Shown here: positions 1 to 64,000 of the stretch, one piece after another
How the letters are laid out: the number at the start of each line of letters is the position of its first letter
Position numbering within the stretch: position 1 is the stretch's first letter
Source of the DNA: a virus
Strand: one strand, 5' to 3'
Virus record (IMG/VR): IMGVR_UViG_3300031746_000001
DNA length: 64,000 bases
Program-made: the position numbers and the translations under genes
The notes under the pieces: generated by a model
Told to the model about the DNA's origin: nothing
What the model saw: the letters and a program-made list of their open reading frames with translations, nothing else
Databases searched by the model: none

Positions 1-366
1 GTCGTAGTCCCGGAAGTCCGTGATCAAGCATCCGGCTTCCGTAACGAGCTTCTGGACCATAGACTCAAACGACTTCGGCACACGCTTCGAGAGATAGGGC
101 GAAAGCGAGAACAGGCAGTAACGGAACTTGACGCTCCGGAATTCCCCGGTCTCGGGATCCTTAAAGTCGGCGGGGACTTTAGAGAAGTCACTGTCCCCGG
201 AATCGAGCTCCGGAACACAACCGTAACGGGTGAACCAAAACCACTTCAAGGCCACACGATACTTCCTCACGACCGGGGCGATGATTGCTCCGAACACCGT
301 CTCGGCCCACAGGGTCTCAAAGCGTTTCGTTCGGGGAATCCAAATCCGAGTTTGTCTTATAGTCAT
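1..366 (-). CDS. hypothetical protein, runs off the left edge (MTIRQTRIWIP...)
   Basis: ATG at 366 overlaps the upstream stop (ATGA); frame stays open to position 1. Confidence 0.6.
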   Translation of the reverse strand, partial: MTIRQTRIWIPRTKRFETLWAETVFGAIIAPVVRKYRVALKWFWFTRYGCVPELDSGDSDFSKVPADFKDPETGEFRSVKFRYCLFSLSPYLSKRVPKSFESMVQKLVTEAGCLITDFRDYD

Positions 367-518
367 CTCAGCCTGATCCCCTTGGCACAGCACCGCTTGA
401 ACCGCACTCCACTCCCGCAGATGCACCTGCTGTTCCGGCTGATCCACTTCCGATCCTTCAGAATCCTCTCCCGCAACGCCTTCGGGAGAACGTCTAGGTT
501 GACGGGCTTGTATTCCAT
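363..518 (-). CDS. small SEC-C motif protein (51 aa)
   Basis: Hand translation MEYKPV...RNSRCICGSGVRFKRCC matches the SEC-C Zn-binding motif; GGAGAGG upstream. Confidence 0.7.
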   Translation of the reverse strand: MEYKPVNLDVLPKALRERILKDRKWISRNSRCICGSGVRFKRCCAKGIRLR

Positions 519-871
519 TCCTCTCCCTCCCCATGACTAAGGTAAATATCCAGCAGATAATCCCTCTTGGTCGGCTCCTCATCCTTTGGAACTTGAACAA
601 ACTTATCGCACCAGCGGCAGTTTCGGTCTATAAACTTCCCCCCTCCGTAGCCCCACTCCGTCTTGCTTAACTCATGGCCCGTCGTTGCCCCGCACAGCCA
701 CTCGAGAAACAGCCTCGGCCTGGCCTTCCGTAAGATCACACCCCGCTTGTTTCGCTTCCACCTCTTCGGGCCGCAATACCAGAGCTGGGGATACTGCCAC
801 CTGTCGGGCCGCCAGTTCTTGGGATGCAGACGGGCTACGATAGGCAGAATCCAAAGAAGAAACCTACTCAT
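494..871 (-). CDS. hypothetical protein
   Basis: ORF coupled to neighbours; contains C/H and CxxC residues. Confidence 0.55.
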   Translation of the reverse strand: MSRFLLWILPIVARLHPKNWRPDRWQYPQLWYCGPKRWKRNKRGVILRKARPRLFLEWLCGATTGHELSKTEWGYGGGKFIDRNCRWCDKFVQVPKDEEPTKRDYLLDIYLSHGEGEEWNTSPST

Positions 872-1143
872 CGATGAAACCTCCTATCCCATTCCGATCG
901 CTTTCTAGCCAAGACAGCCCTGAATCTTCTATTGGCCATTCTACCATATACCTCGCATACTTTAATCCAGTCACTCACCTCGTTCAAATCTAGAATAAAC
1001 AACCGCACCAAATCATCCCGCTGGACAACTCCTAATATCTTTTTGATATATGCAATCGTTCCCTCCCTGTCTTTTCGATCTATAACGATGCTCGGTAAAT
1101 TACTAAGCTCCCATAAACTTTCCTTAACGAGAGGCGCTCTCAT
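868..1143 (-). CDS. hypothetical protein
   Basis: ATGA overlaps on both sides. Confidence 0.55.
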   Translation of the reverse strand: MRAPLVKESLWELSNLPSIVIDRKDREGTIAYIKKILGVVQRDDLVRLFILDLNEVSDWIKVCEVYGRMANRRFRAVLARKRSEWDRRFHR

Positions 1144-1643
1144 CTCAGCACCTCCAAAATTCTCCTTGCCGTGTGTTCCCGACCAAATTCCCTAAGATAC
1201 TTGATGGCCTCTTTTAAGATTTCATGATCATCCCCAGCCAATCCCAACATGATGTTGTGTATCTTACAGAGAATACCCCTCACCTTCCCGGTAACGTGAT
1301 CATGATCAACCGTAGCCATATTACTATGCGTAGCCTCTGGATCTGAGGGATGTTTAACGGACACCCCACAGATAGCACATCTCCCCTTATGCCTTTTATA
1401 TAAAGCATCATAATCCTTCAACGAAAGTCCATACACAGACTTAAGATGATAGGCGCGCTTATCTATCGGGTGATCTTTCCTATATTGTCTATCACGAGCG
1501 AGCTTCGCAGTCCTATTCTTACGATACCACTTTTGCCAAGATTTGTGGCGAGCCGGTTTGTTGTTCTGATAGTTTCTTCTATCCCTCAGAATTTTGGCTC
1601 TTCTACGGGGGTCTGCAATAGTAGTTAAATCTATTTTCCTCAT
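1140..1643 (-). CDS. free-standing HNH endonuclease, endonuclease VII-like
   Basis: YGLS..Y...CAIC...VDHDHVTGKVRGILC..HN..LG motif; AT-rich. Confidence 0.85.
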   Translation of the reverse strand: MRKIDLTTIADPRRRAKILRDRRNYQNNKPARHKSWQKWYRKNRTAKLARDRQYRKDHPIDKRAYHLKSVYGLSLKDYDALYKRHKGRCAICGVSVKHPSDPEATHSNMATVDHDHVTGKVRGILCKIHNIMLGLAGDDHEILKEAIKYLREFGREHTARRILEVLR

Positions 1644-2686
1644 CTCAAAATCTCTAAAATTCTACGAGCCGTTATTTCCCAAGTAAATCTCTCTCGCATC
1701 CTTTGTGCGGCCTTCTTTCCCTTCTCACGAACCTCATCCCGGTGCTTGTAACAGTGCCACATAAGCTCCTTCAGATCTTCGATCTTGATCACGGCGAACC
1801 CGAACTGCTGTCCCTTGAGCTCCGGGCCGGACCCGACTATGTTCCGGGTAGGCTCAAAGCGTATGGGATATCCGATCTCATCTGTCATGTATTCGGCCAT
1901 GCCGGAGTGCGCCGGGGCGATCGCCGGGATCCCCGTCGCCATCGCCTCACAGGGAGACATCCCCCAACCCTCCCCCTGCGACGGATAGACGAATACGTCA
2001 CAGGACTTATACATCTCAGCCATCTCCCCCTCTTCATAGAGATCATTTATGACCTTGATCTTATCAAAGTTAAATCCATGAGCGAGATAGGGAGCGGATT
2101 TTATATACAGGTAGACGTCGTCCACGTCCTTGAACAGGTCGAGAAAGGCTTCCACGACCATATTGGGGTTCTTCCGAGCTGAGAGCGTCCCGGCCATGAC
2201 GAAGGTGAAAGTCTCCCGGGGCGGCCGCTCATAATACTGGTAGACCTCCACATCCGCACCCAGGGGTATGACGTAGACGGGTTGAGTGCATCCGGCCTCA
2301 ATCCATAACTGCTTATTCTGCTCGCAGGGAACGAAGTTCGCGGCTACCATGTTCGTCCCGGCGACCCAGGCTTGCGGGAAGGGAATGAACTCCCACATCG
2401 AAAAGCCGATCTTAACGCTCCCCGGGGCAAGGTTGAAGCTCGGAGGCGTCGACATGCGGATCCCGTAGGTCGTCTCCACATGGAGACCCCGCTGGGCGAT
2501 CTGCTGGACCCGGGGATGAACACCGACGAGCCTAGTATGCCCCCAGGCCGTCGTGGAATACATGTCGACCCCGAGCCGATCCAACCACATAATGATCTTC
2601 TCTGCGGCATGGCCATAACCGTCATCAATCCCTAAAGGCGCATCGAACCGCAGTTTGTTCTCGAAGGGAGGCTTGCCGGGAATCAT
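1640..2686 (-). CDS. GT4 family glycosyltransferase
   Basis: RKN, DVFVYPSQGEGWGMSPCEAMATGIP and FTWE motifs; start moved to the coupled ATG at 2686. Confidence 0.9.
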   Translation of the reverse strand: MIPGKPPFENKLRFDAPLGIDDGYGHAAEKIIMWLDRLGVDMYSTTAWGHTRLVGVHPRVQQIAQRGLHVETTYGIRMSTPPSFNLAPGSVKIGFSMWEFIPFPQAWVAGTNMVAANFVPCEQNKQLWIEAGCTQPVYVIPLGADVEVYQYYERPPRETFTFVMAGTLSARKNPNMVVEAFLDLFKDVDDVYLYIKSAPYLAHGFNFDKIKVINDLYEEGEMAEMYKSCDVFVYPSQGEGWGMSPCEAMATGIPAIAPAHSGMAEYMTDEIGYPIRFEPTRNIVGSGPELKGQQFGFAVIKIEDLKELMWHCYKHRDEVREKGKKAAQRMRERFTWEITARRILEILR

Positions 2687-3678
2687 GGCAAGACGATTGC
2701 CGAGAGAGATTTGTCCAGAAGCCTCGGATGGTAGGAAGCAAGCTCCTCCACCATCTTCGGAATCGTAGGAATCTCTTCGTAGCCTGCGAGCCTCCATAGT
2801 TCACGGTTGATATTCGCATACACGGTTGACAGCGATCGGTCCAAACCCATCTCATGTGGAGCCCTGCCCTGATGCGGTACGATCCGGATGTCCTCCCGAT
2901 GATAAGCCGTAGCAAAACACTTCAAGAGCTCAAACTTATTGATCCGGTCCCGGGGGACGACGTGCTGGACCCCCCGGAACTTCAACGTGCGATAGTCCCA
3001 CATGATCCCCCAGCAGATCTTGGCGAAGTGCAGGGATGTTATCCCGTTCCAGGTATGGCCAACGAAACCGTTTACGCTGGCCCCCCGTTCCTGGCTCCGA
3101 AACCAGTCGAGCAAGGACTGGTGGGTCCTGAGCTCCGGGCCGACGATAGAACATCGGAGATTGATAAACCGATCCGAGGAAACTTCCCCGAGGCTCTTGG
3201 TCTTGCCGTAGACGTCGGTAGCGTCATGGAGAGCGTTCTCCGAGTACAATCCCGTCTGCCCCGAGAACACGCAGTCCGTGGTAATCTGAATCACCCGGAA
3301 GCCCTCCCACTCCGAGGCGACCGCAAGGAGGTACGGGAAGATCGCATTCACCCGGACCGCCCGCTCGACGCTCTCCCGATCATTCTCCACGATATGCTTG
3401 TTGATCACCCCGATGCAATTCACGACCCAATCCACGCCCTTTAGAGATTCTCCAACATCTCCTGACACACAAAGCTCGGCATCCAGGTGTCGGAACTCCA
3501 CTCCGGGGTAGGACTCCTTCAGCTTAACGTAAAGGTCGGGTCCGGGATCCTCTTCCCGGATTTGAAACCGACCTATGGCCACCAGATGACACGCCCCATC
3601 GAGAACGCCCTGGTAGAAGTAATCCAAGACCATCGACCCGAGCATTCCAGTAGGTCCTAAGACGGCTATGCTCTTCAT
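2683..3678 (-). CDS. RmlD-like NDP-4-keto-6-deoxysugar reductase
   Basis: GPTGMLG, ITTDCVFSG and YGKTK motifs. Confidence 0.85.
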   Translation of the reverse strand: MKSIAVLGPTGMLGSMVLDYFYQGVLDGACHLVAIGRFQIREEDPGPDLYVKLKESYPGVEFRHLDAELCVSGDVGESLKGVDWVVNCIGVINKHIVENDRESVERAVRVNAIFPYLLAVASEWEGFRVIQITTDCVFSGQTGLYSENALHDATDVYGKTKSLGEVSSDRFINLRCSIVGPELRTHQSLLDWFRSQERGASVNGFVGHTWNGITSLHFAKICWGIMWDYRTLKFRGVQHVVPRDRINKFELLKCFATAYHREDIRIVPHQGRAPHEMGLDRSLSTVYANINRELWRLAGYEEIPTIPKMVEELASYHPRLLDKSLSAIVLP

Positions 3679-3680
3679 TG

Positions 3681-4358
3681 TTACTCCTTGAAAAAGCGAA
3701 TGAGACAGCGGTCACCCATAGTGTCCACCATCTCATGCTTCTTGAATCCGGCCCTGGTCGCCATCCGCACAATGCAGGGAAGCGTAAGCCCCCAATAATT
3801 GGTGTCATCGTTATTCAATTGCCGGGGGTTGTAGAAGTAGCCGATCGGATCGTCTCCCTTGATAAAATGCCCCTCCAAGACCATGCACTGCCTCGTCAGC
3901 CGAGCAAGAACCTTCATGGCCATATAGGGGTCTTCCAGGTGATAGATCGTCCCGAAGAAAAGGGAGACATCGAACTCCTCCTTGAGGGACGGTAGATCCC
4001 GGACGTCCATGTGTAGGTAGCGGATCCCGTCCACCGGCCTCCCCACCTCGTTGAGAAGTTCCCGGGCGAGCTCGAAGCCTTTCATTCCGACTTTGTTCTG
4101 GTAGGAGTCGATCGCCAAGACATCCGAAGCCCCCTGCTCCCGAAGGTAGAACGTAAACAGCCCATCCCAGGCGCCGACGTCCAAGCACTTCTTCCCGGTC
4201 ACGGCGGGGATGGCTTTAATCTTCCAGAGGGAGAACTCGGCAGGCTCCGTCCCGGGCGTCTGAAACCAATCGTTGCCCACCTTCTTGATCGAAATCCTGT
4301 GAAACCAACGAGGGACGACGTTACAGCGGGCCCTCAGTCTACCAAGCTCGGGGTTCAT
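3681..4358 (-). CDS. class I SAM-dependent methyltransferase (CmoB/DUF1698-like)
   Basis: LDVGAWDG motif I; FDxxLFFGxIYHLxDP. Confidence 0.8.
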   Translation of the reverse strand: MNPELGRLRARCNVVPRWFHRISIKKVGNDWFQTPGTEPAEFSLWKIKAIPAVTGKKCLDVGAWDGLFTFYLREQGASDVLAIDSYQNKVGMKGFELARELLNEVGRPVDGIRYLHMDVRDLPSLKEEFDVSLFFGTIYHLEDPYMAMKVLARLTRQCMVLEGHFIKGDDPIGYFYNPRQLNNDDTNYWGLTLPCIVRMATRAGFKKHEMVDTMGDRCLIRFFKE

Positions 4359-4579
4359 GTTTTCCTCCTGATAAACTGCCGTGCGATCCCATGAGCTGAC
4401 TGCGCCATATTAAGCCCCCCGTTGATCTTCCGAAGGAACTTCTCTTTCTGGCATTTTCTTATCGGGGCAACGGCAACCGTTCCCCGGAGATACCGAGGGA
4501 CAACTTTCTCCATAAGATGCTTGCTCATCTCATCGAACTGGTCGGACTGCATGAACTCTATCAGCTTTTTAGCATCCAT
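4355..4579 (-). CDS. hypothetical protein
   Basis: Coupled ORF. Confidence 0.5.
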   Translation of the reverse strand: MDAKKLIEFMQSDQFDEMSKHLMEKVVPRYLRGTVAVAPIRKCQKEKFLRKINGGLNMAQSAHGIARQFIRRKT

Positions 4580-5004
4580 CAGATTGGCTCCTTAACTCGG
4601 ATTTCCCCATCCGGAACGAAAGGCGCCAAATCGAAGATCGCCAAAGCGTTTCTCATCGCTTCGATCCGACCCTCCGCACCGAGAAAGGTAGTGGTATAGC
4701 GAAATACTTCATCGAGAGAAGCATTATAATCCAAACTGAAAAGTATCCTGCCCGTAGTGACCTCGACGACGCAAAGCCCTTCCTTCTTCTCGGACATCGG
4801 AACGCCGTCTTTGAACCTCTGTAACTGGATGGGTCGCTGGATAAACAGCCGGAACTCCTCAAGGCCGGGAACGGTTATCTCCTCCCCGAGCTCCCGCTTC
4901 CAAGCCACCTCCCCCGGCGTCTCCGTAGTCACCGCCACGAGGAACTCCTTCTGCGATCCCTGCGGATCCAGAACTTCATCCGGATTGGTGATCTGATTAT
5001 TCAT
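4579..5004 (-). CDS. hypothetical protein with tail IRVKEPI
   Basis: ATG shares its A with the CCA of tRNA-Pro. Confidence 0.6.
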   Translation of the reverse strand: MNNQITNPDEVLDPQGSQKEFLVAVTTETPGEVAWKRELGEEITVPGLEEFRLFIQRPIQLQRFKDGVPMSEKKEGLCVVEVTTGRILFSLDYNASLDEVFRYTTTFLGAEGRIEAMRNALAIFDLAPFVPDGEIRVKEPI

Positions 5005-5080
5005 GGTCGGGGAGGCCGGGCTCGAACCGGCGACCTCCTGCTCCCAGGGCAGGCGCTCTTGCCATCTGAGCTACTCCCCG
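5004..5080 (-). tRNA. tRNA-Pro(TGG), C33
   Basis: Cloverleaf; anticodon arm CCTGC-CCTGGGA-GCAGG; CCA encoded. Confidence 0.9.
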
Positions 5081-5090
5081 ATCATCACAG

Positions 5091-5167
5091 TGGTCGGGGT
5101 GAGAGGATTTGAACCTCTGACGTCCTGGTCCCGAACCAGGCGCTCTACCGGACTGAGCCACACCCCG
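5091..5167 (-). tRNA. tRNA-Pro(CGG)
   Basis: Loop TTCGGGA; CCA encoded. Confidence 0.92.
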
Positions 5168-5173
5168 ATCTTT

Positions 5174-5248
5174 AGCGGGGACGACGGGTTTCGATCCCGC
5201 GACCTCCTGCGTGGCATACAGGCGCTCTACCATCTGAGCTACACCCGC
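5174..5248 (-). tRNA. tRNA-Gly(GCC), irregular acceptor stem
   Basis: Loop ATGCCAC; 2 extra nt in the 3' acceptor strand; no CCA. Confidence 0.7.
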
Positions 5249-5256
5249 TCGTCTTA

Positions 5257-5344
5257 TGGCGGAGCGAGAATGATTCGAACATTCGGGACCCGTGAGTCCA
5301 ACGGTTTAGCAAACCGTCGCCTTCGACCACTCGGCCATCGCTCC
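5257..5344 (-). tRNA. tRNA-Ser(GCT)
   Basis: Loop TTGCTAA; long variable arm; CCA. Confidence 0.9.
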
Positions 5345-5350
5345 GGGATC

Positions 5351-5426
5351 TGGTGCCGGAGGGCGGTATCGCGCCGCCTACGCCAGGCTCTTCAGACCTG
5401 CGCTCTACTATTTGAGCTACTCCGGC
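5351..5426 (-). tRNA. tRNA-Phe(GAA)
   Basis: Loop CTGAAGA; atypical T-loop CGCGATA; CCA. Confidence 0.85.
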
Positions 5427-5431
5427 TAATC

Positions 5432-5516
5432 TGGTGCCGAGAGAGGGATTTGAACCCTCACGCCAAAGGCACACGCCCCTCGAACGTGCGTGTCTACCAA
5501 GTTTCACCATCTCGGC
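5432..5516 (-). tRNA. tRNA-Leu(GAG), C33
   Basis: CACGT-TCGAGGG-GCGTG; variable arm; CCA. Confidence 0.88.
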
Positions 5517-5522
5517 ATTAAG

Positions 5523-5593
5523 CTGAGGGAGAAGGAGTCGAACCCTCATCACAAGGTTCAAAGCCTTGCGGCCTACCGTTGGCCTATCCCCCA
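5523..5593 (-). tRNA. tRNA-Gln(TTG)
   Basis: Loop CTTTGAA; no CCA. Confidence 0.85.
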
Positions 5594-5596
5594 TCG

Positions 5597-5680
5597 TGGT
5601 GTCGGGCCGGGGATTCGAACCCCGACGATCGCTCAAATGGGTTTGAGCCATTCGCGTATACCAAGTTCCGCCAGCCCGAC
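5597..5680 (-). tRNA. tRNA-Leu(CAA)
   Basis: Loop CTCAAAC; CCA. Confidence 0.88.
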
Positions 5681-5683
5681 GTT

Positions 5684-5759
5684 TGGCTGAGGGACTGGGA
5701 TTCGAACCCAGATACCGAGGGTCAGAGCCTCGTATCCTATCCAATTAGATGATCCCCCA
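5684..5759 (-). tRNA. tRNA-Gln(CTG)
   Basis: Loop CTCTGAC; CCA. Confidence 0.9.
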
Positions 5760-5762
5760 GAA

Positions 5763-5850
5763 TGGCGGAGACGCCGGGATTTGAACCCGGGGAGCTTTTC
5801 AGCTCGACTGCTTTCCGGACAGCCATCTTAAGCCTCTCGATCACGTCTCC
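5763..5850 (-). tRNA. tRNA-Ser(GGA), C33
   Basis: GCTGT-CCGGAAA-GCAGT; CCA. Confidence 0.88.
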
Positions 5851-5858
5851 CATTACAG

Positions 5859-5945
5859 CGGAGGGCAGGGGACTCGAACCCCCGAGCGCTTTTACACGCC
5901 AGCAGTTTTCAGGACTGCCTCCTCGTACCAGCCGGATCGCCCTCC
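5859..5945 (-). tRNA. tRNA-Ser(TGA), C33
   Basis: GCAGT-CCTGAAA-ACTGC; G at position 8; no CCA. Confidence 0.82.
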
Positions 5946-5950
5946 ATCTA

Positions 5951-6037
5951 TGGCGGAGAGTGAGGGAATCGAACCCTCGACCGCAGTTAACGGTAACGGT
6001 TTTCGGAACCGCTTCCTCGACCAACCGGACACTCTCC
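5951..6037 (-). tRNA. tRNA-Ser(CGA), C33
   Basis: GCGGT-TCCGAAA-ACCGT; CCA. Confidence 0.85.
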
Positions 6038-6044
6038 CTGAAAT

Positions 6045-6132
6045 TGGTGGTGAGGGCAGGATTTGAACCTGCGTGGCTTGTCGGCTTCCGCTCTACAGGC
6101 GGACCCAATCGACCGGACTCTGGCACCTCACC
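6045..6132 (-). tRNA. tRNA-Tyr(GTA)
   Basis: Loop CTGTAGA; variable arm; CCA. Confidence 0.88.
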
Positions 6133-6364
6133 CTTTCTTCTTGACCTTCGGGATCCGGACCGTGGACAGAATCCCCCGAACTTCCATGATCCCTTCCACC
6201 TTCCCGGCAAAGAAGCAGAAGGCTTGAAGGCTCTCCTTCGAGTTTCCCCGCTCGACCAGAGCCTTAAATTGACGCTCGCCTAACTGCTTGTCGGCCCAGG
6301 CGACCGTTCCTTTCTTTGGACCCTCAGGCTCCTTCTTCTTGTGTGATCTCACTGGTTTCTTCAT
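6128..6364 (-). CDS. small basic hypothetical protein inside the tRNA array
   Basis: AAAGGAGG SD before ATG; fills the only large gap in the array. Confidence 0.65.
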   Translation of the reverse strand: MKKPVRSHKKKEPEGPKKGTVAWADKQLGERQFKALVERGNSKESLQAFCFFAGKVEGIMEVRGILSTVRIPKVKKKG

Positions 6365-6383
6365 GCATCCCTCCTTTGGTTAA

Positions 6384-6456
6384 AGCTGGCAAGAGGCATC
6401 GAACCCCCAACCTTCTCCTTACGAAAGAGACGCTCTACCGTTTGAGCTATGCCAGC
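6384..6456 (-). tRNA. tRNA-Thr(CGT)
   Basis: Loop TTCGTAA; no CCA. Confidence 0.85.
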
Positions 6457-6460
6457 ATTC

Positions 6461-6537
6461 TGGACGCGGCAGGGGGAGTCGAACCCCCGCATAGCGGTTC
6501 TGCAGACCGCCGCCTTTAGCCACTTGGCGATGCCGCG
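6461..6537 (-). tRNA. tRNA-Cys(GCA)
   Basis: Loop CTGCAGA; CCA. Confidence 0.9.
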
Positions 6538-6543
6538 ATATCT

Positions 6544-6618
6544 TGGGGTGACCGGGGAGTGTCGAACTCCTGTTCCGTGGGCCACAGCCACGTGTCCTAC
6601 CGTTGGACGACGGCCACC
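6544..6618 (-). tRNA. tRNA-His(GTG)
   Basis: Loop CTGTGGC; G-1 and C73; CCA. Confidence 0.88.
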
Positions 6619-6621
6619 ATA

Positions 6622-6695
6622 AGCCGACGAGAGGAGTCGAACCCCCAACCTTCGCATTACAGGTGCGTTGCTCTACCGGGTTGAGCTACATCGGC
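6622..6695 (-). tRNA. tRNA-Thr(TGT), C33
   Basis: Loop CCTGTAA; no CCA. Confidence 0.85.
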
Positions 6696-6699
6696 ATTC

Positions 6700-6774
6700 T
6701 GGCTCTGGCGGGAGGAGTCGAACCTCCAACAACCCGCTTAACAGCCGGGCACTCTACCGTTGAGTCACGCCAGA
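6700..6774 (-). tRNA. tRNA-Asn(GTT)
   Basis: Loop CTGTTAA; CCA. Confidence 0.88.
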
Positions 6775-6778
6775 ACAT

Positions 6779-6863
6779 TGGTGGGGGAGAAGGGATTTGA
6801 ACCCTTACGCCATAAGCACTGGTGTCTGGAACCAGCGTGTCTACCAAATTTCACCACTCCCCC
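6779..6863 (-). tRNA. tRNA-Leu(CAG), C33
   Basis: CTGGT-TCCAGAC-ACCAG; CCA. Confidence 0.88.
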
Positions 6864-6866
6864 GTT

Positions 6867-6942
6867 TGGTGGGCCCTCCGGGAATCGAACCCGGAACCTT
6901 CGGCTTATGAGACCGGCGCTCTTCCATTTGAGCTAAGGGCCT
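6867..6942 (-). tRNA. tRNA with CAT anticodon (Ile2-like or elongator Met)
   Basis: Loop CTCATAA; CCA. Confidence 0.85.
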
Positions 6943-6943
6943 C

Positions 6944-7019
6944 TGGTGGGGACGGGAGGACTCGAACCTCCAATCTCCTGCTTGTAGGGCAGGCATTCTC
7001 GCCATTGAAATACATCCCC
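6944..7019 (-). tRNA. tRNA-Val(TAC), C33
   Basis: CCTGC-CCTACAA-GCAGG; CCA. Confidence 0.88.
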
Positions 7020-7025
7020 AATTTT

Positions 7026-7102
7026 TGGCAGGAGCGAGAGGATTTGAACCCCTATCAACACGGGTTGGAGCCGTGCGTTCTGATCCATTGAACTACGCTC
7101 CT
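7026..7102 (-). tRNA. tRNA-Trp(CCA)
   Basis: Loop CTCCAAC; CCA. Confidence 0.9.
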
Positions 7103-7103
7103 A

Positions 7104-7192
7104 TGGTGGCGGGCCTGGGATTCGGACCCAGACGGCTATGTAAAGGCCATGAGGGTTTAAGCCTCACTTGTCTACCATTTCATCAGCCCGCC
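7104..7192 (-). tRNA. tRNA-Leu(TAA)
   Basis: Loop CTTAAAC; long variable arm; CCA. Confidence 0.88.
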
Positions 7193-7205
7193 CTTTTATA
7201 AGTCC

Positions 7206-7237
7206 TGGTTGCGGGGCTGGGAGTCGCACCCAGAATC
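7206..7237 (-). pseudogene. orphaned 3' part (T-arm, acceptor strand, CCA) of tRNA-Met
   Basis: ATTCTGGG-TGCGACT-CCCAG-CCCCGCA-ACCA, paralogous to the 3' end of the tRNA at 7923-7997. Confidence 0.8.
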
Positions 7238-7305
7238 CGACAAGGACTTGCTTTCCGTAACCCTACTGTGCTATGATTTAACCGTAACCTAAATCGGAGA
7301 TACCC

Positions 7306-7911
7306 ATGAGAAAAGTATGGCAGTCCGCCGGTGGCATAGCCACAGCTAAAATCCTCAGAGAACGGGCCCTCAAAAAATATTACAAGCATCCCTCAGTCTG
7401 CCTTCAATGCCATAAGGTTATCGAGGTTCCAGATGGCCACAAGGTTGGAGAAACGAAATCCAAATGCTTCTGCAACCACACTTGTGCCGCAATTTTCAAT
7501 AATGCCCGAAGACGCCGAACCCACAAAACATACTCCTATGAATGTGAACGATGCCACGGTTCATATCCCATTCAATATAATTTCAAAAGACGGTTTTGCA
7601 ATGACTGCCTTCAAATTATCAAGTTCGAAAGAAGCATTGCGAGCAAAACCAAAGGCGAATTCTTTAAATCAAAGAACACTTGGCAATTAGCTAGGAGCAA
7701 AATAGCTCGCATGGCAAGACTGATCATAAGGAAATCCGGGATTAAAGCAAAATGTAGAATCTGTGGATATCGAAAACACGTTGAATGCTCTCACAATAAA
7801 AGGGTCGCAGACTTCCCGGACACGGCTTTCATATCTGAAATTAACAATATCAAGAACCTTTCTTATCTCTGCCCTAACCATCACTGGGAACATGAAAACG
7901 GATTACTATAA
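7306..7911 (+). CDS. free-standing HNH endonuclease, antisense to the tRNA array
   Basis: FCxxxC, CRICG...ECSH...N...NL..LCPNHHWE; AT-rich; own SD and TTGCTT-18-TATGAT promoter. Confidence 0.85.
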   Translation: MRKVWQSAGGIATAKILRERALKKYYKHPSVCLQCHKVIEVPDGHKVGETKSKCFCNHTCAAIFNNARRRRTHKTYSYECERCHGSYPIQYNFKRRFCNDCLQIIKFERSIASKTKGEFFKSKNTWQLARSKIARMARLIIRKSGIKAKCRICGYRKHVECSHNKRVADFPDTAFISEINNIKNLSYLCPNHHWEHENGLL

Positions 7912-7922
7912 TCTTCTTAATC

Positions 7923-7997
7923 TGGGAGCGGGGCTCGGATTCGCACCGAGAATTTTCAGGTTATGGGCCTGACGAGTTGCTATTGCTCCACCCCGCC
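7923..7997 (-). tRNA. tRNA-Met(CAT), initiator-like acceptor, C33
   Basis: TCAGG-CCCATAA-CCTGA; GGCGGGG/CCCCGCT acceptor; CCA. Confidence 0.85.
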
Positions 7998-8001
7998 CCT
8001 T

Positions 8002-8064
8002 CTGACTTACCGGATTGGTCTATCCCGCTACGCCCCTGACTTACTGTTGGTCTACCCCGCAACG
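8002..8064 (-). repeat. two tandem tRNA-Met-like 5' fragments
   Basis: TGCGGGG-TA-GACC..AA-GTCAG and AGCGGGA-TA-GACC..AA-GTCAG, i.e. acceptor 5' strand plus D-arm. Confidence 0.6.
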
Positions 8065-9618
8065 CTACCTGCTGGCGCCAGCACATCGCTTCACCCGGCC
8101 ATTCGCGTAAATCACTTCGACCTGATTGAACAGCGGGGCATCGTCCCGCACCCTCTTCAGGCTCATCTGGATATACTCATCCGAGACGTCTATCCCGATG
8201 GCATCCCTCCCGAGACGCTGGGCCTCGAAGCAGGCTGTCCCCGATCCCACGAATGGATCCAGGACGACTGCCGGAATGGGCTCCCCGGCGTTGCACTTGC
8301 ACGTCGGTCGCCATCCGAGATGTTCGATCTCCACGTAACGCATAGCATTCCCCGTCTCGCCTTTGAGCTCTCCGTATTTCCCCTTGTATCTTGACGGACG
8401 GAACCGTGGATCTGTTCGGTCGAGCTCGTGACGCTCGAGGCTCTTCCGGTTCACGACCCGGGCCCACTGGGATCCGCACTTCCTGCAGACGCCCCGGAAG
8501 CTCGTCGACACGTTCACCATGACCTCCACGAGGGCCGGAGGGAAGGTGGCGAAGTGGGCGCCTTTGAATCCCGTCGTGTTGATCGTCCAGACCGTCCTGC
8601 GGTTTCGGGTCTCCCTGGTTTCCATCGGAACGTATTCTTCAAGCCTGGACCGTGCTGAGATGTGCTTCGGTCCGATCCCCGGCCACTCCGAGGTGACGGC
8701 CTCTTCCCTGACAGCATCCCCGTCTCCGAAGTAACGCTCGCCCTTCGTAAACATAAAGACGTACTCGTGAGCCTTCGTCGGCCTCCACGCTCCCCTCCGA
8801 AGAACGAGGCCATCGTTCGGGAGGCACTCCGCACACCCGGGGCAGGGCTTATATTCAGCCCAGGGATTGTGGGACAGGCCCGGCCCGGCGTCTCCCGAAG
8901 TATTCCCGCTCTTGGTAGCCCACTCGGTAGACGCCTTCCGGAGATTCTTCACTTTCACCCTGTGCTTCTCCCAACGCCATCCGTCGATGCTCTCGGGCAT
9001 TACGTTCTCCTTCTTCCAGATGCAGTCGGATCGTAGCCACCAGCCGCTCATCTGGAAGGCCAGGGCGACCCTCCACGGCACGGCGCACATGTCCTTCATC
9101 TTGAGGCCGTCCCCTTTCCGGTTGTAGGGTCGGCAGTAGATGTCTCCTCCCTTTCCGTCTCGGAAATCTCCCCCTGGACCGCCGCTCCCCATGTAGGAGT
9201 CTCCGAGGTTAAGCCAGAATATCCCGTCGTCCCGCAAGACCCTCCGGATACCCTCCCCAATCACGCCCAGATGCTCCACGTAGAGCTCCAGGGTAGGCTC
9301 CATGCCAAGGACACCCCTCCACGCCCCGCAACGCCCACAGAAGCATCCTTGATCCCCTGTCTTCCTGAGCCCGTGCTGAGCGGCCTTCGTCCCGACCGCC
9401 ACACAGCTCCCTGGACCGTGCTGGCCGGACTTTCGCATGGGGTGAGGGATCGTAGCCCCCCACTTGTGTTTACAGTCCTTCTTACCTCCCCACACGGATG
9501 GGGGACTCTTATACGCCCGGAGTCCGTAGTAGGGCGGGCTGGTTATTACGGCGTGGACGCTCTTCTCCGGCAGAGAGGCCAGCACATCCCGGGCGTCTCC
9601 GATGTAAAGACTAACCAT
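8065..9618 (-). CDS. beta-class N4/N6 DNA methyltransferase with Cys-rich insertions
   Basis: TSPPY, WLNLGDSY, HFATFP and LDPFVGSGT; start moved to ATG 9618 after the tRNA. Confidence 0.9.
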   Translation of the reverse strand: MVSLYIGDARDVLASLPEKSVHAVITSPPYYGLRAYKSPPSVWGGKKDCKHKWGATIPHPMRKSGQHGPGSCVAVGTKAAQHGLRKTGDQGCFCGRCGAWRGVLGMEPTLELYVEHLGVIGEGIRRVLRDDGIFWLNLGDSYMGSGGPGGDFRDGKGGDIYCRPYNRKGDGLKMKDMCAVPWRVALAFQMSGWWLRSDCIWKKENVMPESIDGWRWEKHRVKVKNLRKASTEWATKSGNTSGDAGPGLSHNPWAEYKPCPGCAECLPNDGLVLRRGAWRPTKAHEYVFMFTKGERYFGDGDAVREEAVTSEWPGIGPKHISARSRLEEYVPMETRETRNRRTVWTINTTGFKGAHFATFPPALVEVMVNVSTSFRGVCRKCGSQWARVVNRKSLERHELDRTDPRFRPSRYKGKYGELKGETGNAMRYVEIEHLGWRPTCKCNAGEPIPAVVLDPFVGSGTACFEAQRLGRDAIGIDVSDEYIQMSLKRVRDDAPLFNQVEVIYANGRVKRCAGASR

Positions 9619-9620
9619 TG

Positions 9621-9696
9621 TCGGGGCGATGGGATTTGAACCCATGATCGCCTGCTTGAAGGGCAGGTGTGTTAGGCCGGACTACACCACGCCCCG
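9621..9696 (-). tRNA. tRNA-Glu(TTC), C33
   Basis: CCTGC-CCTTCAA-GCAGG; Asp/Glu-type D-arm; ends ACAA. Confidence 0.82.
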
Positions 9697-9959
9697 ATCT
9701 GCGATATCCGTTCTTCCGAAGCATAAATTCAATGCCGTCCAGGATTCGGCCCAACAGCTCTTCCCGACGAGGCTGTTTCGTTCTCTTCCTCATGGACGTG
9801 ATCACCATCGCCATTATCCTGTCCCACGTCTTCCACGTTCTGAGGATCCCGCCTCGGTGAAGGTTATCCCCGAGCGTTTCCAGCATCCGATCCCTCACCT
9901 TACAATTCGGCCTCATCATGTAGAGAACCTGGACCCTGGCGCACATCAGTGAAGTCACC

Positions 9960-10790
9960 TTAGAAGAAGAACAGTGCCCTGGACTTTTGCGTATGGTCTT
10001 CTGCAATCTTCGCATAGCTCGGTTTCAATTCAATGCCCACCGAATGACGGTTGAGCTTGATCGACGCATCAAGCGTCGTCCCAACCCCCACAAACGGATC
10101 CAGAACCCAGTCCCACTCGTCCGTGAACAGCGTGATAAACCACTCCGGAAGCACCTGCGGGAATGCGGCACTGTGAATCCGGTTCTGTGTCTCTGTCGGC
10201 AAGGTTAAAACGTTCGTTGGGTAGACCTTCGTCCGGCCAACCCAGTTTGCGATCTTGGACCCGAAGCCGCTCTGAGTCTTGTTCGTCCTCCGGATGTAGT
10301 CATCCCCCCACATCTTCCGTGCCCGGGTGACCGTCCTCTCACTGGCCGGAATCATCACCCGATCCTGGAACATCTTGAACTTGGGCGTCTTGTTAAACTG
10401 CAGAAGCCGCTCCCAGGCGTCCCGGAATCGGTTCGGCCACTTCCCCGGATAACAGCAAACCTTGTTCCAGATGAACTCCTCCGTCCACAACCAACCCTGA
10501 TCCACCAACGCCAGAATCAACTCGAGGACGTAAGTAAGCCGCTGTCCGTTCTCCGCACTCTCCTTGATATTCAGGATGAACGTCCCGGTCGGCTTCAGGG
10601 TCCGTAGGAACTGCTCACTGCGGGGGAGAAACCATTCCACATACTTCTCCGGAGGGACACCCTGATACGTTTTCTTCCGGCGATCCGAGTAAGGCGGGGA
10701 AGTAATTATTAAATCGAAACAATTCTCGGGATATTTAACGAGAACATCCAAACAATCCCCCACCTCGACGCTCGATTTTAATTCTCTCAT
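9960..10790 (-). CDS. beta-class N4/N6 DNA methyltransferase
   Basis: TSPPY, HSAAFP and LDPFVGVGTT. Confidence 0.92.
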   Translation of the reverse strand: MRELKSSVEVGDCLDVLVKYPENCFDLIITSPPYSDRRKKTYQGVPPEKYVEWFLPRSEQFLRTLKPTGTFILNIKESAENGQRLTYVLELILALVDQGWLWTEEFIWNKVCCYPGKWPNRFRDAWERLLQFNKTPKFKMFQDRVMIPASERTVTRARKMWGDDYIRRTNKTQSGFGSKIANWVGRTKVYPTNVLTLPTETQNRIHSAAFPQVLPEWFITLFTDEWDWVLDPFVGVGTTLDASIKLNRHSVGIELKPSYAKIAEDHTQKSRALFFF

Positions 10791-10851
10791 AGACTTGCTA
10801 TTGGTAAATCACTTTATGGTATACTTATATACACACTCAAGCGGAGGTCTC

Positions 10852-11517
10852 ATGAACACACTCCTAATATCTTACCTGGCCGGAGCGATGGACTCTGATG
10901 GCTGGTTTATGATACACCACTACCATCATAATCCAAAGTGGAATGACATTTATACTGAACGCATTGGGCTCAAACAAGTAACCCCTCAAATCCCGAATCT
11001 TCTTCTTCAAAACTTCGGAGGCTATATCTACAAGGTAAAACCATCCACGCCCAACGGGAAAATGCTCTATTCATTTGATTGCCGTGGAGCCCTGGCGGTT
11101 AAAGCCTGCGAAGCCCTCCTCCCACATCTCGTCATAAAAAGGAGACAAGCAGAGTTAATCATCGAATTCAGCAAAACCCGAGAAAATAACTGTCAGACCA
11201 TATCTCAGTGGTTTCAAAGAGAGTTCCCAAACTGGCAAACCATGAAGCTCATCACCACTAAAGAAGCCCAGAAAATACTCGGATATGAAAACCCAAACAG
11301 CATATACCAGGCCATCTACACGGGGACCCTTCTCTCGATTCCACACAATAGATCGGGAAGAAAATCCATTCCCTGCATTCCTATGTCTCTCGTCGAGCGC
11401 CTCTCAAAATTAAATTTCCCCACTAACCGCAGAAAAACCCTTCCCCCGGAACTTGTCGCCTGGCGTGAACGTCTACACAGAGAAGTTAAAAATCTCAACA
11501 AAGTCGGTCTCGTATAG
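10852..11517 (+). CDS. free-standing LAGLIDADG endonuclease
   Basis: YLAGAMDSDG and LLPHLVIKRRQA; GGAGG SD before ATG 10852; AT-rich. Confidence 0.85.
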   Translation: MNTLLISYLAGAMDSDGWFMIHHYHHNPKWNDIYTERIGLKQVTPQIPNLLLQNFGGYIYKVKPSTPNGKMLYSFDCRGALAVKACEALLPHLVIKRRQAELIIEFSKTRENNCQTISQWFQREFPNWQTMKLITTKEAQKILGYENPNSIYQAIYTGTLLSIPHNRSGRKSIPCIPMSLVERLSKLNFPTNRRKTLPPELVAWRERLHREVKNLNKVGLV

Positions 11518-11621
11518 TAGGGAGGCGACGTCATAATGAGATCGAATTTATCAGCCTCGTGGCTCCGGAGAACCTCGAGGCAGTCACCTTCGTAAACCTT
11601 CGAGATTAACTCCCTACTCAA
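11518..11621 (-). pseudogene. orphaned original N-terminus of the 9960-10790 methyltransferase
   Basis: MSRELISKVYEGDCLEVLRSHEADKFDLIMTSPPY versus MRELKSSVEVGDCLDVLVKYPENCFDLIITSPPY. Confidence 0.85.
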
Positions 11622-12468
11622 ACTTGGGCTCCTTGAGGAAACTTCCCTGCGGCTTGGTTCTCAAGAAGCAGGTCTCCCCCCGTTCAAGATGATCAAATAG
11701 ACCCTCTTGTAGGACCATCCCGTCCCGGACCAGCCTGTTCTTGGTGACCTCGCAGTATTTCCCGTCCTTGTCGTAGCCGATTCCCATCCGGCGATCGAGA
11801 GCACAGGCCACCAGGGTTGTTCCCGACCCGACGAAAGGATCCAGCACAGTGTCCCCGACGTAGCTCAGAAGGCGCATACACCTTCGGGGGAGCTCGACGG
11901 GGAAGGGCGCCGGGTGACCAGCCACTGCGGGATCCTCCCCTCCGATGTTCCAGATCCCGATCGTCCATTCAATGAACTCCTCCCGGGTGATATTCGACTC
12001 CCCCGCTTTGTCCTTCGCCCAGTTCTTCTTGTAGAGGACGACGATGGCCTCCGCAGGTTGAAGGATGTGCGGGGCACTCGCTGACATCCACGATCCCCAG
12101 GCTGTCCGGCTTGGAACTGCCTGCTTATTCCACACGACGGTCGAGTGATACAGCCAACCGACCTTCTGGGCGAGCCAAGTGAAGTCGGCCAGCGTCCCCC
12201 GATGCCCCCACTTGTGCGTATTGAACGGCACGTTCAAACAGAACCGGCAATCGTCCTTCCCGAGCTTGAAACATTTCGCCATCCAGGTCTCGCTGAACTT
12301 GAGAAACTCCTCGTAGGGGAGATTGTCCTCGTGGCCGGAGTAGTTAATCCCGACGTTATACGGCGGTGACGTAACTATCAGATCGACCGACCCTGCAGGA
12401 ACGTCCTTCGCCTTAAGGAAGTCCCCGTGATAAACCTTCTGATCCCTGGCTGTGAAATAAAGGCTCAT
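11614..12468 (-). CDS. beta-class N4/N6 DNA methyltransferase
   Basis: TSPPYNVG, HPAPFP and LDPFVGSGTT. Confidence 0.92.
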   Translation of the reverse strand: MSLYFTARDQKVYHGDFLKAKDVPAGSVDLIVTSPPYNVGINYSGHEDNLPYEEFLKFSETWMAKCFKLGKDDCRFCLNVPFNTHKWGHRGTLADFTWLAQKVGWLYHSTVVWNKQAVPSRTAWGSWMSASAPHILQPAEAIVVLYKKNWAKDKAGESNITREEFIEWTIGIWNIGGEDPAVAGHPAPFPVELPRRCMRLLSYVGDTVLDPFVGSGTTLVACALDRRMGIGYDKDGKYCEVTKNRLVRDGMVLQEGLFDHLERGETCFLRTKPQGSFLKEPKFE

Positions 12469-12477
12469 GACAGAAGT

Positions 12478-12506
12478 ATTATAGCGGATTCCAAAGTAAT
12501 TGTCAA
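12478..12506 (-). promoter_or_regulatory. sigma70 promoter (near-leaderless transcript)
   Basis: TTGACA-17-TATAAT, 9 nt before ATG; 33 bp identical to 43708-43740. Confidence 0.85.
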
Positions 12507-12510
12507 GAGG

Positions 12511-12633
12511 TTAGGCGCCACCCCAAGATTTTGGCTTCCCGGTATCCCCAATTACCCAACCGTGCTCCCGGTAATATTCAGATCTTCGGATAGCGTCTTT
12601 CCTGTAAACGGGCATTCGCCAGTCGACGAAGTC
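12511..12633 (-). pseudogene. orphaned original C-terminus of the SF2 helicase
   Basis: DFVDWRMPVYRKDAIRRSEYYREHGWVIGDTGKPKSWGGA* versus DFCDWRMPVFRKDAIRRMSYYREHGWVVGDTNKPKSFGGESC*. Confidence 0.9.
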
Positions 12634-13216
12634 ACGTCTTTTTCTTGTGGGGGCAATACCCATATTGATCTATAGCTAAATGACAATTCATACACTCCAC
12701 AACAAGCCGGGGAACCTTGGGGAACCTTCTCTTCTTCAGCCACCTATAAAATGCTCCACCCCGAGACCAAGAACCGATTTTCTTCCTGTGCTTGGCCCCA
12801 CCTCCATCCACGTGATGAAGAGTCAAAAATTCTAACCGGGCCTCCCCACAACAAATGCATTTTCCGCCATAGGCGTTAAGAGTTTCCCGCTTAACTTCTC
12901 GCTTCCGCTGGTTCCGAATTTCAGCGAGCCTCTCCTTATTGTCTTTCCTATACTTTACATTCCCGAGATAGTGCGACCTCTTTTGGGCGGGTGTAAAGTC
13001 TTGGTAGCGTTTCCGACCCCTTAAGCGTCTAAGCCGGAGATGTCTAGCGCACACCAGATGCCCCTCAACCACTTTTTCCCTACCATCATCTATGCATAAT
13101 CCTTTCTCCTTAAGAATCTTTATATAACTTCTATGTTTTCTCAAATATTCCCTCCTTCTCTTAAGGGATAATCCCTTCCACCATTCAAGTCCTCTCGACG
13201 GTTTATCACTTAACAT
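12632..13216 (-). CDS. free-standing HNH endonuclease
   Basis: YGGKCICCGE...LTLHH..GGG..HR...CMNCH...CPH. Confidence 0.85.
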   Translation of the reverse strand: MLSDKPSRGLEWWKGLSLKRRREYLRKHRSYIKILKEKGLCIDDGREKVVEGHLVCARHLRLRRLRGRKRYQDFTPAQKRSHYLGNVKYRKDNKERLAEIRNQRKREVKRETLNAYGGKCICCGEARLEFLTLHHVDGGGAKHRKKIGSWSRGGAFYRWLKKRRFPKVPRLVVECMNCHLAIDQYGYCPHKKKT

Positions 13217-14667
13217 GATTCACCCCCAAAAGATTTAGGTTTATTAGTATCTCCCACAACCCATCCATGTTCCCTATAATAACTCATACGCCGAATAGCA
13301 TCTTTCCTAAAGACAGGCATTCTCCAATCACAAAAATCCACTACTATTGGCGTGTGGTGATCATCCAAAACTTTCTCCGGCATCTCCCGAAGGATACGCC
13401 CGATGCTCTGGTCGATTCCGATCTTGGGCGTGGCGAAGAAAAGGGTATCGAGCCGGGGGACATCCCCTCCGACTGAAAAGTATTGGAACGTCGCCAGGAT
13501 TATCCGACAGAGGGAGGACTTCTCAATCTCATCGATCTTCATCCCCCCGATCATAACGCCGACCTCCGAAGTCTCACTCCCCCTAAGCAAAAGGGCTTGC
13601 TTCAAAAGCTCCATCAGAATCTTAATCTGCTCTAGCCGCTCGGTTAGGACGAGGATATTTCTATCCTTCTCGTAAGCCTCCATGATCTTCCGAACGATCA
13701 AATTACTCCTCTCCCCATCCCGGACGAGCGGCTTAAGAAGGGTATCCCTGGACATCCTGTCGGGGTCAAAGCCCGACGACCTAAAAATCTCGAAGTCCGT
13801 AAAGACACGCAGGATTTTAGGTTGCAAGGCTTCGGCATCCTGCTCCTCCGACGTCCCGGCTATGATCTGCCCGATGTGGTAAAGAAAGACCTTCTCACAG
13901 TGATCGAACCGATCGAGGGTTGCCGTGAGCCCGATCCGGTATTTGCACTTGAACATCGGAGCGACTCTGGACCACTCCGGGGCCCCCAGGCGGTTTACCT
14001 CGTCCGTAATGACCGTCCCGAACTCCCAGTAGAAGAGAGGTGTGAATTTTCTCGAGTGCGATTCGAGAAGCGTCTGAAGCATGGCGACTGTGAAGTCCTT
14101 CTTGTTGTAATCAATATCCTTCCCCTGGATCTTGCCGATCTTCGCCCCGGGATACCACTCCTTGATCGCTCTCTCCCACTGTGCGGCCAGGAGATTCGTC
14201 TGCACGATAATCAGCGTCCTCATCCCAAGACGATAGGCCACCTCCAAGCCGAGAAGGGTCTTCCCGAACCCCTTCCGGCAACGGATGATTCCCCCAATCG
14301 TAAATGAGATATCTCCCTTCCCTTGAAGTCTGTCGAGAGCCGCCTGCACCACCGGCCCCTGCTCCTCCCTCATGCTTGGGGCAAACTTATTTACGATCCT
14401 CCGAGACAAGTTCCCCCCATCGGACACCTTCCATTCGATATCGTAGAGGGTCTTAGCCCTCTGCAAGAAGTAAGCCCGAGGAACGCCTAAGAACCCCCGA
14501 TCCTCCTTCCATAGGATGATCGGATGGTAGTCCTTAGCCGCAGGCTTGAACCGGGGAGAAACATGCGGGTAGATCGTCAGCTCGTTCTTGAGCCGGTGGA
14601 TAAGCAGTGGATCGAGCGTCTTGAGCTCGAGCCATGCCATATCGCTGATTATAACTTTTCGGGGCAT
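13210..14667 (-). CDS. superfamily 2 helicase (UvsW/ResIII-like)
   Basis: GFGKT, DEVN, TAT and QSIGRILR motifs. Confidence 0.9.
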   Translation of the reverse strand: MPRKVIISDMAWLELKTLDPLLIHRLKNELTIYPHVSPRFKPAAKDYHPIILWKEDRGFLGVPRAYFLQRAKTLYDIEWKVSDGGNLSRRIVNKFAPSMREEQGPVVQAALDRLQGKGDISFTIGGIIRCRKGFGKTLLGLEVAYRLGMRTLIIVQTNLLAAQWERAIKEWYPGAKIGKIQGKDIDYNKKDFTVAMLQTLLESHSRKFTPLFYWEFGTVITDEVNRLGAPEWSRVAPMFKCKYRIGLTATLDRFDHCEKVFLYHIGQIIAGTSEEQDAEALQPKILRVFTDFEIFRSSGFDPDRMSRDTLLKPLVRDGERSNLIVRKIMEAYEKDRNILVLTERLEQIKILMELLKQALLLRGSETSEVGVMIGGMKIDEIEKSSLCRIILATFQYFSVGGDVPRLDTLFFATPKIGIDQSIGRILREMPEKVLDDHHTPIVVDFCDWRMPVFRKDAIRRMSYYREHGWVVGDTNKPKSFGGESC

Positions 14668-14694
14668 GCGACCCTCGACAGACCTTCGGGTTGG

Positions 14695-15408
14695 TTAAAA
14701 CCGGACGGGTTGGTCCTGCGTGGTTTCCGGATGCGCCTCAGTCTCCGGAGGATCTTCGATCAACCGGGGTCCGCCCACTCGTGCGGCTACCCGGATAAGG
14801 GTATCCACAGGAAGCGGTCTGAAAATATCCTCGTAGTTATACGGCGTAGGCATGTTGCGCCGACCGTCGGCGTAGGGCGCCAGATCGGTCACCGTTCCCA
14901 CGAAGTCAAAGACGCTCCCAACCACGGACGACTTACCGGTCCCGGTGTCCACCCTCGTGACGCTGTAGAGGCAGTTCCTCAGCCCGTTCGTCCCCTTCTT
15001 CAGCCTTAAAAGCTCAAGGGGTTCCACGGAGGCCACGAAGAGCATCCGGACGTTCCGAACTAGCTCACCGGTATCCTTCGCTTTCCAAGCCTCGAGATCC
15101 ACGATCGTGAAGACCCCCTTATACCAGGGACTGCACTTCAAGGCCGGGTTGCAGAGCGGGCACTGTCCGTAGGTGTCTGCCCCGCAGGTGTAGTGTTGCC
15201 AATCTGGGGTAGCCGGAGACGCTCCCAGGTTGACGGAGTGTTCGTAGAAGCAGAACGGCTCATCGTCCAGGAAGAGAATCTTCTTGGTCACGTTCTGCGG
15301 ACGTCCGGCAGAGACGATACTTCTGTCTAACCGGATTCCGAACCGGAACACACGGGCTCGCCTCGACTCGTCGAGGCCTCCGAATCCTCGCTTATACCAC
15401 TCGCTCAT
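14695..15408 (-). CDS. putative Zn-binding single-stranded DNA-binding protein
   Basis: EH...C...CPLC; acidic tail ending in F; position between primase and helicase; start ATG 15408. Confidence 0.55.
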   Translation of the reverse strand: MSEWYKRGFGGLDESRRARVFRFGIRLDRSIVSAGRPQNVTKKILFLDDEPFCFYEHSVNLGASPATPDWQHYTCGADTYGQCPLCNPALKCSPWYKGVFTIVDLEAWKAKDTGELVRNVRMLFVASVEPLELLRLKKGTNGLRNCLYSVTRVDTGTGKSSVVGSVFDFVGTVTDLAPYADGRRNMPTPYNYEDIFRPLPVDTLIRVAARVGGPRLIEDPPETEAHPETTQDQPVRF

Positions 15409-16514
15409 GTCTTCTCCTCTGTTGGCGTTAAGGTTTGTTGCTCGCCCGCCTGTGCCGCCTGTGCTTTCGGCGCCGGGGGCTCCGTCTCCCATCCTCGGAA
15501 CTCTGCGTCGGTGATCAGCTTCTCAATCTCTTCTTTTGTGAATTGGTCTGGATCCCTCCCTTCTGGTGTTTTAATGGTGTAGACGGGAAAGTGCGGTTCA
15601 AATATCCGGACGAGCTTCTCCGTAGCCGTAGCGTTGGCCTGGACCGTATCCCCATCCAAAAATATGTAGGGGTTGAAGAATAACCTCTCCCCGAACAGCC
15701 TCATCTCCTCGAGCTTCGTTAACTGCTCCCTCGTGCATTCCTTACCGAAGAGCCCGATGGCATTGAAGCCTAGAGCCCGGAGACACATGACGTCAAAGGG
15801 CCCCTCCACGATGAACACGATGTTGAAGGGCTCCCGTTCGATGGGGCTTGAAGTGAACTCCTTCTCCCCATAGAACACGCTCCGCTTGAACCCCACGTTG
15901 AACCCGAACTCCTTACGATCGACCGACCGTCGCAGGATCCCGACGAGATTCCCTCCCCAGTCGTAGATCGGGAAGAGGGTCTTACGCTCCTTCGCATCGT
16001 AGCCGATGTTGTAGAGCTTCATGATCTCCTTCGGGATCCCCCGGGCGACCACGGATTTGTGGGCCTGCCCCGCACAGGACGCCACGTAGTCCTCTGCTGA
16101 CTTTCCTAGAGGCCTGGGAAACACGACTCCATCTGTTGGCACGGGGCTAAAGACGCCCCGCATGGGATCGAACTTCTCGTCTCCGTCCGGAACCCTGCCC
16201 ATTATGTTCTCCTCCGTTGGCTTCACTTCCTTGTCGATCACGAACTGCCGGATGGGAAGCTTACTCCGATCAAAAACGGAGATATCGTGAGCCAAGAGCA
16301 TCAACGACCCCATCCTCCCACAGGAGTAGCACTTAAACGACGAATAACCGTCCTCCTGGACCTTGATTCCGAACGATGGATGAACATCCGTCCCCTTAGA
16401 ATGCGAGTACGGGGCGAACGGACAGGACGCCCTGATCCATCCCTTCGGGTTGGTCACCTCGATCCCCCGGCAATCCAACGTCCTGAGAAGTTCCATTACG
16501 TTTTCGTATTTCAT
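15405..16514 (-). CDS. DNA primase (Zn finger plus TOPRIM)
   Basis: CPF...H...HPSF...CYSC, VEGPFD and FLDGD. Confidence 0.9.
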   Translation of the reverse strand: MKYENVMELLRTLDCRGIEVTNPKGWIRASCPFAPYSHSKGTDVHPSFGIKVQEDGYSSFKCYSCGRMGSLMLLAHDISVFDRSKLPIRQFVIDKEVKPTEENIMGRVPDGDEKFDPMRGVFSPVPTDGVVFPRPLGKSAEDYVASCAGQAHKSVVARGIPKEIMKLYNIGYDAKERKTLFPIYDWGGNLVGILRRSVDRKEFGFNVGFKRSVFYGEKEFTSSPIEREPFNIVFIVEGPFDVMCLRALGFNAIGLFGKECTREQLTKLEEMRLFGERLFFNPYIFLDGDTVQANATATEKLVRIFEPHFPVYTIKTPEGRDPDQFTKEEIEKLITDAEFRGWETEPPAPKAQAAQAGEQQTLTPTEEKT

Positions 16515-17770
16515 AGCGGTTCAGTCTCGAACTCTACCCCCCCTTCTATTCGGACCTCCGAAAAGTCCATGTGATTAAAATTCCAGTTAATGATGATCTC
16601 CTTATTCCCCTCACTCTCACGAGTCTTAAGTGGCAGGAGAGCCATCTTATGACCGTCCTTTAAGTCGTCATCCTGAAAGGCCGCAAACACCCAATCAGAG
16701 TCGAAGTTAACGACGTCGGACATGGCCATAGACGTGAGGTCCGCTTTCCGGGCGTTCTGCTCGACGCTCCGGTTGAACTGCGTGGACACGACGATCGGTA
16801 TCTTCCAATGATGGGCCAACCGTTTAAATTCGTCGGCCACGTTGGAAACCCTCTCAAAGCGATCCTTACCCGTCGCCTTCACCAGATAGAGTCCGTCCAC
16901 GAACAGGATATCCGGCCTTACCCTTTCGATGGCGGCATCAATCGTAGAGATGTCGACGTTAAAGACGTCCCCGAGAATGTGGAACGGGCGCTCGGTTCTT
17001 AGACGTTCAAGCCCCTGCCATAACAGGGGTTCTCCGTATTCCCCGAGCCGTCCCCTGCGGAGCTTCCCGTAGGGTATCCGGAGATAGAGGGACACGAAGC
17101 GGAGGGCGATCTTTGGCCGGGCCATCTCCGTCGTCACGAACAGGACGTTCTTTCCCTCGGCCCAGGAGTGATGCGCCATGATCAGAAGGAGCCAGGTCTT
17201 CCCGATGCTCGTCCTTGCCACGAAGGTCGCGAGGTCGGCCTCCTGAAAACCCATTGTGATATGGTTGATCGTCTCCCACGGAGTGCAGACACCCAGGACC
17301 CCGTTCTTGGCCTTCTCGTAGTCCTCCCGAACCTTATCCCCATAGTTCATGAGGTTATCCACGAGCCCCCGGGCGCTCCCCGATCGCCTGATCTCCGTAA
17401 TGACTTCCTCGAGCCGGGTGAACGCCTCCCTCGGCCTGAAGGTGTCGAGCTCCCTGGCGACGTCCCTCAGCCTGTTCTTGAGGAGGTTCTGCAGGAGCCG
17501 CTTCCACACCTCCTCAATGAAGTAGGAGAGGTCTTTGTCCTCTCCCACTCGTTGCACGACAAACCCGGTTTCGACTCTTACGATTTCTTTGTTCGGAGTG
17601 TTTCCGTGTTCGGCGTAGTGCCTCCCGATGAACGCCCAGACATCCTTAGCGTGTCCCGTCAGAAGGTCATCGTTGACCCCCTTCTCGCGGGCATCGAGAA
17701 AGCCAGCCTTCCCTGCAAGGATAAGACTGCTTAGAAACAGAGTGTCAAGCTTGGGGATAGCTTGGGCCAT
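16511..17770 (-). CDS. DnaB-like replicative helicase
   Basis: ARTSIGKT, TTEM, VDGLYL and TQFNR. Confidence 0.92.
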   Translation of the reverse strand: MAQAIPKLDTLFLSSLILAGKAGFLDAREKGVNDDLLTGHAKDVWAFIGRHYAEHGNTPNKEIVRVETGFVVQRVGEDKDLSYFIEEVWKRLLQNLLKNRLRDVARELDTFRPREAFTRLEEVITEIRRSGSARGLVDNLMNYGDKVREDYEKAKNGVLGVCTPWETINHITMGFQEADLATFVARTSIGKTWLLLIMAHHSWAEGKNVLFVTTEMARPKIALRFVSLYLRIPYGKLRRGRLGEYGEPLLWQGLERLRTERPFHILGDVFNVDISTIDAAIERVRPDILFVDGLYLVKATGKDRFERVSNVADEFKRLAHHWKIPIVVSTQFNRSVEQNARKADLTSMAMSDVVNFDSDWVFAAFQDDDLKDGHKMALLPLKTRESEGNKEIIINWNFNHMDFSEVRIEGGVEFETEPL

Positions 17771-17805
17771 CGTTCCCCGAGAAACCTAATAAACCGTTAA
17801 CAGAC

Positions 17806-18468
17806 CTAGGAGACAGGCTTGGCTTCGGGATTAGGGTCGGTATCGTTCTTCTGGTTCTTGTTCCCCTCCTCAATTAAGGCATCCATCTTCTTCTCGCGCT
17901 CCTCCCCCGCGATATTCCCATAGTCGACTGCATTCACCTCCACCATTTTCATCTTCTCCTCAATTATTTTTCGGTCGGTATCGGATATTTTATTGGGCGT
18001 ACCCTGGATGATCAGGATCGTGGACTTCTTCCACGCATCCCGATATCTCAGGATATCCCGCAGGATGTCTAATTGAGGACCCGGAAGATCCCGATCGTCG
18101 AGTATAACGTCATCCAAAAGAAGGATATCGACTTGGCGGGCTCTCTCGTGAACGGTGTAGGCGTCGTTGAAGGGCTTCTTCTGGTTCTCGGTCAAGTCCC
18201 TCAACGAGATGCTATAGGCGGTCTTACCCTTTTCGATGGCCTCCTTCAGAATGAGACATCCGAGATAGGTCCGCCCGTGCTTGGCCGGGCCATAGAGACA
18301 CAGCCCGAAGCCATTGGCAATCATTTCCAGAATCGACCCGATATAGCCGATGATGATCGGGCGATAGGGGACTACGCCCCCCTCAGCGACCTTTTCGATC
18401 TCCGCTCCCCAGAATTTAATTGGAATATTTGATCTTAAATAACTATTTTTCTTTTCTTCGCTTAACAT
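17806..18468 (-). CDS. DnaC/IstB-like helicase loader
   Basis: GLCLYGPAKHGRT (degenerate Walker A), LLLDD, YR...KSTI. Confidence 0.75.
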   Translation of the reverse strand: MLSEEKKNSYLRSNIPIKFWGAEIEKVAEGGVVPYRPIIIGYIGSILEMIANGFGLCLYGPAKHGRTYLGCLILKEAIEKGKTAYSISLRDLTENQKKPFNDAYTVHERARQVDILLLDDVILDDRDLPGPQLDILRDILRYRDAWKKSTILIIQGTPNKISDTDRKIIEEKMKMVEVNAVDYGNIAGEEREKKMDALIEEGNKNQKNDTDPNPEAKPVS

Positions 18469-18891
18469 TTAACACCCCTCGGGTTTTATAAACACCCCTT
18501 TTTCTTCTCTTCCCGCGCCTCACCTGATTAAACCTTTTTCTCTCCCACTTCTCTTTTTCTTTGATAGACTTTTTGTCATGCGGGCAATAACTGACCGCTC
18601 CACGAGCACAATTACAATTATAGCATAGAACCTGATACTTACCTTTGGGATACCCCTTTTTCTCTAAATGACGCCACAAAGATGCTTCTTATGGCGACGT
18701 TCCGAACGAATCAACTCCTTATCTCTATTTTTAAAATAACGACCTCTATTACATCCCCTACAATAATCATGAAGACCGTCTGGACGAGACTTATTCTTAG
18801 GAAACGATTTCCTTAGTTTCAATTTCCCACATCCACAACAACGCTTCTTTGCCCGCAGGTAGCTATTCTTTTTATCCTCAGATATTATCAT
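18443..18891 (-). pseudogene. degenerate HNH endonuclease fused to the old DnaC N-terminus
   Basis: Two frames (MIISEDKKNSYLRA-KKRCCGC...; ...YQVLCYNCN...CPH); central HNH block missing compared with 50151-50741. Confidence 0.8.
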
Positions 18892-19622
18892 TATTTTCTC
18901 CCTGGAAGTCCCATCCGTTTCCGGGCATCCGCTTCCCACTTGGCTTTCAATGCCGGATCGACCTGGGCCCCATCGTCTTGGGGAATGAGCTCTGATATCA
19001 GCTGGACCCCGAACCCCAAAATAATTCCCATCGTCGGAACGCCCACGACCTTCCATCTTGATTTAAGAGAGTGCCAGTTCCGAAAAACGTATTCCACGAG
19101 AAGACGAGCCCTGTCCTCCCCGATATTCGAGATCAACGTCTTAGCCTGACCGTATTCCTTCCCGGCCCAGTGGATGGGATCGAGCTTCGGGAAGGTATTT
19201 TTGAAACCATCCTGGTAGGCACTCAAAACCCGAACGTATAATTTCCTCTCGGCTTCCCTCTTCTGCTGGCGCTCGTCGCGATTCTGCCGGAGCTTGGAAT
19301 CTCTTTTTAGTTGGTTTTCGTTCCTGGCCGCCTCACTCTTGGCGATCGCCCGCTGGTGAATGGCTCCCAGCTCTTCAGAAGGTCTCGCATCATCGCTCAT
19401 CGCATGCCTCTTTCCATTTCCGTTCTCCAACCTTGCCATCTTCCGGAAGAAGGTCGCCCGGTGGATCCCGATGGCCTCACAGATGGTGTCGACATCAGTG
19501 GGCATTCCCCTCCTCTTGCGGGCATCGAGATATATCTTAAGTGCCCTGTCGCTGAAGTTTGTGACCGTCCTATCTTCATAGCGTCTTATAAGCCGGGCAT
19601 CATCATGCGACTCTGCAGGCAC
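18891..19622 (-). CDS. putative replication initiator / HTH protein
   Basis: HTH-like VDTICEAIGIHRATFFRKMARLE; lies upstream of DnaC-like and DnaB. Confidence 0.55.
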   Translation of the reverse strand: MPAESHDDARLIRRYEDRTVTNFSDRALKIYLDARKRRGMPTDVDTICEAIGIHRATFFRKMARLENGNGKRHAMSDDARPSEELGAIHQRAIAKSEAARNENQLKRDSKLRQNRDERQQKREAERKLYVRVLSAYQDGFKNTFPKLDPIHWAGKEYGQAKTLISNIGEDRARLLVEYVFRNWHSLKSRWKVVGVPTMGIILGFGVQLISELIPQDDGAQVDPALKAKWEADARKRMGLPGRK

Positions 19623-19628
19623 CGCAGT

Positions 19629-19850
19629 CTACGATACTTTGGCAAGTCGTGAGCGTCCGTCGATTACCTTCACCAAGTGGAGGAACTCTTCCGGATCGGG
19701 CACGAGTTTCGTAGTCATGATCCCATCGTCGAGCGCCCGCATGGCCACGATCCTCAAGGGGTAACCATCCCGCACCTTGATCCCCTCCACCTTATAGGCT
19801 CTCCCCCGCAGTAAAATTGTGCGTCCCACGAGGTCGTTTAAACCATCCAT
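19629..19850 (-). CDS. hypothetical protein
   Basis: AAAGGAG SD; follows a promoter. Confidence 0.55.
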   Translation of the reverse strand: MDGLNDLVGRTILLRGRAYKVEGIKVRDGYPLRIVAMRALDDGIMTTKLVPDPEEFLHLVKVIDGRSRLAKVS

Positions 19851-19882
19851 GTTTACCACCGCTCCTTTCATAATTCAGAACC

Positions 19883-19911
19883 ATTATATCATAAACGAAA
19901 TTGCGTGTCAA
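19883..19911 (-). promoter_or_regulatory. sigma70 promoter of the replication module
   Basis: TTGACA-17-TATAAT. Confidence 0.85.
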
Positions 19912-19923
19912 GATGGTAAGTAA

Positions 19924-20772
19924 TTATATCCCCCCCACCACGTGCGGGCTTTCTTCGGTATCGGACTCGGGAGCAGGGGTCATAGCCGGAGCATCTAGAT
20001 CGATCTCCGGCAGGGGAACTACCAGGGTCACTGGATCCCCGGGACGGGCTGGGCCCAAAGGAGGGTCGGTATCCATCCCCCCTATTCCTTCCTCCAACCC
20101 CATAACATCCCTCATCGCCCGATCGAATCCCTCCATGTGCTCCCCAAATTCCCTAACGTCTCGATCTCTTCCCCCGCCCACTACTCTGCGGGGTCCGAGC
20201 CCTCCGGTTACCATTCCAGCTCCGGTCGGTGGTCTCCTCTCCTGCATTAAGCCCTCGAGCCTCCTTAGAATGGTCCGGTACTGCCCGAAGAGATTATCAA
20301 GCCGCTCGTCCGTATGGTGACGGAACCTCTCGAAGTCCTCCTGAAACTCCCTAACGTCTCGATCTCTTCCCCCGCCCACTACGTCCCGACGACCATAGAA
20401 CTCACCGGCGTTGTAGACCTCCTTTAAGATGGCGACGATCCTGGTTGTTAGTATGCCGTCCGCATCATGGATCCCGGGAGTCGGAAAGACGGGCGCTAGA
20501 GTATACAAAATCCTCCGCATAGCGTTCCCGACGATCGTCTGTTTCTGAGCCAGGGCATGCGTCCACTCCCGATCCGGAGACTGCCCCAAGTGCACCGTGC
20601 TCCCCTCCGGAAACTCCATCGGGTCGATCCTCCTCGTTATGCCCGCCCCTAAACCCGTCCTCTCCTGAAAAACCGTTTCGGGATCCCTCAGATTTTCCTC
20701 CCGGGGAACGTCCATCTCCCTGAGCTCCCCTGGACCCTCCGTTCCCGCAGTATTCCCCAATGGCTCGCTCAT
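19924..20772 (-). CDS. hypothetical protein with internal repeat; tail PHVVGGI
   Basis: VVGGGRDRDVREF occurs twice; SD GGAGG. Confidence 0.7.
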   Translation of the reverse strand: MSEPLGNTAGTEGPGELREMDVPREENLRDPETVFQERTGLGAGITRRIDPMEFPEGSTVHLGQSPDREWTHALAQKQTIVGNAMRRILYTLAPVFPTPGIHDADGILTTRIVAILKEVYNAGEFYGRRDVVGGGRDRDVREFQEDFERFRHHTDERLDNLFGQYRTILRRLEGLMQERRPPTGAGMVTGGLGPRRVVGGGRDRDVREFGEHMEGFDRAMRDVMGLEEGIGGMDTDPPLGPARPGDPVTLVVPLPEIDLDAPAMTPAPESDTEESPHVVGGI

Positions 20773-20825
20773 TTCAGCCCTCCTTAGCCCCTTAAATGCC
20801 CCCAGGTGCGATTCTCTCGCCCCGG

Positions 20826-21560
20826 CTATAGATAACCCCTCACATAGAACTTTGCCGTGCTCTCGTCCGCAAGGAAGAGGACGGAATTGGGGAACCAGTG
20901 GCAGTGGCCCTTATCGGAATGCCACGACTGATTCACCATCCCCCCGCAGGGACACGCTCCGTCGATCTCAACCCAGGCGTACCCGGCCCGGATGATCTGC
21001 TTAATGTAACCGAACGTCTTATTGAAAATAAACTTCTTGTCGTGGGACACTAGCGGGAAGACACTATCCACCAACACAAAGTCCCCAATCGACAGCCCGT
21101 AGAGGGTCGTCGGATGCTCTGGACCGTCCACGACCACCTGTCCCGTCACCTCATCGACCCGAGCTATTCTTTCCCTGGGCTTGTAACCCTCTGCAGGCTT
21201 GGCCTCCGGCCAACCCTCGGGAAGCCCGGGCACTCCCTCCCAACCCGGGACGCCGAAGTAACCCTGCTGGCCTTCAAACCTCACCCCGGTCGCTGGATCC
21301 GCCATGTCCCATGTTCCGCCAGGCGCCCATCTCGACCCAGAAAACCCCAACGCCGAGTAACCCGAGATTCCCGAGAAGCCAGACGCACCGGAGGGGATGA
21401 CTCCGTTAGCCATCTGCTCTATCCTCGCCCGGAGATTTTCAAATTGCCTTTCCAAGAAGTCCGTCCCTCCTGACGGGCGGCTCGAGACGACTAGCGGCGG
21501 GCTCTTCCTCCGCAGTCCGAGACGACGACTCAGCCGTTCAAACAAAGAACCGTCGGCCAT
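20826..21560 (-). CDS. protein with C-terminal SH3/KOW-like domain; tail FYVRGYL
   Basis: LSIGDFVLV...G.I...WVE...GHCHWF. Confidence 0.7.
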   Translation of the reverse strand: MADGSLFERLSRRLGLRRKSPPLVVSSRPSGGTDFLERQFENLRARIEQMANGVIPSGASGFSGISGYSALGFSGSRWAPGGTWDMADPATGVRFEGQQGYFGVPGWEGVPGLPEGWPEAKPAEGYKPRERIARVDEVTGQVVVDGPEHPTTLYGLSIGDFVLVDSVFPLVSHDKKFIFNKTFGYIKQIIRAGYAWVEIDGACPCGGMVNQSWHSDKGHCHWFPNSVLFLADESTAKFYVRGYL

Positions 21561-21802
21561 CAGATCGCTCCTATGATCCGGAAGGGCTCACGCTTCTTGC
21601 TCTCGAAGTCGAGGTCGGCCTCATCGAGAATCCACAGTCCCGCACACCTTTCCAGGCGGACGGAGTAAAGCCGGGGCCCTCCGTTACGCTTTCTCTTCGT
21701 AACCACTCCTTCAATCATTCCCTTCTTGCCCCTGAGCTTGCAACCCTTCTCGGTGAGATTCCGAACGATCTTGATCTGGTCTCCCACCTCGAACTTCATC
21801 AA
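21560..21802 (-). CDS. SH3/KOW-like small protein; tail FRIIGAI
   Basis: FEVGDQIKIV...GKKGMI...YSV. Confidence 0.7.
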   Translation of the reverse strand: MMKFEVGDQIKIVRNLTEKGCKLRGKKGMIEGVVTKRKRNGGPRLYSVRLERCAGLWILDEADLDFESKKREPFRIIGAI

Positions 21803-22176
21803 ATCGATCCCACAACGTGCGGGGTGTCATCCAGAGCGACCTGCTCCTCCGCTGGCGGTTCGGGATTGGGCTCTATTACCTGCGTCGGAGGAATATCGCC
21901 CATCATTTCACGATCCCCCCCTATCTCACGGCGCAGTTCATCTAGCGCTTCCCGAGCCGCTCTCGCCGGGGTATCCAGATCGCCTGCCATTCCCCGGTGG
22001 GGTTCGGTGGTCCCGCCGGTTCTCATGCGAAGCTCTCTCCGGAGCTCTTCCATATCGACATGAAGGGCTTCTATTCTGCGCTCAATCCGTTGAAGGGCAT
22101 CGAGAACTCGAGACATGTAATGCATAGGGCCACCGTCTACATGGTCGATATCCCTCTCTCGCATTGGCATAGCCAT
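21799..22176 (-). CDS. coiled-coil hypothetical protein; tail PHVVGSI
   Basis: Coupled ORF. Confidence 0.7.
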   Translation of the reverse strand: MAMPMRERDIDHVDGGPMHYMSRVLDALQRIERRIEALHVDMEELRRELRMRTGGTTEPHRGMAGDLDTPARAAREALDELRREIGGDREMMGDIPPTQVIEPNPEPPAEEQVALDDTPHVVGSI

Positions 22177-22553
22177 CAGATGCCCTCCCTGATCCCGAAC
22201 TTTTCTGGGACAAGAACGAGCTCGTTCTCTTTGAAAGTGAGGGTAGTTTTCGCCGGACCCGGGATTTTAATAACATACTCGTCGTGGTCGATCTTAACCT
22301 TCATGCTGACATTGAGAGTCCCATCGGACGGGTCGAGATCCACCCCGGTGACCTCAGCGTCCTTAACGATATGCACGATGTTAACTACCTCGCCCTCCAA
22401 CCCAATATAGTCTTCTGGAACGACGTATCCCGGGCGGGAGGCCGTAACCTTCACCTGATCGCCAAGATTGAACTTGGTTTTCGTTCCAGGTATGTCGGCT
22501 GGACCCGACCCATTCAACAAACCCTCCACTCTTTTGGAAGACAGAGATATCAT
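22176..22553 (-). CDS. SH3/KOW-like protein; tail FGIREGI
   Basis: KFNLGDQVKV...IGLEGEV...FKENEL. Confidence 0.7.
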   Translation of the reverse strand: MISLSSKRVEGLLNGSGPADIPGTKTKFNLGDQVKVTASRPGYVVPEDYIGLEGEVVNIVHIVKDAEVTGVDLDPSDGTLNVSMKVKIDHDEYVIKIPGPAKTTLTFKENELVLVPEKFGIREGI

Positions 22554-22825
22554 AGCCCACCTACAATCCCGAACTCACCCTCCGTCGCCTCGAGCTCGTC
22601 CTCCGTGAACCACCAGCCGTGACCTCCCGGAAGAACCCCGTCGCAGTCGGAGAGAAAAGGCGACTCGGCTTCGAAGCGGACGGCATACTCCTCATGGCAC
22701 TCATTGCATATAGCCCCGACGACCCCGACCCGCCCGATCATGAACTCCCTGAACGCCTTATCGTCCGGGTCCAGGGCGTCGCTCACGGATATCACCTTGA
22801 CGGGATCCCCAATGCTAAACGGCAT
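22550..22825 (-). CDS. SH3/KOW-like protein; tail FGIVGGL
   Basis: FSIGDPVKV...YAVRF...LSDCDG...GWWFTEDELE. Confidence 0.72.
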   Translation of the reverse strand: MPFSIGDPVKVISVSDALDPDDKAFREFMIGRVGVVGAICNECHEEYAVRFEAESPFLSDCDGVLPGGHGWWFTEDELEATEGEFGIVGGL

Positions 22826-23277
22826 CAGAGCGACCCGATCACAAAGATCTGCTTGGATTCAGACAGGACGTCCTCGAGCCGGGCAGACAGGAGACTGTCC
22901 TCCCGCATCCAAATCCCGCTGTAAGGCGAAAGCCTCTGACCGCAATCCGATAGGTCGGGATGCTCCACCCCGAACCCGATAGCATACTGGTAGAACAGAC
23001 CAAAGCTCCCTTCGGTTAGATCGACCTCACAAATAATTCCCGCAGTCATCCGGAATAAATCTTCGAGCCCGGGCTTATTTCTCAGCCACGCCTCTAGAAC
23101 TTGATCTTCGGGATGGACGACAACCCTCACAGCATCCCCCACCTTGAACTTAGGTTGTGGCTTTGGCTCGGGGTCGGTATAGGTGTTGATCTCCTCGCCA
23201 AAGTCCACTCCCATAATAGGATGGGCGAACACTGCAATCCTTGAAGCCTCATCATTGGTATATTTTATAGACATCAT
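22825..23277 (-). CDS. SH3/KOW-like protein; tail IFVIGSL
   Basis: KFKVGDAVRV...LSDCG...GIWMREDSL. Confidence 0.72.
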   Translation of the reverse strand: MMSIKYTNDEASRIAVFAHPIMGVDFGEEINTYTDPEPKPQPKFKVGDAVRVVVHPEDQVLEAWLRNKPGLEDLFRMTAGIICEVDLTEGSFGLFYQYAIGFGVEHPDLSDCGQRLSPYSGIWMREDSLLSARLEDVLSESKQIFVIGSL

Positions 23278-23639
23278 ATCCCTCCAATCACAATGGCCTT
23301 CTCTCCGACCTTCGACACGAGCTCGAGCTCGTCCCCCAGGAACGGGGCATACCCGTCAAAGGACTTATCCTGGACCCCGGAACCGGACTTAAAGAAGGCC
23401 ACGACGTAAGCCGTGACCTTCATTTTTTCTCCCCGCTGAATTCTAACGTCCTCAATGACCCCCAGCTTCAGGAGAAGACTGCTTCGATCAGTTAGCTCTC
23501 CCCCCATAGTAATCGCCTTAACAGGCCCCCTGTCATTTCGAAAGGGCAGTCCCTCGGGAAAGAGAAAGGAGTTATTGGCATCCACAAGCATCGTAACCTT
23601 CACCACATCTCCGATCTTGAATCTCCGCTTGCCTCTCAA
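23274..23639 (-). CDS. SH3/KOW-like protein; tail AIVIGGI
   Basis: Start moved to coupled TTG 23639; RFKIGDVVKV. Confidence 0.65.
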   Translation of the reverse strand: MRGKRRFKIGDVVKVTMLVDANNSFLFPEGLPFRNDRGPVKAITMGGELTDRSSLLLKLGVIEDVRIQRGEKMKVTAYVVAFFKSGSGVQDKSFDGYAPFLGDELELVSKVGEKAIVIGGI

Positions 23640-23950
23640 ATCGGCTCCCTCAAGAATATCCTCTCCTCGGAGGTAATGAACTCGACGTTGCACCGGTGAG
23701 AAAACAAGGCCAGGCACTCGTCCGATGGAATGTCCACTCCCCGAGGAGGAAACGACCTCTTCCTGTCCTTCCGCTTCAGGTCGAGGCAGATGAACATGGT
23801 ATCGTAGTGGAGAGCCCCCTCCGCAGGCTTGAGGGCAACGACGACCCCCATATCGTTCTTGAACTCGTTGCGATGCATCGCACAACGGCAGGTGACCTTG
23901 ACGGTGTCGCCCACCTTGAAATCCTGGAGCTTGAAGGACATCACTCCCAC
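23636..23950 (-). CDS. SH3/KOW-like protein; tail IFLREPI
   Basis: FKVGDTVKV; overlaps the E1 stop. Confidence 0.65.
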   Translation of the reverse strand: MGVMSFKLQDFKVGDTVKVTCRCAMHRNEFKNDMGVVVALKPAEGALHYDTMFICLDLKRKDRKRSFPPRGVDIPSDECLALFSHRCNVEFITSEERIFLREPI

Positions 23951-24645
23951 TCAAAGAGCTGATCCTGAAGCTGGAAGCTCACGTCGGCTACGGTCTCGAA
24001 CGGGATGGGCTGTCCGGTGAAGTGCCTCCGGACGATCCGGGTGATGTAAGAGGCGATGAGAAAGCCCACGTCGATGATCGCCCTGGCCGTGCAGGGCAGG
24101 TCGGGAACCGTCTCATCCGGCACGATCGTCTGCTCGTAGCGTTCGATGGACTCCGTCGAGACGGTATCCTTGACGGACAGGATGCGTAACTGTTGACCCC
24201 CGAGCCGCCCGTCGATAAACAGCTTCACCCCGGGGTTGCGCCGGATCCCGGACTCCCAGATCTCCTTCCGACCTTGCATTGTGTCCACCCCGCAGACCAC
24301 GAGGTCGGTCGTGATCAAATCCTTCGGGTACGGGTTATCCTTCGGAGGAAACCTCATGACCCAGGTCTTGATCTCCTCAATGCCCGTAAGCTCCTTAATT
24401 AAGCGAGCGGCGGCAACGACCTTTGCCTCCTCCACGTCATTCATCCGGAAGAGCTGATTAGGAACGTTGTGGGCTTCCACAACGTCCGGATCGACGAGCA
24501 CGAGGCTCTTGATCCCCAGCTTTCCGAGAGCGAGCGCTGTGAATGACCCGATCCCTCCGACGCCTATGACCGTGGCGGAGACTGGAGTCTTTTCGGGATT
24601 AAAAAAGTCTGTCTGACGCCAAAAATCACGATTCATGCTCTGCAT
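23941..24645 (-). CDS. ThiF/E1-like adenylating enzyme
   Basis: GVGGIGS, DPDVVEAHNVPNQLF, K, GVD..R, DGR; candidate catalytic Cys in PCTA. Confidence 0.9.
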   Translation of the reverse strand: MQSMNRDFWRQTDFFNPEKTPVSATVIGVGGIGSFTALALGKLGIKSLVLVDPDVVEAHNVPNQLFRMNDVEEAKVVAAARLIKELTGIEEIKTWVMRFPPKDNPYPKDLITTDLVVCGVDTMQGRKEIWESGIRRNPGVKLFIDGRLGGQQLRILSVKDTVSTESIERYEQTIVPDETVPDLPCTARAIIDVGFLIASYITRIVRRHFTGQPIPFETVADVSFQLQDQLFEWE

Positions 24646-25052
24646 TTCAACTCACCTCCTTGACCTAAATAATCAGCGGCATTACGTAGCAATATGGGGT
24701 CGTGGCGAAAGTTCCCCAGTCCGAGATTGCATTCATAGTGTAGAAGTCCACGGATTTTGACCGTCCGAACATATCCGGTGTGGTCAAAATCTTCCTCGTG
24801 GTCAATACACAACCGCACTCCGTTCTCTGGTGGTTCGTGACAAATTTTACACACTCCGCCCTGCTTGCAAAGTTCAGACTCGTAAAATTTTAGAGGATCA
24901 GCTATGCCCAGCTCTTTTATTCTTCTCCTCCATACGATATCTGTGTTATATCCAGGACGCAAAGCCTTCTGCGCCTCTAGTATGCGCTCCCTATTTTTTG
25001 CATAGTAATGATGTTTCGTAGTTTCCGGGTGCGCATACTTGAAATCTCTCAT
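24633..25052 (-). CDS. free-standing HNH endonuclease, endonuclease VII-like
   Basis: QGGVCKIC...LCIDH...IRGLL...CNLGLG.F...L..AADYL. Confidence 0.85.
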   Translation of the reverse strand: MRDFKYAHPETTKHHYYAKNRERILEAQKALRPGYNTDIVWRRRIKELGIADPLKFYESELCKQGGVCKICHEPPENGVRLCIDHEEDFDHTGYVRTVKIRGLLHYECNLGLGNFRHDPILLRNAADYLGQGGELKCRA

Positions 25053-25067
25053 TTCTCTCCTTTTCTC

Positions 25068-25133
25068 CTATGCAGTCACAGGCGTCTTCATGGGATCGAA
25101 GAAGTCCGTCTGGCGCCAGAAGTCTCGGTTCAT
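25068..25133 (-). pseudogene. orphaned original N-terminus of the E1 gene
   Basis: MNRDFWRQTDFFDPMKTPVTA* versus MNRDFWRQTDFFNPEKTPVSA. Confidence 0.92.
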
Positions 25134-25141
25134 GGTAGACG

Positions 25142-25777
25142 TCATGGGCCCTCCAGGACCTGCTGGCGCCCGGTCTTCGAGGCTTCGATCAACCCCTCCA
25201 CTTCAGGAGCCTCCAAAGAGCCCTCATCGCCCTTCTCCGTAGAACGAAAAAGTTTCTCCGTCATCTCCTGCTTCACCCCGGCGATCAAGCCCTTGTCGTA
25301 CTCGTCGAAGAGAATGTCGAGCTTGGCCTCCGCTCTGAACCTGGTCGGGGAGTAGACTTCGATCTGCGCCGAATATTCCCCGCTCTTGTTGACCACGATC
25401 CACAGGAACCACTCCGAGAGATCGGCAAGGCTATTCATGCAGGCCCTGTCCGTCCCGCTGAAGGACGCTGGCATATTCACATGGCTATGCCAGCACAGAC
25501 GATACTTCCCGGTGTCCTGCTTCGCCTCCATCAGCCGGGAGAACTCATCGGCGATATCCTGCGGGTCGAGGTCCGCCGCCGCCGCACTGCGATTCTCGTG
25601 CTTGAAAACCATCACGTCGTCGATGACGGGCTTGTTGCCCCGCATCTGGACCGTCCCGAGCCCGGCCACCTCCACGTTCGTCTCTTGGGCGAAGAGCAGG
25701 ATTTTACGCCACGCCTTGAGAGTAATCTTCAAAGACGGCACCCCAACAACGTCGTCGTCCGTCCTCCTAGTTTTCAT
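25142..25777 (-). CDS. JAB/JAMM (MPN+) metalloprotease
   Basis: EVAG...WHSHVNMPASFSGTD = E...HxH-x7-S-x2-D. Confidence 0.9.
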   Translation of the reverse strand: MKTRRTDDDVVGVPSLKITLKAWRKILLFAQETNVEVAGLGTVQMRGNKPVIDDVMVFKHENRSAAAADLDPQDIADEFSRLMEAKQDTGKYRLCWHSHVNMPASFSGTDRACMNSLADLSEWFLWIVVNKSGEYSAQIEVYSPTRFRAEAKLDILFDEYDKGLIAGVKQEMTEKLFRSTEKGDEGSLEAPEVEGLIEASKTGRQQVLEGP

Positions 25778-27243
25778 CTCGCATCCTCCGTTTTTGATTT
25801 GGGAACCTTGCCGAAAATCTTAATATACTTGCTTTGAACCGAACTGTCCTTCCACTCTGAGATCGTCTGCCCCCATCCGTCTGAGGGCGTCACAGACTGC
25901 ACGATCCCAACCATCAGATCGATAAGCTCGAAGAACCTCATCCCGGAAAGGAGCTCCTGGACCGTCGATCCGGAATTCCCCCAACAGACGTTGTCCGGCG
26001 TCTTGATGTGCGGGTGAGGCCGTCCCGATGGCGGGGGATAGAGATTGGTCACGATGACCTGATGGGCCCCCTCCGCCAGAGGAAGGGTGAACTGATACTG
26101 CCCAAGCCACCATTCGTTCCAGGAGATCGGCTTGGTCACAACCTCGAGCCGCATGTTATTCTCCGATCGCCCGTCTGCCGCAATGAACCTGATCCGGTCG
26201 ATCTTGGGATGGCTTCTCAGGGCTTCGATCTGCTCCTTAAACATCTGATCGACCTTCCCGGCGAGGGTCTTGTGAATCTCGAGGGTGATCTCGAGGGTGT
26301 GCCGCTCATCGTAGTGCAGGCGAAGCGTCCGGGCGGCTGTGTCGATCTTCCCCTTCAGGTCCTTTAGGGCGGCACCGACCTTCTCGACCTCCGTATTATG
26401 CCGGGCATTCAGAGCGTCGAGCAAGATCGGCCCGACCACAAAGTCCCTTGAGAACCTGGACTTAACTTCATCGACCCACTTCTTGAGGGGATCGGGATCC
26501 TTGACATCCGACAGCCACAGCAAGACGATATACTTCGATAGGTTAACCTTGTCCTCGAGCTCGACCCCGTTAAGGTCTTTCCGGTGGGCGATGTCCCACA
26601 GGAAGAACAGGTTCCGATCCTTCCAGAGAGCCAGGGCGATGCCCTGATCGTCGGTCATGATCTTCCAGCCCTTATCCGTGAAAGCTTTAGGGTTGGACAG
26701 CTCGAGGCAGTCCTCTTCCCCGGACATCATCTTGAAATCCCGCCCCAAGACGGCGAACCGTTCCCGGGTTCCCTTCTTAACTACGTTCCCGGCTTCGGCA
26801 TCCGGAAAAGCCAGAACGAAAATCCGGAACCGCTCGTCGACGAACTGATCCACGTCGATCCGAACATTCTTGGGAGGCGTCTCCGCATGGGGGATGATTA
26901 CCTCAGCCTTGAGCCCGGCGAACTTGTTGAGCCACGAGAACATCCCCTCGGCGTTCTCGAGAGTGGGAATGATAAACCGGGGCCCCGGCGCTGGCGCTGG
27001 CTTCTTGGGCGCCTCTACGGCGTCCCTGCGATCCCTCCGACCCGTGATCGGGGGAAAGGCGATATCGTTGGCAGTGCTCATATCAGTGCTCCACGGCCCC
27101 GGGTAGAGAAGCCCCGCAACCTGTTGGGCATCCTCTTCCGAAACCTGAACCTCTGAGGAATTGATACGGGCATACCTGATGCGGGATCCTCTCAGGAGTT
27201 CCTCCTGCTCCCTCGAGCATGTAAATGCCCTCCATCGTGCCAT
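25774..27243 (-). CDS. coiled-coil protein with C-terminal prokaryotic E2-like domain
   Basis: PHPHIKTPDNVCWGN (HPH followed by Cys); located between Ubl and JAB. Confidence 0.7.
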   Translation of the reverse strand: MARWRAFTCSREQEELLRGSRIRYARINSSEVQVSEEDAQQVAGLLYPGPWSTDMSTANDIAFPPITGRRDRRDAVEAPKKPAPAPGPRFIIPTLENAEGMFSWLNKFAGLKAEVIIPHAETPPKNVRIDVDQFVDERFRIFVLAFPDAEAGNVVKKGTRERFAVLGRDFKMMSGEEDCLELSNPKAFTDKGWKIMTDDQGIALALWKDRNLFFLWDIAHRKDLNGVELEDKVNLSKYIVLLWLSDVKDPDPLKKWVDEVKSRFSRDFVVGPILLDALNARHNTEVEKVGAALKDLKGKIDTAARTLRLHYDERHTLEITLEIHKTLAGKVDQMFKEQIEALRSHPKIDRIRFIAADGRSENNMRLEVVTKPISWNEWWLGQYQFTLPLAEGAHQVIVTNLYPPPSGRPHPHIKTPDNVCWGNSGSTVQELLSGMRFFELIDLMVGIVQSVTPSDGWGQTISEWKDSSVQSKYIKIFGKVPKSKTEDAR

Positions 27244-27270
27244 GTCCTTTCTCGTTTCGTTAAATGTCCC

Positions 27271-27304
27271 CTCGGCGGCTGTGGGGTCTCCACAAGCCGC
27301 CGAG
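27271..27304. other. strong GC-rich stem-loop between Ubl and E2
   Basis: CTCGGCGGCT-GTGG...CCAC-A-AGCCGCCGAG. Confidence 0.6.
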
Positions 27305-27338
27305 TCTGCAGACCTAGAGCTTGGACCCCCGAGGGGAC

Positions 27339-27575
27339 TTACCCAAGTCTAAGGGACTTCATCACCACGACCTTCGAGCCGGGCATGATCACGTCGTTCA
27401 GGCCGACTGGCCGCCCGTCGACGTTGACCGTGTAGGCTTCTGCCTCCTTCCCCTTCGCGCCGACCTGCTGTTCCATCATCTCGGCTACGGTGAGCCTCTG
27501 CCCATCCGTTGGAAGCTGAGGCGTCGATGGCGTCGCTCCGAGCTTGGTCAGATAGAAGAAGTTTTCGTTATCCAC
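27339..27575 (-). CDS. ubiquitin-like (ThiS/MoaD beta-grasp) protein ending LRLG
   Basis: TVAE...VNVDG...NDVIMPGSKVVV...G-COOH; 78 aa; AGGGAGGTGA SD. Confidence 0.8.
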   Translation of the reverse strand: MDNENFFYLTKLGATPSTPQLPTDGQRLTVAEMMEQQVGAKGKEAEAYTVNVDGRPVGLNDVIMPGSKVVVMKSLRLG

Positions 27576-27619
27576 TTACGTCACCTCCCTTCGTTTGAAA
27601 TGAGTTAAACGTCCTGCGA

Positions 27620-28147
27620 CTAACCCGTCCTCAAGGACGGATCGGTCATGATACGAACCTGCTCCGGATTGGCCTTGATGATATCCACGAGGGTGTCCTT
27701 CGTTCCCGCCTCGTTTGGCGGTGGAACCCACACGACCTTCCAGACGTCCACAGGCTGTTGCCTCCCGTCCTTCTCGGTATTCACCCGGAGGCCGAGCTGG
27801 GTCTTGTCCCACTGCTTGAACTTCTCCCGGATATCCCGGTAGAACAACTGCATAGCGACGTTCTCCATCGTCTCGAAGCGGAAGTATTCGACCGCCAGTT
27901 TGGCAACCTGCTCGAAGTCCTTCACGCTCATGTGGAAGTCGATTTCGTTCTTCGTCCGCAGACGGTGGAAGCGCCAGAAGAATACCTCCCGATACCGCTC
28001 CTGCCACTCCGCAGACAGATTGTCGACGACCACGACGTCCCGCTTCTCGTCGAGCGGATCGAGCGTAGTCACATACGCCCACACCTGCATGAGCTGTGGA
28101 TCGACGAACTGCGGGGGCTCCCCCGTATAGACAATTTCCTGAGCCAC
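27620..28147 (-). CDS. hypothetical protein
   Basis: Strong SD GGAGGTG before GTG. Confidence 0.65.
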   Translation of the reverse strand: MAQEIVYTGEPPQFVDPQLMQVWAYVTTLDPLDEKRDVVVVDNLSAEWQERYREVFFWRFHRLRTKNEIDFHMSVKDFEQVAKLAVEYFRFETMENVAMQLFYRDIREKFKQWDKTQLGLRVNTEKDGRQQPVDVWKVVWVPPPNEAGTKDTLVDIIKANPEQVRIMTDPSLRTG

Positions 28148-28176
28148 GATTCACCTCCTCTCTAAGAACTCAGTCC

Positions 28177-28713
28177 CTACTGGGATTTAAGATCAAGCAT
28201 CTTATTGAACCATGCCTTAAACTGATCAATGGTCATGACCATGTGGGAATCCACCATCCACGAAGGAAGCGTCCCGTCCGACCTTCGAGATCCCCGCTCG
28301 ACGGCAGTCTTACTCAGGTACTCCCTCCACTTCTCGGTCGGGCTCTCTCCCCATCCCCTAGACAACAGGACGTAGCCCCCCCGAATTTCCTCCGGAACGT
28401 AACCCCCGTAAAGGGACTCGTCCCAGAACCAGCGACCGCACATGAAGTCCAGGATGTTCTTGTATTCCTTCTCTCCCACCTTGAATGGCGAAAGCCTCCC
28501 TTCGAACAAGAGGAGATTCTTGAGCTCAACCCCCTCCGGGAACTGCGGGATAGCAGATTCCTTCTTCTCCGGCGCCTTGGCCTCCGGAGCCGCCGGAGCC
28601 TCCGGAGCCGCTGGACCCTTGGGCTCCTCGGGTGTCTTGACCTTCGGGGCCTCGGTCTTCGCCGGGACTTTCTTTTTCGGCAAAGGTTTCTTGGGTTTAG
28701 ATTTCTTCTTCAT
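28177..28713 (-). CDS. hypothetical protein with K/P/A-rich N-terminus
   Basis: Coupled ORF. Confidence 0.65.
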   Translation of the reverse strand: MKKKSKPKKPLPKKKVPAKTEAPKVKTPEEPKGPAAPEAPAAPEAKAPEKKESAIPQFPEGVELKNLLLFEGRLSPFKVGEKEYKNILDFMCGRWFWDESLYGGYVPEEIRGGYVLLSRGWGESPTEKWREYLSKTAVERGSRRSDGTLPSWMVDSHMVMTIDQFKAWFNKMLDLKSQ

Positions 28714-29417
28714 CGTTCTCCTCCAGATTGAGTCAACGCCCGCGACAATTCATCGTCGAGTTTTTCTCTCTCCTCGTCAATTCTTTTTCTCTCCGCCCGA
28801 TTGGCCACTATCCGTCCGGCGATGGAAATAATCAGCTCTTGATTCCTACTGGAACGGAGCCGTCCAGGAACGGGGGCAGGAGGGGCATCCCGATCACTCA
28901 GGAAAAACCGCATCTGCCTCATTTTCATCTTAATGGAAAGCTCCGACCGTCCCATCCGAACAGATATTTGGCTAGGCGACAGACGCTGAACAACACAATA
29001 AACCCGCAAAAGATTTTCTTCGTCGTCGGTCCACGACCCATGATGCAAGGCCGGAGCCGCATCGCGAGCTGGTGCCTGTCGAGCTGGTGCCTGTCGAGCC
29101 TCCGGAAAATGAAGGCTATTTCTCGGAGGAGTCACTCCCTCCTGGATCCGCCCCTGTCTTTTAAGGATAGCAATCCGCTGACCAATTGCTTTTCGGGGTC
29201 GGTGTAACATCTTCTCTAAAGTAGACCAGCACCGATAGCGGCAAAACTTTACGAGCTTTTTGTCCTCTGGACCGGTCCACTTCCTCCGAACACGAGTCAT
29301 CCCGCCTGATCGGGAGGTCAGAGTCCGAGGGACTCTAGTTGCTCCTGCCGGGCCTGGCGTGGCCCCCTCCCCTGTGGCAGGGGTTGCTGGATTCGTAACA
29401 TCCGTCATTTCTCGCAT
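28710..29417 (-). CDS. Myb/SANT-like HTH repeat protein
   Basis: KWTGPEDKKL and SWTDDEENLL repeats; ARQAP tandem repeat. Confidence 0.6.
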   Translation of the reverse strand: MREMTDVTNPATPATGEGATPGPAGATRVPRTLTSRSGGMTRVRRKWTGPEDKKLVKFCRYRCWSTLEKMLHRPRKAIGQRIAILKRQGRIQEGVTPPRNSLHFPEARQAPARQAPARDAAPALHHGSWTDDEENLLRVYCVVQRLSPSQISVRMGRSELSIKMKMRQMRFFLSDRDAPPAPVPGRLRSSRNQELIISIAGRIVANRAERKRIDEEREKLDDELSRALTQSGGER

Positions 29418-29441
29418 CCTCCGTTGATAATTTGCATTTAG

Positions 29442-30017
29442 CTACACCCACAACCTCTCGCCCGATAATGGACGACGGTACGTCCTCACCAACCCTACCT
29501 GCCTCCCCGGGGCGAGGGATGGAGAGAAAACCCCGTAATGGTAAAGAAACCGCCCCCGAGATTCCCAGTAAATCGCCCAGCGGAACATGCTCTTTAACTG
29601 GCAAACCTCCTGATAGACCGTAGATGGAGAAACACTTTTTAATCTATGTTGCTTATATTCTGCCACCCGATCCGTGGAAATATCTATCAGGAACATGGAC
29701 CCAAAAAAGTCATTAAGCCTCCGAAGATAACTCATCCTCCTTCGATACGTCCTTTCCGATTTTCCGGTTGTGAATAAGCGTTCCACGTCCACAACCCTCT
29801 CACTGTAATCCAACGCCAAGTTCGAGAACAGCCTATCTCTTTCCTTTGGAATCACGTAAGTCCCTTCTGCAATTTGAAACTTACGCTCACGTAGAGATCT
29901 TAAGGCAAATTCCCTATTGCCCTGAATCGCCCCCACTCGTTCCATTATTATCCGATCCTTGAACGGATATCGGATATAAAAACACCCAAACCTCCTAATG
30001 ATCCCCGAGAGAAGCAT
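29442..30017 (-). CDS. truncated tyrosine integrase (arm and core-binding domains only)
   Basis: FYIRY..., L..FFG...L.DI...V..Y...R...SPSTV..E...LKSMF.WA; no catalytic domain follows. Confidence 0.7.
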   Translation of the reverse strand: MLLSGIIRRFGCFYIRYPFKDRIIMERVGAIQGNREFALRSLRERKFQIAEGTYVIPKERDRLFSNLALDYSERVVDVERLFTTGKSERTYRRRMSYLRRLNDFFGSMFLIDISTDRVAEYKQHRLKSVSPSTVYQEVCQLKSMFRWAIYWESRGRFLYHYGVFSPSLAPGRQVGLVRTYRRPLSGERLWV

Positions 30018-30026
30018 CTCTGAATC

Positions 30027-30644
30027 CTATGAAGCCCTATCCATGCTTTGGCTGATCGTCGTAAAGGCTCGACAAATCTGGCTTAACGCCTGCCCTTTTC
30101 TATCTGCCTGACCGGAGCGCATCAGCGTATCAACGGCATCCTCAACCGTCTTCTGCTCGTCCCTACTCCGAAAGGCAAATACAGACGTAAAGACGTCCCG
30201 ATCGAGCCCTTCGGATCGAGCCTTTGGCCGGGCATCGGTAGATGTTTTCTTGGCAAGCTCGATCATTTTTTCTGCGTTCTCGGGAGTTGCCACTCCCACG
30301 AGATCCTTCGCCTTTGAGAATCCAATTTCGGCAATCCCCCGAAGAACCCTGCGATGGAACTTCGCCTTCACCACAAAGTGCTCGTAAATTCCAACGAGAA
30401 TGTCTCCCCTATGGACAGGAAGGTTCACTTCCTGGGATACAAAGTCCCCAAACTTTTCATAGCCGTAGTTTTCAAACCACCGATGAGACTTAATCGCGTA
30501 AAGAACCCCAGCGAGCTTAAGATAAGACAGCTCAATCTGGCTCTTTAAACTCACGGCCATTTTTCGAGCCTCACTAGACGTGATCGTTTCTATGGACTTC
30601 TTGATCTCGTCTATTTGTGCATCCACCTTCGATAACTTAACCAT
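30027..30644 (-). CDS. phage-type hypothetical protein
   Basis: L..IK...W...GY..F.DF...E motif common in phage proteins. Confidence 0.6.
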   Translation of the reverse strand: MVKLSKVDAQIDEIKKSIETITSSEARKMAVSLKSQIELSYLKLAGVLYAIKSHRWFENYGYEKFGDFVSQEVNLPVHRGDILVGIYEHFVVKAKFHRRVLRGIAEIGFSKAKDLVGVATPENAEKMIELAKKTSTDARPKARSEGLDRDVFTSVFAFRSRDEQKTVEDAVDTLMRSGQADRKGQALSQICRAFTTISQSMDRAS

Positions 30645-30663
30645 ATCGCATCCTCCGTTGTAT

Positions 30664-31173
30664 TTAGTGAAGGTCTCTCTCTTCCGGAATCTTGAAGTCC
30701 ATCCCGATCGCCTTGAAGACGTCCTCCTCCGTAGGAGTGACGACCTTCAACCCGTCCGGCTTGAACAGGCCGTATTGGGAAAGCTTGAAACCCTGCCTCT
30801 TGGCAAGCCCACGCATCTTGATATTAAACATCATGCTCCCGGTTGCGTAGCACACCATCGTCGCCTTCTCGTCAGGCAGGCCGACGTTCAGATCGACCTG
30901 GACCCCGTTCACCGGGCCGGAGTGAACCATCTTCCCGTGAGCGTGAAACCTGGGGGCTTCGGGATCCAACAGCTCCCCGAAGGCGGCCAGGATAGCCTCC
31001 CGATCCGATACCTGGACTGCGATCGCCACGATGTCCACGTCCCTAATCATCCGACAGCCCCGGCGGTACGATCCGCAGACATCGAAGTCGAGCATCACGT
31101 TCCGAAGCCCTTTGTAAACCCGGTCAATGATCGGATCGGCAGTTTCTCTCGGGATTAACTTACCCTTCGCCAT
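30664..31173 (-). CDS. minimal family X DNA polymerase (palm and thumb)
   Basis: GSYRRG, DVD, VDL, YATGS..FN..MR, LSQYGL, TEEDVF, PEER; 169 aa. Confidence 0.88.
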   Translation of the reverse strand: MAKGKLIPRETADPIIDRVYKGLRNVMLDFDVCGSYRRGCRMIRDVDIVAIAVQVSDREAILAAFGELLDPEAPRFHAHGKMVHSGPVNGVQVDLNVGLPDEKATMVCYATGSMMFNIKMRGLAKRQGFKLSQYGLFKPDGLKVVTPTEEDVFKAIGMDFKIPEERDLH

Positions 31174-31196
31174 CGGATCGTTCCTTCATGGGCTTT

Positions 31197-31225
31197 ATTA
31201 TAACGGTTCTCAACTTGATTGTCAA
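31197..31225 (-). promoter_or_regulatory. sigma70 promoter for PolX
   Basis: TTGACA-17-TATAAT overlapping the LAGLIDADG stop codon. Confidence 0.85.
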
Positions 31226-32082
31226 GACCTCATCGTCATTTTTTGGATTTCCACATATTTCTCGAACTTTCTCTTCATCCGAGTAGATACTTCCGAATTT
31301 CCATAAAGCCAATGTAGTGCCTTTAAAACCTGACGATTTCCACCAACCACCAAAGACCAAGTTCTACTCCGGCCATCCTTCCTGACGGTCGAATTAACAT
31401 TAAGGTTATCGATCAATACTTGATGAACCGATTCACAGAAACTTCTCGTTCCGCATATGCCCCACGTACCAACGTTTAATTTGCGATCACATATAATCCA
31501 TCCGTCACCATCGCTGTAGCCCCGGATGAAGTGAGAGTGAAGAGAAAGCTTCAACCTCTTGGGAAACCTTAAGATTAAAGACTTACGAGGGATACAACCC
31601 AACATAGACAGCCGACTAGAAAGAACGGAACTCCTAAGATTCAAATTCACACTGGGATTTCTTCCGATATAGGTATAATGACCAATCATCTTTGATGGAG
31701 ATAAAATATCTCTTAACTTCGATAGATGATTCTCGTCCTTAGCATTTAAATGAACACTAATCCCGTACCCATGATTGCATCCGTCTGCGTATAAGAATCC
31801 GAGCCAATAGGCTTTGTCGGAAGTGTCGATCCGGTCAAAATAAGATTCATTAACGGGATACTTTCTATGAAGACCAGCTCTTCGTCTATCTATTCCCTTC
31901 CGACGTAGACAATCTATAACTGCCTGACGACTGACCCCGAACTGCTTCGAGATCGCACTTGACGGAACCCCCGATCCATAAAGAGCCACAATCTTTTTAG
32001 AATCACCAGGCGATATTTTCCTACCAAACGGAATGGAAAATTTTCTGTGACAGCTCGGGCATTTGACTAAAAACGTTTGCAT
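31222..32082 (-). CDS. free-standing double-motif LAGLIDADG endonuclease with N-terminal HTH
   Basis: AYWLGFLYADG and HFIRGYSDGDG. Confidence 0.9.
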   Translation of the reverse strand: MQTFLVKCPSCHRKFSIPFGRKISPGDSKKIVALYGSGVPSSAISKQFGVSRQAVIDCLRRKGIDRRRAGLHRKYPVNESYFDRIDTSDKAYWLGFLYADGCNHGYGISVHLNAKDENHLSKLRDILSPSKMIGHYTYIGRNPSVNLNLRSSVLSSRLSMLGCIPRKSLILRFPKRLKLSLHSHFIRGYSDGDGWIICDRKLNVGTWGICGTRSFCESVHQVLIDNLNVNSTVRKDGRSRTWSLVVGGNRQVLKALHWLYGNSEVSTRMKRKFEKYVEIQKMTMRS

Positions 32083-32089
32083 ACATAAT

Positions 32090-32119
32090 ATGTTACACCA
32101 TTCTCAAAGTAATTGTCAA
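32090..32119 (-). promoter_or_regulatory. sigma70-like promoter (leaderless transcript of the LAGLIDADG gene)
   Basis: TTGACA-18-TAACAT, 7 nt before ATG. Confidence 0.6.
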
Positions 32120-32307
32120 GGGCTTGCCGGAAAATTCTTCGACGGCTCCTGAAGGCCGATCGCCCGAGCCTTCGTTACGCACGTCGGGCACGGTCTTTGC
32201 TTCTGGACCTTCATGAGCAGGGCGTTGCCCTGTGGGTCTCCGGAAACCTCAAACGTCTCCGTGTGACCACAGGCATGCCGGACGGCCACGAACTTGACTC
32301 TTCCCAT
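32116..32307 (-). CDS. small Zn-ribbon-like protein
   Basis: HACGH...CPTC. Confidence 0.6.
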   Translation of the reverse strand: MGRVKFVAVRHACGHTETFEVSGDPQGNALLMKVQKQRPCPTCVTKARAIGLQEPSKNFPASP

Positions 32308-32308
32308 T

Positions 32309-32671
32309 TCATCCTTTCGATGTTAGGCTTTCAAGAGTAGCCGGATCGACTCCCATCTGTATTAGCTGACGCTTCAGACGCCCCGCCCTCTCCCAGAGCC
32401 TCCGCCGCTTTCTGAAGTCCTTATCGAGCTCCAACCGCACAGCGTTATAATCCCGATGATACTTCAGGTAGGCTTTCCACTTCTTCGGATCCCGGCGTCT
32501 CCTAAGATGCCTCCTCCGGTTCATCTTCTTCGCCTTCTCCGGGTGAGCCTTCCACCAAAGTTTATCCCTCTCGTTGTCGGCATCCATCAAACAGCGGGTA
32601 CTACAATACGCCTGAGCATTAGCCCGGGGCTCAAACCTCTTCCGGCACTTCTTCCACCTACAGACCTTCAC
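32309..32671 (-). CDS. basic Cys-containing hypothetical protein
   Basis: C....C...F......YCSTRC; very K/R-rich. Confidence 0.6.
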   Translation of the reverse strand: MKVCRWKKCRKRFEPRANAQAYCSTRCLMDADNERDKLWWKAHPEKAKKMNRRRHLRRRRDPKKWKAYLKYHRDYNAVRLELDKDFRKRRRLWERAGRLKRQLIQMGVDPATLESLTSKG

Positions 32672-33228
32672 TCGGCCACCTTCTCTAAGATGCGCTCGAC
32701 TTTATAACCCAGGACGGACCGGCAGACCTCAATGGCCTGAGAGAATACCTTCTTGGCATTCTCATCCTTCTGCGTCTGGACCTCCATCTTCTCCCCCAGG
32801 TAAAAACTGGCGATCAGAAGGAAGCTCTCAACGGCGAGCTGGTAGGCGTCATCGTCGGTCGCCACGAACTCCATGCTCTGATGCTCCCGGGAAGGCTCGC
32901 AGTCGACCGGAAGGATCGTCCGGGGAAAGCAGAACGCTTCCCAGGGATCGACGCCGACCTTCTTCTGCTCGGCTACGGCGACCCCTCCGTCCACTCCTCC
33001 ATCCCATCCCCCGACCATAATCTTCCGGGGCTTGCTCGTAAATTCGCACTGCCTCGAGAAGCAGACACCGTCCATCCCGATCTTGGCGTTCCCCACGCCA
33101 TGCTCTCCGGCGAGCTTCACGCCCTCCCCTGCAAGCCGGGGCATGAGCTTCCGGAAGTCCCCCGTGATACTGCCATAGGCTTTCATCCCGATCACCATAG
33201 GCCTTTCCCAGCGGGTGAGGTACTTCAT
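32668..33228 (-). CDS. hypothetical protein
   Basis: Coupled ORF. Confidence 0.6.
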   Translation of the reverse strand: MKYLTRWERPMVIGMKAYGSITGDFRKLMPRLAGEGVKLAGEHGVGNAKIGMDGVCFSRQCEFTSKPRKIMVGGWDGGVDGGVAVAEQKKVGVDPWEAFCFPRTILPVDCEPSREHQSMEFVATDDDAYQLAVESFLLIASFYLGEKMEVQTQKDENAKKVFSQAIEVCRSVLGYKVERILEKVAE

Positions 33229-33821
33229 CGTCCCGCCCCCCCTTCTCGCACCCAGGGGGCTTTTCTGCCCTCCTGGGAGGCATCCAGGGAGGTATCCGGG
33301 CTACCCGGTATCCCCCTGGATGGCCATGTCGTCATTATTGCCTTCCAATCTCGAAGAACCTGTTGAGACGTTTCCATTCTTTTTGCCCTCATAGTATTTC
33401 CGTTGTTTATAGTTTGAAGGTCGAAAAAAATCTTCTGACCATTCGGCAAGACCTTCCAGACCTCTGCGCCCTTACGTATATTACATTTCAGGCAGAGAGG
33501 TTGAATATTTTCTATAAAGTTACTTCCATGCTTTATCAGTGGAATAATATGGTCTACCGTAAGTTTAATTTCTGGTTCACTCTCACCACAAACAGGACAA
33601 CGATAGCCATATATAACCTTCAATAACTTCCACTCTCTCAGAGTAAACGTTCCTTCGCTGGCATATTCCCGAGCCCTACGCGCCTGTTCATAAATCCTAA
33701 CTCTTTCGGGATTCTTCTCGCGCCACCTTCGGTGCCACTTATTAATCTTATCCCTATTTTCTCTAACCCACCTTCGGTCGCTTTCTTGGGTCTTATTAAG
33801 CGCGATGGTTCGTCCCCTCAT
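33225..33821 (-). CDS. free-standing HNH endonuclease
   Basis: CPVCG...LTVDHIIP...GSN..ENIQPLCLKCN..K. Confidence 0.9.
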   Translation of the reverse strand: MRGRTIALNKTQESDRRWVRENRDKINKWHRRWREKNPERVRIYEQARRAREYASEGTFTLREWKLLKVIYGYRCPVCGESEPEIKLTVDHIIPLIKHGSNFIENIQPLCLKCNIRKGAEVWKVLPNGQKIFFDLQTINNGNTMRAKRMETSQQVLRDWKAIMTTWPSRGIPGSPDTSLDASQEGRKAPWVREGGAGR

Positions 33822-34036
33822 AATGACGCCTTAAAGAAGCCCATGTGGGATTCCTGCTTCCGGCCACAGGCATCACAGACCCGAACCACGACCGCATGAG
33901 AAGCATCCTTCGCCCGTCGCACCTGAGCTAGCCTCAAGAAGCCCTGGCATTCCCGATCTTCCGCCCGAGACGACTCGCAACGCTCAAGAGGCTTGAACGT
34001 CTCCATCTTTTCAATCTGCTCTAACGTCACGTTCAT
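33818..34036 (-). CDS. small Cys-containing hypothetical protein
   Basis: AAGGAGG SD; CxxC. Confidence 0.6.
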   Translation of the reverse strand: MNVTLEQIEKMETFKPLERCESSRAEDRECQGFLRLAQVRRAKDASHAVVVRVCDACGRKQESHMGFFKASL

Positions 34037-34593
34037 CGTATCCTCCTTATGATTCCTGCGTGGGGAGTGCTTCAGCTGATACGGAACCGTCGCCGGGCAC
34101 GGCAGTCCCTTCTCGGCAGTCGTCAGCTCCCCACGATATCATCGAGCGCGACGTCCGGGGCTTACTCCCCACTTGCCAGCAGAGATAATCCCGACTTGTT
34201 CGCACCGCCCGCATGACGGCGCCGCGCCCTTCATAATTCCAGGCAGGGAGGGAATTTTGGGAATCCCATTCGTTAATTTTGGACTCCCGTTTCAATTTAA
34301 GTACCTGCTCGCCCTTTACGACAGCGGAGTTAAACCGCTCTGGGGTCACCACAGGCCCCTCCTTGCCTAACATCATTTCAATGAGTATCCCCAGCAGATC
34401 GTCTTGCCGACCCTCCCGCAGACCGAGCACGTGTCGGTCGACGGAAATGCTCTAAGGGGCTTCCCGACGATATCCGTCTCGTAGTCCTTGCTCCACTGGT
34501 GGAGGTTAGAACACTGATAAGTTACTTCGAGCCGCCTCTTCGTAAGCTCAACTCTTTCATGAGCTTTATGTCTGCTGGCGCCAGCAGTCGGGC

Positions 34594-35259
34594 TCAAATT
34601 GGGTCCGATCCCGGCACCCGGACCGGCATCAAGATGCACAGTGCATCGATGGCGTCGTTCTTCCTCACTCCGGACGGAAGCAAGGTCACCTGAGTAAGAG
34701 ACGACGAGTTGTCTACGCAAAGCTTAATGTTGTCGGACCCGATGTGCTGGCACATCTCCATCAGATACTTGGCGTTGAAACAGACGGAGACAGGAATGGT
34801 CTTGGCCTTCGCCGTGATATCGGCGACGCTCGGATAGGCAGGCTCGTAGGCCAGGGGAACCTGCAGGGAACGTCCGTTCATCGAGATGCTGAGGCTCGGC
34901 TTCCGCTCCTTCAGGTCCACATCGGGATCCCCCAGGTTGAAGGTGATATCCGCAGACTCCAACCCGACGACGGAACGCTCGAGAAAGTCCACGATCCTGA
35001 TGGCGTCCCGGTAGTTCAAAAGAACCTCCGGCATCTCCTCGCCCTCCACGCCAACCTTGACGAGGTCGAGCTCTAAGGAAACGAACTGGTGGCCGTTGGT
35101 CGCCACGAAGCCGATCTTATCCTTCGCTCCCCTGATCCGGATGCTCTTCAGGTTGTCCCGGCCCGTGTCGGGATCCCGTATCGTGGCGTAGGTCGTCATC
35201 CCGAGAACGTCCTTCAGGATTCCCTTCCACATCGACATCTTAACTAATCTGTCTGGCAT
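34594..35259 (-). CDS. DNA polymerase III beta-clamp-like protein
   Basis: L..I......FVATNGH..., YP......., FNAKYL.E, ILMPVR. Confidence 0.7.
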   Translation of the reverse strand: MPDRLVKMSMWKGILKDVLGMTTYATIRDPDTGRDNLKSIRIRGAKDKIGFVATNGHQFVSLELDLVKVGVEGEEMPEVLLNYRDAIRIVDFLERSVVGLESADITFNLGDPDVDLKERKPSLSISMNGRSLQVPLAYEPAYPSVADITAKAKTIPVSVCFNAKYLMEMCQHIGSDNIKLCVDNSSSLTQVTLLPSGVRKNDAIDALCILMPVRVPGSDPI

Positions 35260-35279
35260 TGCTCCTCTCCCTTCTGTGA

Positions 35280-35537
35280 TTACACTTTAAGTGGACCAGC
35301 GCACTCCGGGCACTTCAGGACCGTGAGCCCGGCCTTAGACAGATCTCCGATCACGGTCTGATACCCGCAGTGACCGCATTCCACGATCCGGTTGGGCAAG
35401 AACCCCCGCATGGTTGGAGACGGCCCCAGAGGAACCTCCACGCCCACGGACGGAAAGCTCACCCACGAACTGCATCCACGAACTCCCCTTGAGTCACCGC
35501 TCGATCCCACGAAATAGTCACCAGCGTTCCACTCCAT
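35280..35537 (-). CDS. small Zn-ribbon protein
   Basis: CGHCG...CPEC. Confidence 0.55.
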   Translation of the reverse strand: MEWNAGDYFVGSSGDSRGVRGCSSWVSFPSVGVEVPLGPSPTMRGFLPNRIVECGHCGYQTVIGDLSKAGLTVLKCPECAGPLKV

Positions 35538-35538
35538 C

Positions 35539-35898
35539 TCACAGCCCTCCCTGGACCCCAAACTTTTCCTCCTCTACAGCAGTCTCCCCGGCAATATCCT
35601 TCCATGTGAACCGATCCATCTTCAGGCATAAGTCGAATACCCCCATCGAGAAGTCCCTGGTCAAATTCATGACATTCGAGAACTGGTAGCCCGCCACGGC
35701 CCCGTCGAATCCGATCTCATGCAGGTAGGCCACCTGCTCCTCCCGAGAGAAGCCGTCATAGTTCCCGTTCGCGAAGATAAATGAGAGTCCGGGATGCCCG
35801 GCGCCGATGTCATACTCTTCGTAGGCCACGCCCCGGGTCCCTGCCGGACACCCGAGCATCCCTTCAACCTTCAAGGTCACCACAGACCCGACTCTCAT
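35539..35898 (-). CDS. SH3/KOW-like protein; tail FGVQGGL
   Basis: MRVGSVVTL...GTRGV. Confidence 0.65.
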   Translation of the reverse strand: MRVGSVVTLKVEGMLGCPAGTRGVAYEEYDIGAGHPGLSFIFANGNYDGFSREEQVAYLHEIGFDGAVAGYQFSNVMNLTRDFSMGVFDLCLKMDRFTWKDIAGETAVEEEKFGVQGGL

Positions 35899-36086
35899 CT
35901 ACTCCTCACGACGACCGGATCGACCCGGTTCAATTCGATAAAGGTATTCAGATCGGCCATATCGAACATCGTCCTCCGGCCTGCCTTGACGTAGGCAATC
36001 TTCTTCAGGCAGACCCACTTGTAGAGGGTCTGCTTCTTGAGGCCGAGATACTCAGCGGCCTCCGAAACGTTCAGCAGTCTCTTCAT
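35895..36086 (-). CDS. excisionase-like HTH protein
   Basis: LLNVSEAAEYLGLKKQTLYKWV...I...K.GR. Confidence 0.85.
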   Translation of the reverse strand: MKRLLNVSEAAEYLGLKKQTLYKWVCLKKIAYVKAGRRTMFDMADLNTFIELNRVDPVVVRSR

Positions 36087-36201
36087 ATCAGCGTGGCGCG
36101 GTGGGTTGGGCGATCAGCCCCAAGCCTTCGTTCATCCAACCCGCTTAGGCAGGAGGGGAGAAACGGGTCCCTCCACGCCAGATCGCGCTCGCCACGCTGA
36201 A

Positions 36202-36414
36202 TCATTTCACTATGCCGTTGCACACCCCAGACCCGTCCGGTTTTCTGTGAGCCCACACCCGGCCACGCTTCTGCTCGGCCTGCCCTCCGCACTTCGGGCA
36301 CACGACCCGGACGGGAGCCACGGGCGCTGGCCTTCCGAAGAACCGCCTCTGCATCCAGGAGTTCATCCCCCGGCTGATCCGCTGGAGCTCGGCCCGATTC
36401 TGATCCGTAATCAT
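36202..36414 (-). CDS. small hypothetical protein
   Basis: CPKCG...H...C; coupled start. Confidence 0.5.
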   Translation of the reverse strand: MITDQNRAELQRISRGMNSWMQRRFFGRPAPVAPVRVVCPKCGGQAEQKRGRVWAHRKPDGSGVCNGIVK

Positions 36415-37277
36415 CACGCCCTCTTCCCGTTCGGGGGAACGACTTCCACCTTCAAGGTCTTGGGAACGCTGTTCGTGAAGCCTCCCTGGTGGTCTACGAA
36501 TATCCCGGTCGTGGTCGGACGCTGTTCCTTGACCACGACCTTCGTCCCCCACTCCGTCCGGCAGACCGTCTCCGGCTCGAGCGTCCCGATCTCCGGGCCT
36601 TCAAAGGACGGCTTGATTATCTTGACCTGCACTTGAGGAGACTTGACCGGCGCGTCATCTGCCGGGGCAGTTCCAGGACAGACCTCTGCGGCTGGAACTT
36701 CAGCCTCCTGCGCCTCTCCCTGCGTCTGCGGGGCAACGGACTTCAGCGGGGCATCTCCATCGGGGGGCTCCGCAGACTCCGGCCCTGCATCACGACGGGA
36801 GCTTTCGGATTGACCCCCGCCGCTGGATCCCCCCTTTAGAACTCTCCACACCTTCCCCCTCGAGACCCCGAGCTCGTTGGCGATCTGCAAGTGGGTCTTC
36901 CCGTCGTCCCTGAGCTGAACGATCCGGGCGGCCACACCCGAAACAGGAACGGTCGCCTCGGGCTCCGAGACCGGCTCGCCCGCAGGGACAGACTTCTCCT
37001 CTGCTGGCGCCTTCGGCTTCTGGACCTCCGTAGCGACCTTCTTTTTCTTCTCCCCCGGCTTGTCGTCGACGAACATCTCGAGGGGAGAGACTTCGTCCAT
37101 CCGCTTCCAAACCCTGGCTCCCCTGCCCGTCCCCTTCAGAAGCCTGACCTGATAGGGCTTGGATAGCTTCGGCATGACCTTCACGATCCTGGCCTTCTTC
37201 TTGTTGACCAGAACGAGGTCACCCTCACTGAACAGTTTCCGTTCCACTCTCCGCTCCTCTCTCTTGGGGTAGTTCAT
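36414..37277 (-). CDS. KOW/SH3 plus HTH protein with low-complexity linkers
   Basis: FSEGDLVLV and IANELGVSRGKVWRVL; start uncertain. Confidence 0.65.
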   Translation of the reverse strand: MNYPKREERRVERKLFSEGDLVLVNKKKARIVKVMPKLSKPYQVRLLKGTGRGARVWKRMDEVSPLEMFVDDKPGEKKKKVATEVQKPKAPAEEKSVPAGEPVSEPEATVPVSGVAARIVQLRDDGKTHLQIANELGVSRGKVWRVLKGGSSGGGQSESSRRDAGPESAEPPDGDAPLKSVAPQTQGEAQEAEVPAAEVCPGTAPADDAPVKSPQVQVKIIKPSFEGPEIGTLEPETVCRTEWGTKVVVKEQRPTTTGIFVDHQGGFTNSVPKTLKVEVVPPNGKRA

Positions 37278-37851
37278 ACTTCCTATTCCAAGCCGCCTCC
37301 CGTTTCTTTGCGGCATCCTCTAACTGCACTCCAATCTGCAGGATGAGCTCATCGATTTCCTTCCGGTCGTTCTGGATCCAACTGAGAGTCTCATCGACCC
37401 GGGATGTCGCCCGTCTTTCTTCAATCCGATACTTCCAGATCGTCCTCCGAACCCTACCCGGACGGGGCCGACTGAAGTCCTCCCCCACCTGATGCCCCCG
37501 GATGTGATCGAACTCGTGAAGCATCGTCTTGAACATGACCTCAGCCGACTGCAGAGGGTCGGCTCCCTGATACTCCTTCACCTTCAGCTCGACCCAGCCC
37601 CCGTTCGTCGGGATCCACGTGATCGGGTAGCTCGGGGTCGGCCTTCCCTGCTTGTCCTTCTTCGTCCTCGGATCGAGGTGGTGAAGGTTGACGCCGATCG
37701 CTCCATATACACAGCTCTTGGTGAAGAGACCCCCTCGGGTTGCCTTCACCACAACCGATCCGTGACACCCCATGAGCTTCCCCGCAGACACCAGAAGGCT
37801 CCGCAGGGGCTCGTCGGGGATGCCGGATCGGTTGTAAAGTTTGATGGTCAT
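37225..37851 (-). CDS. putative zincin-like metalloprotein
   Basis: HEFDH (HExxH) plus downstream E; first gene after a promoter. Confidence 0.6.
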   Translation of the reverse strand: MTIKLYNRSGIPDEPLRSLLVSAGKLMGCHGSVVVKATRGGLFTKSCVYGAIGVNLHHLDPRTKKDKQGRPTPSYPITWIPTNGGWVELKVKEYQGADPLQSAEVMFKTMLHEFDHIRGHQVGEDFSRPRPGRVRRTIWKYRIEERRATSRVDETLSWIQNDRKEIDELILQIGVQLEDAAKKREAAWNRKYELPQERGAESGTETVQ

Positions 37852-37905
37852 GACGCTCTCCTTTACTTGGGGTTAAAAGAGATACCGCATCCTTACTACA
37901 CACCC

Positions 37906-37934
37906 ATTATACATTATCCGAAAGTAACAGTCAA
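37906..37934 (-). promoter_or_regulatory. sigma70 promoter of the repeated promoter-leader cassette
   Basis: TTGACT-17-TATAAT. Confidence 0.85.
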
Positions 37935-37963
37935 GGGCTTTGAAGGAAAATCTTAAAATTCTT

Positions 37964-38191
37964 TTAGCCGCCCGGACGGTCCTTGTGCTCGACCACCTCT
38001 TCAGCCCCGCAGACGTCCTTGAGCCACTGCGAAGCCTCTTCCTGCGTGGCAAACTTCCCCCAGCCCACTTCCTCTCCCGCATCCCCGATCTGGCTCCCGT
38101 CCCAGGGCTTGTCTCCCCGCAGGAGATGCACCCGGCCAACGCAACGTCCTTCGTAGAAGCCCTCCAACAGAATGACCTGTCGATCATCCAT
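37964..38191 (-). CDS. hypothetical protein
   Basis: GGAGG SD before ATG 38191. Confidence 0.5.
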   Translation of the reverse strand: MDDRQVILLEGFYEGRCVGRVHLLRGDKPWDGSQIGDAGEEVGWGKFATQEEASQWLKDVCGAEEVVEHKDRPGG

Positions 38192-38939
38192 CTTGTCCTC
38201 CTCTCGCCTTCTTGCATCCTGGCCAGTGAAAACTCTCTTCACCGACCGCCATGTCCGTGAAATACCACGTCCCGTTCTTCCCCCTGCAGAAGTCAAAGCT
38301 CCAGTAGCCCTTCCCCATCGCCACCCCGAGACGCCGGGCGTATTCCTTGAGCTTCTTCAGCTCCTTCAATCCGATTTTCTGCATCTCATCGAGAATCTTC
38401 TCCCAGAGTTCGGGGGGACGGTCCGGATGGAGATCGAACTCATCTTCCGGAAGGACTGGCCGTTCAATAGACTCCGGAGGCCAGTAGGGATGCTCGCATA
38501 CTACCCTCGTCCCGTTCACGAACAGCCTCCGCTCCACTGCGATCGGCATCTCCCCCCAGAAGGCCGTGAACCTGGCATCGAGATCCAAGAACTTCCGGAT
38601 AGCCACGCCCTCAAAGGAGACGTCGACCGCAAGGCTGAAGTCGAGAAGTTTAAAGATACGAGCGGGGATCTGTTCGATGCTCTCCACATAACAGCTCTTT
38701 TTCCACTCATGCTTGTTGCTGACCCTATCGCTCCGCAGGAAGAGCGGAAACCCTATCTCCGGAGCCCTCCTCTGGACCTCCCGGCGCAGAGCGTCGAAGG
38801 TCTTGTTCTTTCCCCCGTCGAGGGCCTTGATAATACCCCTCGGGTCCCGGCAGGGAATTAAAATCGTCTTGGGCATGGGGATCGATAGCTCCTCGACCCG
38901 GGGCCACCAGTAGAGCATGCTGTTGGGATTACTGCTCAC
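38184..38939 (-). CDS. ATP-grasp-like protein
   Basis: FPLFLRSD...KH, IRKFL, ERRLF, WSFDF...WYFTDMA; start moved to GTG 38939. Confidence 0.6.
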   Translation of the reverse strand: MSSNPNSMLYWWPRVEELSIPMPKTILIPCRDPRGIIKALDGGKNKTFDALRREVQRRAPEIGFPLFLRSDRVSNKHEWKKSCYVESIEQIPARIFKLLDFSLAVDVSFEGVAIRKFLDLDARFTAFWGEMPIAVERRLFVNGTRVVCEHPYWPPESIERPVLPEDEFDLHPDRPPELWEKILDEMQKIGLKELKKLKEYARRLGVAMGKGYWSFDFCRGKNGTWYFTDMAVGEESFHWPGCKKARGGQDG

Positions 38940-39118
38940 TGCTTCGCCTTCGCCAACCCCTCGTCCTGCTCGCAGGAAATGCACTGCGTTCCCTGGCCTC
39001 CGGGGATGCACTCCTCCACGCACCCGGGCTGGTGGCAGACATAGCACTCCACAATCTGCTTGGTCGGTTCACCACACTGCGGACACTTCTTTTTCTCGAC
39101 TGCTTGCTCTTCGGCCAT
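38936..39118 (-). CDS. small Cys-rich Zn-finger protein
   Basis: Four CxxC pairs in 60 aa. Confidence 0.65.
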   Translation of the reverse strand: MAEEQAVEKKKCPQCGEPTKQIVECYVCHQPGCVEECIPGGQGTQCISCEQDEGLAKAKQ

Positions 39119-39133
39119 TGCTCCATCCTCCCC

Positions 39134-39460
39134 TTAGAAAATCTGCTCCGTTAAAAGCTTGGCGCCTTCCTTCCGGTAGTCATCGATGCTGACCACCTCC
39201 ACCTTACGACCTGCGATCGCCTTCTTCACTGCGTCCTCCGATCCCCACCAGCACTCGCATCCGTAGACGACCTTCCCGTCATCGAGCTTGATCTTGGGGT
39301 TCGTGTTGCCGGGACAGAGATCGATGTAACGACGCCCCAGCATGATCACTTCCTTCGGCGGGATCTCCTCCCCTTCATAGACCCCGTATCCGAAAAGGTA
39401 AACCGTCGTCTCGTCTGCCGAGGATACCGCTCCAACCCGCTCTCCAATCTTATGTCCCAC
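39134..39460 (-). CDS. phage hypothetical protein
   Basis: NPKIKLDDGKVVYGCECWW. Confidence 0.7.
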   Translation of the reverse strand: MGHKIGERVGAVSSADETTVYLFGYGVYEGEEIPPKEVIMLGRRYIDLCPGNTNPKIKLDDGKVVYGCECWWGSEDAVKKAIAGRKVEVVSIDDYRKEGAKLLTEQIF

Positions 39461-39461
39461 T

Positions 39462-39917
39462 TCAAATTTCTCCTTCTACAGTGATCACTTCGGAACCCGA
39501 AGGGTCTATGGACGAGCACTTGAGTTCATAAATAGGTTCCTCCTTCACGCCCACCTGGACATACTGGCACTTCTCGCCCTTGAAAAATCCCAAGACCTTA
39601 ACATCCCCACAGTCCCAAGTCCGGCGTTTGATCTCAGCATAATCCTCCGGACGTTTGGTTTTCTGTCGATAGCCCTTCTGAGCCAAGAACCGAAGCAGTG
39701 GAGATATTTCCATCATGTGGTCAAGATCACAGTGAACAAGAATCCCGTTCACCTGCCCCCACATCCATCCCACACTGATCGACTGGATAAGGTCCGGAAA
39801 GACGAGCTTCGCCCCTAGCGCCACGTTCGCGGCGGGAACGAGCCCCTCGAGATAGGCAACCTTAGTCTTAACTATCTGTATTTCGGCCAGGATAAAATCC
39901 GGCGTCAAATTATGCAT
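39462..39917 (-). CDS. hypothetical protein; tail ITVEGEI
   Basis: Coupled ORF. Confidence 0.65.
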   Translation of the reverse strand: MHNLTPDFILAEIQIVKTKVAYLEGLVPAANVALGAKLVFPDLIQSISVGWMWGQVNGILVHCDLDHMMEISPLLRFLAQKGYRQKTKRPEDYAEIKRRTWDCGDVKVLGFFKGEKCQYVQVGVKEEPIYELKCSSIDPSGSEVITVEGEI

Positions 39918-40215
39918 GGCTCATCCCAGCGGGGCACAGCCCCCCAAGAGACTTCGTCTTGGGAGGCTCCCCGGGTTTGAGATTGTGGTTCGGGCACGTG
40001 GGCTCCGGGCAGGGATAGTTCCCTTCCCACAGGATCGTCGTGCAGTAGGGGCAAAAATACAGGGCGACGGGAAGCCTCCCGAAAGTTATGTTGTCCCGGA
40101 AGTAATTCCGGGTCGCCTCCCCGCTCAGGGGATCGATCCCCTGCTTCTCAAAGAACTGCTTCCAGGTGATCACCTTCGGAAGTGCGGATACATCCTGGGT
40201 ATTAAAGTTAATCAC
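39910..40215 (-). CDS. hypothetical protein
   Basis: CPYC...CP..C; SD before GTG. Confidence 0.55.
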   Translation of the reverse strand: MINFNTQDVSALPKVITWKQFFEKQGIDPLSGEATRNYFRDNITFGRLPVALYFCPYCTTILWEGNYPCPEPTCPNHNLKPGEPPKTKSLGGLCPAGMSHA

Positions 40216-40234
40216 TTCTCCCTCCTCTTATTTC

Positions 40235-40381
40235 TCATCCAAGCCTCCCTCTTCTTCGATCATTCTTCCCGAACACCACCACGCAGGACGGGAACGGAGC
40301 CCGCTTCCTCTTGTTGTCGTTGAAGCAGAGCCGGCCCTTGATAAACCTGATCTCCTGAGCCTTCATGACGTACCGATGCCA
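40235..40381 (-). pseudogene. orphaned original C-terminus of the Dam-like methyltransferase
   Basis: WHRYVMKAQEIRFIKGRLCFND...RAPFPSCVVVFG versus FHRYILHHAREIIFIKGRLRFND..GRAPFPSMVVVFG. Confidence 0.9.
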
Positions 40382-40815
40382 CGCTTTGCTTCCCTTAGCC
40401 TAAGATAAAACCGTCTCCTACGCAACACCAATTTTGGATCGGTTCTATTCCGACCACCTCGAGCCAAGGGAAGCTTCATAAAATTCAAAGCAATATCTGC
40501 CTCCTTCGCCTTCGTTCGTAAATATGGCCTTAAAATTAAAAGAACATTTTTTGCGTCTTGGCTCGAGCAAACCCATGACCATCCCGGATTCCATCTCTCA
40601 TTTCTCGGACTATACTTCCCAACATGACCCACTCCAAATTTCTTCCACGCATATTTAACCACTCGCTCATCACACATCGACAATTTAGTAATCAAGGAAT
40701 AAAGATCACTTACATGTCCTCCACGGCCATTAGATCTGTTAAAGCGAATATGTATACACCCCTCCCCGTCAAACAGACCAGCTAAATAAGCCTTTTCCAT
40801 CTCCGTCATTTTCAT
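40363..40815 (-). CDS. free-standing LAGLIDADG endonuclease
   Basis: AYLAGLFDGEGCI and LRPYLRTK. Confidence 0.9.
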   Translation of the reverse strand: MKMTEMEKAYLAGLFDGEGCIHIRFNRSNGRGGHVSDLYSLITKLSMCDERVVKYAWKKFGVGHVGKYSPRNERWNPGWSWVCSSQDAKNVLLILRPYLRTKAKEADIALNFMKLPLARGGRNRTDPKLVLRRRRFYLRLREAKRGIGTS

Positions 40816-40837
40816 CTTTCCTTAGTTAGTGATGCCA

Positions 40838-41248
40838 CTATTGTAACACATCACTACGTCCAAATACAACTACCATTGATGGGAATGGAGCTCTTCCCTT
40901 TGCGTCATTAAATCTAAGCCTTCCCTTGATAAATATTATCTCCCTGGCGTGATGTAAAATATAACGGTGAAACCATATCGTATCCGTCCTCGAGGGCAGG
41001 AGCATCACCACGAGCTTCCCGGCCTGGCCCTCCTGGTACGCCCTTGCGATCCACTTCCCGATCTCCTTGCCGTAGGGAGGGTTGACGTAGGTCCGGGATC
41101 CCCACGGCCGCTCCAAGCCTCCCGTTCCGTGCAGAGGGCAGGGATCGTCGTTGAAGCTGAACCGAGCGTCGAGCTCGCTATAGATCAACGCCGGGGTCGC
41201 CCAATGCGTGGTCGTCGTGCGGGACGTGTGCATGGCCTTCATGATCAT
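40838..41248 (-). CDS. phage N6-adenine DNA methyltransferase (Dam-like)
   Basis: WATP, DPC, VNPPY, PSRTDT, GRLRF, APFPS. Confidence 0.9.
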   Translation of the reverse strand: MIMKAMHTSRTTTTHWATPALIYSELDARFSFNDDPCPLHGTGGLERPWGSRTYVNPPYGKEIGKWIARAYQEGQAGKLVVMLLPSRTDTIWFHRYILHHAREIIFIKGRLRFNDAKGRAPFPSMVVVFGRSDVLQ

Positions 41249-41252
41249 GGGA

Positions 41253-41513
41253 TTACCAAGCGGCCGGATACTGGGTAAACGCCCCGGGCATGTAATGCAC
41301 GGACCCGCTCTTCAGCACAGCCTGGATCGCCACCTCCACAGGGAACTTCGCGCCATAGGCTTTGATGAGTTCAATGTCGTCCTCCTCGTCCCCTCCGGGC
41401 ACCACTCCGATATACGCCTTCAATTGATTCGTGATCTCGTCGAGCGCGACGACGATACCGAAATGCTCAGTGGACGTCGTAAACCAAGCTACCCCTGCAG
41501 TTTTAATCGACAT
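41253..41513 (-). CDS. hypothetical protein
   Basis: Strong SD. Confidence 0.6.
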   Translation of the reverse strand: MSIKTAGVAWFTTSTEHFGIVVALDEITNQLKAYIGVVPGGDEEDDIELIKAYGAKFPVEVAIQAVLKSGSVHYMPGAFTQYPAAW

Positions 41514-41525
41514 CTCCCCTCCTAT

Positions 41526-42362
41526 TTAAGAAGGAAACTCCCGCACCCTGAATTCCTCCGGCCACTCATCCGGGTTTCCTCCCTTCCGATCCTTGCATCC
41601 CCACGCCCTAGCCAGAACCTCTCCGGCCTGCTTCATAAAGAACGGGACCCCAGCCGCCTTGCATTGGTCGAGGATCGACCTTATCCACGAGGGGTTCGTC
41701 ATTCGGGCCCCTGGACCCGACTCTCCCCCCACGATCACCCAATCGAGAGTTAAAAGCCGAGTGCCAAACGTTTTCTTAAAATAGGGCTCACAAGGAATCC
41801 CGTCTAGGGTAGTCCGTCGCTCGCACGACAGATATTCCGTTAAGTCCATCTCGCTAAGCATGGGCTCAATGCTCACCCCGTGGACGGCCGCTGGGATCTG
41901 CAGGAGAAGCGGGATCCGTTCATACGCCCGCTTCTGATTCTCCGCCGTCACGATCATCTGGACGTTCGGGAGAGGCCAGTTCTTCGACTCCCAGGTATTG
42001 AAGAACTCGAGGGCCCGCTCCGGCCTCTTGGTGAGAACCTGGAAGGTGTGTTGCTTGGCGAAGGTCATCCGGGCGAAGCAGTCACAGATAAACTTGAACG
42101 GCACCTGCGGATGAAAGAGATCGCCCATCGAGCAGACGAATATCCTTCTCGGCCTCTTCCACTTGAGGGGGATATCAAGCCTCTCCGGATGGATGACGAC
42201 ATTCTTCCCGGCATTCGCTTCGGTCCAGGGATGCTTCGTGTAGCCGTAGCGGAGAGAGTCCCGCTCGGCGTAGCAGTGCTCGCAAGCCTCGGATATTTTG
42301 GAACATCCCGAGACCCAATTCAGCGTGGCGTCCGTCCATTCGATTCCGGTTCTATCTCCCAT
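41526..42362 (-). CDS. phage Gp37/Gp68 family (DUF5131) protein
   Basis: IEWTDAT.N...GC.K.S..C.HCYA, SMGDLFH, LTKRP, WVIVGGESG, PFFMKQ. Confidence 0.92.
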   Translation of the reverse strand: MGDRTGIEWTDATLNWVSGCSKISEACEHCYAERDSLRYGYTKHPWTEANAGKNVVIHPERLDIPLKWKRPRRIFVCSMGDLFHPQVPFKFICDCFARMTFAKQHTFQVLTKRPERALEFFNTWESKNWPLPNVQMIVTAENQKRAYERIPLLLQIPAAVHGVSIEPMLSEMDLTEYLSCERRTTLDGIPCEPYFKKTFGTRLLTLDWVIVGGESGPGARMTNPSWIRSILDQCKAAGVPFFMKQAGEVLARAWGCKDRKGGNPDEWPEEFRVREFPS

Positions 42363-42693
42363 GTATGGATTCCTCCAATTCCTGTTTCTTGACAAAGTAT
42401 TCTTCCGGCGACAGAAGCTTCAAGGCCGACGGCTCCTTCTTCCAGATCTCGTTAAAGTCATCCTCCGAAAGCCTCCACAGAAGCGGAGACCTGTGACCGG
42501 AGCAGTCCAGCTTCTTTTCCTTCGAGATGAAATGCCTCACTGCAACGGCGTCCGCCTCATCGTCGGTATCCCCGAACATGGAGAACTTCACTTCGACACG
42601 TTCCCACTTCCGGCCCCTTGAATCGGCGCTCGTAACCCCGATCACATGGCCCCAGAGATTATGGCAGAGCACATAAGCCGTAAGATAAACCAT
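42352..42693 (-). CDS. hypothetical protein
   Basis: GGAGG SD. Confidence 0.6.
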   Translation of the reverse strand: MVYLTAYVLCHNLWGHVIGVTSADSRGRKWERVEVKFSMFGDTDDEADAVAVRHFISKEKKLDCSGHRSPLLWRLSEDDFNEIWKKEPSALKLLSPEEYFVKKQELEESIHGR

Positions 42694-42701
42694 GTCTCCT
42701 C

Positions 42702-42926
42702 CTATAAAGACCCGATCACCCCGAAGGCTTCCTCCCGAAAAATTTCCACCTGATCATACCAGAATAACTTTTCCGAGGGGTAGTTATCGAGCTTGATCCA
42801 GACGAGCCCGGATTCTGCCTGATCGGTAACGTATCCTAATTCCCCCAGAAACTTCACATCTCGTTCCCCATTAACTCTCACAATCCGAACCCGTGGGCGT
42901 CGATCAAAGTGATTTCCGAATATCAT
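42702..42926 (-). CDS. SH3/KOW-like small protein; tail FGVIGSL
   Basis: RVRIV...GELGYV...WIKLD. Confidence 0.65.
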   Translation of the reverse strand: MIFGNHFDRRPRVRIVRVNGERDVKFLGELGYVTDQAESGLVWIKLDNYPSEKLFWYDQVEIFREEAFGVIGSL

Positions 42927-43189
42927 ATCTCGCCCTCCACTCCGAAGGGCTTCTCCTCTTCCTTCTCGAGCTGAACCTCCTCGAGGTATCTTCCAGCCCC
43001 CTTCTTGGCTTTCCCCGAGCAGTCGTGCAGGCCGAGAGACTCCTTGTCCATCTGGACCCCGTAGAGAAAATCGCTGGCCTTAACTTCCACGATCGTCCCG
43101 GCCTCATTGAGCAACCCTTCTTCTTCCTGCGTATGCTCCCAAGTCACCCTGACCCGCTGGCCGACCTTGAACTTCGGCTTCGAACTCAC
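42923..43189 (-). CDS. SH3/KOW-like protein; tail FGVEGEI
   Basis: Start moved to GTG 43189; KFKVGQRVRV...YGVQMD...LHDCSG. Confidence 0.7.
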   Translation of the reverse strand: MSSKPKFKVGQRVRVTWEHTQEEEGLLNEAGTIVEVKASDFLYGVQMDKESLGLHDCSGKAKKGAGRYLEEVQLEKEEEKPFGVEGEI

Positions 43190-43599
43190 AGCTCCCCGAT
43201 CACTCCGAAGCCCTCCTCGTTCAGGGACGGTTTCCGAGAACGCCTTTGCTTTTCCTTCCGGGTGACCATCTGGACGGCGGCCATCGCTAGAGTCCTTACC
43301 GTGTTCCGATAATGCGCCCGGGTCACCTGATCGGATGGGTAGTAAACGGGATGATCGGACACGAGCTTGAGCTGAGACCTCCCAAGCCACAGACCACGAT
43401 CCGGAAGGCAACACCCATCACAGGTATTCAGATCCCGATGTCTCTTGTTGAACTGGACGGCGTAAGCCCCGGCATGTCCGGCCCCCTTAACGACCCCCCG
43501 AGTCCCGACCAGGAAACTATAATCGGACTGGGAATGGATCTGAAGGACTTCGACGTGGTCGCCAACCCTTAATTTCTTTCGCTGATAAATCCTAGCCAT
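43186..43599 (-). CDS. SH3/KOW-like protein; tail FGVIGEL
   Basis: LRVGDHVEV...YAVQF...LNTCDG...GLW. Confidence 0.7.
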   Translation of the reverse strand: MARIYQRKKLRVGDHVEVLQIHSQSDYSFLVGTRGVVKGAGHAGAYAVQFNKRHRDLNTCDGCCLPDRGLWLGRSQLKLVSDHPVYYPSDQVTRAHYRNTVRTLAMAAVQMVTRKEKQRRSRKPSLNEEGFGVIGEL

Positions 43600-43707
43600 A
43601 ATAAATCTTCCTCATGAGGTTATGGGGTGAATTCCCTATCGAGAGGGACATCCACCCCATCACACCACAACCGACTCCTTTGTAAAGAACATCCATCAGA
43701 GGTTAAC

Positions 43708-43736
43708 ATTATAGCGGATTCCAAAGTAATTGTCAA
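43708..43736 (-). promoter_or_regulatory. sigma70 promoter
   Basis: TTGACA-17-TATAAT, identical to 12478-12506. Confidence 0.85.
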
Positions 43737-43747
43737 GAGGGTTCATT

Positions 43748-43786
43748 AAAAAGTTACCCTGGCGAATCCCGCTGGACCCGCCAGGG
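43748..43786 (-). terminator. intrinsic terminator
   Basis: CCCTGGCG...CGCCAGGG stem followed by TAACTTTTT. Confidence 0.65.
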
Positions 43787-43792
43787 CTTCCT

Positions 43793-44119
43793 TCATAGAA
43801 CTATTCTGTTCTCGTTGCCCCGGGTCGGGGGAGGCCGCCTGCACTTCCCGTTGGACCGATCCGGGAGACTGACCATCACGAAGGGCATGGCCACTTCAAT
43901 CAGGATGACCACCACGATCATTAGGCCCCAAGCCCACAGACCGCCCCCGATCACGGAAGCCACGCCCCCCAGACTCAGTAAAATAAGCCTCCCCCAGTCC
44001 CACGCCCTGAGCACCCGCTGGGTAGAGGCGTTTACCCCCCTTTTGAGCCTCCTGTAAGCCCACAGGCGGGCGACCGTCAGGAGCAGGATGGAACCCCCCA
44101 CCAGAACGAGCGTAAGCAC
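43793..44119 (-). CDS. small membrane protein
   Basis: About three hydrophobic segments. Confidence 0.6.
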   Translation of the reverse strand: MLTLVLVGGSILLLTVARLWAYRRLKRGVNASTQRVLRAWDWGRLILLSLGGVASVIGGGLWAWGLMIVVVILIEVAMPFVMVSLPDRSNGKCRRPPPTRGNENRIVL

Positions 44120-44132
44120 CTACAGCCTCCTT

Positions 44133-44345
44133 TCAGCCCTCAACGGGCTCCCCGGATTGATCCCGGGCGGCTCTCCGAGCAATCTCCACAGACTTGGCCA
44201 CCCCAGAGAAGAGCTTGCCCTTGCTGTCCCGGTAGTCCCACTGCACCATCCTCCGGCCTGAGAACTTCGAGACGAACTCATCGTAGGCGAACTGACCGGG
44301 GGTCTTGGTCGTCGAGCATCCCTGAGAATCGTTCAGCCCCATCAC
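44133..44345 (-). CDS. hypothetical protein
   Basis: QWDYRD..GKLFS. Confidence 0.6.
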   Translation of the reverse strand: MMGLNDSQGCSTTKTPGQFAYDEFVSKFSGRRMVQWDYRDSKGKLFSGVAKSVEIARRAARDQSGEPVEG

Positions 44346-44352
44346 ATCCTCC

Positions 44353-44580
44353 CTAATCTTTCACGTCGAGTGAGTCCCACGCCATGCTTACTTTATTCTC
44401 CGCATCTCTCAAGGCGATCCTGGCGTGTTCGAGGTGCTTACGCCAGTCCTTCTCGTGCTCGACGTAAGCCTTCCACGCCTCTCCCACTCTCCGAGAAGCT
44501 TCTCCGGATAGCCGGGAAACTTCTTCGTCAAGCCGCCAGAGGGCGTCCTTCACTTCCTGTCGTTTTTGTTCTCTCGCCAT
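44353..44580 (-). CDS. small coiled-coil protein
   Basis: AAGGAG SD before ATG 44580. Confidence 0.6.
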   Translation of the reverse strand: MAREQKRQEVKDALWRLDEEVSRLSGEASRRVGEAWKAYVEHEKDWRKHLEHARIALRDAENKVSMAWDSLDVKD

Positions 44581-44599
44581 CGCATCTCCTTCAGACCGG

Positions 44600-44678
44600 G
44601 TATTGGGGTTAGATCGCATGGCAGGACTTTGGACCTGCCTCGTGCCTTAAGTGCGGGGATGACCCCGCACCCCATCGG
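44600..44678 (-). ncRNA. candidate structured intergenic RNA motif, copy 1
   Basis: GTGCGGGG/CCCCGCAC stem, GCAGG/CCTGC stem and AACCCCAA; repeated at 45364-45487. Confidence 0.5.
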
Positions 44679-45077
44679 CTATAGACCTTTGGCTGTGACC
44701 TTGCCGCCCTTCAGCTTGGCTTCCGCCCGAGCTTTCATGTCGGCATCGATCTGGACCTTCGGATCGGTCTTGGGCTTGGCATCCGGAGCGACATCAGCCG
44801 GGGCACGCACGGCTGGCTTCTCGGCCTTCGGATTGGCCTCCGGCTTCTTGGCTTCGGCCTTCGCTTTCGGTTGGGCCTTCGGAGCGGCCGCCTTCGGAGC
44901 GGCCTTCTTGGATCCCGGCTTGGCCACGTGCCCGCCCTTCTTGAAAGCCTTCATGATTCGCCACACCATGCCTCTCGAGATCTTCAGGTCCCGAACGATC
45001 TGGGAATCCTTCTTGCCCTCCTTGTGCAGGGCGATCACCCGATCACGGTATGCGTCTGCGGACTTCTTATTTGACAT
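44679..45077 (-). CDS. HTH protein with histone H1-like K/A/P-rich tail
   Basis: SQIVRDLKISRGMVWRIM; KKAAPKAAAPKA. Confidence 0.7.
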   Translation of the reverse strand: MSNKKSADAYRDRVIALHKEGKKDSQIVRDLKISRGMVWRIMKAFKKGGHVAKPGSKKAAPKAAAPKAQPKAKAEAKKPEANPKAEKPAVRAPADVAPDAKPKTDPKVQIDADMKARAEAKLKGGKVTAKGL

Positions 45078-45113
45078 TCTGATTCACCTCCCATCATTCA
45101 CTTAGATTTAAAT

Positions 45114-45350
45114 TCACCCGATTCGTAGAGTAGCGATGATTATTATTTTATCCCCAGGATACACTTTCTTCCTTCTGGTTCTCCGCTTTCCGTTCACGTG
45201 AATTCGTAACCACTTCGTCGTGGATATTCTCGCGGCTAGGAAAACCTGTCCAACAGATTCACCACTGGATGGAACGAGCACAATCTTAGGCACGTGACCA
45301 AGACGGTAAATTATGACACGCCCCCATTCTTTCTTTTTCATATTCTCCAC
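45114..45350 (-). CDS. second ubiquitin-like beta-grasp protein ending LRIG
   Basis: SVGQVF..A.I......VNG......V.PGDKIII.....G-COOH. Confidence 0.65.
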   Translation of the reverse strand: MENMKKKEWGRVIIYRLGHVPKIVLVPSSGESVGQVFLAARISTTKWLRIHVNGKRRTRRKKVYPGDKIIIIATLRIG

Positions 45351-45363
45351 GTCTCTCCTTTTG

Positions 45364-45487
45364 ATTTGGGGTTCGCCTGCAGGTTACTTGGGATATCCTG
45401 CGTGGCCTTAGTGCGGGGGTGGACTCTGCGTCATGGTGTCGGATACGCACACCGTCTTGCGAGGTCGCACCCCGCACCCCTCGGCTC
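45364..45487 (-). ncRNA. candidate structured intergenic RNA motif, copy 2 (expanded loop)
   Basis: Same stems as copy 1, with about 50 nt in place of the 4-nt loop. Confidence 0.5.
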
Positions 45488-45913
45488 TCAGGCTACGACA
45501 ACCGTCCCCTGAATGGCCTTGACCTTGAGCTTCTTCCCGGCCTTGACCTTGAGCTCCGGCTTCTCGCTGTGACTCGTCGAAGCCGCCAGGGAAGTGGTCA
45601 GGATGATCTGCGTGGCCTCGTTGACCTTCGTGAGGGCGAGCTCGAAGGCGTCCTTATACTTGGGCGTATCCCGTGGCGTGATCGATGCCACGATCGTGAC
45701 CTCACCAACCGCCACTTCCTGGTTGGGATAGGCCATTACCTGATGGACGGTCTCGCCCCGGAACCCCTCTTCGATTTCTCCGAGCCGCTTCAGTTCGGCG
45801 TTCAGATTGCTGATGTTGGCTTTCACGGTCATCCACTCCTTGAGCGATGCCCTCAAATTGCCCTCAGCCTGAACGGGCGGCTGAATGTTGATACCGACAT
45901 CGTTCTGCTTCAT
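45488..45913 (-). CDS. hypothetical protein
   Basis: Coiled coil; start moved to ATG 45913. Confidence 0.6.
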   Translation of the reverse strand: MKQNDVGINIQPPVQAEGNLRASLKEWMTVKANISNLNAELKRLGEIEEGFRGETVHQVMAYPNQEVAVGEVTIVASITPRDTPKYKDAFELALTKVNEATQIILTTSLAASTSHSEKPELKVKAGKKLKVKAIQGTVVVA

Positions 45914-45917
45914 GGCT

Positions 45918-46235
45918 TCATACTCCTTTCGTTCCGAACTCTGCATCGAGCTCCCGGACCGCCCGCTGGGATCCCGGCAGGTATCCGAACTGACCGTAGA
46001 AGGCATCCCGGAAGAGGGACATCGCCAGGGCGCTCGAGATCCGCCCGTGATCCGTCCCGTCGAACATGAGATGACCGCCCTTCACTGCGATGACCCCGTT
46101 GTAGGGCTCCTGCCCCCCGAACTCCTTGTGGGCGCCAGGGGAAGTCACGAACAGCCTGATCTCTTCGCCCTCAAGCGTCTCGAGAAGCCTCGGGGCCATC
46201 CATCTCGTAAAGTCCTTCGCTGTCTTCGGGGTCAT
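45918..46235 (-). CDS. hypothetical protein
   Basis: SD GAGGAG. Confidence 0.6.
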   Translation of the reverse strand: MTPKTAKDFTRWMAPRLLETLEGEEIRLFVTSPGAHKEFGGQEPYNGVIAVKGGHLMFDGTDHGRISSALAMSLFRDAFYGQFGYLPGSQRAVRELDAEFGTKGV

Positions 46236-46237
46236 GG

Positions 46238-46540
46238 CTAGCTCCTCTCTTCGCCAACGTGGATTTTGAAAGCCTTGCGGGATTTCTTCGGGGGCTTGAT
46301 GCTGGCGAGGATGGCCGGATAGATCGAATCGTTGATCCCGACATTCGGCGGAAGATGAACCGCCACGCTCATGGGCGCCCGCTTTCCGTCCTTCCTGGCT
46401 TCCCAGATAAAAACCACCGGAGCCTTGCCTTCGTCGAGCATCTCTCCCCGGCCTCTGAAAATGTCCAGGCCGGAATCGATGCCGCTCCGAAAGTCGTAAC
46501 CCACGATGGTCTGCGTCCTGCTGATCTTCACTTCTGACAT
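46238..46540 (-). CDS. hypothetical protein
   Basis: First gene after a promoter cassette. Confidence 0.65.
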   Translation of the reverse strand: MSEVKISRTQTIVGYDFRSGIDSGLDIFRGRGEMLDEGKAPVVFIWEARKDGKRAPMSVAVHLPPNVGINDSIYPAILASIKPPKKSRKAFKIHVGEERS

Positions 46541-46591
46541 CTTGCTCTCCTCCTACTTGGGGTTAGGGGATTACCTGCTTACCACGATACC

Positions 46592-46620
46592 ATTATACCT
46601 AATTCGTAATTGACAGTCAA
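46592..46620 (-). promoter_or_regulatory. sigma70 promoter of the repeated promoter-leader cassette
   Basis: TTGACT-17-TATAAT. Confidence 0.85.
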
Positions 46621-46725
46621 GGGCTTTGCCGAGAATTCTTTAAAATCTTTTCCTCATAGGGTATGTTCGTTCACTATCTTTCAAGGGCGTAGGAACCATG
46701 ACCCACGCCCCTGCGGATCGTAGCC

Positions 46726-47050
46726 TCACAAGCCCCCCACGACGCCGAACGGTGCGTCATCATCGGTAGGGACGGGCGATTGGGCATCCGGCCTTCGAGC
46801 TCGCACCGTAGGCCGGGGTGTAGGCCGACGCTCCGTCCTTTCCATCTCCCTCCGTAGGGACGTGCAGGGACGGATATCCCCGACCACGTGCCAGAAGCCC
46901 CGGGCATCATGCCTTGAGATCGTCCACCTCGTAACGAGCGCCTTCCGTCCGGAGGCCGTTCGGGAACTGAACCCAGCCATCCCTGCCCTGCGGTCGCACC
47001 CGCAGTTTCCGTTTCGACGGATCGTAGACGACTTCTAAGATTACGCTCAT
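46726..47050 (-). pseudogene. frameshifted gene; joined product ends FGVVGGL
   Basis: MSVILE...LRVR...WVQFPNGLRTEGARYEVDDLK, then +1 frame HDARGFWHVVGDI...; one extra base near 46912. Confidence 0.6.
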
Positions 47051-47054
47051 GGCA

Positions 47055-47831
47055 TTACCTTAGATGGACGACCTTCGTCCGGGATCCGTCACGACCGACC
47101 ACGAAGTAGATCCCGCTGTGCTCCATCTGATCGACCCGGCGGCCCAGCAGGTCGTAAATCCCCGGCCTCAAGCCGCTGACGTGGACCGCGCTCTTAGGCT
47201 TCGCTGGGCCCTCCTCCACCCCGTTGAGCGTGAACGTCCCAGTAAGGTAAGCATCGTCCACGAAGAGGGTGTCAAAACGGGCTGTAATTTGGCATCCGAG
47301 AGTTATCGAGCTCAGCGTATCCCTCACCCGGAAGGAATCTCCTGCGGCCAGGGTAATGGTCATTAAGTCCCTATCTAGGGTATGCCAAAGCGTGTCGAAG
47401 CCTGGGATGGTGTCCCGTCGGTTCACCCTCCACGTCGTGATCCCTCCGCTATCCGCACAGAACCCCCGCACCCAGGTATACGAGGACAAGGTTATCCCCG
47501 CAGTCCAAGGCATCTTCTTGACCTTCACGTTGAGATGAACCCGATACGTTCCCGGCCCATGCACTGCGGGCACTCCCAAGATGTTCTTCGTCTGAGAAAG
47601 GTTAGAGGTTATCCCCTGAAGCATGAGGCTGTGGCTTGGCGAGACGAACCGGAGCGAGTCCGCCTTAATCAGGTAAGGGTAGCTTCCGCCCCAAACCTTC
47701 CAACCCCAAACGTACCTCACGCCGTTGTAGACGTAGGTGCTCTCCATGTCGGCGAACGTCGTGAGGGTGTCTGCCGCGAAAGCGGTTGCGCTCATCACGA
47801 GCACTGCGATCACTAACAGGAACTTCTTCAT
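47055..47831 (-). CDS. secreted protein with T9SS-type C-terminal sorting-like domain
   Basis: Signal peptide MKKFLLVIAVLVMSATAFA; GVEE...IYDLLGRRV...SGIYFV...KVVHLR. Confidence 0.75.
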   Translation of the reverse strand: MKKFLLVIAVLVMSATAFAADTLTTFADMESTYVYNGVRYVWGWKVWGGSYPYLIKADSLRFVSPSHSLMLQGITSNLSQTKNILGVPAVHGPGTYRVHLNVKVKKMPWTAGITLSSYTWVRGFCADSGGITTWRVNRRDTIPGFDTLWHTLDRDLMTITLAAGDSFRVRDTLSSITLGCQITARFDTLFVDDAYLTGTFTLNGVEEGPAKPKSAVHVSGLRPGIYDLLGRRVDQMEHSGIYFVVGRDGSRTKVVHLR

Positions 47832-48112
47832 GACTGATTCTCCTCTTTTAGAATTTGCTCTACAGTTCGATCCTTGACTATCTTCGGGTCCCCGTAGGGA
47901 ATTCCGGTACGCCATTCCTTCTCAACGGTCTCTGCGGCTTTAATGAGAGCCACGTCCGTGACGGACCCACGTTCGCCTTGAATCTGGACCTCCGCCATGA
48001 GATTATCCATCGCCAGGCCGATAGCTTCCCCCGTCACGTCCTTCCCCTCCTCCACTTCGAGAGCAACGCAAACCTTGTATTCGAAGGTCACGCAAAACAG
48101 TTTGGTCATCAT
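47828..48112 (-). CDS. hypothetical protein
   Basis: Coupled ORF with SD. Confidence 0.6.
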   Translation of the reverse strand: MMTKLFCVTFEYKVCVALEVEEGKDVTGEAIGLAMDNLMAEVQIQGERGSVTDVALIKAAETVEKEWRTGIPYGDPKIVKDRTVEQILKEENQS

Positions 48113-48402
48113 CCCTCCTTCCGAATCCAGGCGAAGGGTAGGCTGTAGGACGGGCTCCATTGCACCTGGACCCAGACCTTCGTTCCCTTCTTGAACTGCG
48201 GCCCGAGGCCGTGGATGCTCCCGTCGAGGAAATCATACTCACGACCGTAGCGGTCACGAACGATCTTGTGGCCGGGATAGAAGTAGGACTTCATATCGAA
48301 GGGCCCAGCCTTGCAGGAACTGGCCTTCACGACCTTGATAACCTCGCCCCGGACCTTCCGGTGCGACCCGCAGGCAGGCCGGGATAACTTTAAGTGTCTC
48401 AT
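48109..48402 (-). CDS. hypothetical protein
   Basis: Start moved to ATG 48402. Confidence 0.5.
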   Translation of the reverse strand: MRHLKLSRPACGSHRKVRGEVIKVVKASSCKAGPFDMKSYFYPGHKIVRDRYGREYDFLDGSIHGLGPQFKKGTKVWVQVQWSPSYSLPFAWIRKEG

Positions 48403-48404
48403 CT

Positions 48405-49037
48405 CTACCATCCTCTCATCCGCAGGCGCTGAACGTCCGTCTCGCACCAGAAGCCATGCCACTTCTTCTTCCGGCAGTAAATCCTCCGGAGCTTCGTGAA
48501 CTCGGCGATGTTGTCCGTGCAGAGGTTGTCCCAGATATCGCTCCAGATGGTCTCGTAGACCACACCCTTCGGAGGACGCCACACGAAGGCATCGGCCTGA
48601 ACGATCGTGAGAGGCGTCTTGGCATACTTCTCGGTGAGATAATACTGCACGAGGTTGAGCACGTCCTCCGATCGCTCAATCACAGTGACGGACTTGACTG
48701 CAGGATGCTGTAGGCAGATCTCCGTGGCCAACCCGAGCCCGAGGCCGTGGATGAGGATGTTGCCCTCCGCACGATACACCAGAGATCGCATGTCCTCCAT
48801 CTCCGCAGTGGTGTCCGACATAATCACGTCGCCGTTCCGGGTGAGCTTTGTGTAGTTCCCGGGATCCGGAGCCCGAAAGCCCCTGCCCTGCAGAGCCTGG
48901 ACCGTGTGACGCATCCGCTCCATCGAGGCTTCGGCCTCTGAAATCGTGAACTTCTCCACCTCCCACGATCCGGACTTCCCGGCAGGGACGCCGGACTTGA
49001 TCTTCAGTAGCTTATTGGCAAGGTCGTAGTCGCTCAT
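48405..49037 (-). CDS. SAM-dependent methyltransferase-fold protein (spermidine synthase-like)
   Basis: MSDT..E, ILIHGLGLG, VTVIE, ADAF, DIW. Confidence 0.8.
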   Translation of the reverse strand: MSDYDLANKLLKIKSGVPAGKSGSWEVEKFTISEAEASMERMRHTVQALQGRGFRAPDPGNYTKLTRNGDVIMSDTTAEMEDMRSLVYRAEGNILIHGLGLGLATEICLQHPAVKSVTVIERSEDVLNLVQYYLTEKYAKTPLTIVQADAFVWRPPKGVVYETIWSDIWDNLCTDNIAEFTKLRRIYCRKKKWHGFWCETDVQRLRMRGW

Positions 49038-49099
49038 GTTATTCTCCTGAATTGGTTCGGGGAGGGATTTTAGTCCCTCCCCATTCCTCCTCAGATCGA

Positions 49100-50161
49100 T
49101 TACGCGCCCTTATAGGCGTTCTTCAGGATGGCGTCGAGGGCATCCGGACCGTCGTCCACGATCTTCGTGGCCATCGCGAAGCCCCTCGCTTTGAGGTCCG
49201 AGCCCGTCCCGAACAGGATGCGCTCGAGGCGTCCCTCTCCCCCGCCCCTGCGGGTGTCCTGGTAGTCGACGAACTCCGTCACGCCGTTCAGGGCTCCCCA
49301 CAGCGACCCTCTGACACCAGGGATGTTCGATCCCCGGCCTTCGTTCGAGAGCCTCAGCATCTCGTTCCGGATGAAGGCGTTGCGATCGTTGCGCCGGATT
49401 TCGTCCGGGCTCACAGCCTTCGGATCGTCCAGAACGACGGCCTTGAAGTAATTCACGGCCCGCTCGTTGTTCATGGGAACCTTGGCGGTCTCCCTAATGA
49501 GCTCTTCGATCTGATCGTAGGACTTCCGCACGATGCCCATCAGATCGGCCACCTTGTCGAGGTTGACGGCCACGTCCGGGAAGTGCCGAACCTTGTAGGC
49601 CTTCTTCCCGTCCCCCGTCGCCATCTGCAGAGTGTTCTGACAGACGACCCGGATCGGGGTGAACTTCACGCCGACCGAGCTGGACCCGTCGTGGGTGTTG
49701 TAGAGAAGGAGGTACTTGTCGACCACGTCCCCCTTGAGAACCCGGATGCTGTCCGGAAGCTTAACCAGAACCCAGATACGCTCGCCCTGGCCCAGGGCCC
49801 CGGCTGTGTGGTAGATCGCCTGACCCTCCCCCACGATGTTGTCGAAGAAGCCGAAGGCTTCCGTGTTCTGAAGCGGGGTATACTGCTTCCCCACCACGCC
49901 CAGGACGACCCGCCTCTCCCCGTCCTCACGAACGGTCGCGAACTTGTCCGGGACCTGAAGAGCGTTGTGCTCCCCGTTCTCGTCGTGCATGGCCATCAGC
50001 TCATACTTCTTGACTGGCCAGTCGAGCCCTGCGGCTGTGATGGCCTCTTTGGACGTGGCCGGGCCGTTCAGCTGAGTCCCCAGACCGTGCCAGGGGCTCT
50101 CTGAATGCCAAAAGAGAGCGTGTCCCTTCCCGTCCGACCTTTGCATCAAGTTATGCGACAT
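49100..50161 (-). CDS. DUF932 family phage/plasmid protein
   Basis: PWHGLG, AGLDW.V, Y..LQN..AF.FF, HDGS, TPIRVVCQNTL. Confidence 0.92.
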   Translation of the reverse strand: MSHNLMQRSDGKGHALFWHSESPWHGLGTQLNGPATSKEAITAAGLDWPVKKYELMAMHDENGEHNALQVPDKFATVREDGERRVVLGVVGKQYTPLQNTEAFGFFDNIVGEGQAIYHTAGALGQGERIWVLVKLPDSIRVLKGDVVDKYLLLYNTHDGSSSVGVKFTPIRVVCQNTLQMATGDGKKAYKVRHFPDVAVNLDKVADLMGIVRKSYDQIEELIRETAKVPMNNERAVNYFKAVVLDDPKAVSPDEIRRNDRNAFIRNEMLRLSNEGRGSNIPGVRGSLWGALNGVTEFVDYQDTRRGGGEGRLERILFGTGSDLKARGFAMATKIVDDGPDALDAILKNAYKGA

Positions 50162-50741
50162 GACTTCCTCCTTTGATTAACGGTTCTTTTAAATTCCCGT
50201 GCGGGCAGTATCCGAAGTGTGCGATTGCCATGTTGCAATTCCAGCACAGAATCCGAAACTTATCCTCCGGAAATCCCTGCCTTTTGATGTCGAGATAGAC
50301 CTTTTGACTTCCCCTGCCTTTTAGAATCTTCCGGTGAACGTTGCCGCCGCCGCCGATGTGATCGACCGTAAGGAACTCTTCTCGGCGCTCACCACAGCAC
50401 TTGCACTTTCCACCCAGAGCCTGCAACACTTCCAATTTGAGCCTTCGCTGACTATTCCGACCCCACCTCCTGGAATTTTCTAAACCCTTCTCGGTTTTCC
50501 TGTAGACATCTCTCTTGTAAATCGTGCTCTCCCTCTTATCGCAAGCCTTACACCAGCCACTCCATCCATCGGCTCGGGTTGCTGAATGGTAGAACTCGCT
50601 CCGGCCCGGTTCGGTAGACTTAAACTTACGACATCGAGGACACCTCTTCATCTTGCCCCTTAAAGTCGAAGCCCCCTCATCCGGTTGCTCAGGCGAAAAG
50701 GCGGCTCTCCGTCTGCGGACTTGGGGGCTCGTGATAATCAT
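50151..50741 (-). CDS. free-standing HNH endonuclease
   Basis: CPRC...WCKAC; GGKCKCCGE...LTVDH..GGG..HR...LCWNCN...CPH. Confidence 0.88.
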   Translation of the reverse strand: MIITSPQVRRRRAAFSPEQPDEGASTLRGKMKRCPRCRKFKSTEPGRSEFYHSATRADGWSGWCKACDKRESTIYKRDVYRKTEKGLENSRRWGRNSQRRLKLEVLQALGGKCKCCGERREEFLTVDHIGGGGNVHRKILKGRGSQKVYLDIKRQGFPEDKFRILCWNCNMAIAHFGYCPHGNLKEPLIKGGSHVA

Positions 50742-50799
50742 TCAAAAGCCTTTAAGCTCTGAGCAACACAGTGATTGTAGCTTAAATCGGGAAAGGAAG

Positions 50800-50868
50800 T
50801 CAAGCGGTCCCGAACCAGAACATGCTGTGCCCTTTTCCGTCCGCTCTCTCCATCAGATTGTGTGACAT
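50800..50868 (-). pseudogene. orphaned original N-terminus of DUF932
   Basis: MSHNLMERADGKGHSMFWFGTA* versus MSHNLMQRSDGKGHALFWHSES. Confidence 0.92.
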
Positions 50869-50907
50869 TTCCGCTTCTCCTTTTGAATTGGGGTTAACGA
50901 CGATACA

Positions 50908-51237
50908 TCAATTAACAAAATCTTCCCAGCGGAGCCCGCTGAGATTTGAACTCCCGCCCTCGCCCGGCAACTTCACCTTCAATGCCGTCGCCCATGAGTA
51001 GACCCAGCCCAGAACCATAGGATAGTCAGCCTGCTCATTCATGACCCTCACGCAGAGGGTATGAGCCGGGCACTTCGAGCATCGATCACCCTCCGGGAAA
51101 ACCCTCTGAACCTCTGCACAGAAACTGGCCGGAAGAGTCTCCTCCACTCCTCGAGGAATCCAAATTTGGAACCCCTCTCTGTCCAACGCCCTCCGCCAGT
51201 TTTCCTTCGTCCAGCCTTCAGGCCACACCTGACTCAT
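50908..51237 (-). CDS. hypothetical protein
   Basis: First gene after a promoter cassette; GAGGAGG SD. Confidence 0.6.
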   Translation of the reverse strand: MSQVWPEGWTKENWRRALDREGFQIWIPRGVEETLPASFCAEVQRVFPEGDRCSKCPAHTLCVRVMNEQADYPMVLGWVYSWATALKVKLPGEGGSSNLSGLRWEDFVN

Positions 51238-51288
51238 GCTCTCCTCCTCACTTGGGGTTAAGGGATAATGCTCGCTCGCTACGATACC

Positions 51289-51317
51289 ATTATACCTATT
51301 CCCAGATTGCAAGTCAA
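51289..51317 (-). promoter_or_regulatory. sigma70 promoter of the repeated promoter-leader cassette
   Basis: TTGACT-17-TATAAT. Confidence 0.85.
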
Positions 51318-51464
51318 GCCCCTTTGAGAAAAATCTTTCTCGAAGGGGCCTGTTCGTTCACCATCTCATTTCAGGGACGGGCTGGGCACGGGACAGGGCA
51401 TCTGAGGTCGGTCTCGGCCTTAGATGCGAACGGTGGGCATCTGGTGGCTGTCTGGGAGGCCTTC

Positions 51465-52391
51465 CTACAGGGGAATGAGAGGGACTAAAGCGTCATAAAC
51501 TATATCTACAGTGAGCGACGCCATGCAGGGCCTGCTCGGGCATTGAAACGCATCGAGATAATACCCTTCGGGCCGACAGCAGTGCAAATTGTCACAGCTC
51601 CCCGGGATCCACAGGTTCGTATTCATGGCGTGGCCGGAGATGTGGGGGTTGCTTCTTCCGAAGAGAACGACCCCCGGTTTCCCGACGGCGGGCCCTCCGT
51701 GCCCGATGAAGGATTCGACCGTGACGTAGGACGAGCAGAAGCGAAGGATCGAAAGGGTCTGCCGGATCTTGAGGCCCCCGCAAAGGTTGGCGGTTACCCC
51801 GGGCACACAGGTCTCCCCGTTGCCCCCAATTTGGAGGACGGCGACACCCGCCTCCCGGAGCCGTTTTGTGAGGGCTACCCAGCGATCGTGGAACCAGTCC
51901 TTGTTGGGCGTCCCCTTCTTCCCGGTGAGAGGAATGTTAGCGGCCGCACTGTTGATCAGGACGACCTTCTCGCCAAAACCCTTCATAAAATTCATGCCCC
52001 AAGTGAGCTCGGACGGGCGGAGGAAAACCTCAAGTTCGTCATTGTCCCAGGGAAGCCCGCAGATCTCCGACCAAGCCTTAGATTGGAGCCCGTCGTAGAC
52101 ATGATTCCAGCGCCGGGTGTAGAGGTCGGCCCGGATGGTTTTTCGGGAATCTTTCTGTGGGATTACCCAGTCCTCATAGAACTCCCGAGCATCCTCCGCA
52201 GAGATGTGAAAGAGCTTGTCGATGTTCGGATTGCCCTGAAGGGCTTCCCAGTAGCATGCCGAGACGATGATGTGGTGATCCGGGTAGGCCTTCTTGGTCG
52301 CCCGGAGCATCGGGGTGACGCAGATGTGATCCCCGATGCCCCCGTCGATTACGAGGGTGAACCAGTTAGATGGCCGGGGGGTTTGTTCCAT
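51465..52391 (-). CDS. GT9 (heptosyltransferase-like) glycosyltransferase
   Basis: GGIGD...TP, NPNID, KDW..., VES..H, VVLFG, PCM. Confidence 0.85.
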   Translation of the reverse strand: MEQTPRPSNWFTLVIDGGIGDHICVTPMLRATKKAYPDHHIIVSACYWEALQGNPNIDKLFHISAEDAREFYEDWVIPQKDSRKTIRADLYTRRWNHVYDGLQSKAWSEICGLPWDNDELEVFLRPSELTWGMNFMKGFGEKVVLINSAAANIPLTGKKGTPNKDWFHDRWVALTKRLREAGVAVLQIGGNGETCVPGVTANLCGGLKIRQTLSILRFCSSYVTVESFIGHGGPAVGKPGVVLFGRSNPHISGHAMNTNLWIPGSCDNLHCCRPEGYYLDAFQCPSRPCMASLTVDIVYDALVPLIPL

Positions 52392-52506
52392 CGAGCTCCC
52401 TTTTCTCGAACTCGGAAAGTATAGCACGACATTTCGGACACAACTCCAAACTCATATTTGAGGAGTCTGCGTCACAGAGATTACAGAGCCGGGGGGTTCG
52501 TTCCAT
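52366..52506 (-). CDS. 46-aa CxxC...CxxC peptide inside a direct repeat
   Basis: MERTPRLCNLC...CPKC...ELDGTNPPAI*; flanked by about 30-bp imperfect direct repeats. Confidence 0.5.
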   Translation of the reverse strand: MERTPRLCNLCDADSSNMSLELCPKCRAILSEFEKRELDGTNPPAI

Positions 52507-53374
52507 CGAGCTCTGCCATCCTGCGGTCGAATAACTGTTGGTCGGCAATCCAGTAGCTCTCGGGGTTAGGGACGCCTTTGGTCACCCGGATGCCGCCCTC
52601 GAGGGAAGCATAATGCCAGGCGATCGCCCGGGGCTGGACCAGGAGGGTATAGCCCTTCTTGAACATGTGGTAGGTGAGATCGGTCTCCCAGCGGTGGCCT
52701 GCGGGGGAATAATCGAGGCATATCCCTCCGGAGGCATCCACGGCGGATCCCGAGACGAGGAAGCAGGAGTTAATGTGCTCGGCCTCCTTGAGATTGACGT
52801 CCGGGGAGAGGATCTGGTGGAGAAGAGGGGTTAAGGGCCTTATCTTCCCCTGAAAGAGGTTCACGGACGCCCAGTTATTCGGGGCAGTCTGGCTCTCGAT
52901 GGTCATCCGGGGTAAGAGATAGACCCCTCCCACGCCCCCCAGCATCTTCCCTGGACCCAGGATTTGCTCGCACTGCACAAAAGGAACGACCATCCACTGA
53001 AGGTAATTCGGAAAGAGCACGAAGTCGTCGTCGATGTTGGCCACGAGCTCATGGCGTCGGTTAACGAACCCCGCATAGAAGGCGGCATGGGGCCCCCTCT
53101 TCGGCCCCCAGATCACCCGCCAGTTATGCCCCTGGTGGTTGAGCTGATCGAGAATATTGCATGTCGGGAAGGCCTCGCTGATCGGCCTTGCCCCTTCGGT
53201 GTCGTCCACGACGGTCAAATCCCAGTTCCCGTAGTTCTGAGCGAGCAGGGAGGACAAAAGCATGCACAGGTTGGTGTACCGCTCCTTCGTGGTGACCACG
53301 ACTTCGATCCGGTAGCGGGCTTCGTAGGTGTCGAACAGCGGGTTGAACTCGGTTATCAGATAATCAGGTAGCAT
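52481..53374 (-). CDS. GT2 family glycosyltransferase
   Basis: VVDD, IDDD, ETDL, WHY...GGIR. Confidence 0.8.
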   Translation of the reverse strand: MLPDYLITEFNPLFDTYEARYRIEVVVTTKERYTNLCMLLSSLLAQNYGNWDLTVVDDTEGARPISEAFPTCNILDQLNHQGHNWRVIWGPKRGPHAAFYAGFVNRRHELVANIDDDFVLFPNYLQWMVVPFVQCEQILGPGKMLGGVGGVYLLPRMTIESQTAPNNWASVNLFQGKIRPLTPLLHQILSPDVNLKEAEHINSCFLVSGSAVDASGGICLDYSPAGHRWETDLTYHMFKKGYTLLVQPRAIAWHYASLEGGIRVTKGVPNPESYWIADQQLFDRRMAELDGTNPPAL

Positions 53375-54476
53375 AGTGATGCCCTAAAATGATCTTGGCT
53401 ACGATCCTTGAAACAGACCCGTTCTCGTATTCCGGTGGAACTCTCCACCAGTCCTCCCGTTCTCCCGTCGTTCCAGAAAAGACGGTCTCCACGGCTTCCA
53501 GAATAGCTTCCGGATCGTCCTTCGATAGAATGTTGCTCCCGCACTCGAGGGTCTCCGGGCGTTCTGTCGTATCCCGGACCGTGACGGCGGGAACCTTGAA
53601 AATGGTTGCCTCCTCCTGGACCGTCCCGCTGTCGGTCAAGATACAGCAGGCGTTCTGCTCGAGCCTCACGAAGTCGAAGAAGCCAAAGGGCTCACGGAAG
53701 GCAACCCACTTACTGATATCCAGCTCGTCGGCCTGATTCAGCTTCTCCTTCGTCCGGGGATGCAGGCTAACAACAACAGGCATCGAATAATGATCCCCCA
53801 CGAGGGACAGACCCTGGATGATGTTCTTCAGACGGTCCGGGACGTCTACGTTCTCCTGCCGATGGAAGGTTGCCAGAAAATACTGCCCGGACTGCAGGGG
53901 AGGCGGCCCGACAGAAAATAAAACATCAGATTGCCTTATCTGTTCTCCCCAGCGGCAGATGACCTCGTAGATCGGATTCCCCGTGACGTAAATACGGTTG
54001 GGCGGGATCCCCTCCCGCAAGAGGTTCTCCTTGCTCCGCTGGGTGTAGGGCATCAAGATGTCGCTGGCGTGGTCGATCACCTTCCGGTTAACCTCCTCCG
54101 GCACCCGATCATCGTAACACCTATTCCCCGCTTCCATGTGGTAGACCGGGATCCCCATTCTCTTGGCCACGATCGCCGCCAGCCCGCTGTCGGTATCCCC
54201 CAGAATAAGAACCCGGTCCGGCCTCTCCTTCCGAAAGAGATCTCCCACCTTCACAAAAATGTCGGCAACCCGATTTTCGAAGTTCTCCCCTGTGATCATG
54301 AGGCGCCGGAGAATGTTCTTGATTTCGAGCTCCTCAAAGAACACCTCGGAGAGGCAGGGATCGCTGTTCTGCCCGGTGTGGACGACGATCTGATCACATA
54401 GGGAATCGAGCCCCCGGATTACGTTGGAAAGCCTGATAATTTCCGGGCGGGTCCCGAACAGGGTTGCGATCTTCAT
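53364..54476 (-). CDS. UDP-N-acetylhexosamine 2-epimerase (FnlC/WbjD-like)
   Basis: GTRPEIIRLS, HTGQN, LGDT, HMEAGNRC, PEEVNR, TDSGTVQEE, TERPE. Confidence 0.93.
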   Translation of the reverse strand: MKIATLFGTRPEIIRLSNVIRGLDSLCDQIVVHTGQNSDPCLSEVFFEELEIKNILRRLMITGENFENRVADIFVKVGDLFRKERPDRVLILGDTDSGLAAIVAKRMGIPVYHMEAGNRCYDDRVPEEVNRKVIDHASDILMPYTQRSKENLLREGIPPNRIYVTGNPIYEVICRWGEQIRQSDVLFSVGPPPLQSGQYFLATFHRQENVDVPDRLKNIIQGLSLVGDHYSMPVVVSLHPRTKEKLNQADELDISKWVAFREPFGFFDFVRLEQNACCILTDSGTVQEEATIFKVPAVTVRDTTERPETLECGSNILSKDDPEAILEAVETVFSGTTGEREDWWRVPPEYENGSVSRIVAKIILGHHYAT

Positions 54477-55555
54477 CGCATAGCGTCCATCGAATCCGGC
54501 TTGTAGTCATCGACCATCAATCCCTTCGCCTGCAGGAACTCTTCGACCTCCGAGAATTTTAAGCATCCATGCTCGGAACTATATTCCCCCCTAACGCCAC
54601 GAGCAGGTTTCACGTCCCCAGGAAGTCCAGATCGAATCTCCGAAAGGATCGGAAGGATGACATAATAATTCCCCTTCTGATAGGTCCGGTAATCCTCCTC
54701 TTCGCTGATCAGAATTTCGTGGGTCTTCTCCCCCGGCCTGATTCCCGTAAACAGAAGTTCGATGGGTCTCTTACCCCTCAAAGCACAGGCGATATCGACA
54801 ACCTTTGCCGAGGGAACGACCGGCACGTAGGTTTCCCCCGCATCACCCTCCTTGAGAGCGGCAAAAATGGCGTCCACGGCCTCATCGAGGGAGAGCAGGA
54901 ACCTCGTCATATCCTTCGTGGTAACCGTGACGGGACCGCCTCGCTGGATTTGATCATAGAAAAGAGGTATCACAGATCCCCGGGAAGCCAGCACGTTCCC
55001 GTAACGGACGACGACGAACCGGGTCGGGCAGTGGATGTTCGCTTCGATAAAGATACGCTCCTGGATGGCTTTGGTCATCCCCATGACGTTCACAGGCTTC
55101 ACGGCCTTGTCGGTAGATATCCCCACGACCGTCTGCACCCGGGGATGCGCCTCGACCGCACGAACGATATTTGCCACCCCGAGAATGTTAGTCTTCACGG
55201 CCTCGAGGGGAAAGTACTCGCAGGTCGGGACTTGCTTCAGGGCGGCGGCATTGAACACCACATCCACGTCCTCCAACACCCGAAAGACGCTATCGTAGTC
55301 CCGCACGTCCCCGATCACGAACTTCAGCTTGTTCTGGAAGTCATCGTAAATCCTCTCGTCGGTCACCGCAACGGTCGATCGTTGCCACTCCATTCTCATG
55401 AAGTGTTGCTTGGCCTCATCCCGAGAGAACACGACTACCTCATTGGGAATACCCATCTCCCCGGCGAAAATCCTCCGGACCAGCACCTTACCCAAAGAGC
55501 CGGTCCCTCCGGTCACCAGGACCCGGGCGCCTTCCAACGGTTTCGCTCGCATCAT
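54473..55555 (-). CDS. UDP-GlcNAc 4,6-dehydratase (FnlA/CapE/WbjB-like)
   Basis: TGGTGSLG, SRDEAKQ, AALKQVPTCE, STDKA, MGMTKA, RYGNVLASRGSV, IRPGEK. Confidence 0.93.
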   Translation of the reverse strand: MMRAKPLEGARVLVTGGTGSLGKVLVRRIFAGEMGIPNEVVVFSRDEAKQHFMRMEWQRSTVAVTDERIYDDFQNKLKFVIGDVRDYDSVFRVLEDVDVVFNAAALKQVPTCEYFPLEAVKTNILGVANIVRAVEAHPRVQTVVGISTDKAVKPVNVMGMTKAIQERIFIEANIHCPTRFVVVRYGNVLASRGSVIPLFYDQIQRGGPVTVTTKDMTRFLLSLDEAVDAIFAALKEGDAGETYVPVVPSAKVVDIACALRGKRPIELLFTGIRPGEKTHEILISEEEDYRTYQKGNYYVILPILSEIRSGLPGDVKPARGVRGEYSSEHGCLKFSEVEEFLQAKGLMVDDYKPDSMDAMR

Positions 55556-56055
55556 CGCTTTATAACCACTCCAATAAGGTGGATCGGAGGATGCTTGGTC
55601 GGCATCCGGTCGTAGATCAGCCCATCCTCAGTCTGGTAGAAGAACTGCGTCCCCTCCGGAATCAGCGCCCCCTCCGGGATATAGTTTGCCGAGAAGATAA
55701 ATATCCTCCTCGCCATCTCCACCAGAACGGGGAGATTGAACTTCTCGTCCTTGAAGGCTTCAAAAGAAACCACCGCATCGACCTTGAGCTCTTTGCTTAA
55801 AGCGGGTTTCCATAAAAAGATGGCCCGGCTCGACTCCGTAAAGTGCTCGTTGGCATAGTTAACGACATGGGGGTTCTCGTCGACCCCAAGAGTGTGGAGG
55901 CCCGCCTTAGCCAAGACGTCCGTCCCTAAACCGTCCCCGCATTCCGAGTCCAAGACGAATCCCGTGACCTCGTAGTCGGACAGAATCTCGGCGGCGAAGT
56001 AGTACCGGACCAGCTTCAGGTAAATCGCGGACAGGTGAATGTTATTCATCACCAA
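55552..56055 (-). CDS. degenerate SAM methyltransferase-like protein
   Basis: RYYFA...LDSECGDGLG; paralog of the N-terminal half of 57114-58205. Confidence 0.6.
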   Translation of the reverse strand: MVMNNIHLSAIYLKLVRYYFAAEILSDYEVTGFVLDSECGDGLGTDVLAKAGLHTLGVDENPHVVNYANEHFTESSRAIFLWKPALSKELKVDAVVSFEAFKDEKFNLPVLVEMARRIFIFSANYIPEGALIPEGTQFFYQTEDGLIYDRMPTKHPPIHLIGVVIKR

Positions 56056-56956
56056 GCATCCTCATCCCCGGGCGGTTAGATTCCAGAATACGCTTATTTC
56101 TCTCGGCGCATTCCCACCACTCCGTTCGTTCCTCTATGGGCTTGTCCTTCCAGCAGGCCCGGCCCACAGACAAACTGAGATAGTGCAGGTCGTCCATCGG
56201 AGTCCGGAGATACTCCTCCTGGTCCGGGCCGGGCACGAGATCCTCCGGAAACCGCTCATCCGGGACCCGCTCCAACATCAGGCTGGACTCGTCGATGATC
56301 CGGGCATACATGCCGATCCGCTTCCCGTCGAGATGGGCGTAATGCAGGAAGCGTTCCCTCAATCTGTAAAGGTCGGCATAGGCGTAGTGCAGAAACGTGA
56401 TGTCGTCATGGGGCACGATCGTCCAGTACCGGAAAACCTGCGGAGGAGCGGGCGGGGCATGCATCTGCTTATCCTCGATCACGTCAAACTTCAGGCCCTC
56501 GTTCTTCCACAACCGATAGAACTGATCCTCGCAGGCCCACATGGAATCGACCCGACGCCAGCGGGGCTTCCGCCAGAGATTATAAGACGTAAAGACCAGG
56601 GAGCTGAAGTTCTGCTTGTCCATCGTGGGAAGCCAGTAATCCCGCAGACGTTGTCCGGCCCCCCGGCTAAGGATGTCGTCGCAGTCCATGAAAAGGATAT
56701 ACTCGGCGCCAACCTCGTTCACCCGGTCCAGAAGGAATACCGTGTTCTCCTTCTCCCTGTTCCTGCCGTACCTCTGCTCCCGCACCCAGACGTGGGGCGT
56801 GAACTTCCGGGCATACTCCGCTGTCCCGTCGTCCGAGTGATCATCAAGGACAAAGAGCTCGTCCGCTCCCCACTCCTGCCAGTGGGCGAAGAACCGTTGG
56901 GCATGCCCCGTGATCATCTCGTTATAAACACGCACGATAGCGGCCATCTTCATCAT
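56042..56956 (-). CDS. GT2-like glycosyltransferase
   Basis: VLDDHSDDGT, MDCDD, LHY; paralog of the C-terminal half of 58088-59869. Confidence 0.8.
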   Translation of the reverse strand: MMKMAAIVRVYNEMITGHAQRFFAHWQEWGADELFVLDDHSDDGTAEYARKFTPHVWVREQRYGRNREKENTVFLLDRVNEVGAEYILFMDCDDILSRGAGQRLRDYWLPTMDKQNFSSLVFTSYNLWRKPRWRRVDSMWACEDQFYRLWKNEGLKFDVIEDKQMHAPPAPPQVFRYWTIVPHDDITFLHYAYADLYRLRERFLHYAHLDGKRIGMYARIIDESSLMLERVPDERFPEDLVPGPDQEEYLRTPMDDLHYLSLSVGRACWKDKPIEERTEWWECAERNKRILESNRPGMRMLGDE

Positions 56957-57113
56957 GGCTTAATTCTCCTCACCGCATTGCGTGATACGCATTCCCTCTG
57001 TCCATTCTCAAACTCAATCAGGATGCTATTCATTTTCCCCCTCGCTACGATTCGACACTTACGCCCATAGAGTTCCCTCCTCTTGGGATTATTTTTCCAT
57101 GCGTAGTAATGGG

Positions 57114-58205
57114 TCACGGCTTGACCCCCTCCACGTGGAAACTCTCGCAGTCGTATGGCGGCCCGATTTCATCCTTCAGGCCCCGGCGTTTCCGCTCGAG
57201 GCAGAAGTCCGGATTGGTCCCCTCCCCGATATCGAACACCTTAGCCTCGAACCCACACCTCCGAAGAGCATGGAGAATGAGCGGGACGTTCCAAACAAAC
57301 CTGTGTCCATGTTCCCGCACCAGCTCGTTCACTAGAAAGACGGAAAACGTGTAGCGGGATTGGAGCTGTTCGGGAATGGCATACTTATCAATCAACGTCT
57401 TGACATATTCCTCATCCCGATCGTCGATGCACTCGCCGTCCTCATCTGTAGCCATGAAATTGAACAGCTTATCGAGATCCGGGGTCACGATCCGGAGAAC
57501 GCCTCCCGGCTTCAAGACCCGGTAAGCCTCCCCGAAGAACTTGAGGGCACCCCCGAAGCCCACGTGCTCGAGGACATGCTCCATGAACAGGCACTCCACG
57601 CTACCATCCGCAAACTGCAGGGGCTTCGTGATATCCTGATCGGCCTCCTTCAGTATCTTCCATCCAGGCGCCTGGGCCCAGTGACCGCCAAGGATGACAC
57701 GGAGGGGCCCCTCCTTCTGTTCCTTCACCACGAGCCCGATAAGATGGGTAGCCGGAAGGAAGTGCGTATCACGATCATAGATAAAGCCCTCGGATGTCTG
57801 GTTGAAAAAGGTCGTATTCGGGGGCAAGACGCTCCGGTCAAACTCCTCCCCGATTTCAATAGAGAACATAAATACTTTAGCGGCACTCTCGACTAAATTC
57901 TTCGCATACTCACCCCAGTCGTGCGTTCTCTTGAAGGTATCAAGACAGACGATGGCGTCCGGAAACCCTAGAGCCGGGGGGTTCAGGATAGGCGAAACCT
58001 CAAACCCCATGTCCGAGAACACTTTCATCCCCTCTATGACGTCCGGCCCGGCGCCGGAGACAAAGACGGTCAGGATGCTGTAATCTCTTAGGGCGTACCC
58101 ACAGAAGTAATATCGGGCAAGCCTGCCAATTTTATCTGCTGGGTTTCCTGATATACGTTCTGCAGAAAATCGGCTTCCACCAACGGCCTCATTGTCCACG
58201 CACAC
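57114..58205 (-). CDS. two-domain SAM methyltransferase
   Basis: DI..PLQF.DGSV....EHVLEH, RVLKPGG.LRI.TPD; start uncertain. Confidence 0.75.
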   Translation of the reverse strand: MCVDNEAVGGSRFSAERISGNPADKIGRLARYYFCGYALRDYSILTVFVSGAGPDVIEGMKVFSDMGFEVSPILNPPALGFPDAIVCLDTFKRTHDWGEYAKNLVESAAKVFMFSIEIGEEFDRSVLPPNTTFFNQTSEGFIYDRDTHFLPATHLIGLVVKEQKEGPLRVILGGHWAQAPGWKILKEADQDITKPLQFADGSVECLFMEHVLEHVGFGGALKFFGEAYRVLKPGGVLRIVTPDLDKLFNFMATDEDGECIDDRDEEYVKTLIDKYAIPEQLQSRYTFSVFLVNELVREHGHRFVWNVPLILHALRRCGFEAKVFDIGEGTNPDFCLERKRRGLKDEIGPPYDCESFHVEGVKP

Positions 58206-59869
58206 CTCCCCATAACTTCGGCGATCCGATGAAGGTCATTCTCCATCCACCGGGGATAATCCTCATCCTCCGGCTTCGGGATTAGGGCCTCGGGAAAAAT
58301 CTCGTCCGGCAACCTCTGCAAAAGCAAGTTCGTCTCATCCAGCATCCTCGTGTAGAGAAAGAGGCGCCGGGAATCGAGTCGGGTATACTCCTCCCACTTG
58401 GTATCAAGGTTCTCCTTCGATGCGTAGCCGTAGTGAAGGACAGCAACCTCCTCCGTCCGGAAGGAATTCCGGTCAAGGCACCGAGGCCACAGCTGAAGAT
58501 GGGCTCCAACGGCGTTCCCCTGTTCGAAAAACATGATGCCGTCATTCCTCCACAGCCTCGCCCATCCCATGCTACACGACCAACCCATGTCCCGTCGACG
58601 CCAGCGGGGCGTCTTCCAGAGATTGTATTCGGGAAAGTAGATCGACGACCAGTCCTGCTTGTCGCCCTCCTCCATTAGCCGCCCCATGATCTCCCCGGCA
58701 TTCCGAGTTAAAACCTCGTCGATGTCCATCCAAAGCATCCACTGGGCTCCGACCTCTTTGCACCGGTCAACCAGGAACATCATATTTTCTATCTCGTAGT
58801 GCTTCCCCCGGTTCCGATCCCTCACCCAGACATACGAAGTATGCTTCCGGACGGCCGCTACCGTCCCGTCCGTGGAGCAGTCGTCGAGAACAAAGAGAGC
58901 ATCGAGGCCCCAGGTCTTGGCCTGATCGAAGAACTTGTCGAAGTAGTCCCGCCCGACCTCGTTATACGTCCGAACGAATCCCACGAGGCGTTTTGGGGTT
59001 TTCAAGATATTAAGGCGGTAGCGGCGATCCTCAAAGTGCTGGCGTTGCGGATCGGCAGGAACACTGGGAACGCAAGACCACTCGTCCACGATCACGTCGG
59101 GATCTCCCCAGACCCGACCGACGTTGGCAACGGTCTTGAACTCGCTTAGGAAGCGGGTCTGGTTCTTGAGGCAGTAGAAGTCTGATCCAAGATCGACCCG
59201 GGGATGATACTGGTGAAGTCCTATCATGTCGTCGGCGTGGAAGAGCTCTACCCCGGAAGCCATCATCCGACGACCACATTCGGTGTCCTCCCAGGCCAGA
59301 CCCTGCATGTAGTCCTCGTCAATCCCTCCGATCTTCTCCATGAGGGATTTCGGGATGACCCCGATGAAGTAGAGTCCGGCCATATCCGGGCGCTCGGTGG
59401 AGCAGGTGAGGTTGATCAGCCCCGACGAGCTGAAGGTGTGGAGCTCATCCATCAGAAGCTGGGTCCAGGGAGGGACGTCTACGACCCGAGCCCGCACGAC
59501 CCGACCCTCCTTGCCTAATTCATCGGCCTGCCATAAAGTCTCGGTAACGTGGATGACCTCCGGGCTTGTCAGCATGAGAAGGTCGCCCCGGGCCCTGCGG
59601 ATCCCGACGTTCCAAGCTAGCGCAGGATTGCACGTCCCAGTGGGACCGTGGTAGACGGGGATCTTGGCCTTCGAGTCGTCGATCCGAAGGTAGGTGAGGT
59701 TCAGAACGCCGGAGAGGGATTGCAGATATTCCTTGAGGCCGTCCGAGGACCCGTAGTCCACAAAGATGACCTCGTAATTCTCTCGGGGATAATCCTGAGT
59801 GTAGATCGAGGGGAACGCCCGCTTGAGGAGATCTAAACGGTTGAGAATCGGAATCACGATCGAGATCAC
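58088..59869 (-). CDS. tandem GT2-GT2 glycosyltransferase
   Basis: ISIVIP, VDYGSSDG, WED; second domain LDDCSTDGT, MDIDE, LHYGY. Confidence 0.88.
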   Translation of the reverse strand: MISIVIPILNRLDLLKRAFPSIYTQDYPRENYEVIFVDYGSSDGLKEYLQSLSGVLNLTYLRIDDSKAKIPVYHGPTGTCNPALAWNVGIRRARGDLLMLTSPEVIHVTETLWQADELGKEGRVVRARVVDVPPWTQLLMDELHTFSSSGLINLTCSTERPDMAGLYFIGVIPKSLMEKIGGIDEDYMQGLAWEDTECGRRMMASGVELFHADDMIGLHQYHPRVDLGSDFYCLKNQTRFLSEFKTVANVGRVWGDPDVIVDEWSCVPSVPADPQRQHFEDRRYRLNILKTPKRLVGFVRTYNEVGRDYFDKFFDQAKTWGLDALFVLDDCSTDGTVAAVRKHTSYVWVRDRNRGKHYEIENMMFLVDRCKEVGAQWMLWMDIDEVLTRNAGEIMGRLMEEGDKQDWSSIYFPEYNLWKTPRWRRRDMGWSCSMGWARLWRNDGIMFFEQGNAVGAHLQLWPRCLDRNSFRTEEVAVLHYGYASKENLDTKWEEYTRLDSRRLFLYTRMLDETNLLLQRLPDEIFPEALIPKPEDEDYPRWMENDLHRIAEVMGRCAWTMRPLVEADFLQNVYQETQQIKLAGLPDITSVGTP

Positions 59870-60177
59870 TTCGGAACCTCCGTCCCTTTCAATGTATTCT
59901 CATCGAGCTGTCGCCCACGATCATCGAAGTAGATATCGGCATGGAGCTTCCCGCAGACGAGGACGGCATCCTTCAGGCCGTTCTTCTCCATCCACGCACG
60001 GATATCCACATACTCCCACCAACCCCGGGCCGTGAAAATAAAGACTAGGTTACCTTCCTGCATCCATCGGATTGCTAAATCTATGTTCGGGTGAATGACC
60101 TCTCCGATCTCTCCCCCCTCTTTGTCGGGGTTCACCTTTGCGAGCGTTCCGTCGAGGTCAAAGGCTATCTTCTTCAC
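59866..60177 (-). CDS. small HAD-superfamily phosphatase-like protein
   Basis: FDLDGTL, FTARG, K..ADIYFDDR. Confidence 0.85.
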   Translation of the reverse strand: MKKIAFDLDGTLAKVNPDKEGGEIGEVIHPNIDLAIRWMQEGNLVFIFTARGWWEYVDIRAWMEKNGLKDAVLVCGKLHADIYFDDRGRQLDENTLKGTEVPK

Positions 60178-61631
60178 TTGGCTTCACCTCCCTTCAAGAT
60201 CGACATCAGGGCGTCGTAGACTTGCTCGACGGAAACCCCGTCGAGGCAGGCCCTGTGGTTGCAAATCTTGTCCTCCATATAGCAGGGCTGACACTTGACT
60301 CCCTGGAAGATATTTACATTCTGGTCGTAGCCGGAGCTTTTCGGGCACGTGCTTCCGAAAATCACAACCGCCCGGGTCTTCATGGCCTGCGACAAGTGAT
60401 TGGTCACGGAGTCCCCGCAGATCAACGCCTGGGCCCGCTCAATGAGGACAGCCAGACCCTTGAGATTCGTCATCCCAGCGGCACAGGTGAAATTGTTGCT
60501 CTCCTTCAGGACCGGCTCCTCCTTCTGATCCCCGACCTGGATGATCTTGTAGCCCTCCGATATCAGCCGCTGGCAAAGACGTCCCCACAGCCGTGGCGGC
60601 CAGGCTTTATTGATCGTGAAGCCGGGGTAAGGGTGAACGACGATATAGGGCATGCCGACCTTGCCGACGATCTCTCCCATCGTCTTCCAAACGTTCGGGT
60701 CGACGGGGTAGGAGATATCCCGGCTCGGCGGGACCCCGGCCTGTTCGCAGAACCACTCTGTCAGATGCTTCGTGTCCTGGACCTTCCGATCGGGATACCG
60801 GAAGTAGATATCCGTGTCCGGCCACTGGGCGAAGCCCTTCTCCCCCGGATGCGTCCCGGGCGGGTTGGCGTAGCGGACAACATCGATGTCCGGGTGGTCT
60901 GCAATCAAGGGGAGCCACTTGGGGTCGGTGAGGTAAATGAGGACGTCGTGCTTCTTCTTGAGCAGGGATACAGCGGGGAGGGTCATGAGCATGTCCCCCA
61001 ACATCCCAAGCCTCTGAACCTGGACGGTATCGACCTTCGTCCGCAAGTCCTTGAGCCGACCCAGGAGCACGGGATCCTCCGGCAGGTAGTTCAAATTACT
61101 CACGGTCGTGATCAACCGCTCCCTATCGGATTGAAAGTCGACCTTCCGGGCCACGAGGTCAAAGGCGTACTCGTCATTCTCGTTGTGGGATTCAACGTGC
61201 ATAAACATCATGCCATCTAGAAGAGCTAACGGTCGAAGAACATCTTCCGGCAGAAAGTCGTAGCGGTGGTTTGGATTGGATCCCGGCATACCGATATTGG
61301 GATAGAAGTTCTTGTGCGGCAGATAAAGAACGAGATACCCTCCCGGCCTCACGAGCCGACACCACTCCCGAAGGGTCGCCACCTTGTCGACCTGGTCCTC
61401 CAGAGCATGAGAGGAGAATACATAGTCAAATGCGCCATCGGCAAAAATAGGAAGGGAAGTGATGTCTCCGGCGACATTCACTTCCTTCCCCGCACGATCC
61501 ACGCCGATAGCTCCCGGAACTACCTTCTCGTCCCCACACCCTAAATCAACTCCTGTCCCCTTACAGAATTGTTCCAGGCGAGCACGACACTTACGAGACT
61601 CAAACCCCTTGGATGTTTCTTCTGACCACAT
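60174..61631 (-). CDS. methyltransferase-GT9 fusion protein
   Basis: VDLGCG...SSHALE...RPGG; then LGD...LP, KAWP, GDS..H, IFG.T, CQPC. Confidence 0.88.
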   Translation of the reverse strand: MWSEETSKGFESRKCRARLEQFCKGTGVDLGCGDEKVVPGAIGVDRAGKEVNVAGDITSLPIFADGAFDYVFSSHALEDQVDKVATLREWCRLVRPGGYLVLYLPHKNFYPNIGMPGSNPNHRYDFLPEDVLRPLALLDGMMFMHVESHNENDEYAFDLVARKVDFQSDRERLITTVSNLNYLPEDPVLLGRLKDLRTKVDTVQVQRLGMLGDMLMTLPAVSLLKKKHDVLIYLTDPKWLPLIADHPDIDVVRYANPPGTHPGEKGFAQWPDTDIYFRYPDRKVQDTKHLTEWFCEQAGVPPSRDISYPVDPNVWKTMGEIVGKVGMPYIVVHPYPGFTINKAWPPRLWGRLCQRLISEGYKIIQVGDQKEEPVLKESNNFTCAAGMTNLKGLAVLIERAQALICGDSVTNHLSQAMKTRAVVIFGSTCPKSSGYDQNVNIFQGVKCQPCYMEDKICNHRACLDGVSVEQVYDALMSILKGGEAK

Positions 61632-61666
61632 GAATTAAAGGTTCTCCTTCTGCATATTGGCTAAAC

Positions 61667-61695
61667 ATTATAAGGGATTTCAATTTGATTGTCAA
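61667..61695 (-). promoter_or_regulatory. sigma70 promoter of the glycosylation cluster
   Basis: TTGACA-17-TATAAT. Confidence 0.85.
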
Positions 61696-61719
61696 GACCC
61701 TCCTGGGAAAAAGTTTAAT

Positions 61720-61887
61720 AGTCGCATTTTGCGACTCAGACAAATACTAAAGAACAGATTAACTACAAACAGCTTTTAAGAGAAGAGAAGAACAACAAGT
61801 AATATATACAGAAAAGCGTGTAGTCGCATAATGCGACTGGATTAGCAGGGGAAACAGCTACTTCCCAAAAAGTCGCATTTTGCGACT
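61720..61887. repeat. three 17-bp palindromes AGTCGCA-N3-TGCGACT around an A-rich tract
   Basis: Copies at 61720-61736, 61822-61838 and 61871-61887. Confidence 0.85.
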
Positions 61888-61911
61888 ACCTGCTGGCGCC
61901 AGCGGACGGAC

Positions 61912-64000
61912 TCACATTCCGGTGGCTACCATTCTCCTCTCTGGGACGGTTAGACCGTAAAGGTCGGAAACCAAGTCCTCCACCTCCTGGTAGGCGGTCT
62001 TGATCCGCCAGCGGGCCGACGCCTTCTCATGAGGCCCCTGGATGGAGGGGAGGGTCCGGTTGAGGGTTAGGAGCTCGTCCACGAGGGAAACGATCTGATC
62101 GTGGGCCCTCTTCTCTGCCGGACCGTCTATGGCCGGGATGGGAAGCTCAAGGATGTGGTAGAAATGGAGCTCGCAGAGAATCCTCCTGCGGGTCTGGATG
62201 TAGAACCTCCTCACGTAGTAATTGAGGAGCTGGGTATTCATGACTCCGATCAAGTAGCGGTCGGATATCTTGCCGTTGTTGATGCATCCGTAGACGGCAT
62301 CCACGAACACACAGCGGTCGTAGTCCAGGGAGGTGGTGAGCTGATTCGTGAAGCCCCGGATGACTATCTTCTCTGGCATCTCTCCGAAGAGGCTAACGAG
62401 ATGGGCGATCTCCTTGCTCTTGGCGGGATCCACCCAGTGATCTTGCAGGTTGACCTTGTAGCGGTCGACATCCGTCCCTAGGAGGGCTCTTATGCCGCCC
62501 TGCTCTGGACCTGCGACGTTGTGGGCCTCGTCCCAGCGGAAGCCGTCCTTGATCTTAAGGAACTCGGCGATCGTCGGCCTGCCGGACGCCGTCATCTTGC
62601 CGAACATCTCTATGTCCGCATCGGAGCAGAAGACGTTGAGCAGGGCCCGGGGAAACCCCTTGAACCGCTCCTGGTGGACGGGATTCGTCCGCTCGAACGT
62701 CGCGGTCTTATTTACGATCCGGACGTTGACCACGTTCCCGTTGGAGGGAACCTTCCGCATAGCAAAGACCGTGCATTTGATGGCGATCCCCTCAAAGGCC
62801 GGTCCGACGTCGTTGACCTCGAGGATCGTCCAGTCGAGAAGGGCCCTCCGGGCCGCCTCACCATCCTGTGTGAACAGCAGGGAGAGGGGAACGATGAACG
62901 AGAAGTAGCCTTCCGGCTTTAGAAGGGAGACGGATTTTAGGATGAAGAGGAGGTAAAGGTTGGACTGCCCCTTGATCGAATACTTCTCCTCGAAGTAAAC
63001 TTTCTGCAGGTCATCGTGCATGGCTCCCGTCCGGACATAGGGAGGGTTGCCGATGATGATATCGAACCCCCCCTCGGACATGGGTTCAGAAAAACCCTTT
63101 ATCCAGTCGAACGGGTTGATCTTCTGACGCTCGACTTCGGGAAGATTGTAGAACTCTGGCTTGAGAGAGACATCCGTCCCCACGAGGGTATTCCCGCACC
63201 GGATGTTTTGGGTCATGTCGAGCGTTCCTTGACCATCGGTAATAGTGACCTCCTGCCCTTCGTAGAGCTTCAGGAGGAGAGAAAGCCTCGCCAGGCGCAC
63301 GGCGTTGGGATCCAGGTCGATGCCGAAGATCTGCCTCTGAAGCACCTCCATCCGTTCGTGAAGACTGAGGGGAGAATTCTTTTGGGCTTTCTTCTGGGCC
63401 TCGAAGTAGGACAAGAGATACTCGTAGGCCGCGACGAGGAAGTTACCCGACCCGCAGGCCGGGTCGATGATCCGGAGACGCTGGGCCCAATACCAAGTGA
63501 CCTCTTTTAGCTTTCTGCAGAGGGTCTGTTCGATGATGTGGTCTACGATGTGCTTCGGGGTGTAATAAACACCTCCGACCTTCCGCTCCTCCGTGTTGAA
63601 GGAGTACTCGACGTCATGTAAAGTCTTGCCCCTCTCGGACTCGCCCTCGCCGACGGACGTCCACTTCACGATCCGGACGGCACACCCGAAGTAGGCCTCA
63701 TGCATCGTCCCGAGGATGTCTAAAGATATCTGGTCGAACTGGTGTGACTCGTAAGCATCGGCCAGGATCGACCGCAGGACGTCCGGGGAGATAAAGACCC
63801 AGGACTCCCACTCCTGGGGCTCAAATAAGTCTCCCCCGAAAATGCTGTGGTAGTGCTGGAACTCCTGCCGGAGGACGTCGAGGGCGTTGCCTGTGGTGCC
63901 TTCGGGGAAGAGGGTATTCAGGTGGGGTCGGGCAAGGGCCTTGCGGTCCTCACAGAACCGGATGAACACGATCCGGTCGAGAATCCTGCGGGTGATCTCC
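61912..64000 (-). CDS. gamma-class N6-adenine methyltransferase (Eco57I/type IIG-like), 5' end outside the window
   Basis: GVYYTP, DPACGSGNFL, GFDIIIGNPPY, TaqI-like C-terminal region; frame open to the edge. Confidence 0.9.
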   Translation of the reverse strand, partial: EITRRILDRIVFIRFCEDRKALARPHLNTLFPEGTTGNALDVLRQEFQHYHSIFGGDLFEPQEWESWVFISPDVLRSILADAYESHQFDQISLDILGTMHEAYFGCAVRIVKWTSVGEGESERGKTLHDVEYSFNTEERKVGGVYYTPKHIVDHIIEQTLCRKLKEVTWYWAQRLRIIDPACGSGNFLVAAYEYLLSYFEAQKKAQKNSPLSLHERMEVLQRQIFGIDLDPNAVRLARLSLLLKLYEGQEVTITDGQGTLDMTQNIRCGNTLVGTDVSLKPEFYNLPEVERQKINPFDWIKGFSEPMSEGGFDIIIGNPPYVRTGAMHDDLQKVYFEEKYSIKGQSNLYLLFILKSVSLLKPEGYFSFIVPLSLLFTQDGEAARRALLDWTILEVNDVGPAFEGIAIKCTVFAMRKVPSNGNVVNVRIVNKTATFERTNPVHQERFKGFPRALLNVFCSDADIEMFGKMTASGRPTIAEFLKIKDGFRWDEAHNVAGPEQGGIRALLGTDVDRYKVNLQDHWVDPAKSKEIAHLVSLFGEMPEKIVIRGFTNQLTTSLDYDRCVFVDAVYGCINNGKISDRYLIGVMNTQLLNYYVRRFYIQTRRRILCELHFYHILELPIPAIDGPAEKRAHDQIVSLVDELLTLNRTLPSIQGPHEKASARWRIKTAYQEVEDLVSDLYGLTVPERRMVATGM

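Follow-up and report, generated by a model that had tools for sequence, protein, structure and literature searches.

About one-seventh of the genes in a 64,000-nt stretch (hereafter the window) of an uncultured ~160-kb phage (IMGVR_UViG_3300031746_000001) encode small, mostly unrelated proteins that share a seven-residue C-terminal tail, which follows an acidic spacer and has the consensus [FIP]-x-[VIL]-x-G-x-[IL]-COOH. The tail is probably a docking signal: a beta-strand that binds one shared partner and ends in a free carboxylate. No function is known for most small phage genes; through a common tail kept by selection, ~20 of them would fall into a single pathway, and the seven-residue peptide would offer a handle for finding the tail's machine.

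Sixteen ORF ends carry the tail

All of the tails listed by the first-pass annotation (16/16) are ORF ends on the minus strand, where it had placed them. Nine of these genes directly follow the E1 gene of a Ubl operon. They encode, in the direction of transcription, a 101-aa protein whose gene is coupled to the E1 stop (23636..23941; tail IFLREPI, overprinted by a Shine-Dalgarno (SD) site) and proteins of 121 aa (23274..23639; AIVIGGI), 150 aa (22825..23277; IFVIGSL), 91 aa (22550..22825; FGIVGGL) and 125 aa (22176..22553; FGIREGI, SD-overprinted), each of them SH3/KOW-like; a 125-aa lysine-free helical protein (21799..22176; PHVVGSI); a 79-aa SH3/KOW-like protein (21560..21799; FRIIGAI); and, from two uncoupled genes, a 244-aa protein (20826..21560; FYVRGYL) and a 282-aa Lys-poor protein (19924..20772; PHVVGGI). 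Elsewhere, also on the minus strand, lie genes for a 141-aa protein (4579..5004; IRVKEPI, an SD-overprinted variant), a 119-aa protein (35539..35898; FGVQGGL), a 151-aa protein (39462..39917; ITVEGEI), a 74-aa SH3-like protein (42702..42926; FGVIGSL), an 88-aa SH3/KOW-like protein (42923..43189; FGVEGEI), a 137-aa SH3/KOW-like protein with a helical extension (43186..43599; FGVIGEL), which is the first gene after a promoter at 43736, and a broken chimera (46726..47050; FGVVGGL). Likely starts at 23639, 23941, 21799 and 43189 replace those of the longest ORFs.

The first-pass annotation had proposed scoring the ends with a profile against shuffled controls. A nine-position profile built from the window's 16 tagged ends gave a bimodal distribution (16 tails vs. 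0.03 expected): tagged ends scored 12.8–22.2 bits (6.1–18.5 in leave-one-out), the best of 499 other ORF ends in the window reached 1.3 bits, none of 269 opposite-strand ORFs reached 8 bits, internal 9-mers did so (≥8 bits) at a rate of 2.6e-4, and residue-shuffled genes produced a mean of 0.027 hits (maximum 1).

Among 31 distinct tails, position -1 is Ile or Leu in 31/31 and always terminal, so that every tail offers the free-carboxylate aliphatic end typical of PDZ ligands and C-degrons. Position -5 is Val, Ile or Leu in 31/31, -3 is Gly in 26 and Glu in 5, and -9 is Glu in 18; -6 is mostly Gly, -4 is charged or polar in 14/31 and alternates between Arg/Lys and Glu, and -2 is Ser in 7/31. 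The originally proposed [FIP] at -7 describes 30/31 tails, with Ala there once. We found no published description of this motif in the literature, and only chance matches came up when the tail profile was run against PDB sequences.

The tail is grafted onto different bodies

The description of the tagged proteins as largely unrelated is only partly true, because about nine of their bodies are divergent SH3/KOW-like barrels; other tail-carrying bodies are helical or membrane-like. Those tagged bodies that were scanned against Pfam and PHROGs matched no family. In an AF2 model of the 22550..22825 product, the barrel spans residues 1–80 and has KOW, Tudor and PsaE structure matches (Z 6–7.7), and residues 86–91 have pLDDT<50, which places the tail outside the folded barrel in the model. 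Homologues of this protein from other phages are untagged; a duplicate of the ligase N-domain (75% identical over 63 aa) has gained a linker and the tail. The tail is thus portable, as first claimed, because body homologues elsewhere lack it and the ligase-domain duplicate acquired it.

This last case reduces the sixteen tagged proteins to 15 intact ones. A +1 frameshift near 46914 breaks the gene that starts at 47050, and the 46726 ORF is its 3' half; in this chimera the 5' end of the ligase is joined in the wrong frame to the tagged duplicate of the ligase N-domain; the junction is identical in a separate assembly (600/600 bases). A role in clamp binding is doubtful, as the clamp-like gene is a weak match (E 0.015) and the helicase, primase and ligase are untagged.

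It is quite improbable that the tails build a mixed oligomer in which no separate reader takes part, by zipping together or by strand-swapping into the first strand of adjacent KOW barrels. The tail pattern is that of a generic beta-strand, and the barrels' first strand (F-x-V-G-D-x-V) has the same -7/-5/-1 spacing; however, position -4 switches charge as described above, non-barrel and membrane bodies are tagged as well, and zipping does not need a strictly terminal position.

Selection acts on the peptide

In the complete relative IMGVR_UViG_3300035660_000001 (hereafter G001), 21 genes are tagged, every one of them on the coding strand, and six of these, without a window counterpart and outside the profile-building set, carry the tail at P ~1e-10; the 39462..39917 gene is absent from G001. 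The first-pass annotation had staked its claim on conservation of the tail in orthologues, and this was borne out: orthologous tails are 95% identical vs. 72% for bodies. The 19924..20772 orthologue retains 7/7 tail residues and 4/20 of the preceding columns; that of 21799..22176 retains 7/7 with a body 46% identical, and this protein is without Lys in three genomes; that of 4579..5004 retains 5/7, with conservative changes, and a body 57% identical; and the four orthologues of 42702..42926 have Ser or Thr at -2. Tail codons differ between orthologues by 15 synonymous changes and 5 conservative replacements (3:1 in favour of silent), a pattern indicating that selection on the protein level maintains the tail. 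Tail codon choice in the window is near expectation (91 vs. 88), which argues against a DNA cassette.

The tagged clade comprises only three or four close genomes, in three of which the gene order of operon and tagged array is the same, so that the adjacency of array and operon counts as one evolutionary event; 12/21 tagged genes of G001 lie far from the Ubl operon. A profile search with the tagged barrels matched only this clade and a more distant relative, L092, where a similar end adjoining E2 scores only 2.1 bits. Two DNA-pattern scans of IMG/VR found the tail in G001 and otherwise chance matches; since they took in only some codon and stop forms of the tail, they are no proof of absence.

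Translational coupling accounts for little of the motif

The tail could in principle be a by-product of translational coupling, spread with gene junctions in which an SD site precedes an overlapping stop and start. In the window, 12/16 tagged genes are overlap-coupled and 10 have an SD within the last codons, and G001 has an excess of GTG at position -5. However, none of the other SD-coupled ends (0/22 and 0/52) fits even a loose -1/-3/-5 rule, so that the motif is neither confined to nor common among such ends, the motif is kept in 4/16 (window) and 8/21 (G001) tagged genes without overlap coupling, and silent changes predominate as given above. We therefore regard this reading as largely refuted by the sequence comparisons and very improbable, in line with the original view that the tail is no mere SD artefact. 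Of the cases cited for that view, the 19924 gene is followed by a perfect sigma-70 promoter (19883..19911, minus strand; 12/12 consensus), and the 42702 gene has its SD beyond the stop. Embedded SD sites account only for the Glu variants of the tail.

The tagged array follows an apparently intact Ubl operon

On the minus strand, the gene for a 175-aa protein ending SLRTG (27620..28147), which has no Ubl HMM match, is a candidate second E1 substrate and serves as an internal comparison for the tag, precedes that for a beta-grasp Ubl ending SLRLG (27339..27575; family HMM E=4e-13). An E2-like protein follows (25774..27243), composed of an N-terminal alpha/beta domain of unknown fold, a long helix and a UBC domain with an invariant Cys420; its top 50 Foldseek matches are all E2 entries (best E 0.004), and the N-terminal domain, which the fold search barely probed, had no Atlas match. 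Next come a JAB peptidase with an intact E/HxH/S/D motif in invariant columns (25142..25777; PF14464 E=4e-9), an inserted EndoVII-type HNH endonuclease absent from G001 (24633..25052; PF02945), and the E1, a stand-alone ThiF-family adenylase of 234 aa with an invariant Cys185 in the alignment (23941..24645; PF00899 E=1e-18). E1, E2 and JAB appear intact, and the set has no E3. A second, stand-alone Ubl ending TLRIG (45114..45350, minus strand), aligned within the Ubl family, was not found in G001. Yutin 2021 (PMC7886860) makes no mention of the operon.

The nearest perfect sigma-70 promoter upstream of operon and array lies at 31197..31225 (minus strand), and no strong promoter was found between it and the site at 19911, which stands just after the last tagged gene and marks the end of the array. 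The nine tagged genes lie directly behind E1, as the first-pass annotation had described, between these promoters and mostly stop-start coupled. The co-occurrence of tag and operon across phages, which it had proposed to test, was not found: among 59 other E1-JAB-E2 loci (at least 8 kb), one ORF end in 1,676 was tagged, which is chance level. The operon therefore does not depend on the tag, and the link between them is positional only. A de novo search for any common tail at 172 E1 loci found acidic EEE ends only.

The second reading offered at first, in which JAB would cut after Gly and E1/E2 would attach the entire tagged protein to targets, in the way that Cap2 attaches CD-NTases, is unlikely. 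Points in its favour are the intact enzymes, a G001 Ubl that needs trimming of one extra Asp, and Gly at -3 in 25/30 tails and at -2 in 10/30. However, Gly keeps to no one register (0/30 at -1), and some tails (Glu-Pro) have none, vs. 76/76 in the Ubl comparison set, where Gly defines P1. The tags are unlike these 76 Ubl-family tails in any register, with median scores of -9.0 bits (P1 = -3) and -8.1 bits (P1 = -2) vs. 12.9 for Ubls; one tail type reaches 5.9 and at most 2/30 tags exceed 5 bits from P6 to P1, on a profile that gives the phage's own Ubl ends only 1.4–4.8. The tags are of fixed length and end in Ile or Leu in 30/30, vs. 0–8 residues after Gly and 7/55 such ends in pro-Ubls; for BilA, the residues after Gly are described as unconserved (PMC10557695). 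The phage's three Gly-ended proteins follow a different pattern, [ST]-L-R-x-G. The three tails with Glu at -3, originally cited against trimming, coincide with an embedded SD.

A probable docking strand and its candidate readers

Of the readings first offered, a beta-strand docking signal fits best, and its virion-loading version is unlikely because no tagged gene lies in the 37–105 kb structural block and two tagged proteins of G001 have membrane-like stretches. That the tail is an encapsulin-targeting-peptide-like signal for loading a virion or compartment seems very improbable. The V/I-G-S-L end of some tails recalls the GSL motif (PMC10402063), and the capsid is gp23-like; however, the position counts do not fit L-x-[VI]-G-S-L with trailing basic residues, the head block carries an N-terminal leader array of its own, and encapsulin (PF04454) is absent from the complete G001, with a positive control matched in 3 genomes.

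A beta-strand geometry is suggested by the alternating residues. We propose that the tail would bind along the sheet edge of one common partner, with residues -7, -5, -3 and -1 facing it, Gly -3 packing over a bulky residue, and the terminal Leu or Ile and its carboxylate sitting in a pocket; positions -4 and -2 would face outward, which leaves them available for the SD of the gene that follows. The variable bodies would each grip a target of their own, and the tail would bring that target to a common machine.

The leading candidate for this machine, a tentative one, is the co-transcribed Ubl-E2-JAB-E1 set; since it lacks an E3, the tagged proteins would serve it as plug-in receptors for substrates, or would themselves be docked substrates. 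Bil operons likewise lack an E3, and target recognition is thought to run through E2 (PMC11601596). More speculatively, the ~20 small proteins may be interchangeable receptors, each with its own host or phage targets, that plug into E2 (or JAB/Ubl) through the graftable strand. A complex prediction with a 30-residue tail, E2 95–480, JAB and tail-less Ubl (E1 omitted) scored 0.20 against a mark of 0.32, a result that speaks neither for nor against docking.

The second candidate, close behind, is a host AAA+ or PDZ-type tail-specific protease, a possible but doubtful reader for which the tail would be a C-terminal degron or tether; the tagged proteins would then be short-lived or deliver targets for destruction, a particular form of docking with no role for the Ubl operon. 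An aliphatic residue that is always terminal and comes after an acidic linker is reminiscent of C-degrons and SspB-type tethers, the tagged genes lie under sigma-70 promoters, and the SH3-fold matches include the Lon activator HspQ (5ycq; Z 6.7, a tie with many other matches). However, most degrons are less specific than this two-faced pattern of seven residues, and the nine-gene run behind E1 is left unexplained. The complete G001 encodes no PDZ (PDZ_2), MoxR (PF07728) or vWA (PF13519) protein; such a reader would therefore be the host's, and we rejected a MoxR-vWA client tail on the absence of both families. If the reader is a host protease, one degron or tether would extend across about a tenth of the viral genes.

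With candidate receptors encoded right behind E1, the question of how E3-less bacterial Ubl systems choose targets would become approachable with purified proteins; we found no characterisation of phage-encoded ones in the literature.

Comparison with known systems

In SspB-ClpX, PDZ ligands and HspQ-Lon, a short terminal hydrophobic peptide is read by one machine, and in pilus donor strands a strand completes a partner's beta-sheet. The tagged proteins resemble protease-adaptor tethers and C-degrons in their layout, in which a body, folded or variable, is followed by a flexible acidic linker and ends in a short hydrophobic peptide, but the sequence differs and the tail occurs on 16–21 different genes of one virus. 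As with the midnolin Catch domain (PMC10617673), an unstructured alternating segment on many unrelated proteins would complete the beta-sheet of one reader; Catch-bound and pilus strands, however, are internal or N-terminal, in eukaryotes or pili, and we claim no homology. Family 1 encapsulin targeting peptides (PMC10402063) are likewise C-terminal after a linker, and some tails share their G-S-L end, whereas the tail has its hydrophobic residues at -7/-5/-1, not -6/-4/-1, Ser in 7/31 cases, no trailing basic residues and, in G001, no encapsulin gene.

Bacterial ubiquitination operon classes were first listed in PMC1779556. Like Bil (type I/II BilABCD) and Bub, the phage locus unites Ubl, E2 with a catalytic Cys, JAB and E1 in one operon, has no E3 and has a Ubl with optional residues after Gly (PMC10557695, PMC11601596). 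Unlike these, it is phage-encoded, its E2 has a 330-residue N-terminal extension, and its stand-alone 234-aa E1 has a single ThiF domain and is neither an IAD-AAD-CYS protein nor a fusion (PMC11601596); DUF6527, the Bub fusion partner, had no match among the genes scanned at 23941–30017. We found no tagged accessory array described for Bil or Bub (PMC10557695, PMC11601596). The tagged proteins, if they are receptors, would be the prokaryotic equivalents of F-box or SOCS-box adaptors.

A shared C-terminal tail in two related phages

The window belongs to the 159,907-bp sequence of an uncultured tailed phage with minus-strand genes, 24 tRNAs and sigma-70 promoters. For comparison we took whole a complete relative of 160,139 bp (IMGVR_UViG_3300035660_000001, hereafter G001), which has a gp23-like capsid protein and whose E1 and E2 are 85-90% identical to those of the window, together with two pieces (L091 and L238) of one or two more close genomes.

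The first-pass annotation had proposed that 16 proteins of the window share a C-terminal tail, [FIP]-x-[VIL]-x-[GE]-x-[IL]-COOH, and all 16 tails do terminate ORFs where it had placed them. On a profile built from the last nine residues (score mark, 8 bits) they score 12.8-22.2 bits (6.1-18.5 leave-one-out), the best of the 499 other ORF ends reaches 1.3 bits, and no ORF on the opposite strand reaches 8 bits; shuffled genes gave 0.027 matches vs. the 16 observed. Applied to G001, this profile picks out 21 tagged genes, every one on the coding strand, and six of these, located beyond the region that G001 shares with the window, provide an independent test (P about 1e-10). Among the 31 distinct tails, the last residue (-1) is always Ile or Leu and -5 always Val, Ile or Leu, Gly (26 tails) or Glu (five) occupies -3, and 30 have Phe, Ile or Pro at -7; positions -10 and -9 are mostly acidic, and -4 and -2 vary freely. 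The shared tail is real.

The count of 16 tagged proteins needs one amendment: the tail at 46726 is present, but on a broken gene (46726-47050, minus strand) with a +1 frameshift near 46914. In G001 and L238, behind an ATP-dependent ligase lies a copy of the ligase's first 63 residues (75% identical), extended by a linker and the tail; recombination between the two has removed the ligase from the window and produced the frameshift. Recombination joined the ligase 5' end to the downstream duplicate; the ligase is kept in both relatives examined, and the identical junction occurs in a separate assembly (Logan SRR9617950).

Selection on the tail and its portability

Comparison of 15 orthologous pairs shows that the tail is selected at the peptide level. 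Identity is 95% in the tails vs. 72% in the bodies, and the codon changes in the tails comprise 15 synonymous and five conservative ones; in the two most diverged pairs, those at 19924 and 21799, the tail is identical at 7/7 positions vs. only 4/20 and 7/20, respectively, in the 20 columns before it. Identical codons between different window tails (91 vs. 88) are close to genome usage, G001 showing a slight excess at -5, and we therefore see no copied DNA cassette. The earlier statement that the motif is not only an embedded Shine-Dalgarno (SD) artefact also held in an SD-matched control: a loose three-position rule is passed by none of the other SD-coupled gene ends, 0/22 in the window and 0/52 in G001. 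Translational coupling was rejected as the origin of the tail, as other coupled ends lack the motif and tagged genes that are not overlap-coupled (4/16 in the window, 8/21 in G001) keep it. All three window tails with Glu at -3 are written AAG or AGG then GAG, which is the SD of the next gene, and coupling does account for these exceptions.

The tail also proved portable, as first proposed: it sits on barrel, helical, lysine-free, ligase-derived and, in G001, membrane-like bodies (two proteins, hydropathy 1.8 and 2.4), and mutual similarity among the bodies is confined to two small groups. About nine are small barrels starting F-x-V-G-D. AlphaFold models residues 1-80 of one of these as an SH3/KOW-type barrel and leaves the tail unresolved. 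This barrel resembles KOW, Tudor and PsaE-like domains (Z 6-7.7, none prominent), and its homologues in other genomes have different ends. The body with a P-H-V-V-G tail at 21799-22176 is lysine-free in three genomes (0/125) and that at 19924-20772 is lysine-poor (2/282), the lysine content of tagged proteins overall being 4.6% vs. 6.4%; lysine scarcity in both P-H-V-V-G-tailed proteins could reflect avoidance of self-conjugation.

The neighbouring ubiquitin-like operon

By its conserved features the neighbouring conjugation operon (23941-27575, minus strand) is genuine: the ubiquitin-like protein (Ubl) matches its family HMM (E 4e-13), E2 has the invariant Cys and each of its 50 best fold matches is an E2 entry (E 0.004 or weaker), the JAB motif is intact, and E1 is ThiF-type with the invariant Cys. 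An HNH endonuclease gene (24633-25052, minus strand), absent in G001, lies between JAB and E1. Nine tagged genes come straight after E1, and in seven of them the end overlaps the start of the following gene. Because no strong promoter was found between 31225 and 19911 and a perfect promoter closes the array, we infer that operon and array are likely co-transcribed.

Both Ubls of the window, the second being a basic one far from the operon (45114-45350; detected in L238 but not in G001), end [ST]-L-R-x-G, and so does a non-Ubl protein of 175 aa encoded immediately upstream of the operon Ubl (27620-28147), whose S-L-R-x-G end is conserved in G001. This is probably the end read by the phage's E1, and the 175-aa protein, for which the Atlas match is only a portal-like lead, is a candidate E1 substrate other than a Ubl, like CD-NTases. 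The window Ubl is mature as made; in the G001 Ubl (L010:6182-6421) the Gly is followed by a single additional Asp, and JAB is therefore needed there.

It had been suggested that JAB trims the tail to expose Gly -3, after which the tagged protein would be conjugated. We consider this unlikely, since tags score far below Ubls on a Ubl-tail profile (median -9 with the reactive Gly at -3, or -8 at -2, vs. +13), on which the phage's own Ubl ends also score low (1.4-4.8). The 76 Ubl tails of this family carry 0-8 unconserved residues after the reactive Gly, with Ile or Leu last in 7/55; a lack of conservation after the Gly is likewise reported for BilA (PMC10557695). A pocket reading the last residue would account for its constancy in the tag, which does not suit a discarded piece.

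The operon is widespread: E1, JAB and E2 occur together in 75 fetched loci, and crAss-like and Flavobacterium (Fpv) phages have E1 relatives annotated as 'thiamine biosynthesis protein'. Co-occurrence of tag and operon did not extend to other loci: in the 59 E1-JAB-E2 loci of at least 8 kb the profile marks a single ORF out of 1,676 as tagged, which is chance level, and the tag therefore belongs to this clade and not to the operon. The nearest outgroup, a distant, AT-rich contig of 4.8 kb (L092; E1 53%, E2 30%), has an untagged barrel gene after E1 and, directly before E2, a barrel gene ending I-G-E-I (L092:3-272) that, at only 2.1 bits, is no more than a lead. Many genomes of Methylomirabilota, Solirubrobacterales and Chloroflexi (L171-L223) carry an operon of the same E2-JAB-E1-Ubl type, apparently an uncharacterised class.

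Candidate readers of the tail

The tail is terminal, unstructured, selected and graftable, with conserved residues at every second position. The proposal of a beta-strand docking signal thus stands as regards a portable peptide with alternating conservation; the strand geometry and the single partner are what we infer. Docking would be by beta-strand addition to one partner, toward which -7, -5, -3 and -1 would point, and the carboxylate would be buried. We lean toward one shared reader for all tails. The co-transcribed, E3-less Ubl machinery is a tentative candidate, because Bil-type systems lack E3s (PMC11601596) and the genes directly after E1 encode nine candidate receptors; a host protease seems slightly less probable still, and the rest of our expectation falls on another phage or host protein. 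Genes for PDZ_2, MoxR, vWA and encapsulin were absent from the complete G001.

Virion loading, also raised at first as the role of the tail, is unlikely because the structural block holds no tagged gene and the head genes have their own N-terminal leader: many small post-capsid genes of the G001 head region (L005:6504-16051) start M-x-x-L-L, a separate leader array.

Several other genes of the window deserve mention. An R2K-clade ATP-grasp ligase (38184-39047, E 7e-7) and a second, weak ATP-grasp (32668-33228, E 0.03) could each act on C-terminal carboxylates, and either is a candidate reader. The product of 34594-35259 has weak similarity to the sliding clamp (beta subunit; E 0.015 for the G001 orthologue). 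After the primase, a protein (14695-15492) has an acidic tail and terminal Phe, kept in G001, that resembles the SSB C-terminal tip and is distinct from the tag.

Among the papers searched, we found none that describes this motif or an array of tagged genes next to a phage Ubl operon. Docking motifs that are short and terminal are already known, protease tethers being one precedent to which docking of the tail may be likened. The proposed strand addition also resembles strand capture by midnolin (PMC10617673); what distinguishes the phage arrangement is that a plausible reader is encoded next door and can be tested in vitro.

Follow-up and report, generated by a model that had tools for sequence, protein, structure and literature searches.

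C33 in place of the near-universal U33 in ten of the 25 tRNAs of an uncultured phage: a position-specific and possibly adaptive change

Results and Discussion

A tRNA array with ten C33 genes

The window (the whole stretch of DNA analysed, 64,000 nucleotides; IMG/VR record IMGVR_UViG_3300031746_000001) belongs to an uncultured 160-kb phage and carries 25 tRNA genes, all on the minus strand between positions 5004 and 9696, as identified by ARAGORN and Infernal/Rfam. ARAGORN called 24 of them and Rfam added the 25th, a tRNA-Phe(GAA) at 5354-5426. The spacers are mostly 2-10 nt and the CCA end is encoded in most of the genes. U33, the base directly 5' of the anticodon, is almost universal in tRNAs and textbook-invariant in elongators; here it is replaced by C in ten of the 25 tRNAs, within normal 7-nt anticodon loops that are closed by stems of 5-6 bp in the ARAGORN folds. 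The preliminary description had reported this count, and ARAGORN and Infernal confirmed it for exactly the ten tRNAs named there, with loops that agree letter for letter with those of ARAGORN (cctggga, tcgaggg, ccggaaa, cctgaaa, tccgaaa, cctgtaa, tccagac, cctacaa, cccataa and ccttcaa). The 15 interleaved U33 tRNAs (5091-7192, minus strand; ARAGORN, Rfam) are Pro-CGG, Gly-GCC, Ser-GCU, Phe-GAA, Gln-UUG, Leu-CAA, Gln-CUG, Tyr, Thr-CGU, Cys, His, Asn, Met-CAU, Trp and Leu-UAA.

The C33 tRNAs were compared with those of a sister phage, a complete IMG/VR genome of 160,139 bp whose tRNAs are 92% identical to those of the window. In order of coordinates, the first C33 gene is tRNA-Pro(UGG) (5004-5080, minus strand as all that follow; loop CC-UGG-GA; ARAGORN, Rfam 63 bits) and the second tRNA-Leu(GAG) (5432-5516; UC-GAG-GG, Rfam 44.5 bits), which has a long variable arm and the same loop in the sister phage. 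Three serine tRNAs lie next to each other: Ser(GGA) (5763-5850; CC-GGA-AA), Ser(UGA) (5858-5945; CC-UGA-AA) and Ser(CGA) (5951-6037; UC-CGA-AA, identical in the sister phage), all called by ARAGORN. The best Infernal match of Ser(UGA) is the long-arm tRNA-Sec model with 45 bits, and Ser(CGA) reaches 41.6 bits with the same model (cut-off 47 in both cases). Further along are tRNA-Thr(UGU) (6622-6695; CC-UGU-AA, Rfam 58.2 bits), whose sister allele is only 75% identical and has the same loop, tRNA-Leu(CAG) (6779-6863; UC-CAG-AC; ARAGORN, Rfam 52.9 bits) and tRNA-Val(UAC) (6944-7019; CC-UAC-AA, Rfam 64.4 bits), the latter with an identical sister allele. A second tRNA with anticodon CAU, of Met or Ile2 type (7923-7997; CC-CAU-AA, Rfam 49.2 bits), also keeps its loop in a sister allele of 77% identity; it has G55 in the T-loop and adjoins an antisense HNH gene (ORF 7306-7911, plus strand). 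The last gene, tRNA-Glu(UUC) (9620-9696; CC-UUC-AA, Rfam 62.6 bits), is identical in the sister phage and is the sole C33 tRNA of the window with a pyrimidine at position 35. The anticodon stem CCUGC/GCAGG is common to Val-UAC, Pro-UGG and Glu.

The numbering of position 33 was supported in two ways. Infernal and ARAGORN agreed on it, and the U33 column of the Infernal alignment holds C in the three UCN-Ser tRNAs inspected. The discriminator bases also back the frame of the anticodons, with A73 in both long-arm Leu tRNAs and G73 in the Ser tRNAs. A numbering artefact, or a set of decaying and unexpressed pseudogenes, is accordingly a highly improbable explanation of the C33 genes. What speaks for decay is that Ser-UGA and Ser-CGA fall below the Rfam tRNA cut-off and that G55 and the HNH insertion coincide at the second CAU tRNA. 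RF00005 scores are commonly low for long-arm tRNAs, and the other eight C33 genes pass the model with 44-64 bits (cut-off 29), all ten being called by ARAGORN. The genes fold as canonical cloverleaves in which U33 is absent and the other near-invariant residues are present, and they show neither broken stems nor lost invariants nor a loss of conservation. They are moreover interleaved with the U33 tRNAs in a tight array and are kept in the sister phage.

Among the 24 tRNAs called by ARAGORN, ten deviate at position 33, compared with none for G53, C56, A58 and C61, one for U54, two for U55 and one in which the D-loop GG is missing. Thus, the change at position 33 is specific and not part of a general decay. 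Between the array and that of the sister phage 25 double compensatory stem changes were found, eight of them in C33 tRNAs, and judged by their sequences the C33 genes look functional.

C33 is enriched over the phage background

In a matched phage sample C33 was present in 32 of 703 tRNAs (4.55%), and at this background the binomial probability of at least ten C33 among 25 is 6.6e-8. Among the 23 sampled arrays with at least 15 tRNAs the highest C33 share was 20%, as compared to 40% in the window; together with its sister phage, the window has the highest C33 fraction that we measured. In phages whose DnaB is 32-39% identical the share is 0-12%, and the C33 richness is thus derived in the lineage of the window.

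The same survey can be read in a simpler way, namely that C33 is tolerated and nearly neutral, spreading by drift and short gene-conversion patches between adjacent tRNA genes, chiefly where purine 35 or a four-codon box makes it forgivable, with no benefit and no target enzyme, a possibility that we take seriously although we would not put our money on it. Position 33 would then be under weaker constraint in phage tRNAs, with C as the least harmful replacement. This is in line with the 4.55% background itself and with the low frequencies of A33 (about 1%) and G33 (about 0.1%), a pattern that would follow from a pyrimidine transition being the mildest change, and other invariant positions deviate as well, in 1-3.5% of phage tRNAs. 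Drift alone, however, leaves unexplained why the window reaches 40% when its DnaB relatives stay at 0-12% and the 23 arrays at 20% or less, and why the departures are confined to position 33, with intact T-loop invariants.

Origin of the C33 tRNAs

The sister phage shares nine of the ten C33s of the window, among them those in alleles that are only 75-77% identical, and C33 is thus inherited. The exception is Pro-UGG, where the sister phage has UU at positions 32-33 and three outgroup phages (G012, G013 and G016) have the loop tttggga with U33, so that the lineage of the window gained this C33 recently. The anticodon stems are mostly different among the ten C33 tRNAs, so that most of the C33s arose separately. 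Both observations support the preliminary description where it called the change parallel. Its further claim, that the change was selected, is plausible given the specificity for position 33, the retention in alleles of 75-77% identity and the compensatory stem changes; purifying selection at one base is not provable from these two phages, since they are too close (92% tRNA identity).

The Pro-UGG allele differs from that of the sister phage at seven positions, six of which are clustered in the anticodon arm. The arm CCUGC-CC...GCAGG is common to Pro-UGG, Val and Glu, and the clustered Pro patch suggests conversion, as the neutral explanation would have it; three of the ten at most can be explained in this way, as most C33 stems are unrelated. 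A patch of this kind also resembles a repair tract. Possibly, then, selection acts on the DNA, with anticodon-arm variants that keep the homing endonucleases of rival phages from cutting the tRNA genes and are spread by repair tracts. HNH and LAGLIDADG genes are indeed plentiful in the genome, one of them within the tRNA region. A single endonuclease site cannot, however, yield the same base change in ten differing sequence contexts, and C33 is also found in arrays of unrelated phages, which makes this the least probable of the explanations considered.

Arrays of two unrelated phages are also rich in C33, one with 13 of 37 tRNAs (IMG/VR contig G003) and one with 7 of 37 (G002). They have almost no genes in common with the lineage of the window, and for G003 none at all. 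The C33 sets of the two differ almost completely, as would be expected if C33 were merely tolerated. Since these C33-rich phages have no shared gene able to encode a common editor, they also bear on the suggestion in the preliminary description that C33 is restored to U by C-to-U RNA editing. What speaks for it is only the general precedent that cytidines of the anticodon loop are edited in some systems, such as C32 in trypanosome tRNA-Thr and, with conversion to pseudouridine, C32 in Vibrio cholerae tRNA-Tyr. Ten loops of differing sequence would all have to be substrates of one editor. The complete sister genome and four other phages with C33 tRNAs gave no match to the CMP/dCMP-type deaminase family PF00383, and Pfam scans of the window's ORFs gave no deaminase family, a result that covers known families among the phage genes. 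Editing thus found no support in the phage genes, and we regard it as very unlikely.

Anticodon context and decoding

The C33 tRNAs of the window are not evenly distributed over the genetic code. C33 is present in 8 of the 11 four-codon-box tRNAs and in 2 of the 14 others (p = 0.005), and in 9 of the 15 tRNAs with purine 35 as compared to 1 of the 10 without, both patterns having been found post hoc, after inspection of the data. In other arrays the purine-35 bias recurs (32/209 vs. 13/203, p = 0.004), and it fits the stronger U33(O2')-R35(N7) contact, from the 2'-OH of U33 to the N7 of purine 35, that has been described (PMC5041475). Phage tRNAs in general show no four-codon-box bias (12/273 vs. 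20/430), and their C33 leans instead to ANN decoders (7.8% vs. 3.0%). The pattern of the window and its sister, four-codon-box tRNAs with purine 35, is in this respect distinct from that of phages at large, and only Thr-UGU and the second CAU tRNA are ANN decoders among the C33 tRNAs of this phage.

Both biases are exactly what a filter of tolerance predicts. They could also mean that C33 alters decoding, in that a looser U-turn would widen wobble and let one tRNA serve a whole four-codon box, as with Val-UAC, Thr-UGU, Pro-UGG, Ser-UGA and, in the sister phage, Ala-UGC. All U34 tRNAs of the Pro, Ser, Thr, Val and Ala boxes have C33 in the window or the sister, the split-box U34 tRNAs (Gln, Leu-UAA, Lys and Arg-UCU) lack it with the exception of Glu, and the phage supplies just one tRNA for Val and one for Ala, even though GUA makes up only 7% of the Val codons; the four-codon-box bias itself points the same way. 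Yet C33 is also found in Leu-GAG, Leu-CAG, Ser-GGA and Ser-CGA, where the argument from widening is weak, phage tRNAs at large show no such bias, and our search found no published evidence for a wider wobble with C33. Taken together, we consider an effect on decoding improbable.

A possible role in recognition by host enzymes

The reading that we favour, tentatively and with somewhat less than even confidence, is that these are working, co-transcribed phage tRNAs in which C33 is maintained and tolerated and alters the recognition of the tRNA by host enzymes that read the anticodon loop. The data show a genuine change that is specific to position 33, strongly enriched, inherited and dependent on the anticodon context; that C33 is adaptive, and directed at a U33-reading host enzyme, is what we infer from this, and the same data fit plain tolerance without benefit. 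Replacing U33 by C would cost the U-turn its N3-H contact to phosphate 36, and the contact of the ribose 2'-OH to N7 of purine 35 would be retained. Such a loop may still decode, chiefly in tRNAs with purine 35 and in four-codon boxes, where wobble errors would be harmless. As loop-binding proteins can count on only a few bases, U33 among them, C33 would change how host enzymes see the tRNA, the candidate readers being nucleases or toxins that act on the anticodon loop and also modification enzymes, for instance the t6A37 machinery. A private pool of phage tRNAs could then persist when the host pool is attacked or altered.

To our knowledge, no U33-reading host enzyme of the proposed kind is known. 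One enzymatic precedent is modification, as formation of t6A37 by the E. coli TsaBCDE enzymes is abolished by U33C and C33 is an anti-determinant for the bacterial and yeast t6A37 enzymes (PMC8887486). Escape from a U33-reading nuclease, which the preliminary description had proposed, remains hypothetical: gamma-toxin cuts U33C and wild-type stem-loops equally well (PMC2275089), and RtcB or RNA-ligase repair genes, which would point to anticodon-nuclease pressure, are absent from the sister genome. The PARIS nuclease AriB is resisted by phage tRNAs with altered anticodon arms, and the escapes on record map to positions 39-41, not 33 (PMC11464382, PMC12409363). The tRNA-Lys(UUU), Thr(UGU) and Asn(GUU) of phage T5 resemble the present case in being phage tRNAs with an altered anticodon arm and an otherwise canonical structure (PMC11464382, PMC12409363), and the proposed purpose is alike in T5 and in the general proposal by van den Berg et al. 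2023 (PMC10264068), namely that translation continues under tRNA attack. The T5 changes, at positions 39 and 41, are located at the AriB cut site and their resistance was measured, whereas in the window the change affects U33, concerns 40% of the set and has a predicted effect only. Position 33 is unmentioned in the eLife paper that makes this general proposal (PMC10264068). That a tRNA with C33 can function, as we propose, is known from the cytoplasmic initiator tRNA-Met of multicellular eukaryotes (PMC8887486, PMC5041475). The eukaryotic example concerns one initiator tRNA, whereas the phage has ten tRNAs, nine of which are clearly elongators.

A bolder form of the favoured reading, which we hold to be less likely than not, is that C33 serves the tRNAs of phages and mobile arrays as a general stealth mark against an undescribed class of host immune or toxin enzymes that grip U33. 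Phages exposed to such enzymes would convert all the tRNAs that structure permits, those with purine 35 and those of four-codon boxes first. The lineage of the window, at 40%, would then be among the most advanced cases.

The phage would be translating with a tRNA set of its own in which as much as 40% lacks U33, and C33 is present in about one in 20 phage tRNAs. This leaves two options: decoding depends less on the U-turn base than assumed, or some bacterial selective agent reads U33. If the latter is true, it would imply an undescribed specificity of a tRNA-directed defence or toxin, and C33 would be a simple sequence marker of phage counter-defence. In full-text literature searches we found no papers describing C33 in phage tRNAs. 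The same C33 is present in large arrays of other phages, often with the same loops (cctacaa, cctgtaa, cccataa and tcgaggg), as well as in long tRNA arrays of bacterial MAG contigs. In the stretch examined of Mycobacterium phage Wildcat, three of 23 tRNAs have C33, and as this phage is cultured the question is accessible at the bench.

Identity and integrity of the C33 tRNAs

The window is contained in a large tailed-phage genome whose genes lie on the minus strand, the antisense HNH ORF at 7306-7911 (plus strand) excepted. Homing endonucleases are numerous among the encoded proteins, which also include a DnaB-type helicase, a primase-like protein and several DNA methyltransferases. Megablast found no close cultured relative, and the best DnaB match showed 31% identity. 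ARAGORN called 24 tRNA genes at 5004-9696. A 25th, tRNA-Phe(GAA) (5354-5426, minus strand; Rfam, 51.4 bits), carries U33 and was missed by ARAGORN because of its non-canonical T-loop, CGCGAUA instead of UUCRANY. Twenty-three of the tRNAs form a near-continuous array (5004-7192) with spacers of mostly 2-10 nt and the CCA end encoded in most, while the second CAU tRNA (7923-7997) and tRNA-Glu (9620-9696) lie outside it. The second CAU tRNA (region 7206-7997) has C33 and a G at T-loop position 55, and adjoins the antisense HNH-domain ORF. Considering the many homing endonucleases, C33 could be read as an immunity to these enzymes at the DNA level, a reading to which we give scarcely any credence.

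Ten tRNAs (Pro-UGG, Leu-GAG, Ser-GGA, Ser-UGA, Ser-CGA, Thr-UGU, Leu-CAG, Val-UAC, the second CAU tRNA and Glu-UUC) had been described from the sequence as carrying C in place of the near-invariant U33. All ten loops matched the ARAGORN drawings exactly, being seven-membered on stems of 5-6 bp with C second in the loop, and the Infernal alignment placed C in the U33 column for all three tRNA-Ser displayed; U stands at position 33 in no alternative register. In bacteria, A73 is an identity element of tRNA-Leu and G73 of tRNA-Ser. The two long-arm Leu tRNAs have A73 and the three Ser tRNAs G73, which independently supports the anticodon frame.

The C33 tRNAs are not a product of decay. Positions G53, C56, A58 and C61 never deviate in the 24 ARAGORN-called tRNAs of the window, where N33 deviates in ten, U55 in two and U54 in one. 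A sister phage was found in IMG/VR (contig UViG_3300035660_000001; 160,139 bp with terminal repeats), with proteins ~91-92% and tRNAs 92% identical to those of the window. Between the two arrays there are 25 double compensatory stem changes and 14 single changes that preserve pairing, and of these 8 and 4, respectively, fall in C33 tRNAs. That the C33 tRNAs are pseudogenes, as the preliminary description had allowed, is thus very improbable.

Frequency of C33 in phages and bacteria

As a matched background we scanned IMG/VR with the U33 anticodon arm CCTGCCTNNNAAGCAGG and scored all other tRNAs at the returned loci. Among the 703 phage tRNAs on 79 contigs obtained in this way, which represent partial arrays around one chosen arm sequence, C33 occurred in 32 (4.55%), A33 in seven and G33 in one. 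At this rate the probability of ten or more C33 among 25 tRNAs is 6.6e-8, and the C33 share was 0-20% across the 23 sampled arrays with at least 15 tRNAs, as compared to 40% in the window. The expected lower rate in cellular tRNAs was only partly borne out: in a small sample from the same arm scan on bacterial genome contigs, likewise of partial arrays, C33 was seen in ~2/187 (~1%) of ordinary tRNAs, but in 9 of all 233. Six of these nine come from two long tRNA arrays, with 30 and 15 genes, and a further one, called with an 8-nt loop, is doubtful. The longer array, from an Acidobacteriota MAG (L314), packs its 30 tRNA genes into 3 kb and has two C33, and the 15-gene array (L390) has four; both may be either chromosomal or binned phage DNA. 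Taken together, the counts show that C33 recurs as a minority trait among phage and array tRNAs, with the window phage as an extreme case.

Origin of C33 in the window lineage

Of the 35 tRNAs in the sister phage, ten carry C33. Nine C33 tRNAs are common to both phages (Glu, the second CAU, Val, Leu-CAG, Leu-GAG, Thr-UGU and the three Ser), and the sister adds Ala-UGC, located in a ten-tRNA block that is absent from the window at this position (sister contig 158976-160015, between Gly-GCC and Pro-CGG; two Lys, Ile, four Arg, Gly-UCC, Ala-UGC and Asp). The same C33 loops are retained in sister alleles of low identity, namely Thr-UGU (75%) and the second CAU tRNA (77%). Pro-UGG differs, with CC in the window vs. 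UU in the sister. Since three outgroup phages also have the UU form, the C33 of Pro-UGG in the window is a recent gain. Six of the seven differences between the two Pro-UGG genes cluster in the anticodon arm, and the new arm is identical to the one that Val and Glu carry within this array, which suggests that a short conversion patch introduced C33 here.

No close relative other than the sister contig emerged from IMG/VR or from a scan of metagenomes that used the flanking methyltransferase as query. DnaB identity to the next relatives does not exceed 40%, and the tRNAs of these phages, only ~64% identical to those of the window, are too distant for orthology to be assigned. C33 was low in six phages with DnaB 32-39% identical (5/43, 2/44, 1/47, 1/47, 1/40 and 0/13), showing that C33 richness is derived within the small lineage of the window and sister phages. 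The window phage combines one of the highest C33 fractions seen with a dated recent gain, that of Pro-UGG.

Unrelated phages can equal this lineage in C33 richness, as two metagenomic phages, G003 and G002, have C33 in 13/37 and 7/37 tRNAs. A tblastn search with 222 ORFs of the sister genome gave no match in G003, and five matches confined to G002 that were weak and appeared generic. This near absence of common genes speaks against a shared cause encoded by the phages. We also rejected a rapid turnover of position 33 between G002 and G003, as their arrays are only 60-80% identical overall. G003 (L271) and two other tRNA-rich phages, G004 (L272-L273) and G006 (L276-L278), also have tRNAs with stop-codon anticodons (CUA, UUA, UCA), which may point to suppressor tRNAs or to recoding of stop codons.

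Anticodon context and possible function

Two post hoc patterns, spotted in the data themselves, were seen in the window: C33 is present in 8/11 tRNAs of four-codon boxes vs. 2/14 others (p = 0.005), and in 9/15 tRNAs with purine 35 vs. 1/10 without. No four-codon-box bias was found in phage tRNAs at large, and a change in decoding, on which this bias might bear, is in our opinion unlikely to account for C33. The purine association recurred in other full arrays (32/209 vs. 13/203, p = 0.004), and in the background sample its odds ratio was 1.95 (p = 0.07). Grosjean and Westhof described the U-turn contacts as U33(N3) to phosphate 36 and U33(O2') to N7 of purine 35, the latter being stronger with a purine than with a pyrimidine at position 35 (PMC5041475). 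With C33 the contact to phosphate 36 would be lost and the O2' contact to purine 35 retained. The association fits this structural account, and we interpret it as a tolerance filter that limits the tRNAs in which C33 can occur. Plain tolerance combined with drift is the main rival explanation of C33 as a whole, and has a modest chance of being correct.

In the literature that could be searched, phage tRNAs with C33 are not described. E. coli TsaBCDE forms no t6A37 on tRNA with the U33C change (PMC8887486), gamma-toxin is indifferent to this change (PMC2275089), and tRNAs of phage T5 escape PARIS AriB by changes at positions 39 and 41 (PMC11464382, PMC12409363). These cases indicate that C33 can alter recognition by some, but not all, loop-binding enzymes. 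We tentatively favor C33 as a maintained variant that may alter recognition by host enzymes, within bounds set by loop structure.

C-to-U editing, by which U33 would be restored in the RNA and which the preliminary description had offered as an alternative, found no support from a phage enzyme: a deaminase domain was found in neither the window nor the complete sister genome, the latter lacking PF00383. A phage-encoded repair system was rejected as well, since the sister genome has neither RtcB nor RNA_ligase. We regard editing as improbable. A class I methyltransferase (225 aa; 3681-4358, minus strand) is encoded downstream of the tRNA array, at a distance of ~650 nt and with two small ORFs in between. 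The named families that it matches best score far below cut-off (CmoB, 53 bits vs. 209; TIGR04290, 62.7 vs. 300), and PDB 4p7c was matched at E = 1e-4. CmoB acts on U34 of tRNA, but a link of this gene to the C33 tRNAs was rejected on these scores and on the missing CmoB N-terminal domain. The gene is grouped with an epimerase and a glycosyltransferase and, judged by this neighborhood, more likely belongs to a sugar cluster.

Other features of the window

Two groups of sugar-nucleotide and glycan genes (1640-4358 and ~51400-61700, minus strand) encode a Polysacc_synt_2 dehydratase, a UDP-GlcNAc 2-epimerase, NAD epimerases, several GT2/GT4/GT9 glycosyltransferases and methyltransferases. This is unusual phage cargo that could serve in glycosylation of DNA or virion. 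The UDP-GlcNAc 2-epimerase gave no usable host signal, with ~58%-identity homologues in soil MAGs of several phyla (Acidobacteria, Chloroflexi, Firmicutes). The regions 8065-12468 and 61912-63969 (minus strand) together contain at least four genes for DNA methyltransferases, three of N6_N4_Mtase type and one that is Eco57I/MmeI-like and has a TaqI_C specificity domain, and two of them flank tRNA-Glu, one on either side; a Dam-type gene is located elsewhere in the window. Finally, an intergenic match to the type-P5 twister ribozyme was found at 44622-44679 (minus strand; Rfam, 48.9 bits vs. a cut-off of 37.6).

Follow-up and report, generated by a model that had tools for sequence, protein, structure and literature searches.

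A putative HNH homing-endonuclease cassette that splits an initiator-type tRNA-Met gene of a tRNA-rich phage and brings a replacement copy

In a 64,000-nucleotide stretch of viral DNA (the window; IMG/VR record IMGVR_UViG_3300031746_000001), a tRNA-Met(CAT) gene of the initiator type is split in its anticodon arm by a block that holds an HNH endonuclease gene on the opposite strand and a second, complete tRNA-Met(CAT). The locus is best read, from its own sequence and that of its relatives, as a free-standing homing-endonuclease cassette that has invaded a resident tRNA gene together with a replacement copy of its target, a reading to which a probability of about 0.8 is assigned. In what follows, the split gene is the resident tRNA, the complete tRNA inside the block is the current tRNA, and the displaced 3' remnant of the resident gene is the orphan. 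The parts of the locus are as follows, with L090 denoting a related contig in which the gene is uninterrupted.

7206-7240, minus strand: the orphan, or 3' remnant of the resident tRNA-Met(CAT); 34/35 positions agree with the 3' part of L090:7043-7117
7241-7305, plus strand: leader of the HNH gene with a GGAG-type ribosome-binding site, within the inserted block and with no counterpart in L090
7306-7911, plus strand: gene for a 201-aa HNH endonuclease (Pfam PF13391), antisense to the tRNA array
7923-7997, minus strand: the current tRNA, a complete, initiator-like and putatively cassette-borne tRNA-Met(CAT), called by ARAGORN and Rfam
8002-8029, minus strand: proximal 5' remnant, from a further tRNA-Met of the resident type (about positions 1-26), within the insert
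8032-8061, minus strand: distal 5' remnant, positions 1-30 of the resident tRNA-Met, 28/30 identical to L090:7043-7072

The uninterrupted state is provided by L090, which belongs to an IMG/VR contig of 160,139 bp that has terminal repeats and a completeness rating of 100%, and which was found by a search with the methyltransferase that neighbours the locus. Window and L090 are 92-94% identical on both sides of the locus, and the complete L090 contig has no match to the window HNH protein. An uninterrupted ortholog of the tRNA, which the original prediction had proposed to look for, is thus at hand: directly after the methyltransferase gene, L090 carries a single tRNA-Met(CAT) without interruption (L090:7043-7117). 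Since the L090 state cannot be derived from the window state by simple deletion, it is the window that carries an insertion. An outside reference of this kind was needed because, within the window, the orphan resembles the neighbouring tRNA-Leu(TAA) at its 3' end (86% over 29 nt) almost as closely as it does the current tRNA, so that its parentage was settled only by L090. The original prediction had allowed that the fragment might stem from a different tRNA in relatives lacking the HNH gene, and the outcome comes close to this, the orphan belonging to the intact tRNA-Met of L090. An exact-word search for the 3' end of the resident tRNA returned only the L090 contig and the unrelated contig L165.

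Aligned with L090, the insert measures 791 bp (7241-8031), lies in the anticodon arm of the resident tRNA and replaces 10 nt, namely the anticodon loop and three stem bases. The resident gene is left as a 30-nt 5' piece (8032-8061) and a 35-nt 3' piece (7206-7240). The 3' piece contains the last two bases of the anticodon stem, the variable loop, the T-arm, the acceptor 3' strand, the discriminator A and CCA; together with its downstream flank it is 97.8% identical to L090 over 46 nt, and it matches positions 44-73 of a tRNA-Met profile (nhmmer). No tRNA-like sequence lies ahead of it on the minus strand, and neither ARAGORN nor Rfam calls a tRNA at 7206-7240. The 5' piece ends in the 5' strand of the anticodon stem, continues a 94% collinear alignment with L090 and aligns to the L090 tRNA with a score of 50 (shuffles, 10.5 +/- 2.1); its first seven bases are the exact complement of the orphan acceptor strand. 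Independently of L090, a repeat search had flagged this distal remnant as resembling the 5' end of the current tRNA.

Read in the direction of the tRNA, the insert consists of 2 bases, the proximal 5' remnant (8002-8029), 4 bases, the current tRNA, 11 further bases, the HNH gene on the opposite strand and finally the 65-nt leader of that gene. The proximal remnant is of the resident type: 24/25 aligned bases match positions 2-26 of the L090 tRNA with one 2-nt indel, and the alignment to the resident type scores 33 (shuffles, 10.6 +/- 2.1), as against 15 (p 0.05) for that to the current tRNA. It stops four bases short of the distal remnant, after an identical nine bases. In the repeat search the proximal remnant falls in family D3 and the distal one in D2 and D3, while the orphan and the 3' end of the current tRNA (7923-7951), 717 nt apart, form repeat D1 (32 nt, 84% identical; local alignment score 37 against 11.2 +/- 2.2 in 2000 shuffles). 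The current tRNA itself is a strong call, with 49.2 bits in Rfam at a cut-off of 29. The insert differs from its surroundings in composition, with a GC content of 44% (42% in the HNH ORF) against 55% for the window and about 60% for the flanks. The HNH ORF is the sole ORF of at least 100 aa that lies wholly within the insert, and no sigma-70-like promoter was found upstream of it on the plus strand. A hidden tRNA 5' part in the leader was considered and rejected, since local alignment of the 65 nt to the resident 5' part scores at shuffle level (p about 0.56).

Two familiar classes of element were also considered and rejected for the window. Integrase-mediated insertion at an att site in the tRNA gene is not supported, as the insert holds no recombinase and the repeats are only 84% alike, with no identical core. 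Rfam gives no group I intron match near the locus at E up to 1, and a reading in which the exons are joined by group I splicing fails because 10 nt of the tRNA are missing from the remnants and the insert itself contains a complete tRNA.

The window reads like part of a large tRNA-rich phage. Nearly all of its long ORFs are on the minus strand, with several DNA methyltransferases and a helicase among their products, and a search of the phage GenBank collection returned only matches to unrelated mycobacteriophage tRNAs. The tRNA genes of the window are distributed as follows.

5004-7192, minus strand: tRNA array of 22 genes (ARAGORN)
5354-5426, minus strand: a tRNA called by Rfam only (51.4 bits), without an ARAGORN call
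7923-7997 (minus strand) and 9620-9696: two tRNA genes outside the array (ARAGORN/Rfam)

Window and L090 also differ elsewhere. Between tRNA-Met and tRNA-Leu(TAA), L090 has a 92-aa ORF without a Pfam match (L090:7148-7426) that has no counterpart there in the window, and about 340 bp between tRNA-Leu(CAA) and tRNA-Gln(TTG) (L090:9031-9370) are likewise missing from the window. From tRNA-Gly(GCC) to tRNA-Pro(CGG), L090 carries ten extra tRNA genes (Lys x2, Ile, Arg x4, Gly, Ala and Asp; L090:9795-10834); the window array lacks these ten at about 5170-5250, so that the two phages differ by a whole tRNA block. Conversely, an 800-bp AT-richer block of the window (10717-11516, GC about 40-46%), flanked by two methyltransferase ORFs, is skipped by the alignment and absent from L090. 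It holds a plus-strand ORF (10795-11517) for which Pfam gives no match at E up to 0.01, and it looks like a second nuclease-type insertion.

The original prediction had placed an antisense HNH gene between the two tRNA 3' ends, and the ORF at 7306-7911 on the plus strand bears this out. Its product comprises an N-terminal Cys-rich region and a C-terminal HNH core, the latter matching Pfam HNH_2 (PF13391) over residues 150-200; the match is marginal (E 1.5e-4, 22 bits against a cut-off of 21). A protein search yielded 33 homologues, 32 besides the protein's own entry; the full-length ones are 35-44% identical to it, and the same Pfam domain is precomputed for 29 of those 32. All 16 invariant columns of a 30-sequence homologue alignment are kept in the window protein, including a CxxC, the His and Asn residues and a C..HH motif; C150, C153, H163, N180, N184, C189, H192 and H193 are invariant across 30 sequences that include it. 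The predicted model has a pLDDT of 94.6, and Foldseek returned weak rows only, all with E above 0.2, among which are the HNH domains of VcaM4I, Cap5, TagI, Gme HNH and colicin E7 (60-90 residues). A PDB sequence search gave E above 0.4. The homologues sit on many long metagenomic contigs, and the identical HNH protein is also encoded on contigs of SRR9651338, SRR9617950, ERZ27247683 and ERZ27247989. As a single query the protein found no match in IMG/VR, whereas an alignment-based scan did find loci.

The current and the resident tRNA share an uncommon design. Both are cloverleafs with a three-pair D-stem, a D-loop without GG, C32 and C33, a T-loop whose usual second T is replaced by G, and two traits of bacterial initiator tRNAs, A11-U24 in the D-stem and the acceptor signature GCGGGG at positions 2-7; the current tRNA further shows G1.U72, C73, the anticodon loop CCCATAA and the T-loop TGCGAAT. 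At the same T-loop position tRNA-Leu(TAA) (window 7104-7192) has C, and four other HNH-adjacent tRNAs have the T-loops TGCAAAT or TGCAAGT. In spite of the common design, the current tRNA and that of L090 are identical at only 55/75 positions, with differences in all four stems. None of the 20 differences falls in the anticodon loop or the T-loop. Fourteen are in stems, where they make up seven pairs (four of the five anticodon-stem pairs and three others), each changed on both sides and all still paired; both molecules have therefore been under selection as tRNAs. They look, from this pattern, like functional alleles of one odd tRNA type after divergence.

The pattern also decides what becomes of the central claim of the original prediction, according to which an HNH insertion rebuilt the tRNA's 3' end with compensatory changes. 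Much of what it described stands. The T-arms, acceptor 3' strands and tails that it quoted agree with a minus-strand reading of the orphan (7206-7240) and of the current 3' end (7923-7951), and the two-sided change of the T-stem is real, the third pair being G-C in the orphan and C-G in the current tRNA, with T-loops that differ at one base. The HNH gene does belong to an insertion within a tRNA gene, the orphan does represent the resident 3' end that was displaced, and pairing is kept. What falls is the rebuilding of a 3' end on the resident gene. The L090 tRNA corresponds to the distal 5' remnant plus the orphan and resembles the current tRNA at only those 55 positions, so that the current tRNA is foreign in its entirety and probably came in with the inserted block. 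The proposed recoding at the level of RNA structure gives way likewise, as the changes resemble the divergence of two alleles in every stem and not a local event at the 3' end.

The same comparison bears on a mixed origin, in which the HNH element brought a new 3' end only and the current tRNA joins a resident 5' part to an imported, compensatorily recoded 3' part. The likeness of the orphan to the current 3' end (84% over 32 nt) and the two-sided stem change would suit such an event, and related loci such as L011 could be partial replacements. However, the 5' half of the current tRNA is as divergent from L090 as its 3' half, 10 of the 20 differences falling within the first 30 nt, and the resident 5' part survives as the separate remnant at 8032-8061 (28/30 identical to the L090 tRNA). 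Contradicted in this way by L090, import of a 3' end alone is extremely unlikely.

The original prediction also pointed to the 1-72 pair and the discriminator base, and these do differ: the old gene has U1-A72 (a weak pair) and A73, the current tRNA G1.U72 (a wobble) and C73. Neither thus has a strong Watson-Crick pair at 1-72, as is characteristic of bacterial tRNA-fMet, and most HNH-adjacent CAT tRNAs have a mismatch or weak pair there (U.U, C.A, C.U or U-A). Weak 1-72 pairs should suffice for formylation. A base other than A at position 73 occurs in 3/26 distinct HNH-adjacent CAT tRNAs, and C73 in the current tRNA only. Three consecutive G-C pairs at the close of the anticodon stem are a further trait of bacterial initiator tRNAs; the resident type has three, the current tRNA two plus an A-U. 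On account of C73 and of only two closing G-C pairs, the fitness of the current tRNA as an initiator, or at all, is in doubt. An exact-word search for the current tRNA returned nothing in IMG/VR or the JGI metagenomes, so that no donor was found. On the unrelated metagenome contig L165, a tRNA-Met (7890-7964, minus strand) has the canonical C1xA72 acceptor of an initiator and, like the phage tRNAs, the unusual D- and T-loops; it may be the host-type initiator from which the latter derive.

The window is one case of a recurrent association. Loci were gathered by protein identity and by the alignment-based IMG/VR scan and clustered at 90% identity, which gave 52 non-redundant HNH clusters (51 of the loci fetched with the homologues, and the window); tRNAs were called with ARAGORN and by nhmmer, for which 18 HNH-adjacent initiator-like tRNAs supplied the profile. 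A complete initiator-like or CAT tRNA lies at most 200 nt from the HNH gene in 25/52 clusters, a tRNA-Met fragment within the same distance in 18/52, and one or the other in 39/52; the remaining 13 have no Met tRNA or fragment nearby. CAT tRNAs make up only 30/370 of all tRNAs in these loci. Where the tRNA is complete, it follows the HNH stop codon in sense at 6-23 nt or in antisense, as in the window, at 9-19 nt, or else it lies 75-164 nt ahead of the HNH start. The remnants end at profile positions 26-44, with a mode at 34, the anticodon. On the HNH tree, loci with the same neighbouring tRNA species group together (21 changes, as against 44 with shuffled labels; 0/200 shuffles as low), although on a quick tree this is weak support, as related sequences share labels anyway.

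Several loci resemble the window in detail. L024 has its three-part layout of a 5' remnant, a full tRNA with antisense HNH gene, and a 3' remnant; L031 is a mirror image; in it the profile finds the full tRNA and the 3' remnant, whereas the 5' remnant was recognized only by eye. In L020 and in L023, a 3' remnant lies antisense and upstream of the HNH gene, and L011 has a 5' remnant, the HNH gene and a full tRNA without a 3' remnant. In two further loci (L067:2639-3462 and L079:2503-3321) the HNH gene alone splits an initiator-like tRNA in the anticodon: the stop codon of the ORF is the TAA of the loop, both tRNA halves keep matching stems, and there is a conserved leader of about 95 nt. There is no G ahead of the 3' junction in either. 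A group I intron was also looked for and rejected in related loci, with no match in 10 of them, the split ones included, at E up to 0.01.

Some other features were seen at these loci. L023 carries a tRNA-Met 'scar' (2880-2945, minus strand) 69 nt before the HNH gene, in which the variable loop, the T-arm and a matching acceptor 3' strand follow directly on the acceptor 5' strand and the beginning of the D-arm, the D/anticodon region between them being deleted. Directly after a tRNA-Met 3' fragment in L047, there is an HDV-like ribozyme match (3312-3375) of 37 bits at a cut-off of 44. In the same tRNA region, L081 has matches to a tmRNA (65.6 bits) and, below threshold, to a GOLLD RNA (72 bits, cut-off 150), at 2008-2384 and 4579-5054.

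The loci split by an HNH gene alone lend some colour to assembly on site in two steps, whereby the nuclease gene split the resident tRNA by itself and a second tRNA-Met copy, gained or duplicated later, was kept because it restored function, with no mobile unit of tRNA and HNH gene. The variable arrangement of the full tRNA, on either side of the HNH gene and in either orientation across loci, is not what a fixed cassette predicts, and the idiosyncratic loops common to the current and resident tRNAs suggest an origin from a close lineage. In the window, however, the two halves of the resident gene enclose a single uninterrupted block that comprises the HNH gene, the foreign tRNA and the extra 5' remnant; remnants flanking an HNH gene and a full tRNA recur in L024 and probably L031, which are unrelated loci; and no intermediate was found. 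Two-step assembly is accordingly judged unlikely, and arrival of the tRNA and the nuclease gene together is preferred.

Beyond phages, a scan of bacterial genomes recovered more distant HNH relatives, 20 of which lie just upstream of an antisense tRNA-Arg(CCT) (L128, L136, L138, L139, L143, L144, L146-L148, L150-L152 and L154-L161), at distances from overlap to about 110 nt; their hosts include Hymenobacter, Nomurabacteria, Dependentiae, Chloroflexota and other bacteria. Relatives of the window HNH also occur in cyanobacterial genomes in the same scan. No tRNA remnants were found beside the tRNA-Arg(CCT)-linked genes. Such remnant-free relatives in cyanobacterial and other bacterial genomes would fit an HNH protein that is kept by tRNA arrays as a factor of theirs and is no homing enzyme, the fragments being ordinary recombination scars of a shuffling array. 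An HNH gene conserved in cyanobacteria upstream of long tRNA arrays shares the induction of the tRNA operon (PMC8421152), and window and L090 do differ by other array indels too. That the HNH gene is absent from a complete phage of 92-94% identity, has a foreign GC content and runs antisense to all of its surroundings is, however, hard to square with such a role, as is its position exactly in the disrupted gene, with breakpoints that match those of the family. A function within tRNA arrays is therefore regarded as a very unlikely explanation of the locus.

Invasion by a homing-endonuclease cassette remains the preferred reading, and two features by which homing endonucleases are recognized are found here: presence and absence among collinear relatives, with L090 lacking the gene, and repeated siting at a conserved target, in 39 of the 52 clusters. 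In a mixed infection, the HNH enzyme would cut HNH-free tRNA alleles in or near the anticodon arm, and repair from the HNH-bearing genome would copy the nuclease gene along with the neighbouring tRNA. The breakpoints suggest a target site in the anticodon arm, and resection could have shifted them. The cassette tRNA probably escapes cutting, as four of the five anticodon-stem pairs and three other stem pairs differ from those of the resident. GTCAG, which forms the last five bases of the proximal 5' remnant and also occurs four bases before the end of the distal one, is kept in the current tRNA, so that immunity to the nuclease is not evident from the sequence. The cassette tRNA would probably also take over the lost function of the split gene. 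By supplying that function, the element would cost the phage little, much as an intron does, through gene replacement and not splicing. Two stacked 5' remnants are not accounted for by a single simple homing event; the proximal one may record an earlier invasion of the site, or it may be a scar that came along from the donor.

A broader and more tentative reading, which is possible and still somewhat doubtful, takes the whole HNH family as a dedicated 'cut and replace' driver of initiator tRNA genes. Its members would destroy these genes at the anticodon and spread as a unit with a replacement tRNA. Compensatory change would keep the stems of that tRNA different, and the tRNA would thereby evade its own nuclease as well as recombination with the remnants. 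The stacked 5' remnants would then represent serial invasions, and sister clades would act likewise at other tRNAs, such as tRNA-Arg(CCT) in bacteria.

The locus offers material for several questions. It contains a natural matched pair of initiator-type tRNAs, which agree in their loops and differ in seven recoded stem pairs, in the 1-72 pair and in the discriminator, and a candidate nuclease with a defined putative target of 75 bp, for which about 50 related cases allow target choice to be compared. The proposed invasion would explain a class of tRNA fragments and odd tRNAs that recur when tRNA arrays of large phages are annotated, and it suggests nuclease-driven replacement as a route of turnover for phage tRNA sets.

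Among known systems, all8564 and its homologues are HNH genes upstream of long cyanobacterial tRNA arrays and have been linked to horizontally mobile arrays in bacteria and phages (PMC8421152). They share with the window the physical linkage of an HNH gene to a tRNA array; the report on them describes linkage and co-regulation, not the tRNA-gene insertion, remnants or replacement copy seen here (PMC8421152). Closer in behaviour is SegB of phage T4, a homing endonuclease in a tRNA cluster that recognises a tRNA motif and drives the inheritance of neighbouring tRNA genes (PMC2330249); it has also been reported to amplify tRNA loci (PMC13096335). SegB and the window element are both nuclease genes embedded in a phage tRNA cluster and absent from close relatives. 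By recognising a motif of tRNA genes, cutting inside them and carrying along itself and the neighbouring tRNA genes, the free-standing SegB also resembles the homing proposed here. The differences lie in the fold, which is GIY-YIG in SegB and HNH in the window, and in placement: SegB is flanked by intact tRNA genes and has the T-arm of many tRNAs as its target, whereas the window element sits inside one tRNA species, leaves both halves as remnants and belongs to a family tied to initiator-like tRNA-Met.

The choice of target recalls I-Ssp6803I, reportedly described by Bonocora and Shub in 2001 as the endonuclease of a group I intron in cyanobacterial tRNA-fMet genes. Both it and the enzyme proposed here would be homing enzymes aimed at the anticodon region of initiator tRNA genes. 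I-Ssp6803I, however, is a PD-(D/E)XK protein in a self-splicing intron that restores the tRNA at the RNA level, whereas no group I intron is detectable in the window and function would come from a second complete gene. The supply of replacement sequence has a parallel in fungal mitochondria, for example in atp6 of Allomyces, where Paquin, Laforest and Lang in 1994 are said to have found an endonuclease ORF that arrived with a replacement 3' end of the invaded gene. In both cases a nuclease gene moves with part of its target and the displaced resident end persists as a downstream pseudogene, an arrangement like the one that the original prediction proposed; targets of the atp6 type, though, are protein genes of which the end only is replaced, whereas the window element supplies an RNA gene as a whole and has remnants on either side. 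Islands and prophages that carry an integrase insert into tRNA genes, whose 3' ends they duplicate; with them, too, foreign DNA separates an intact tRNA from an orphan 3' end. Unlike them, the window has no recombinase nearby, its repeats are 84% alike where an att core is identical, a 5' remnant is present as well, and the breakpoint is in the anticodon arm with 10 nt lost.

A literature search, incomplete in coverage, returned no account of an initiator-type tRNA gene split by a nuclease that supplies a complete replacement copy. Homing endonucleases usually spare the host by residing in a spliced intron or intein, or by sitting between genes. The element in the window appears to use a third route to harmlessness, in that it breaks an RNA gene and carries a whole substitute.
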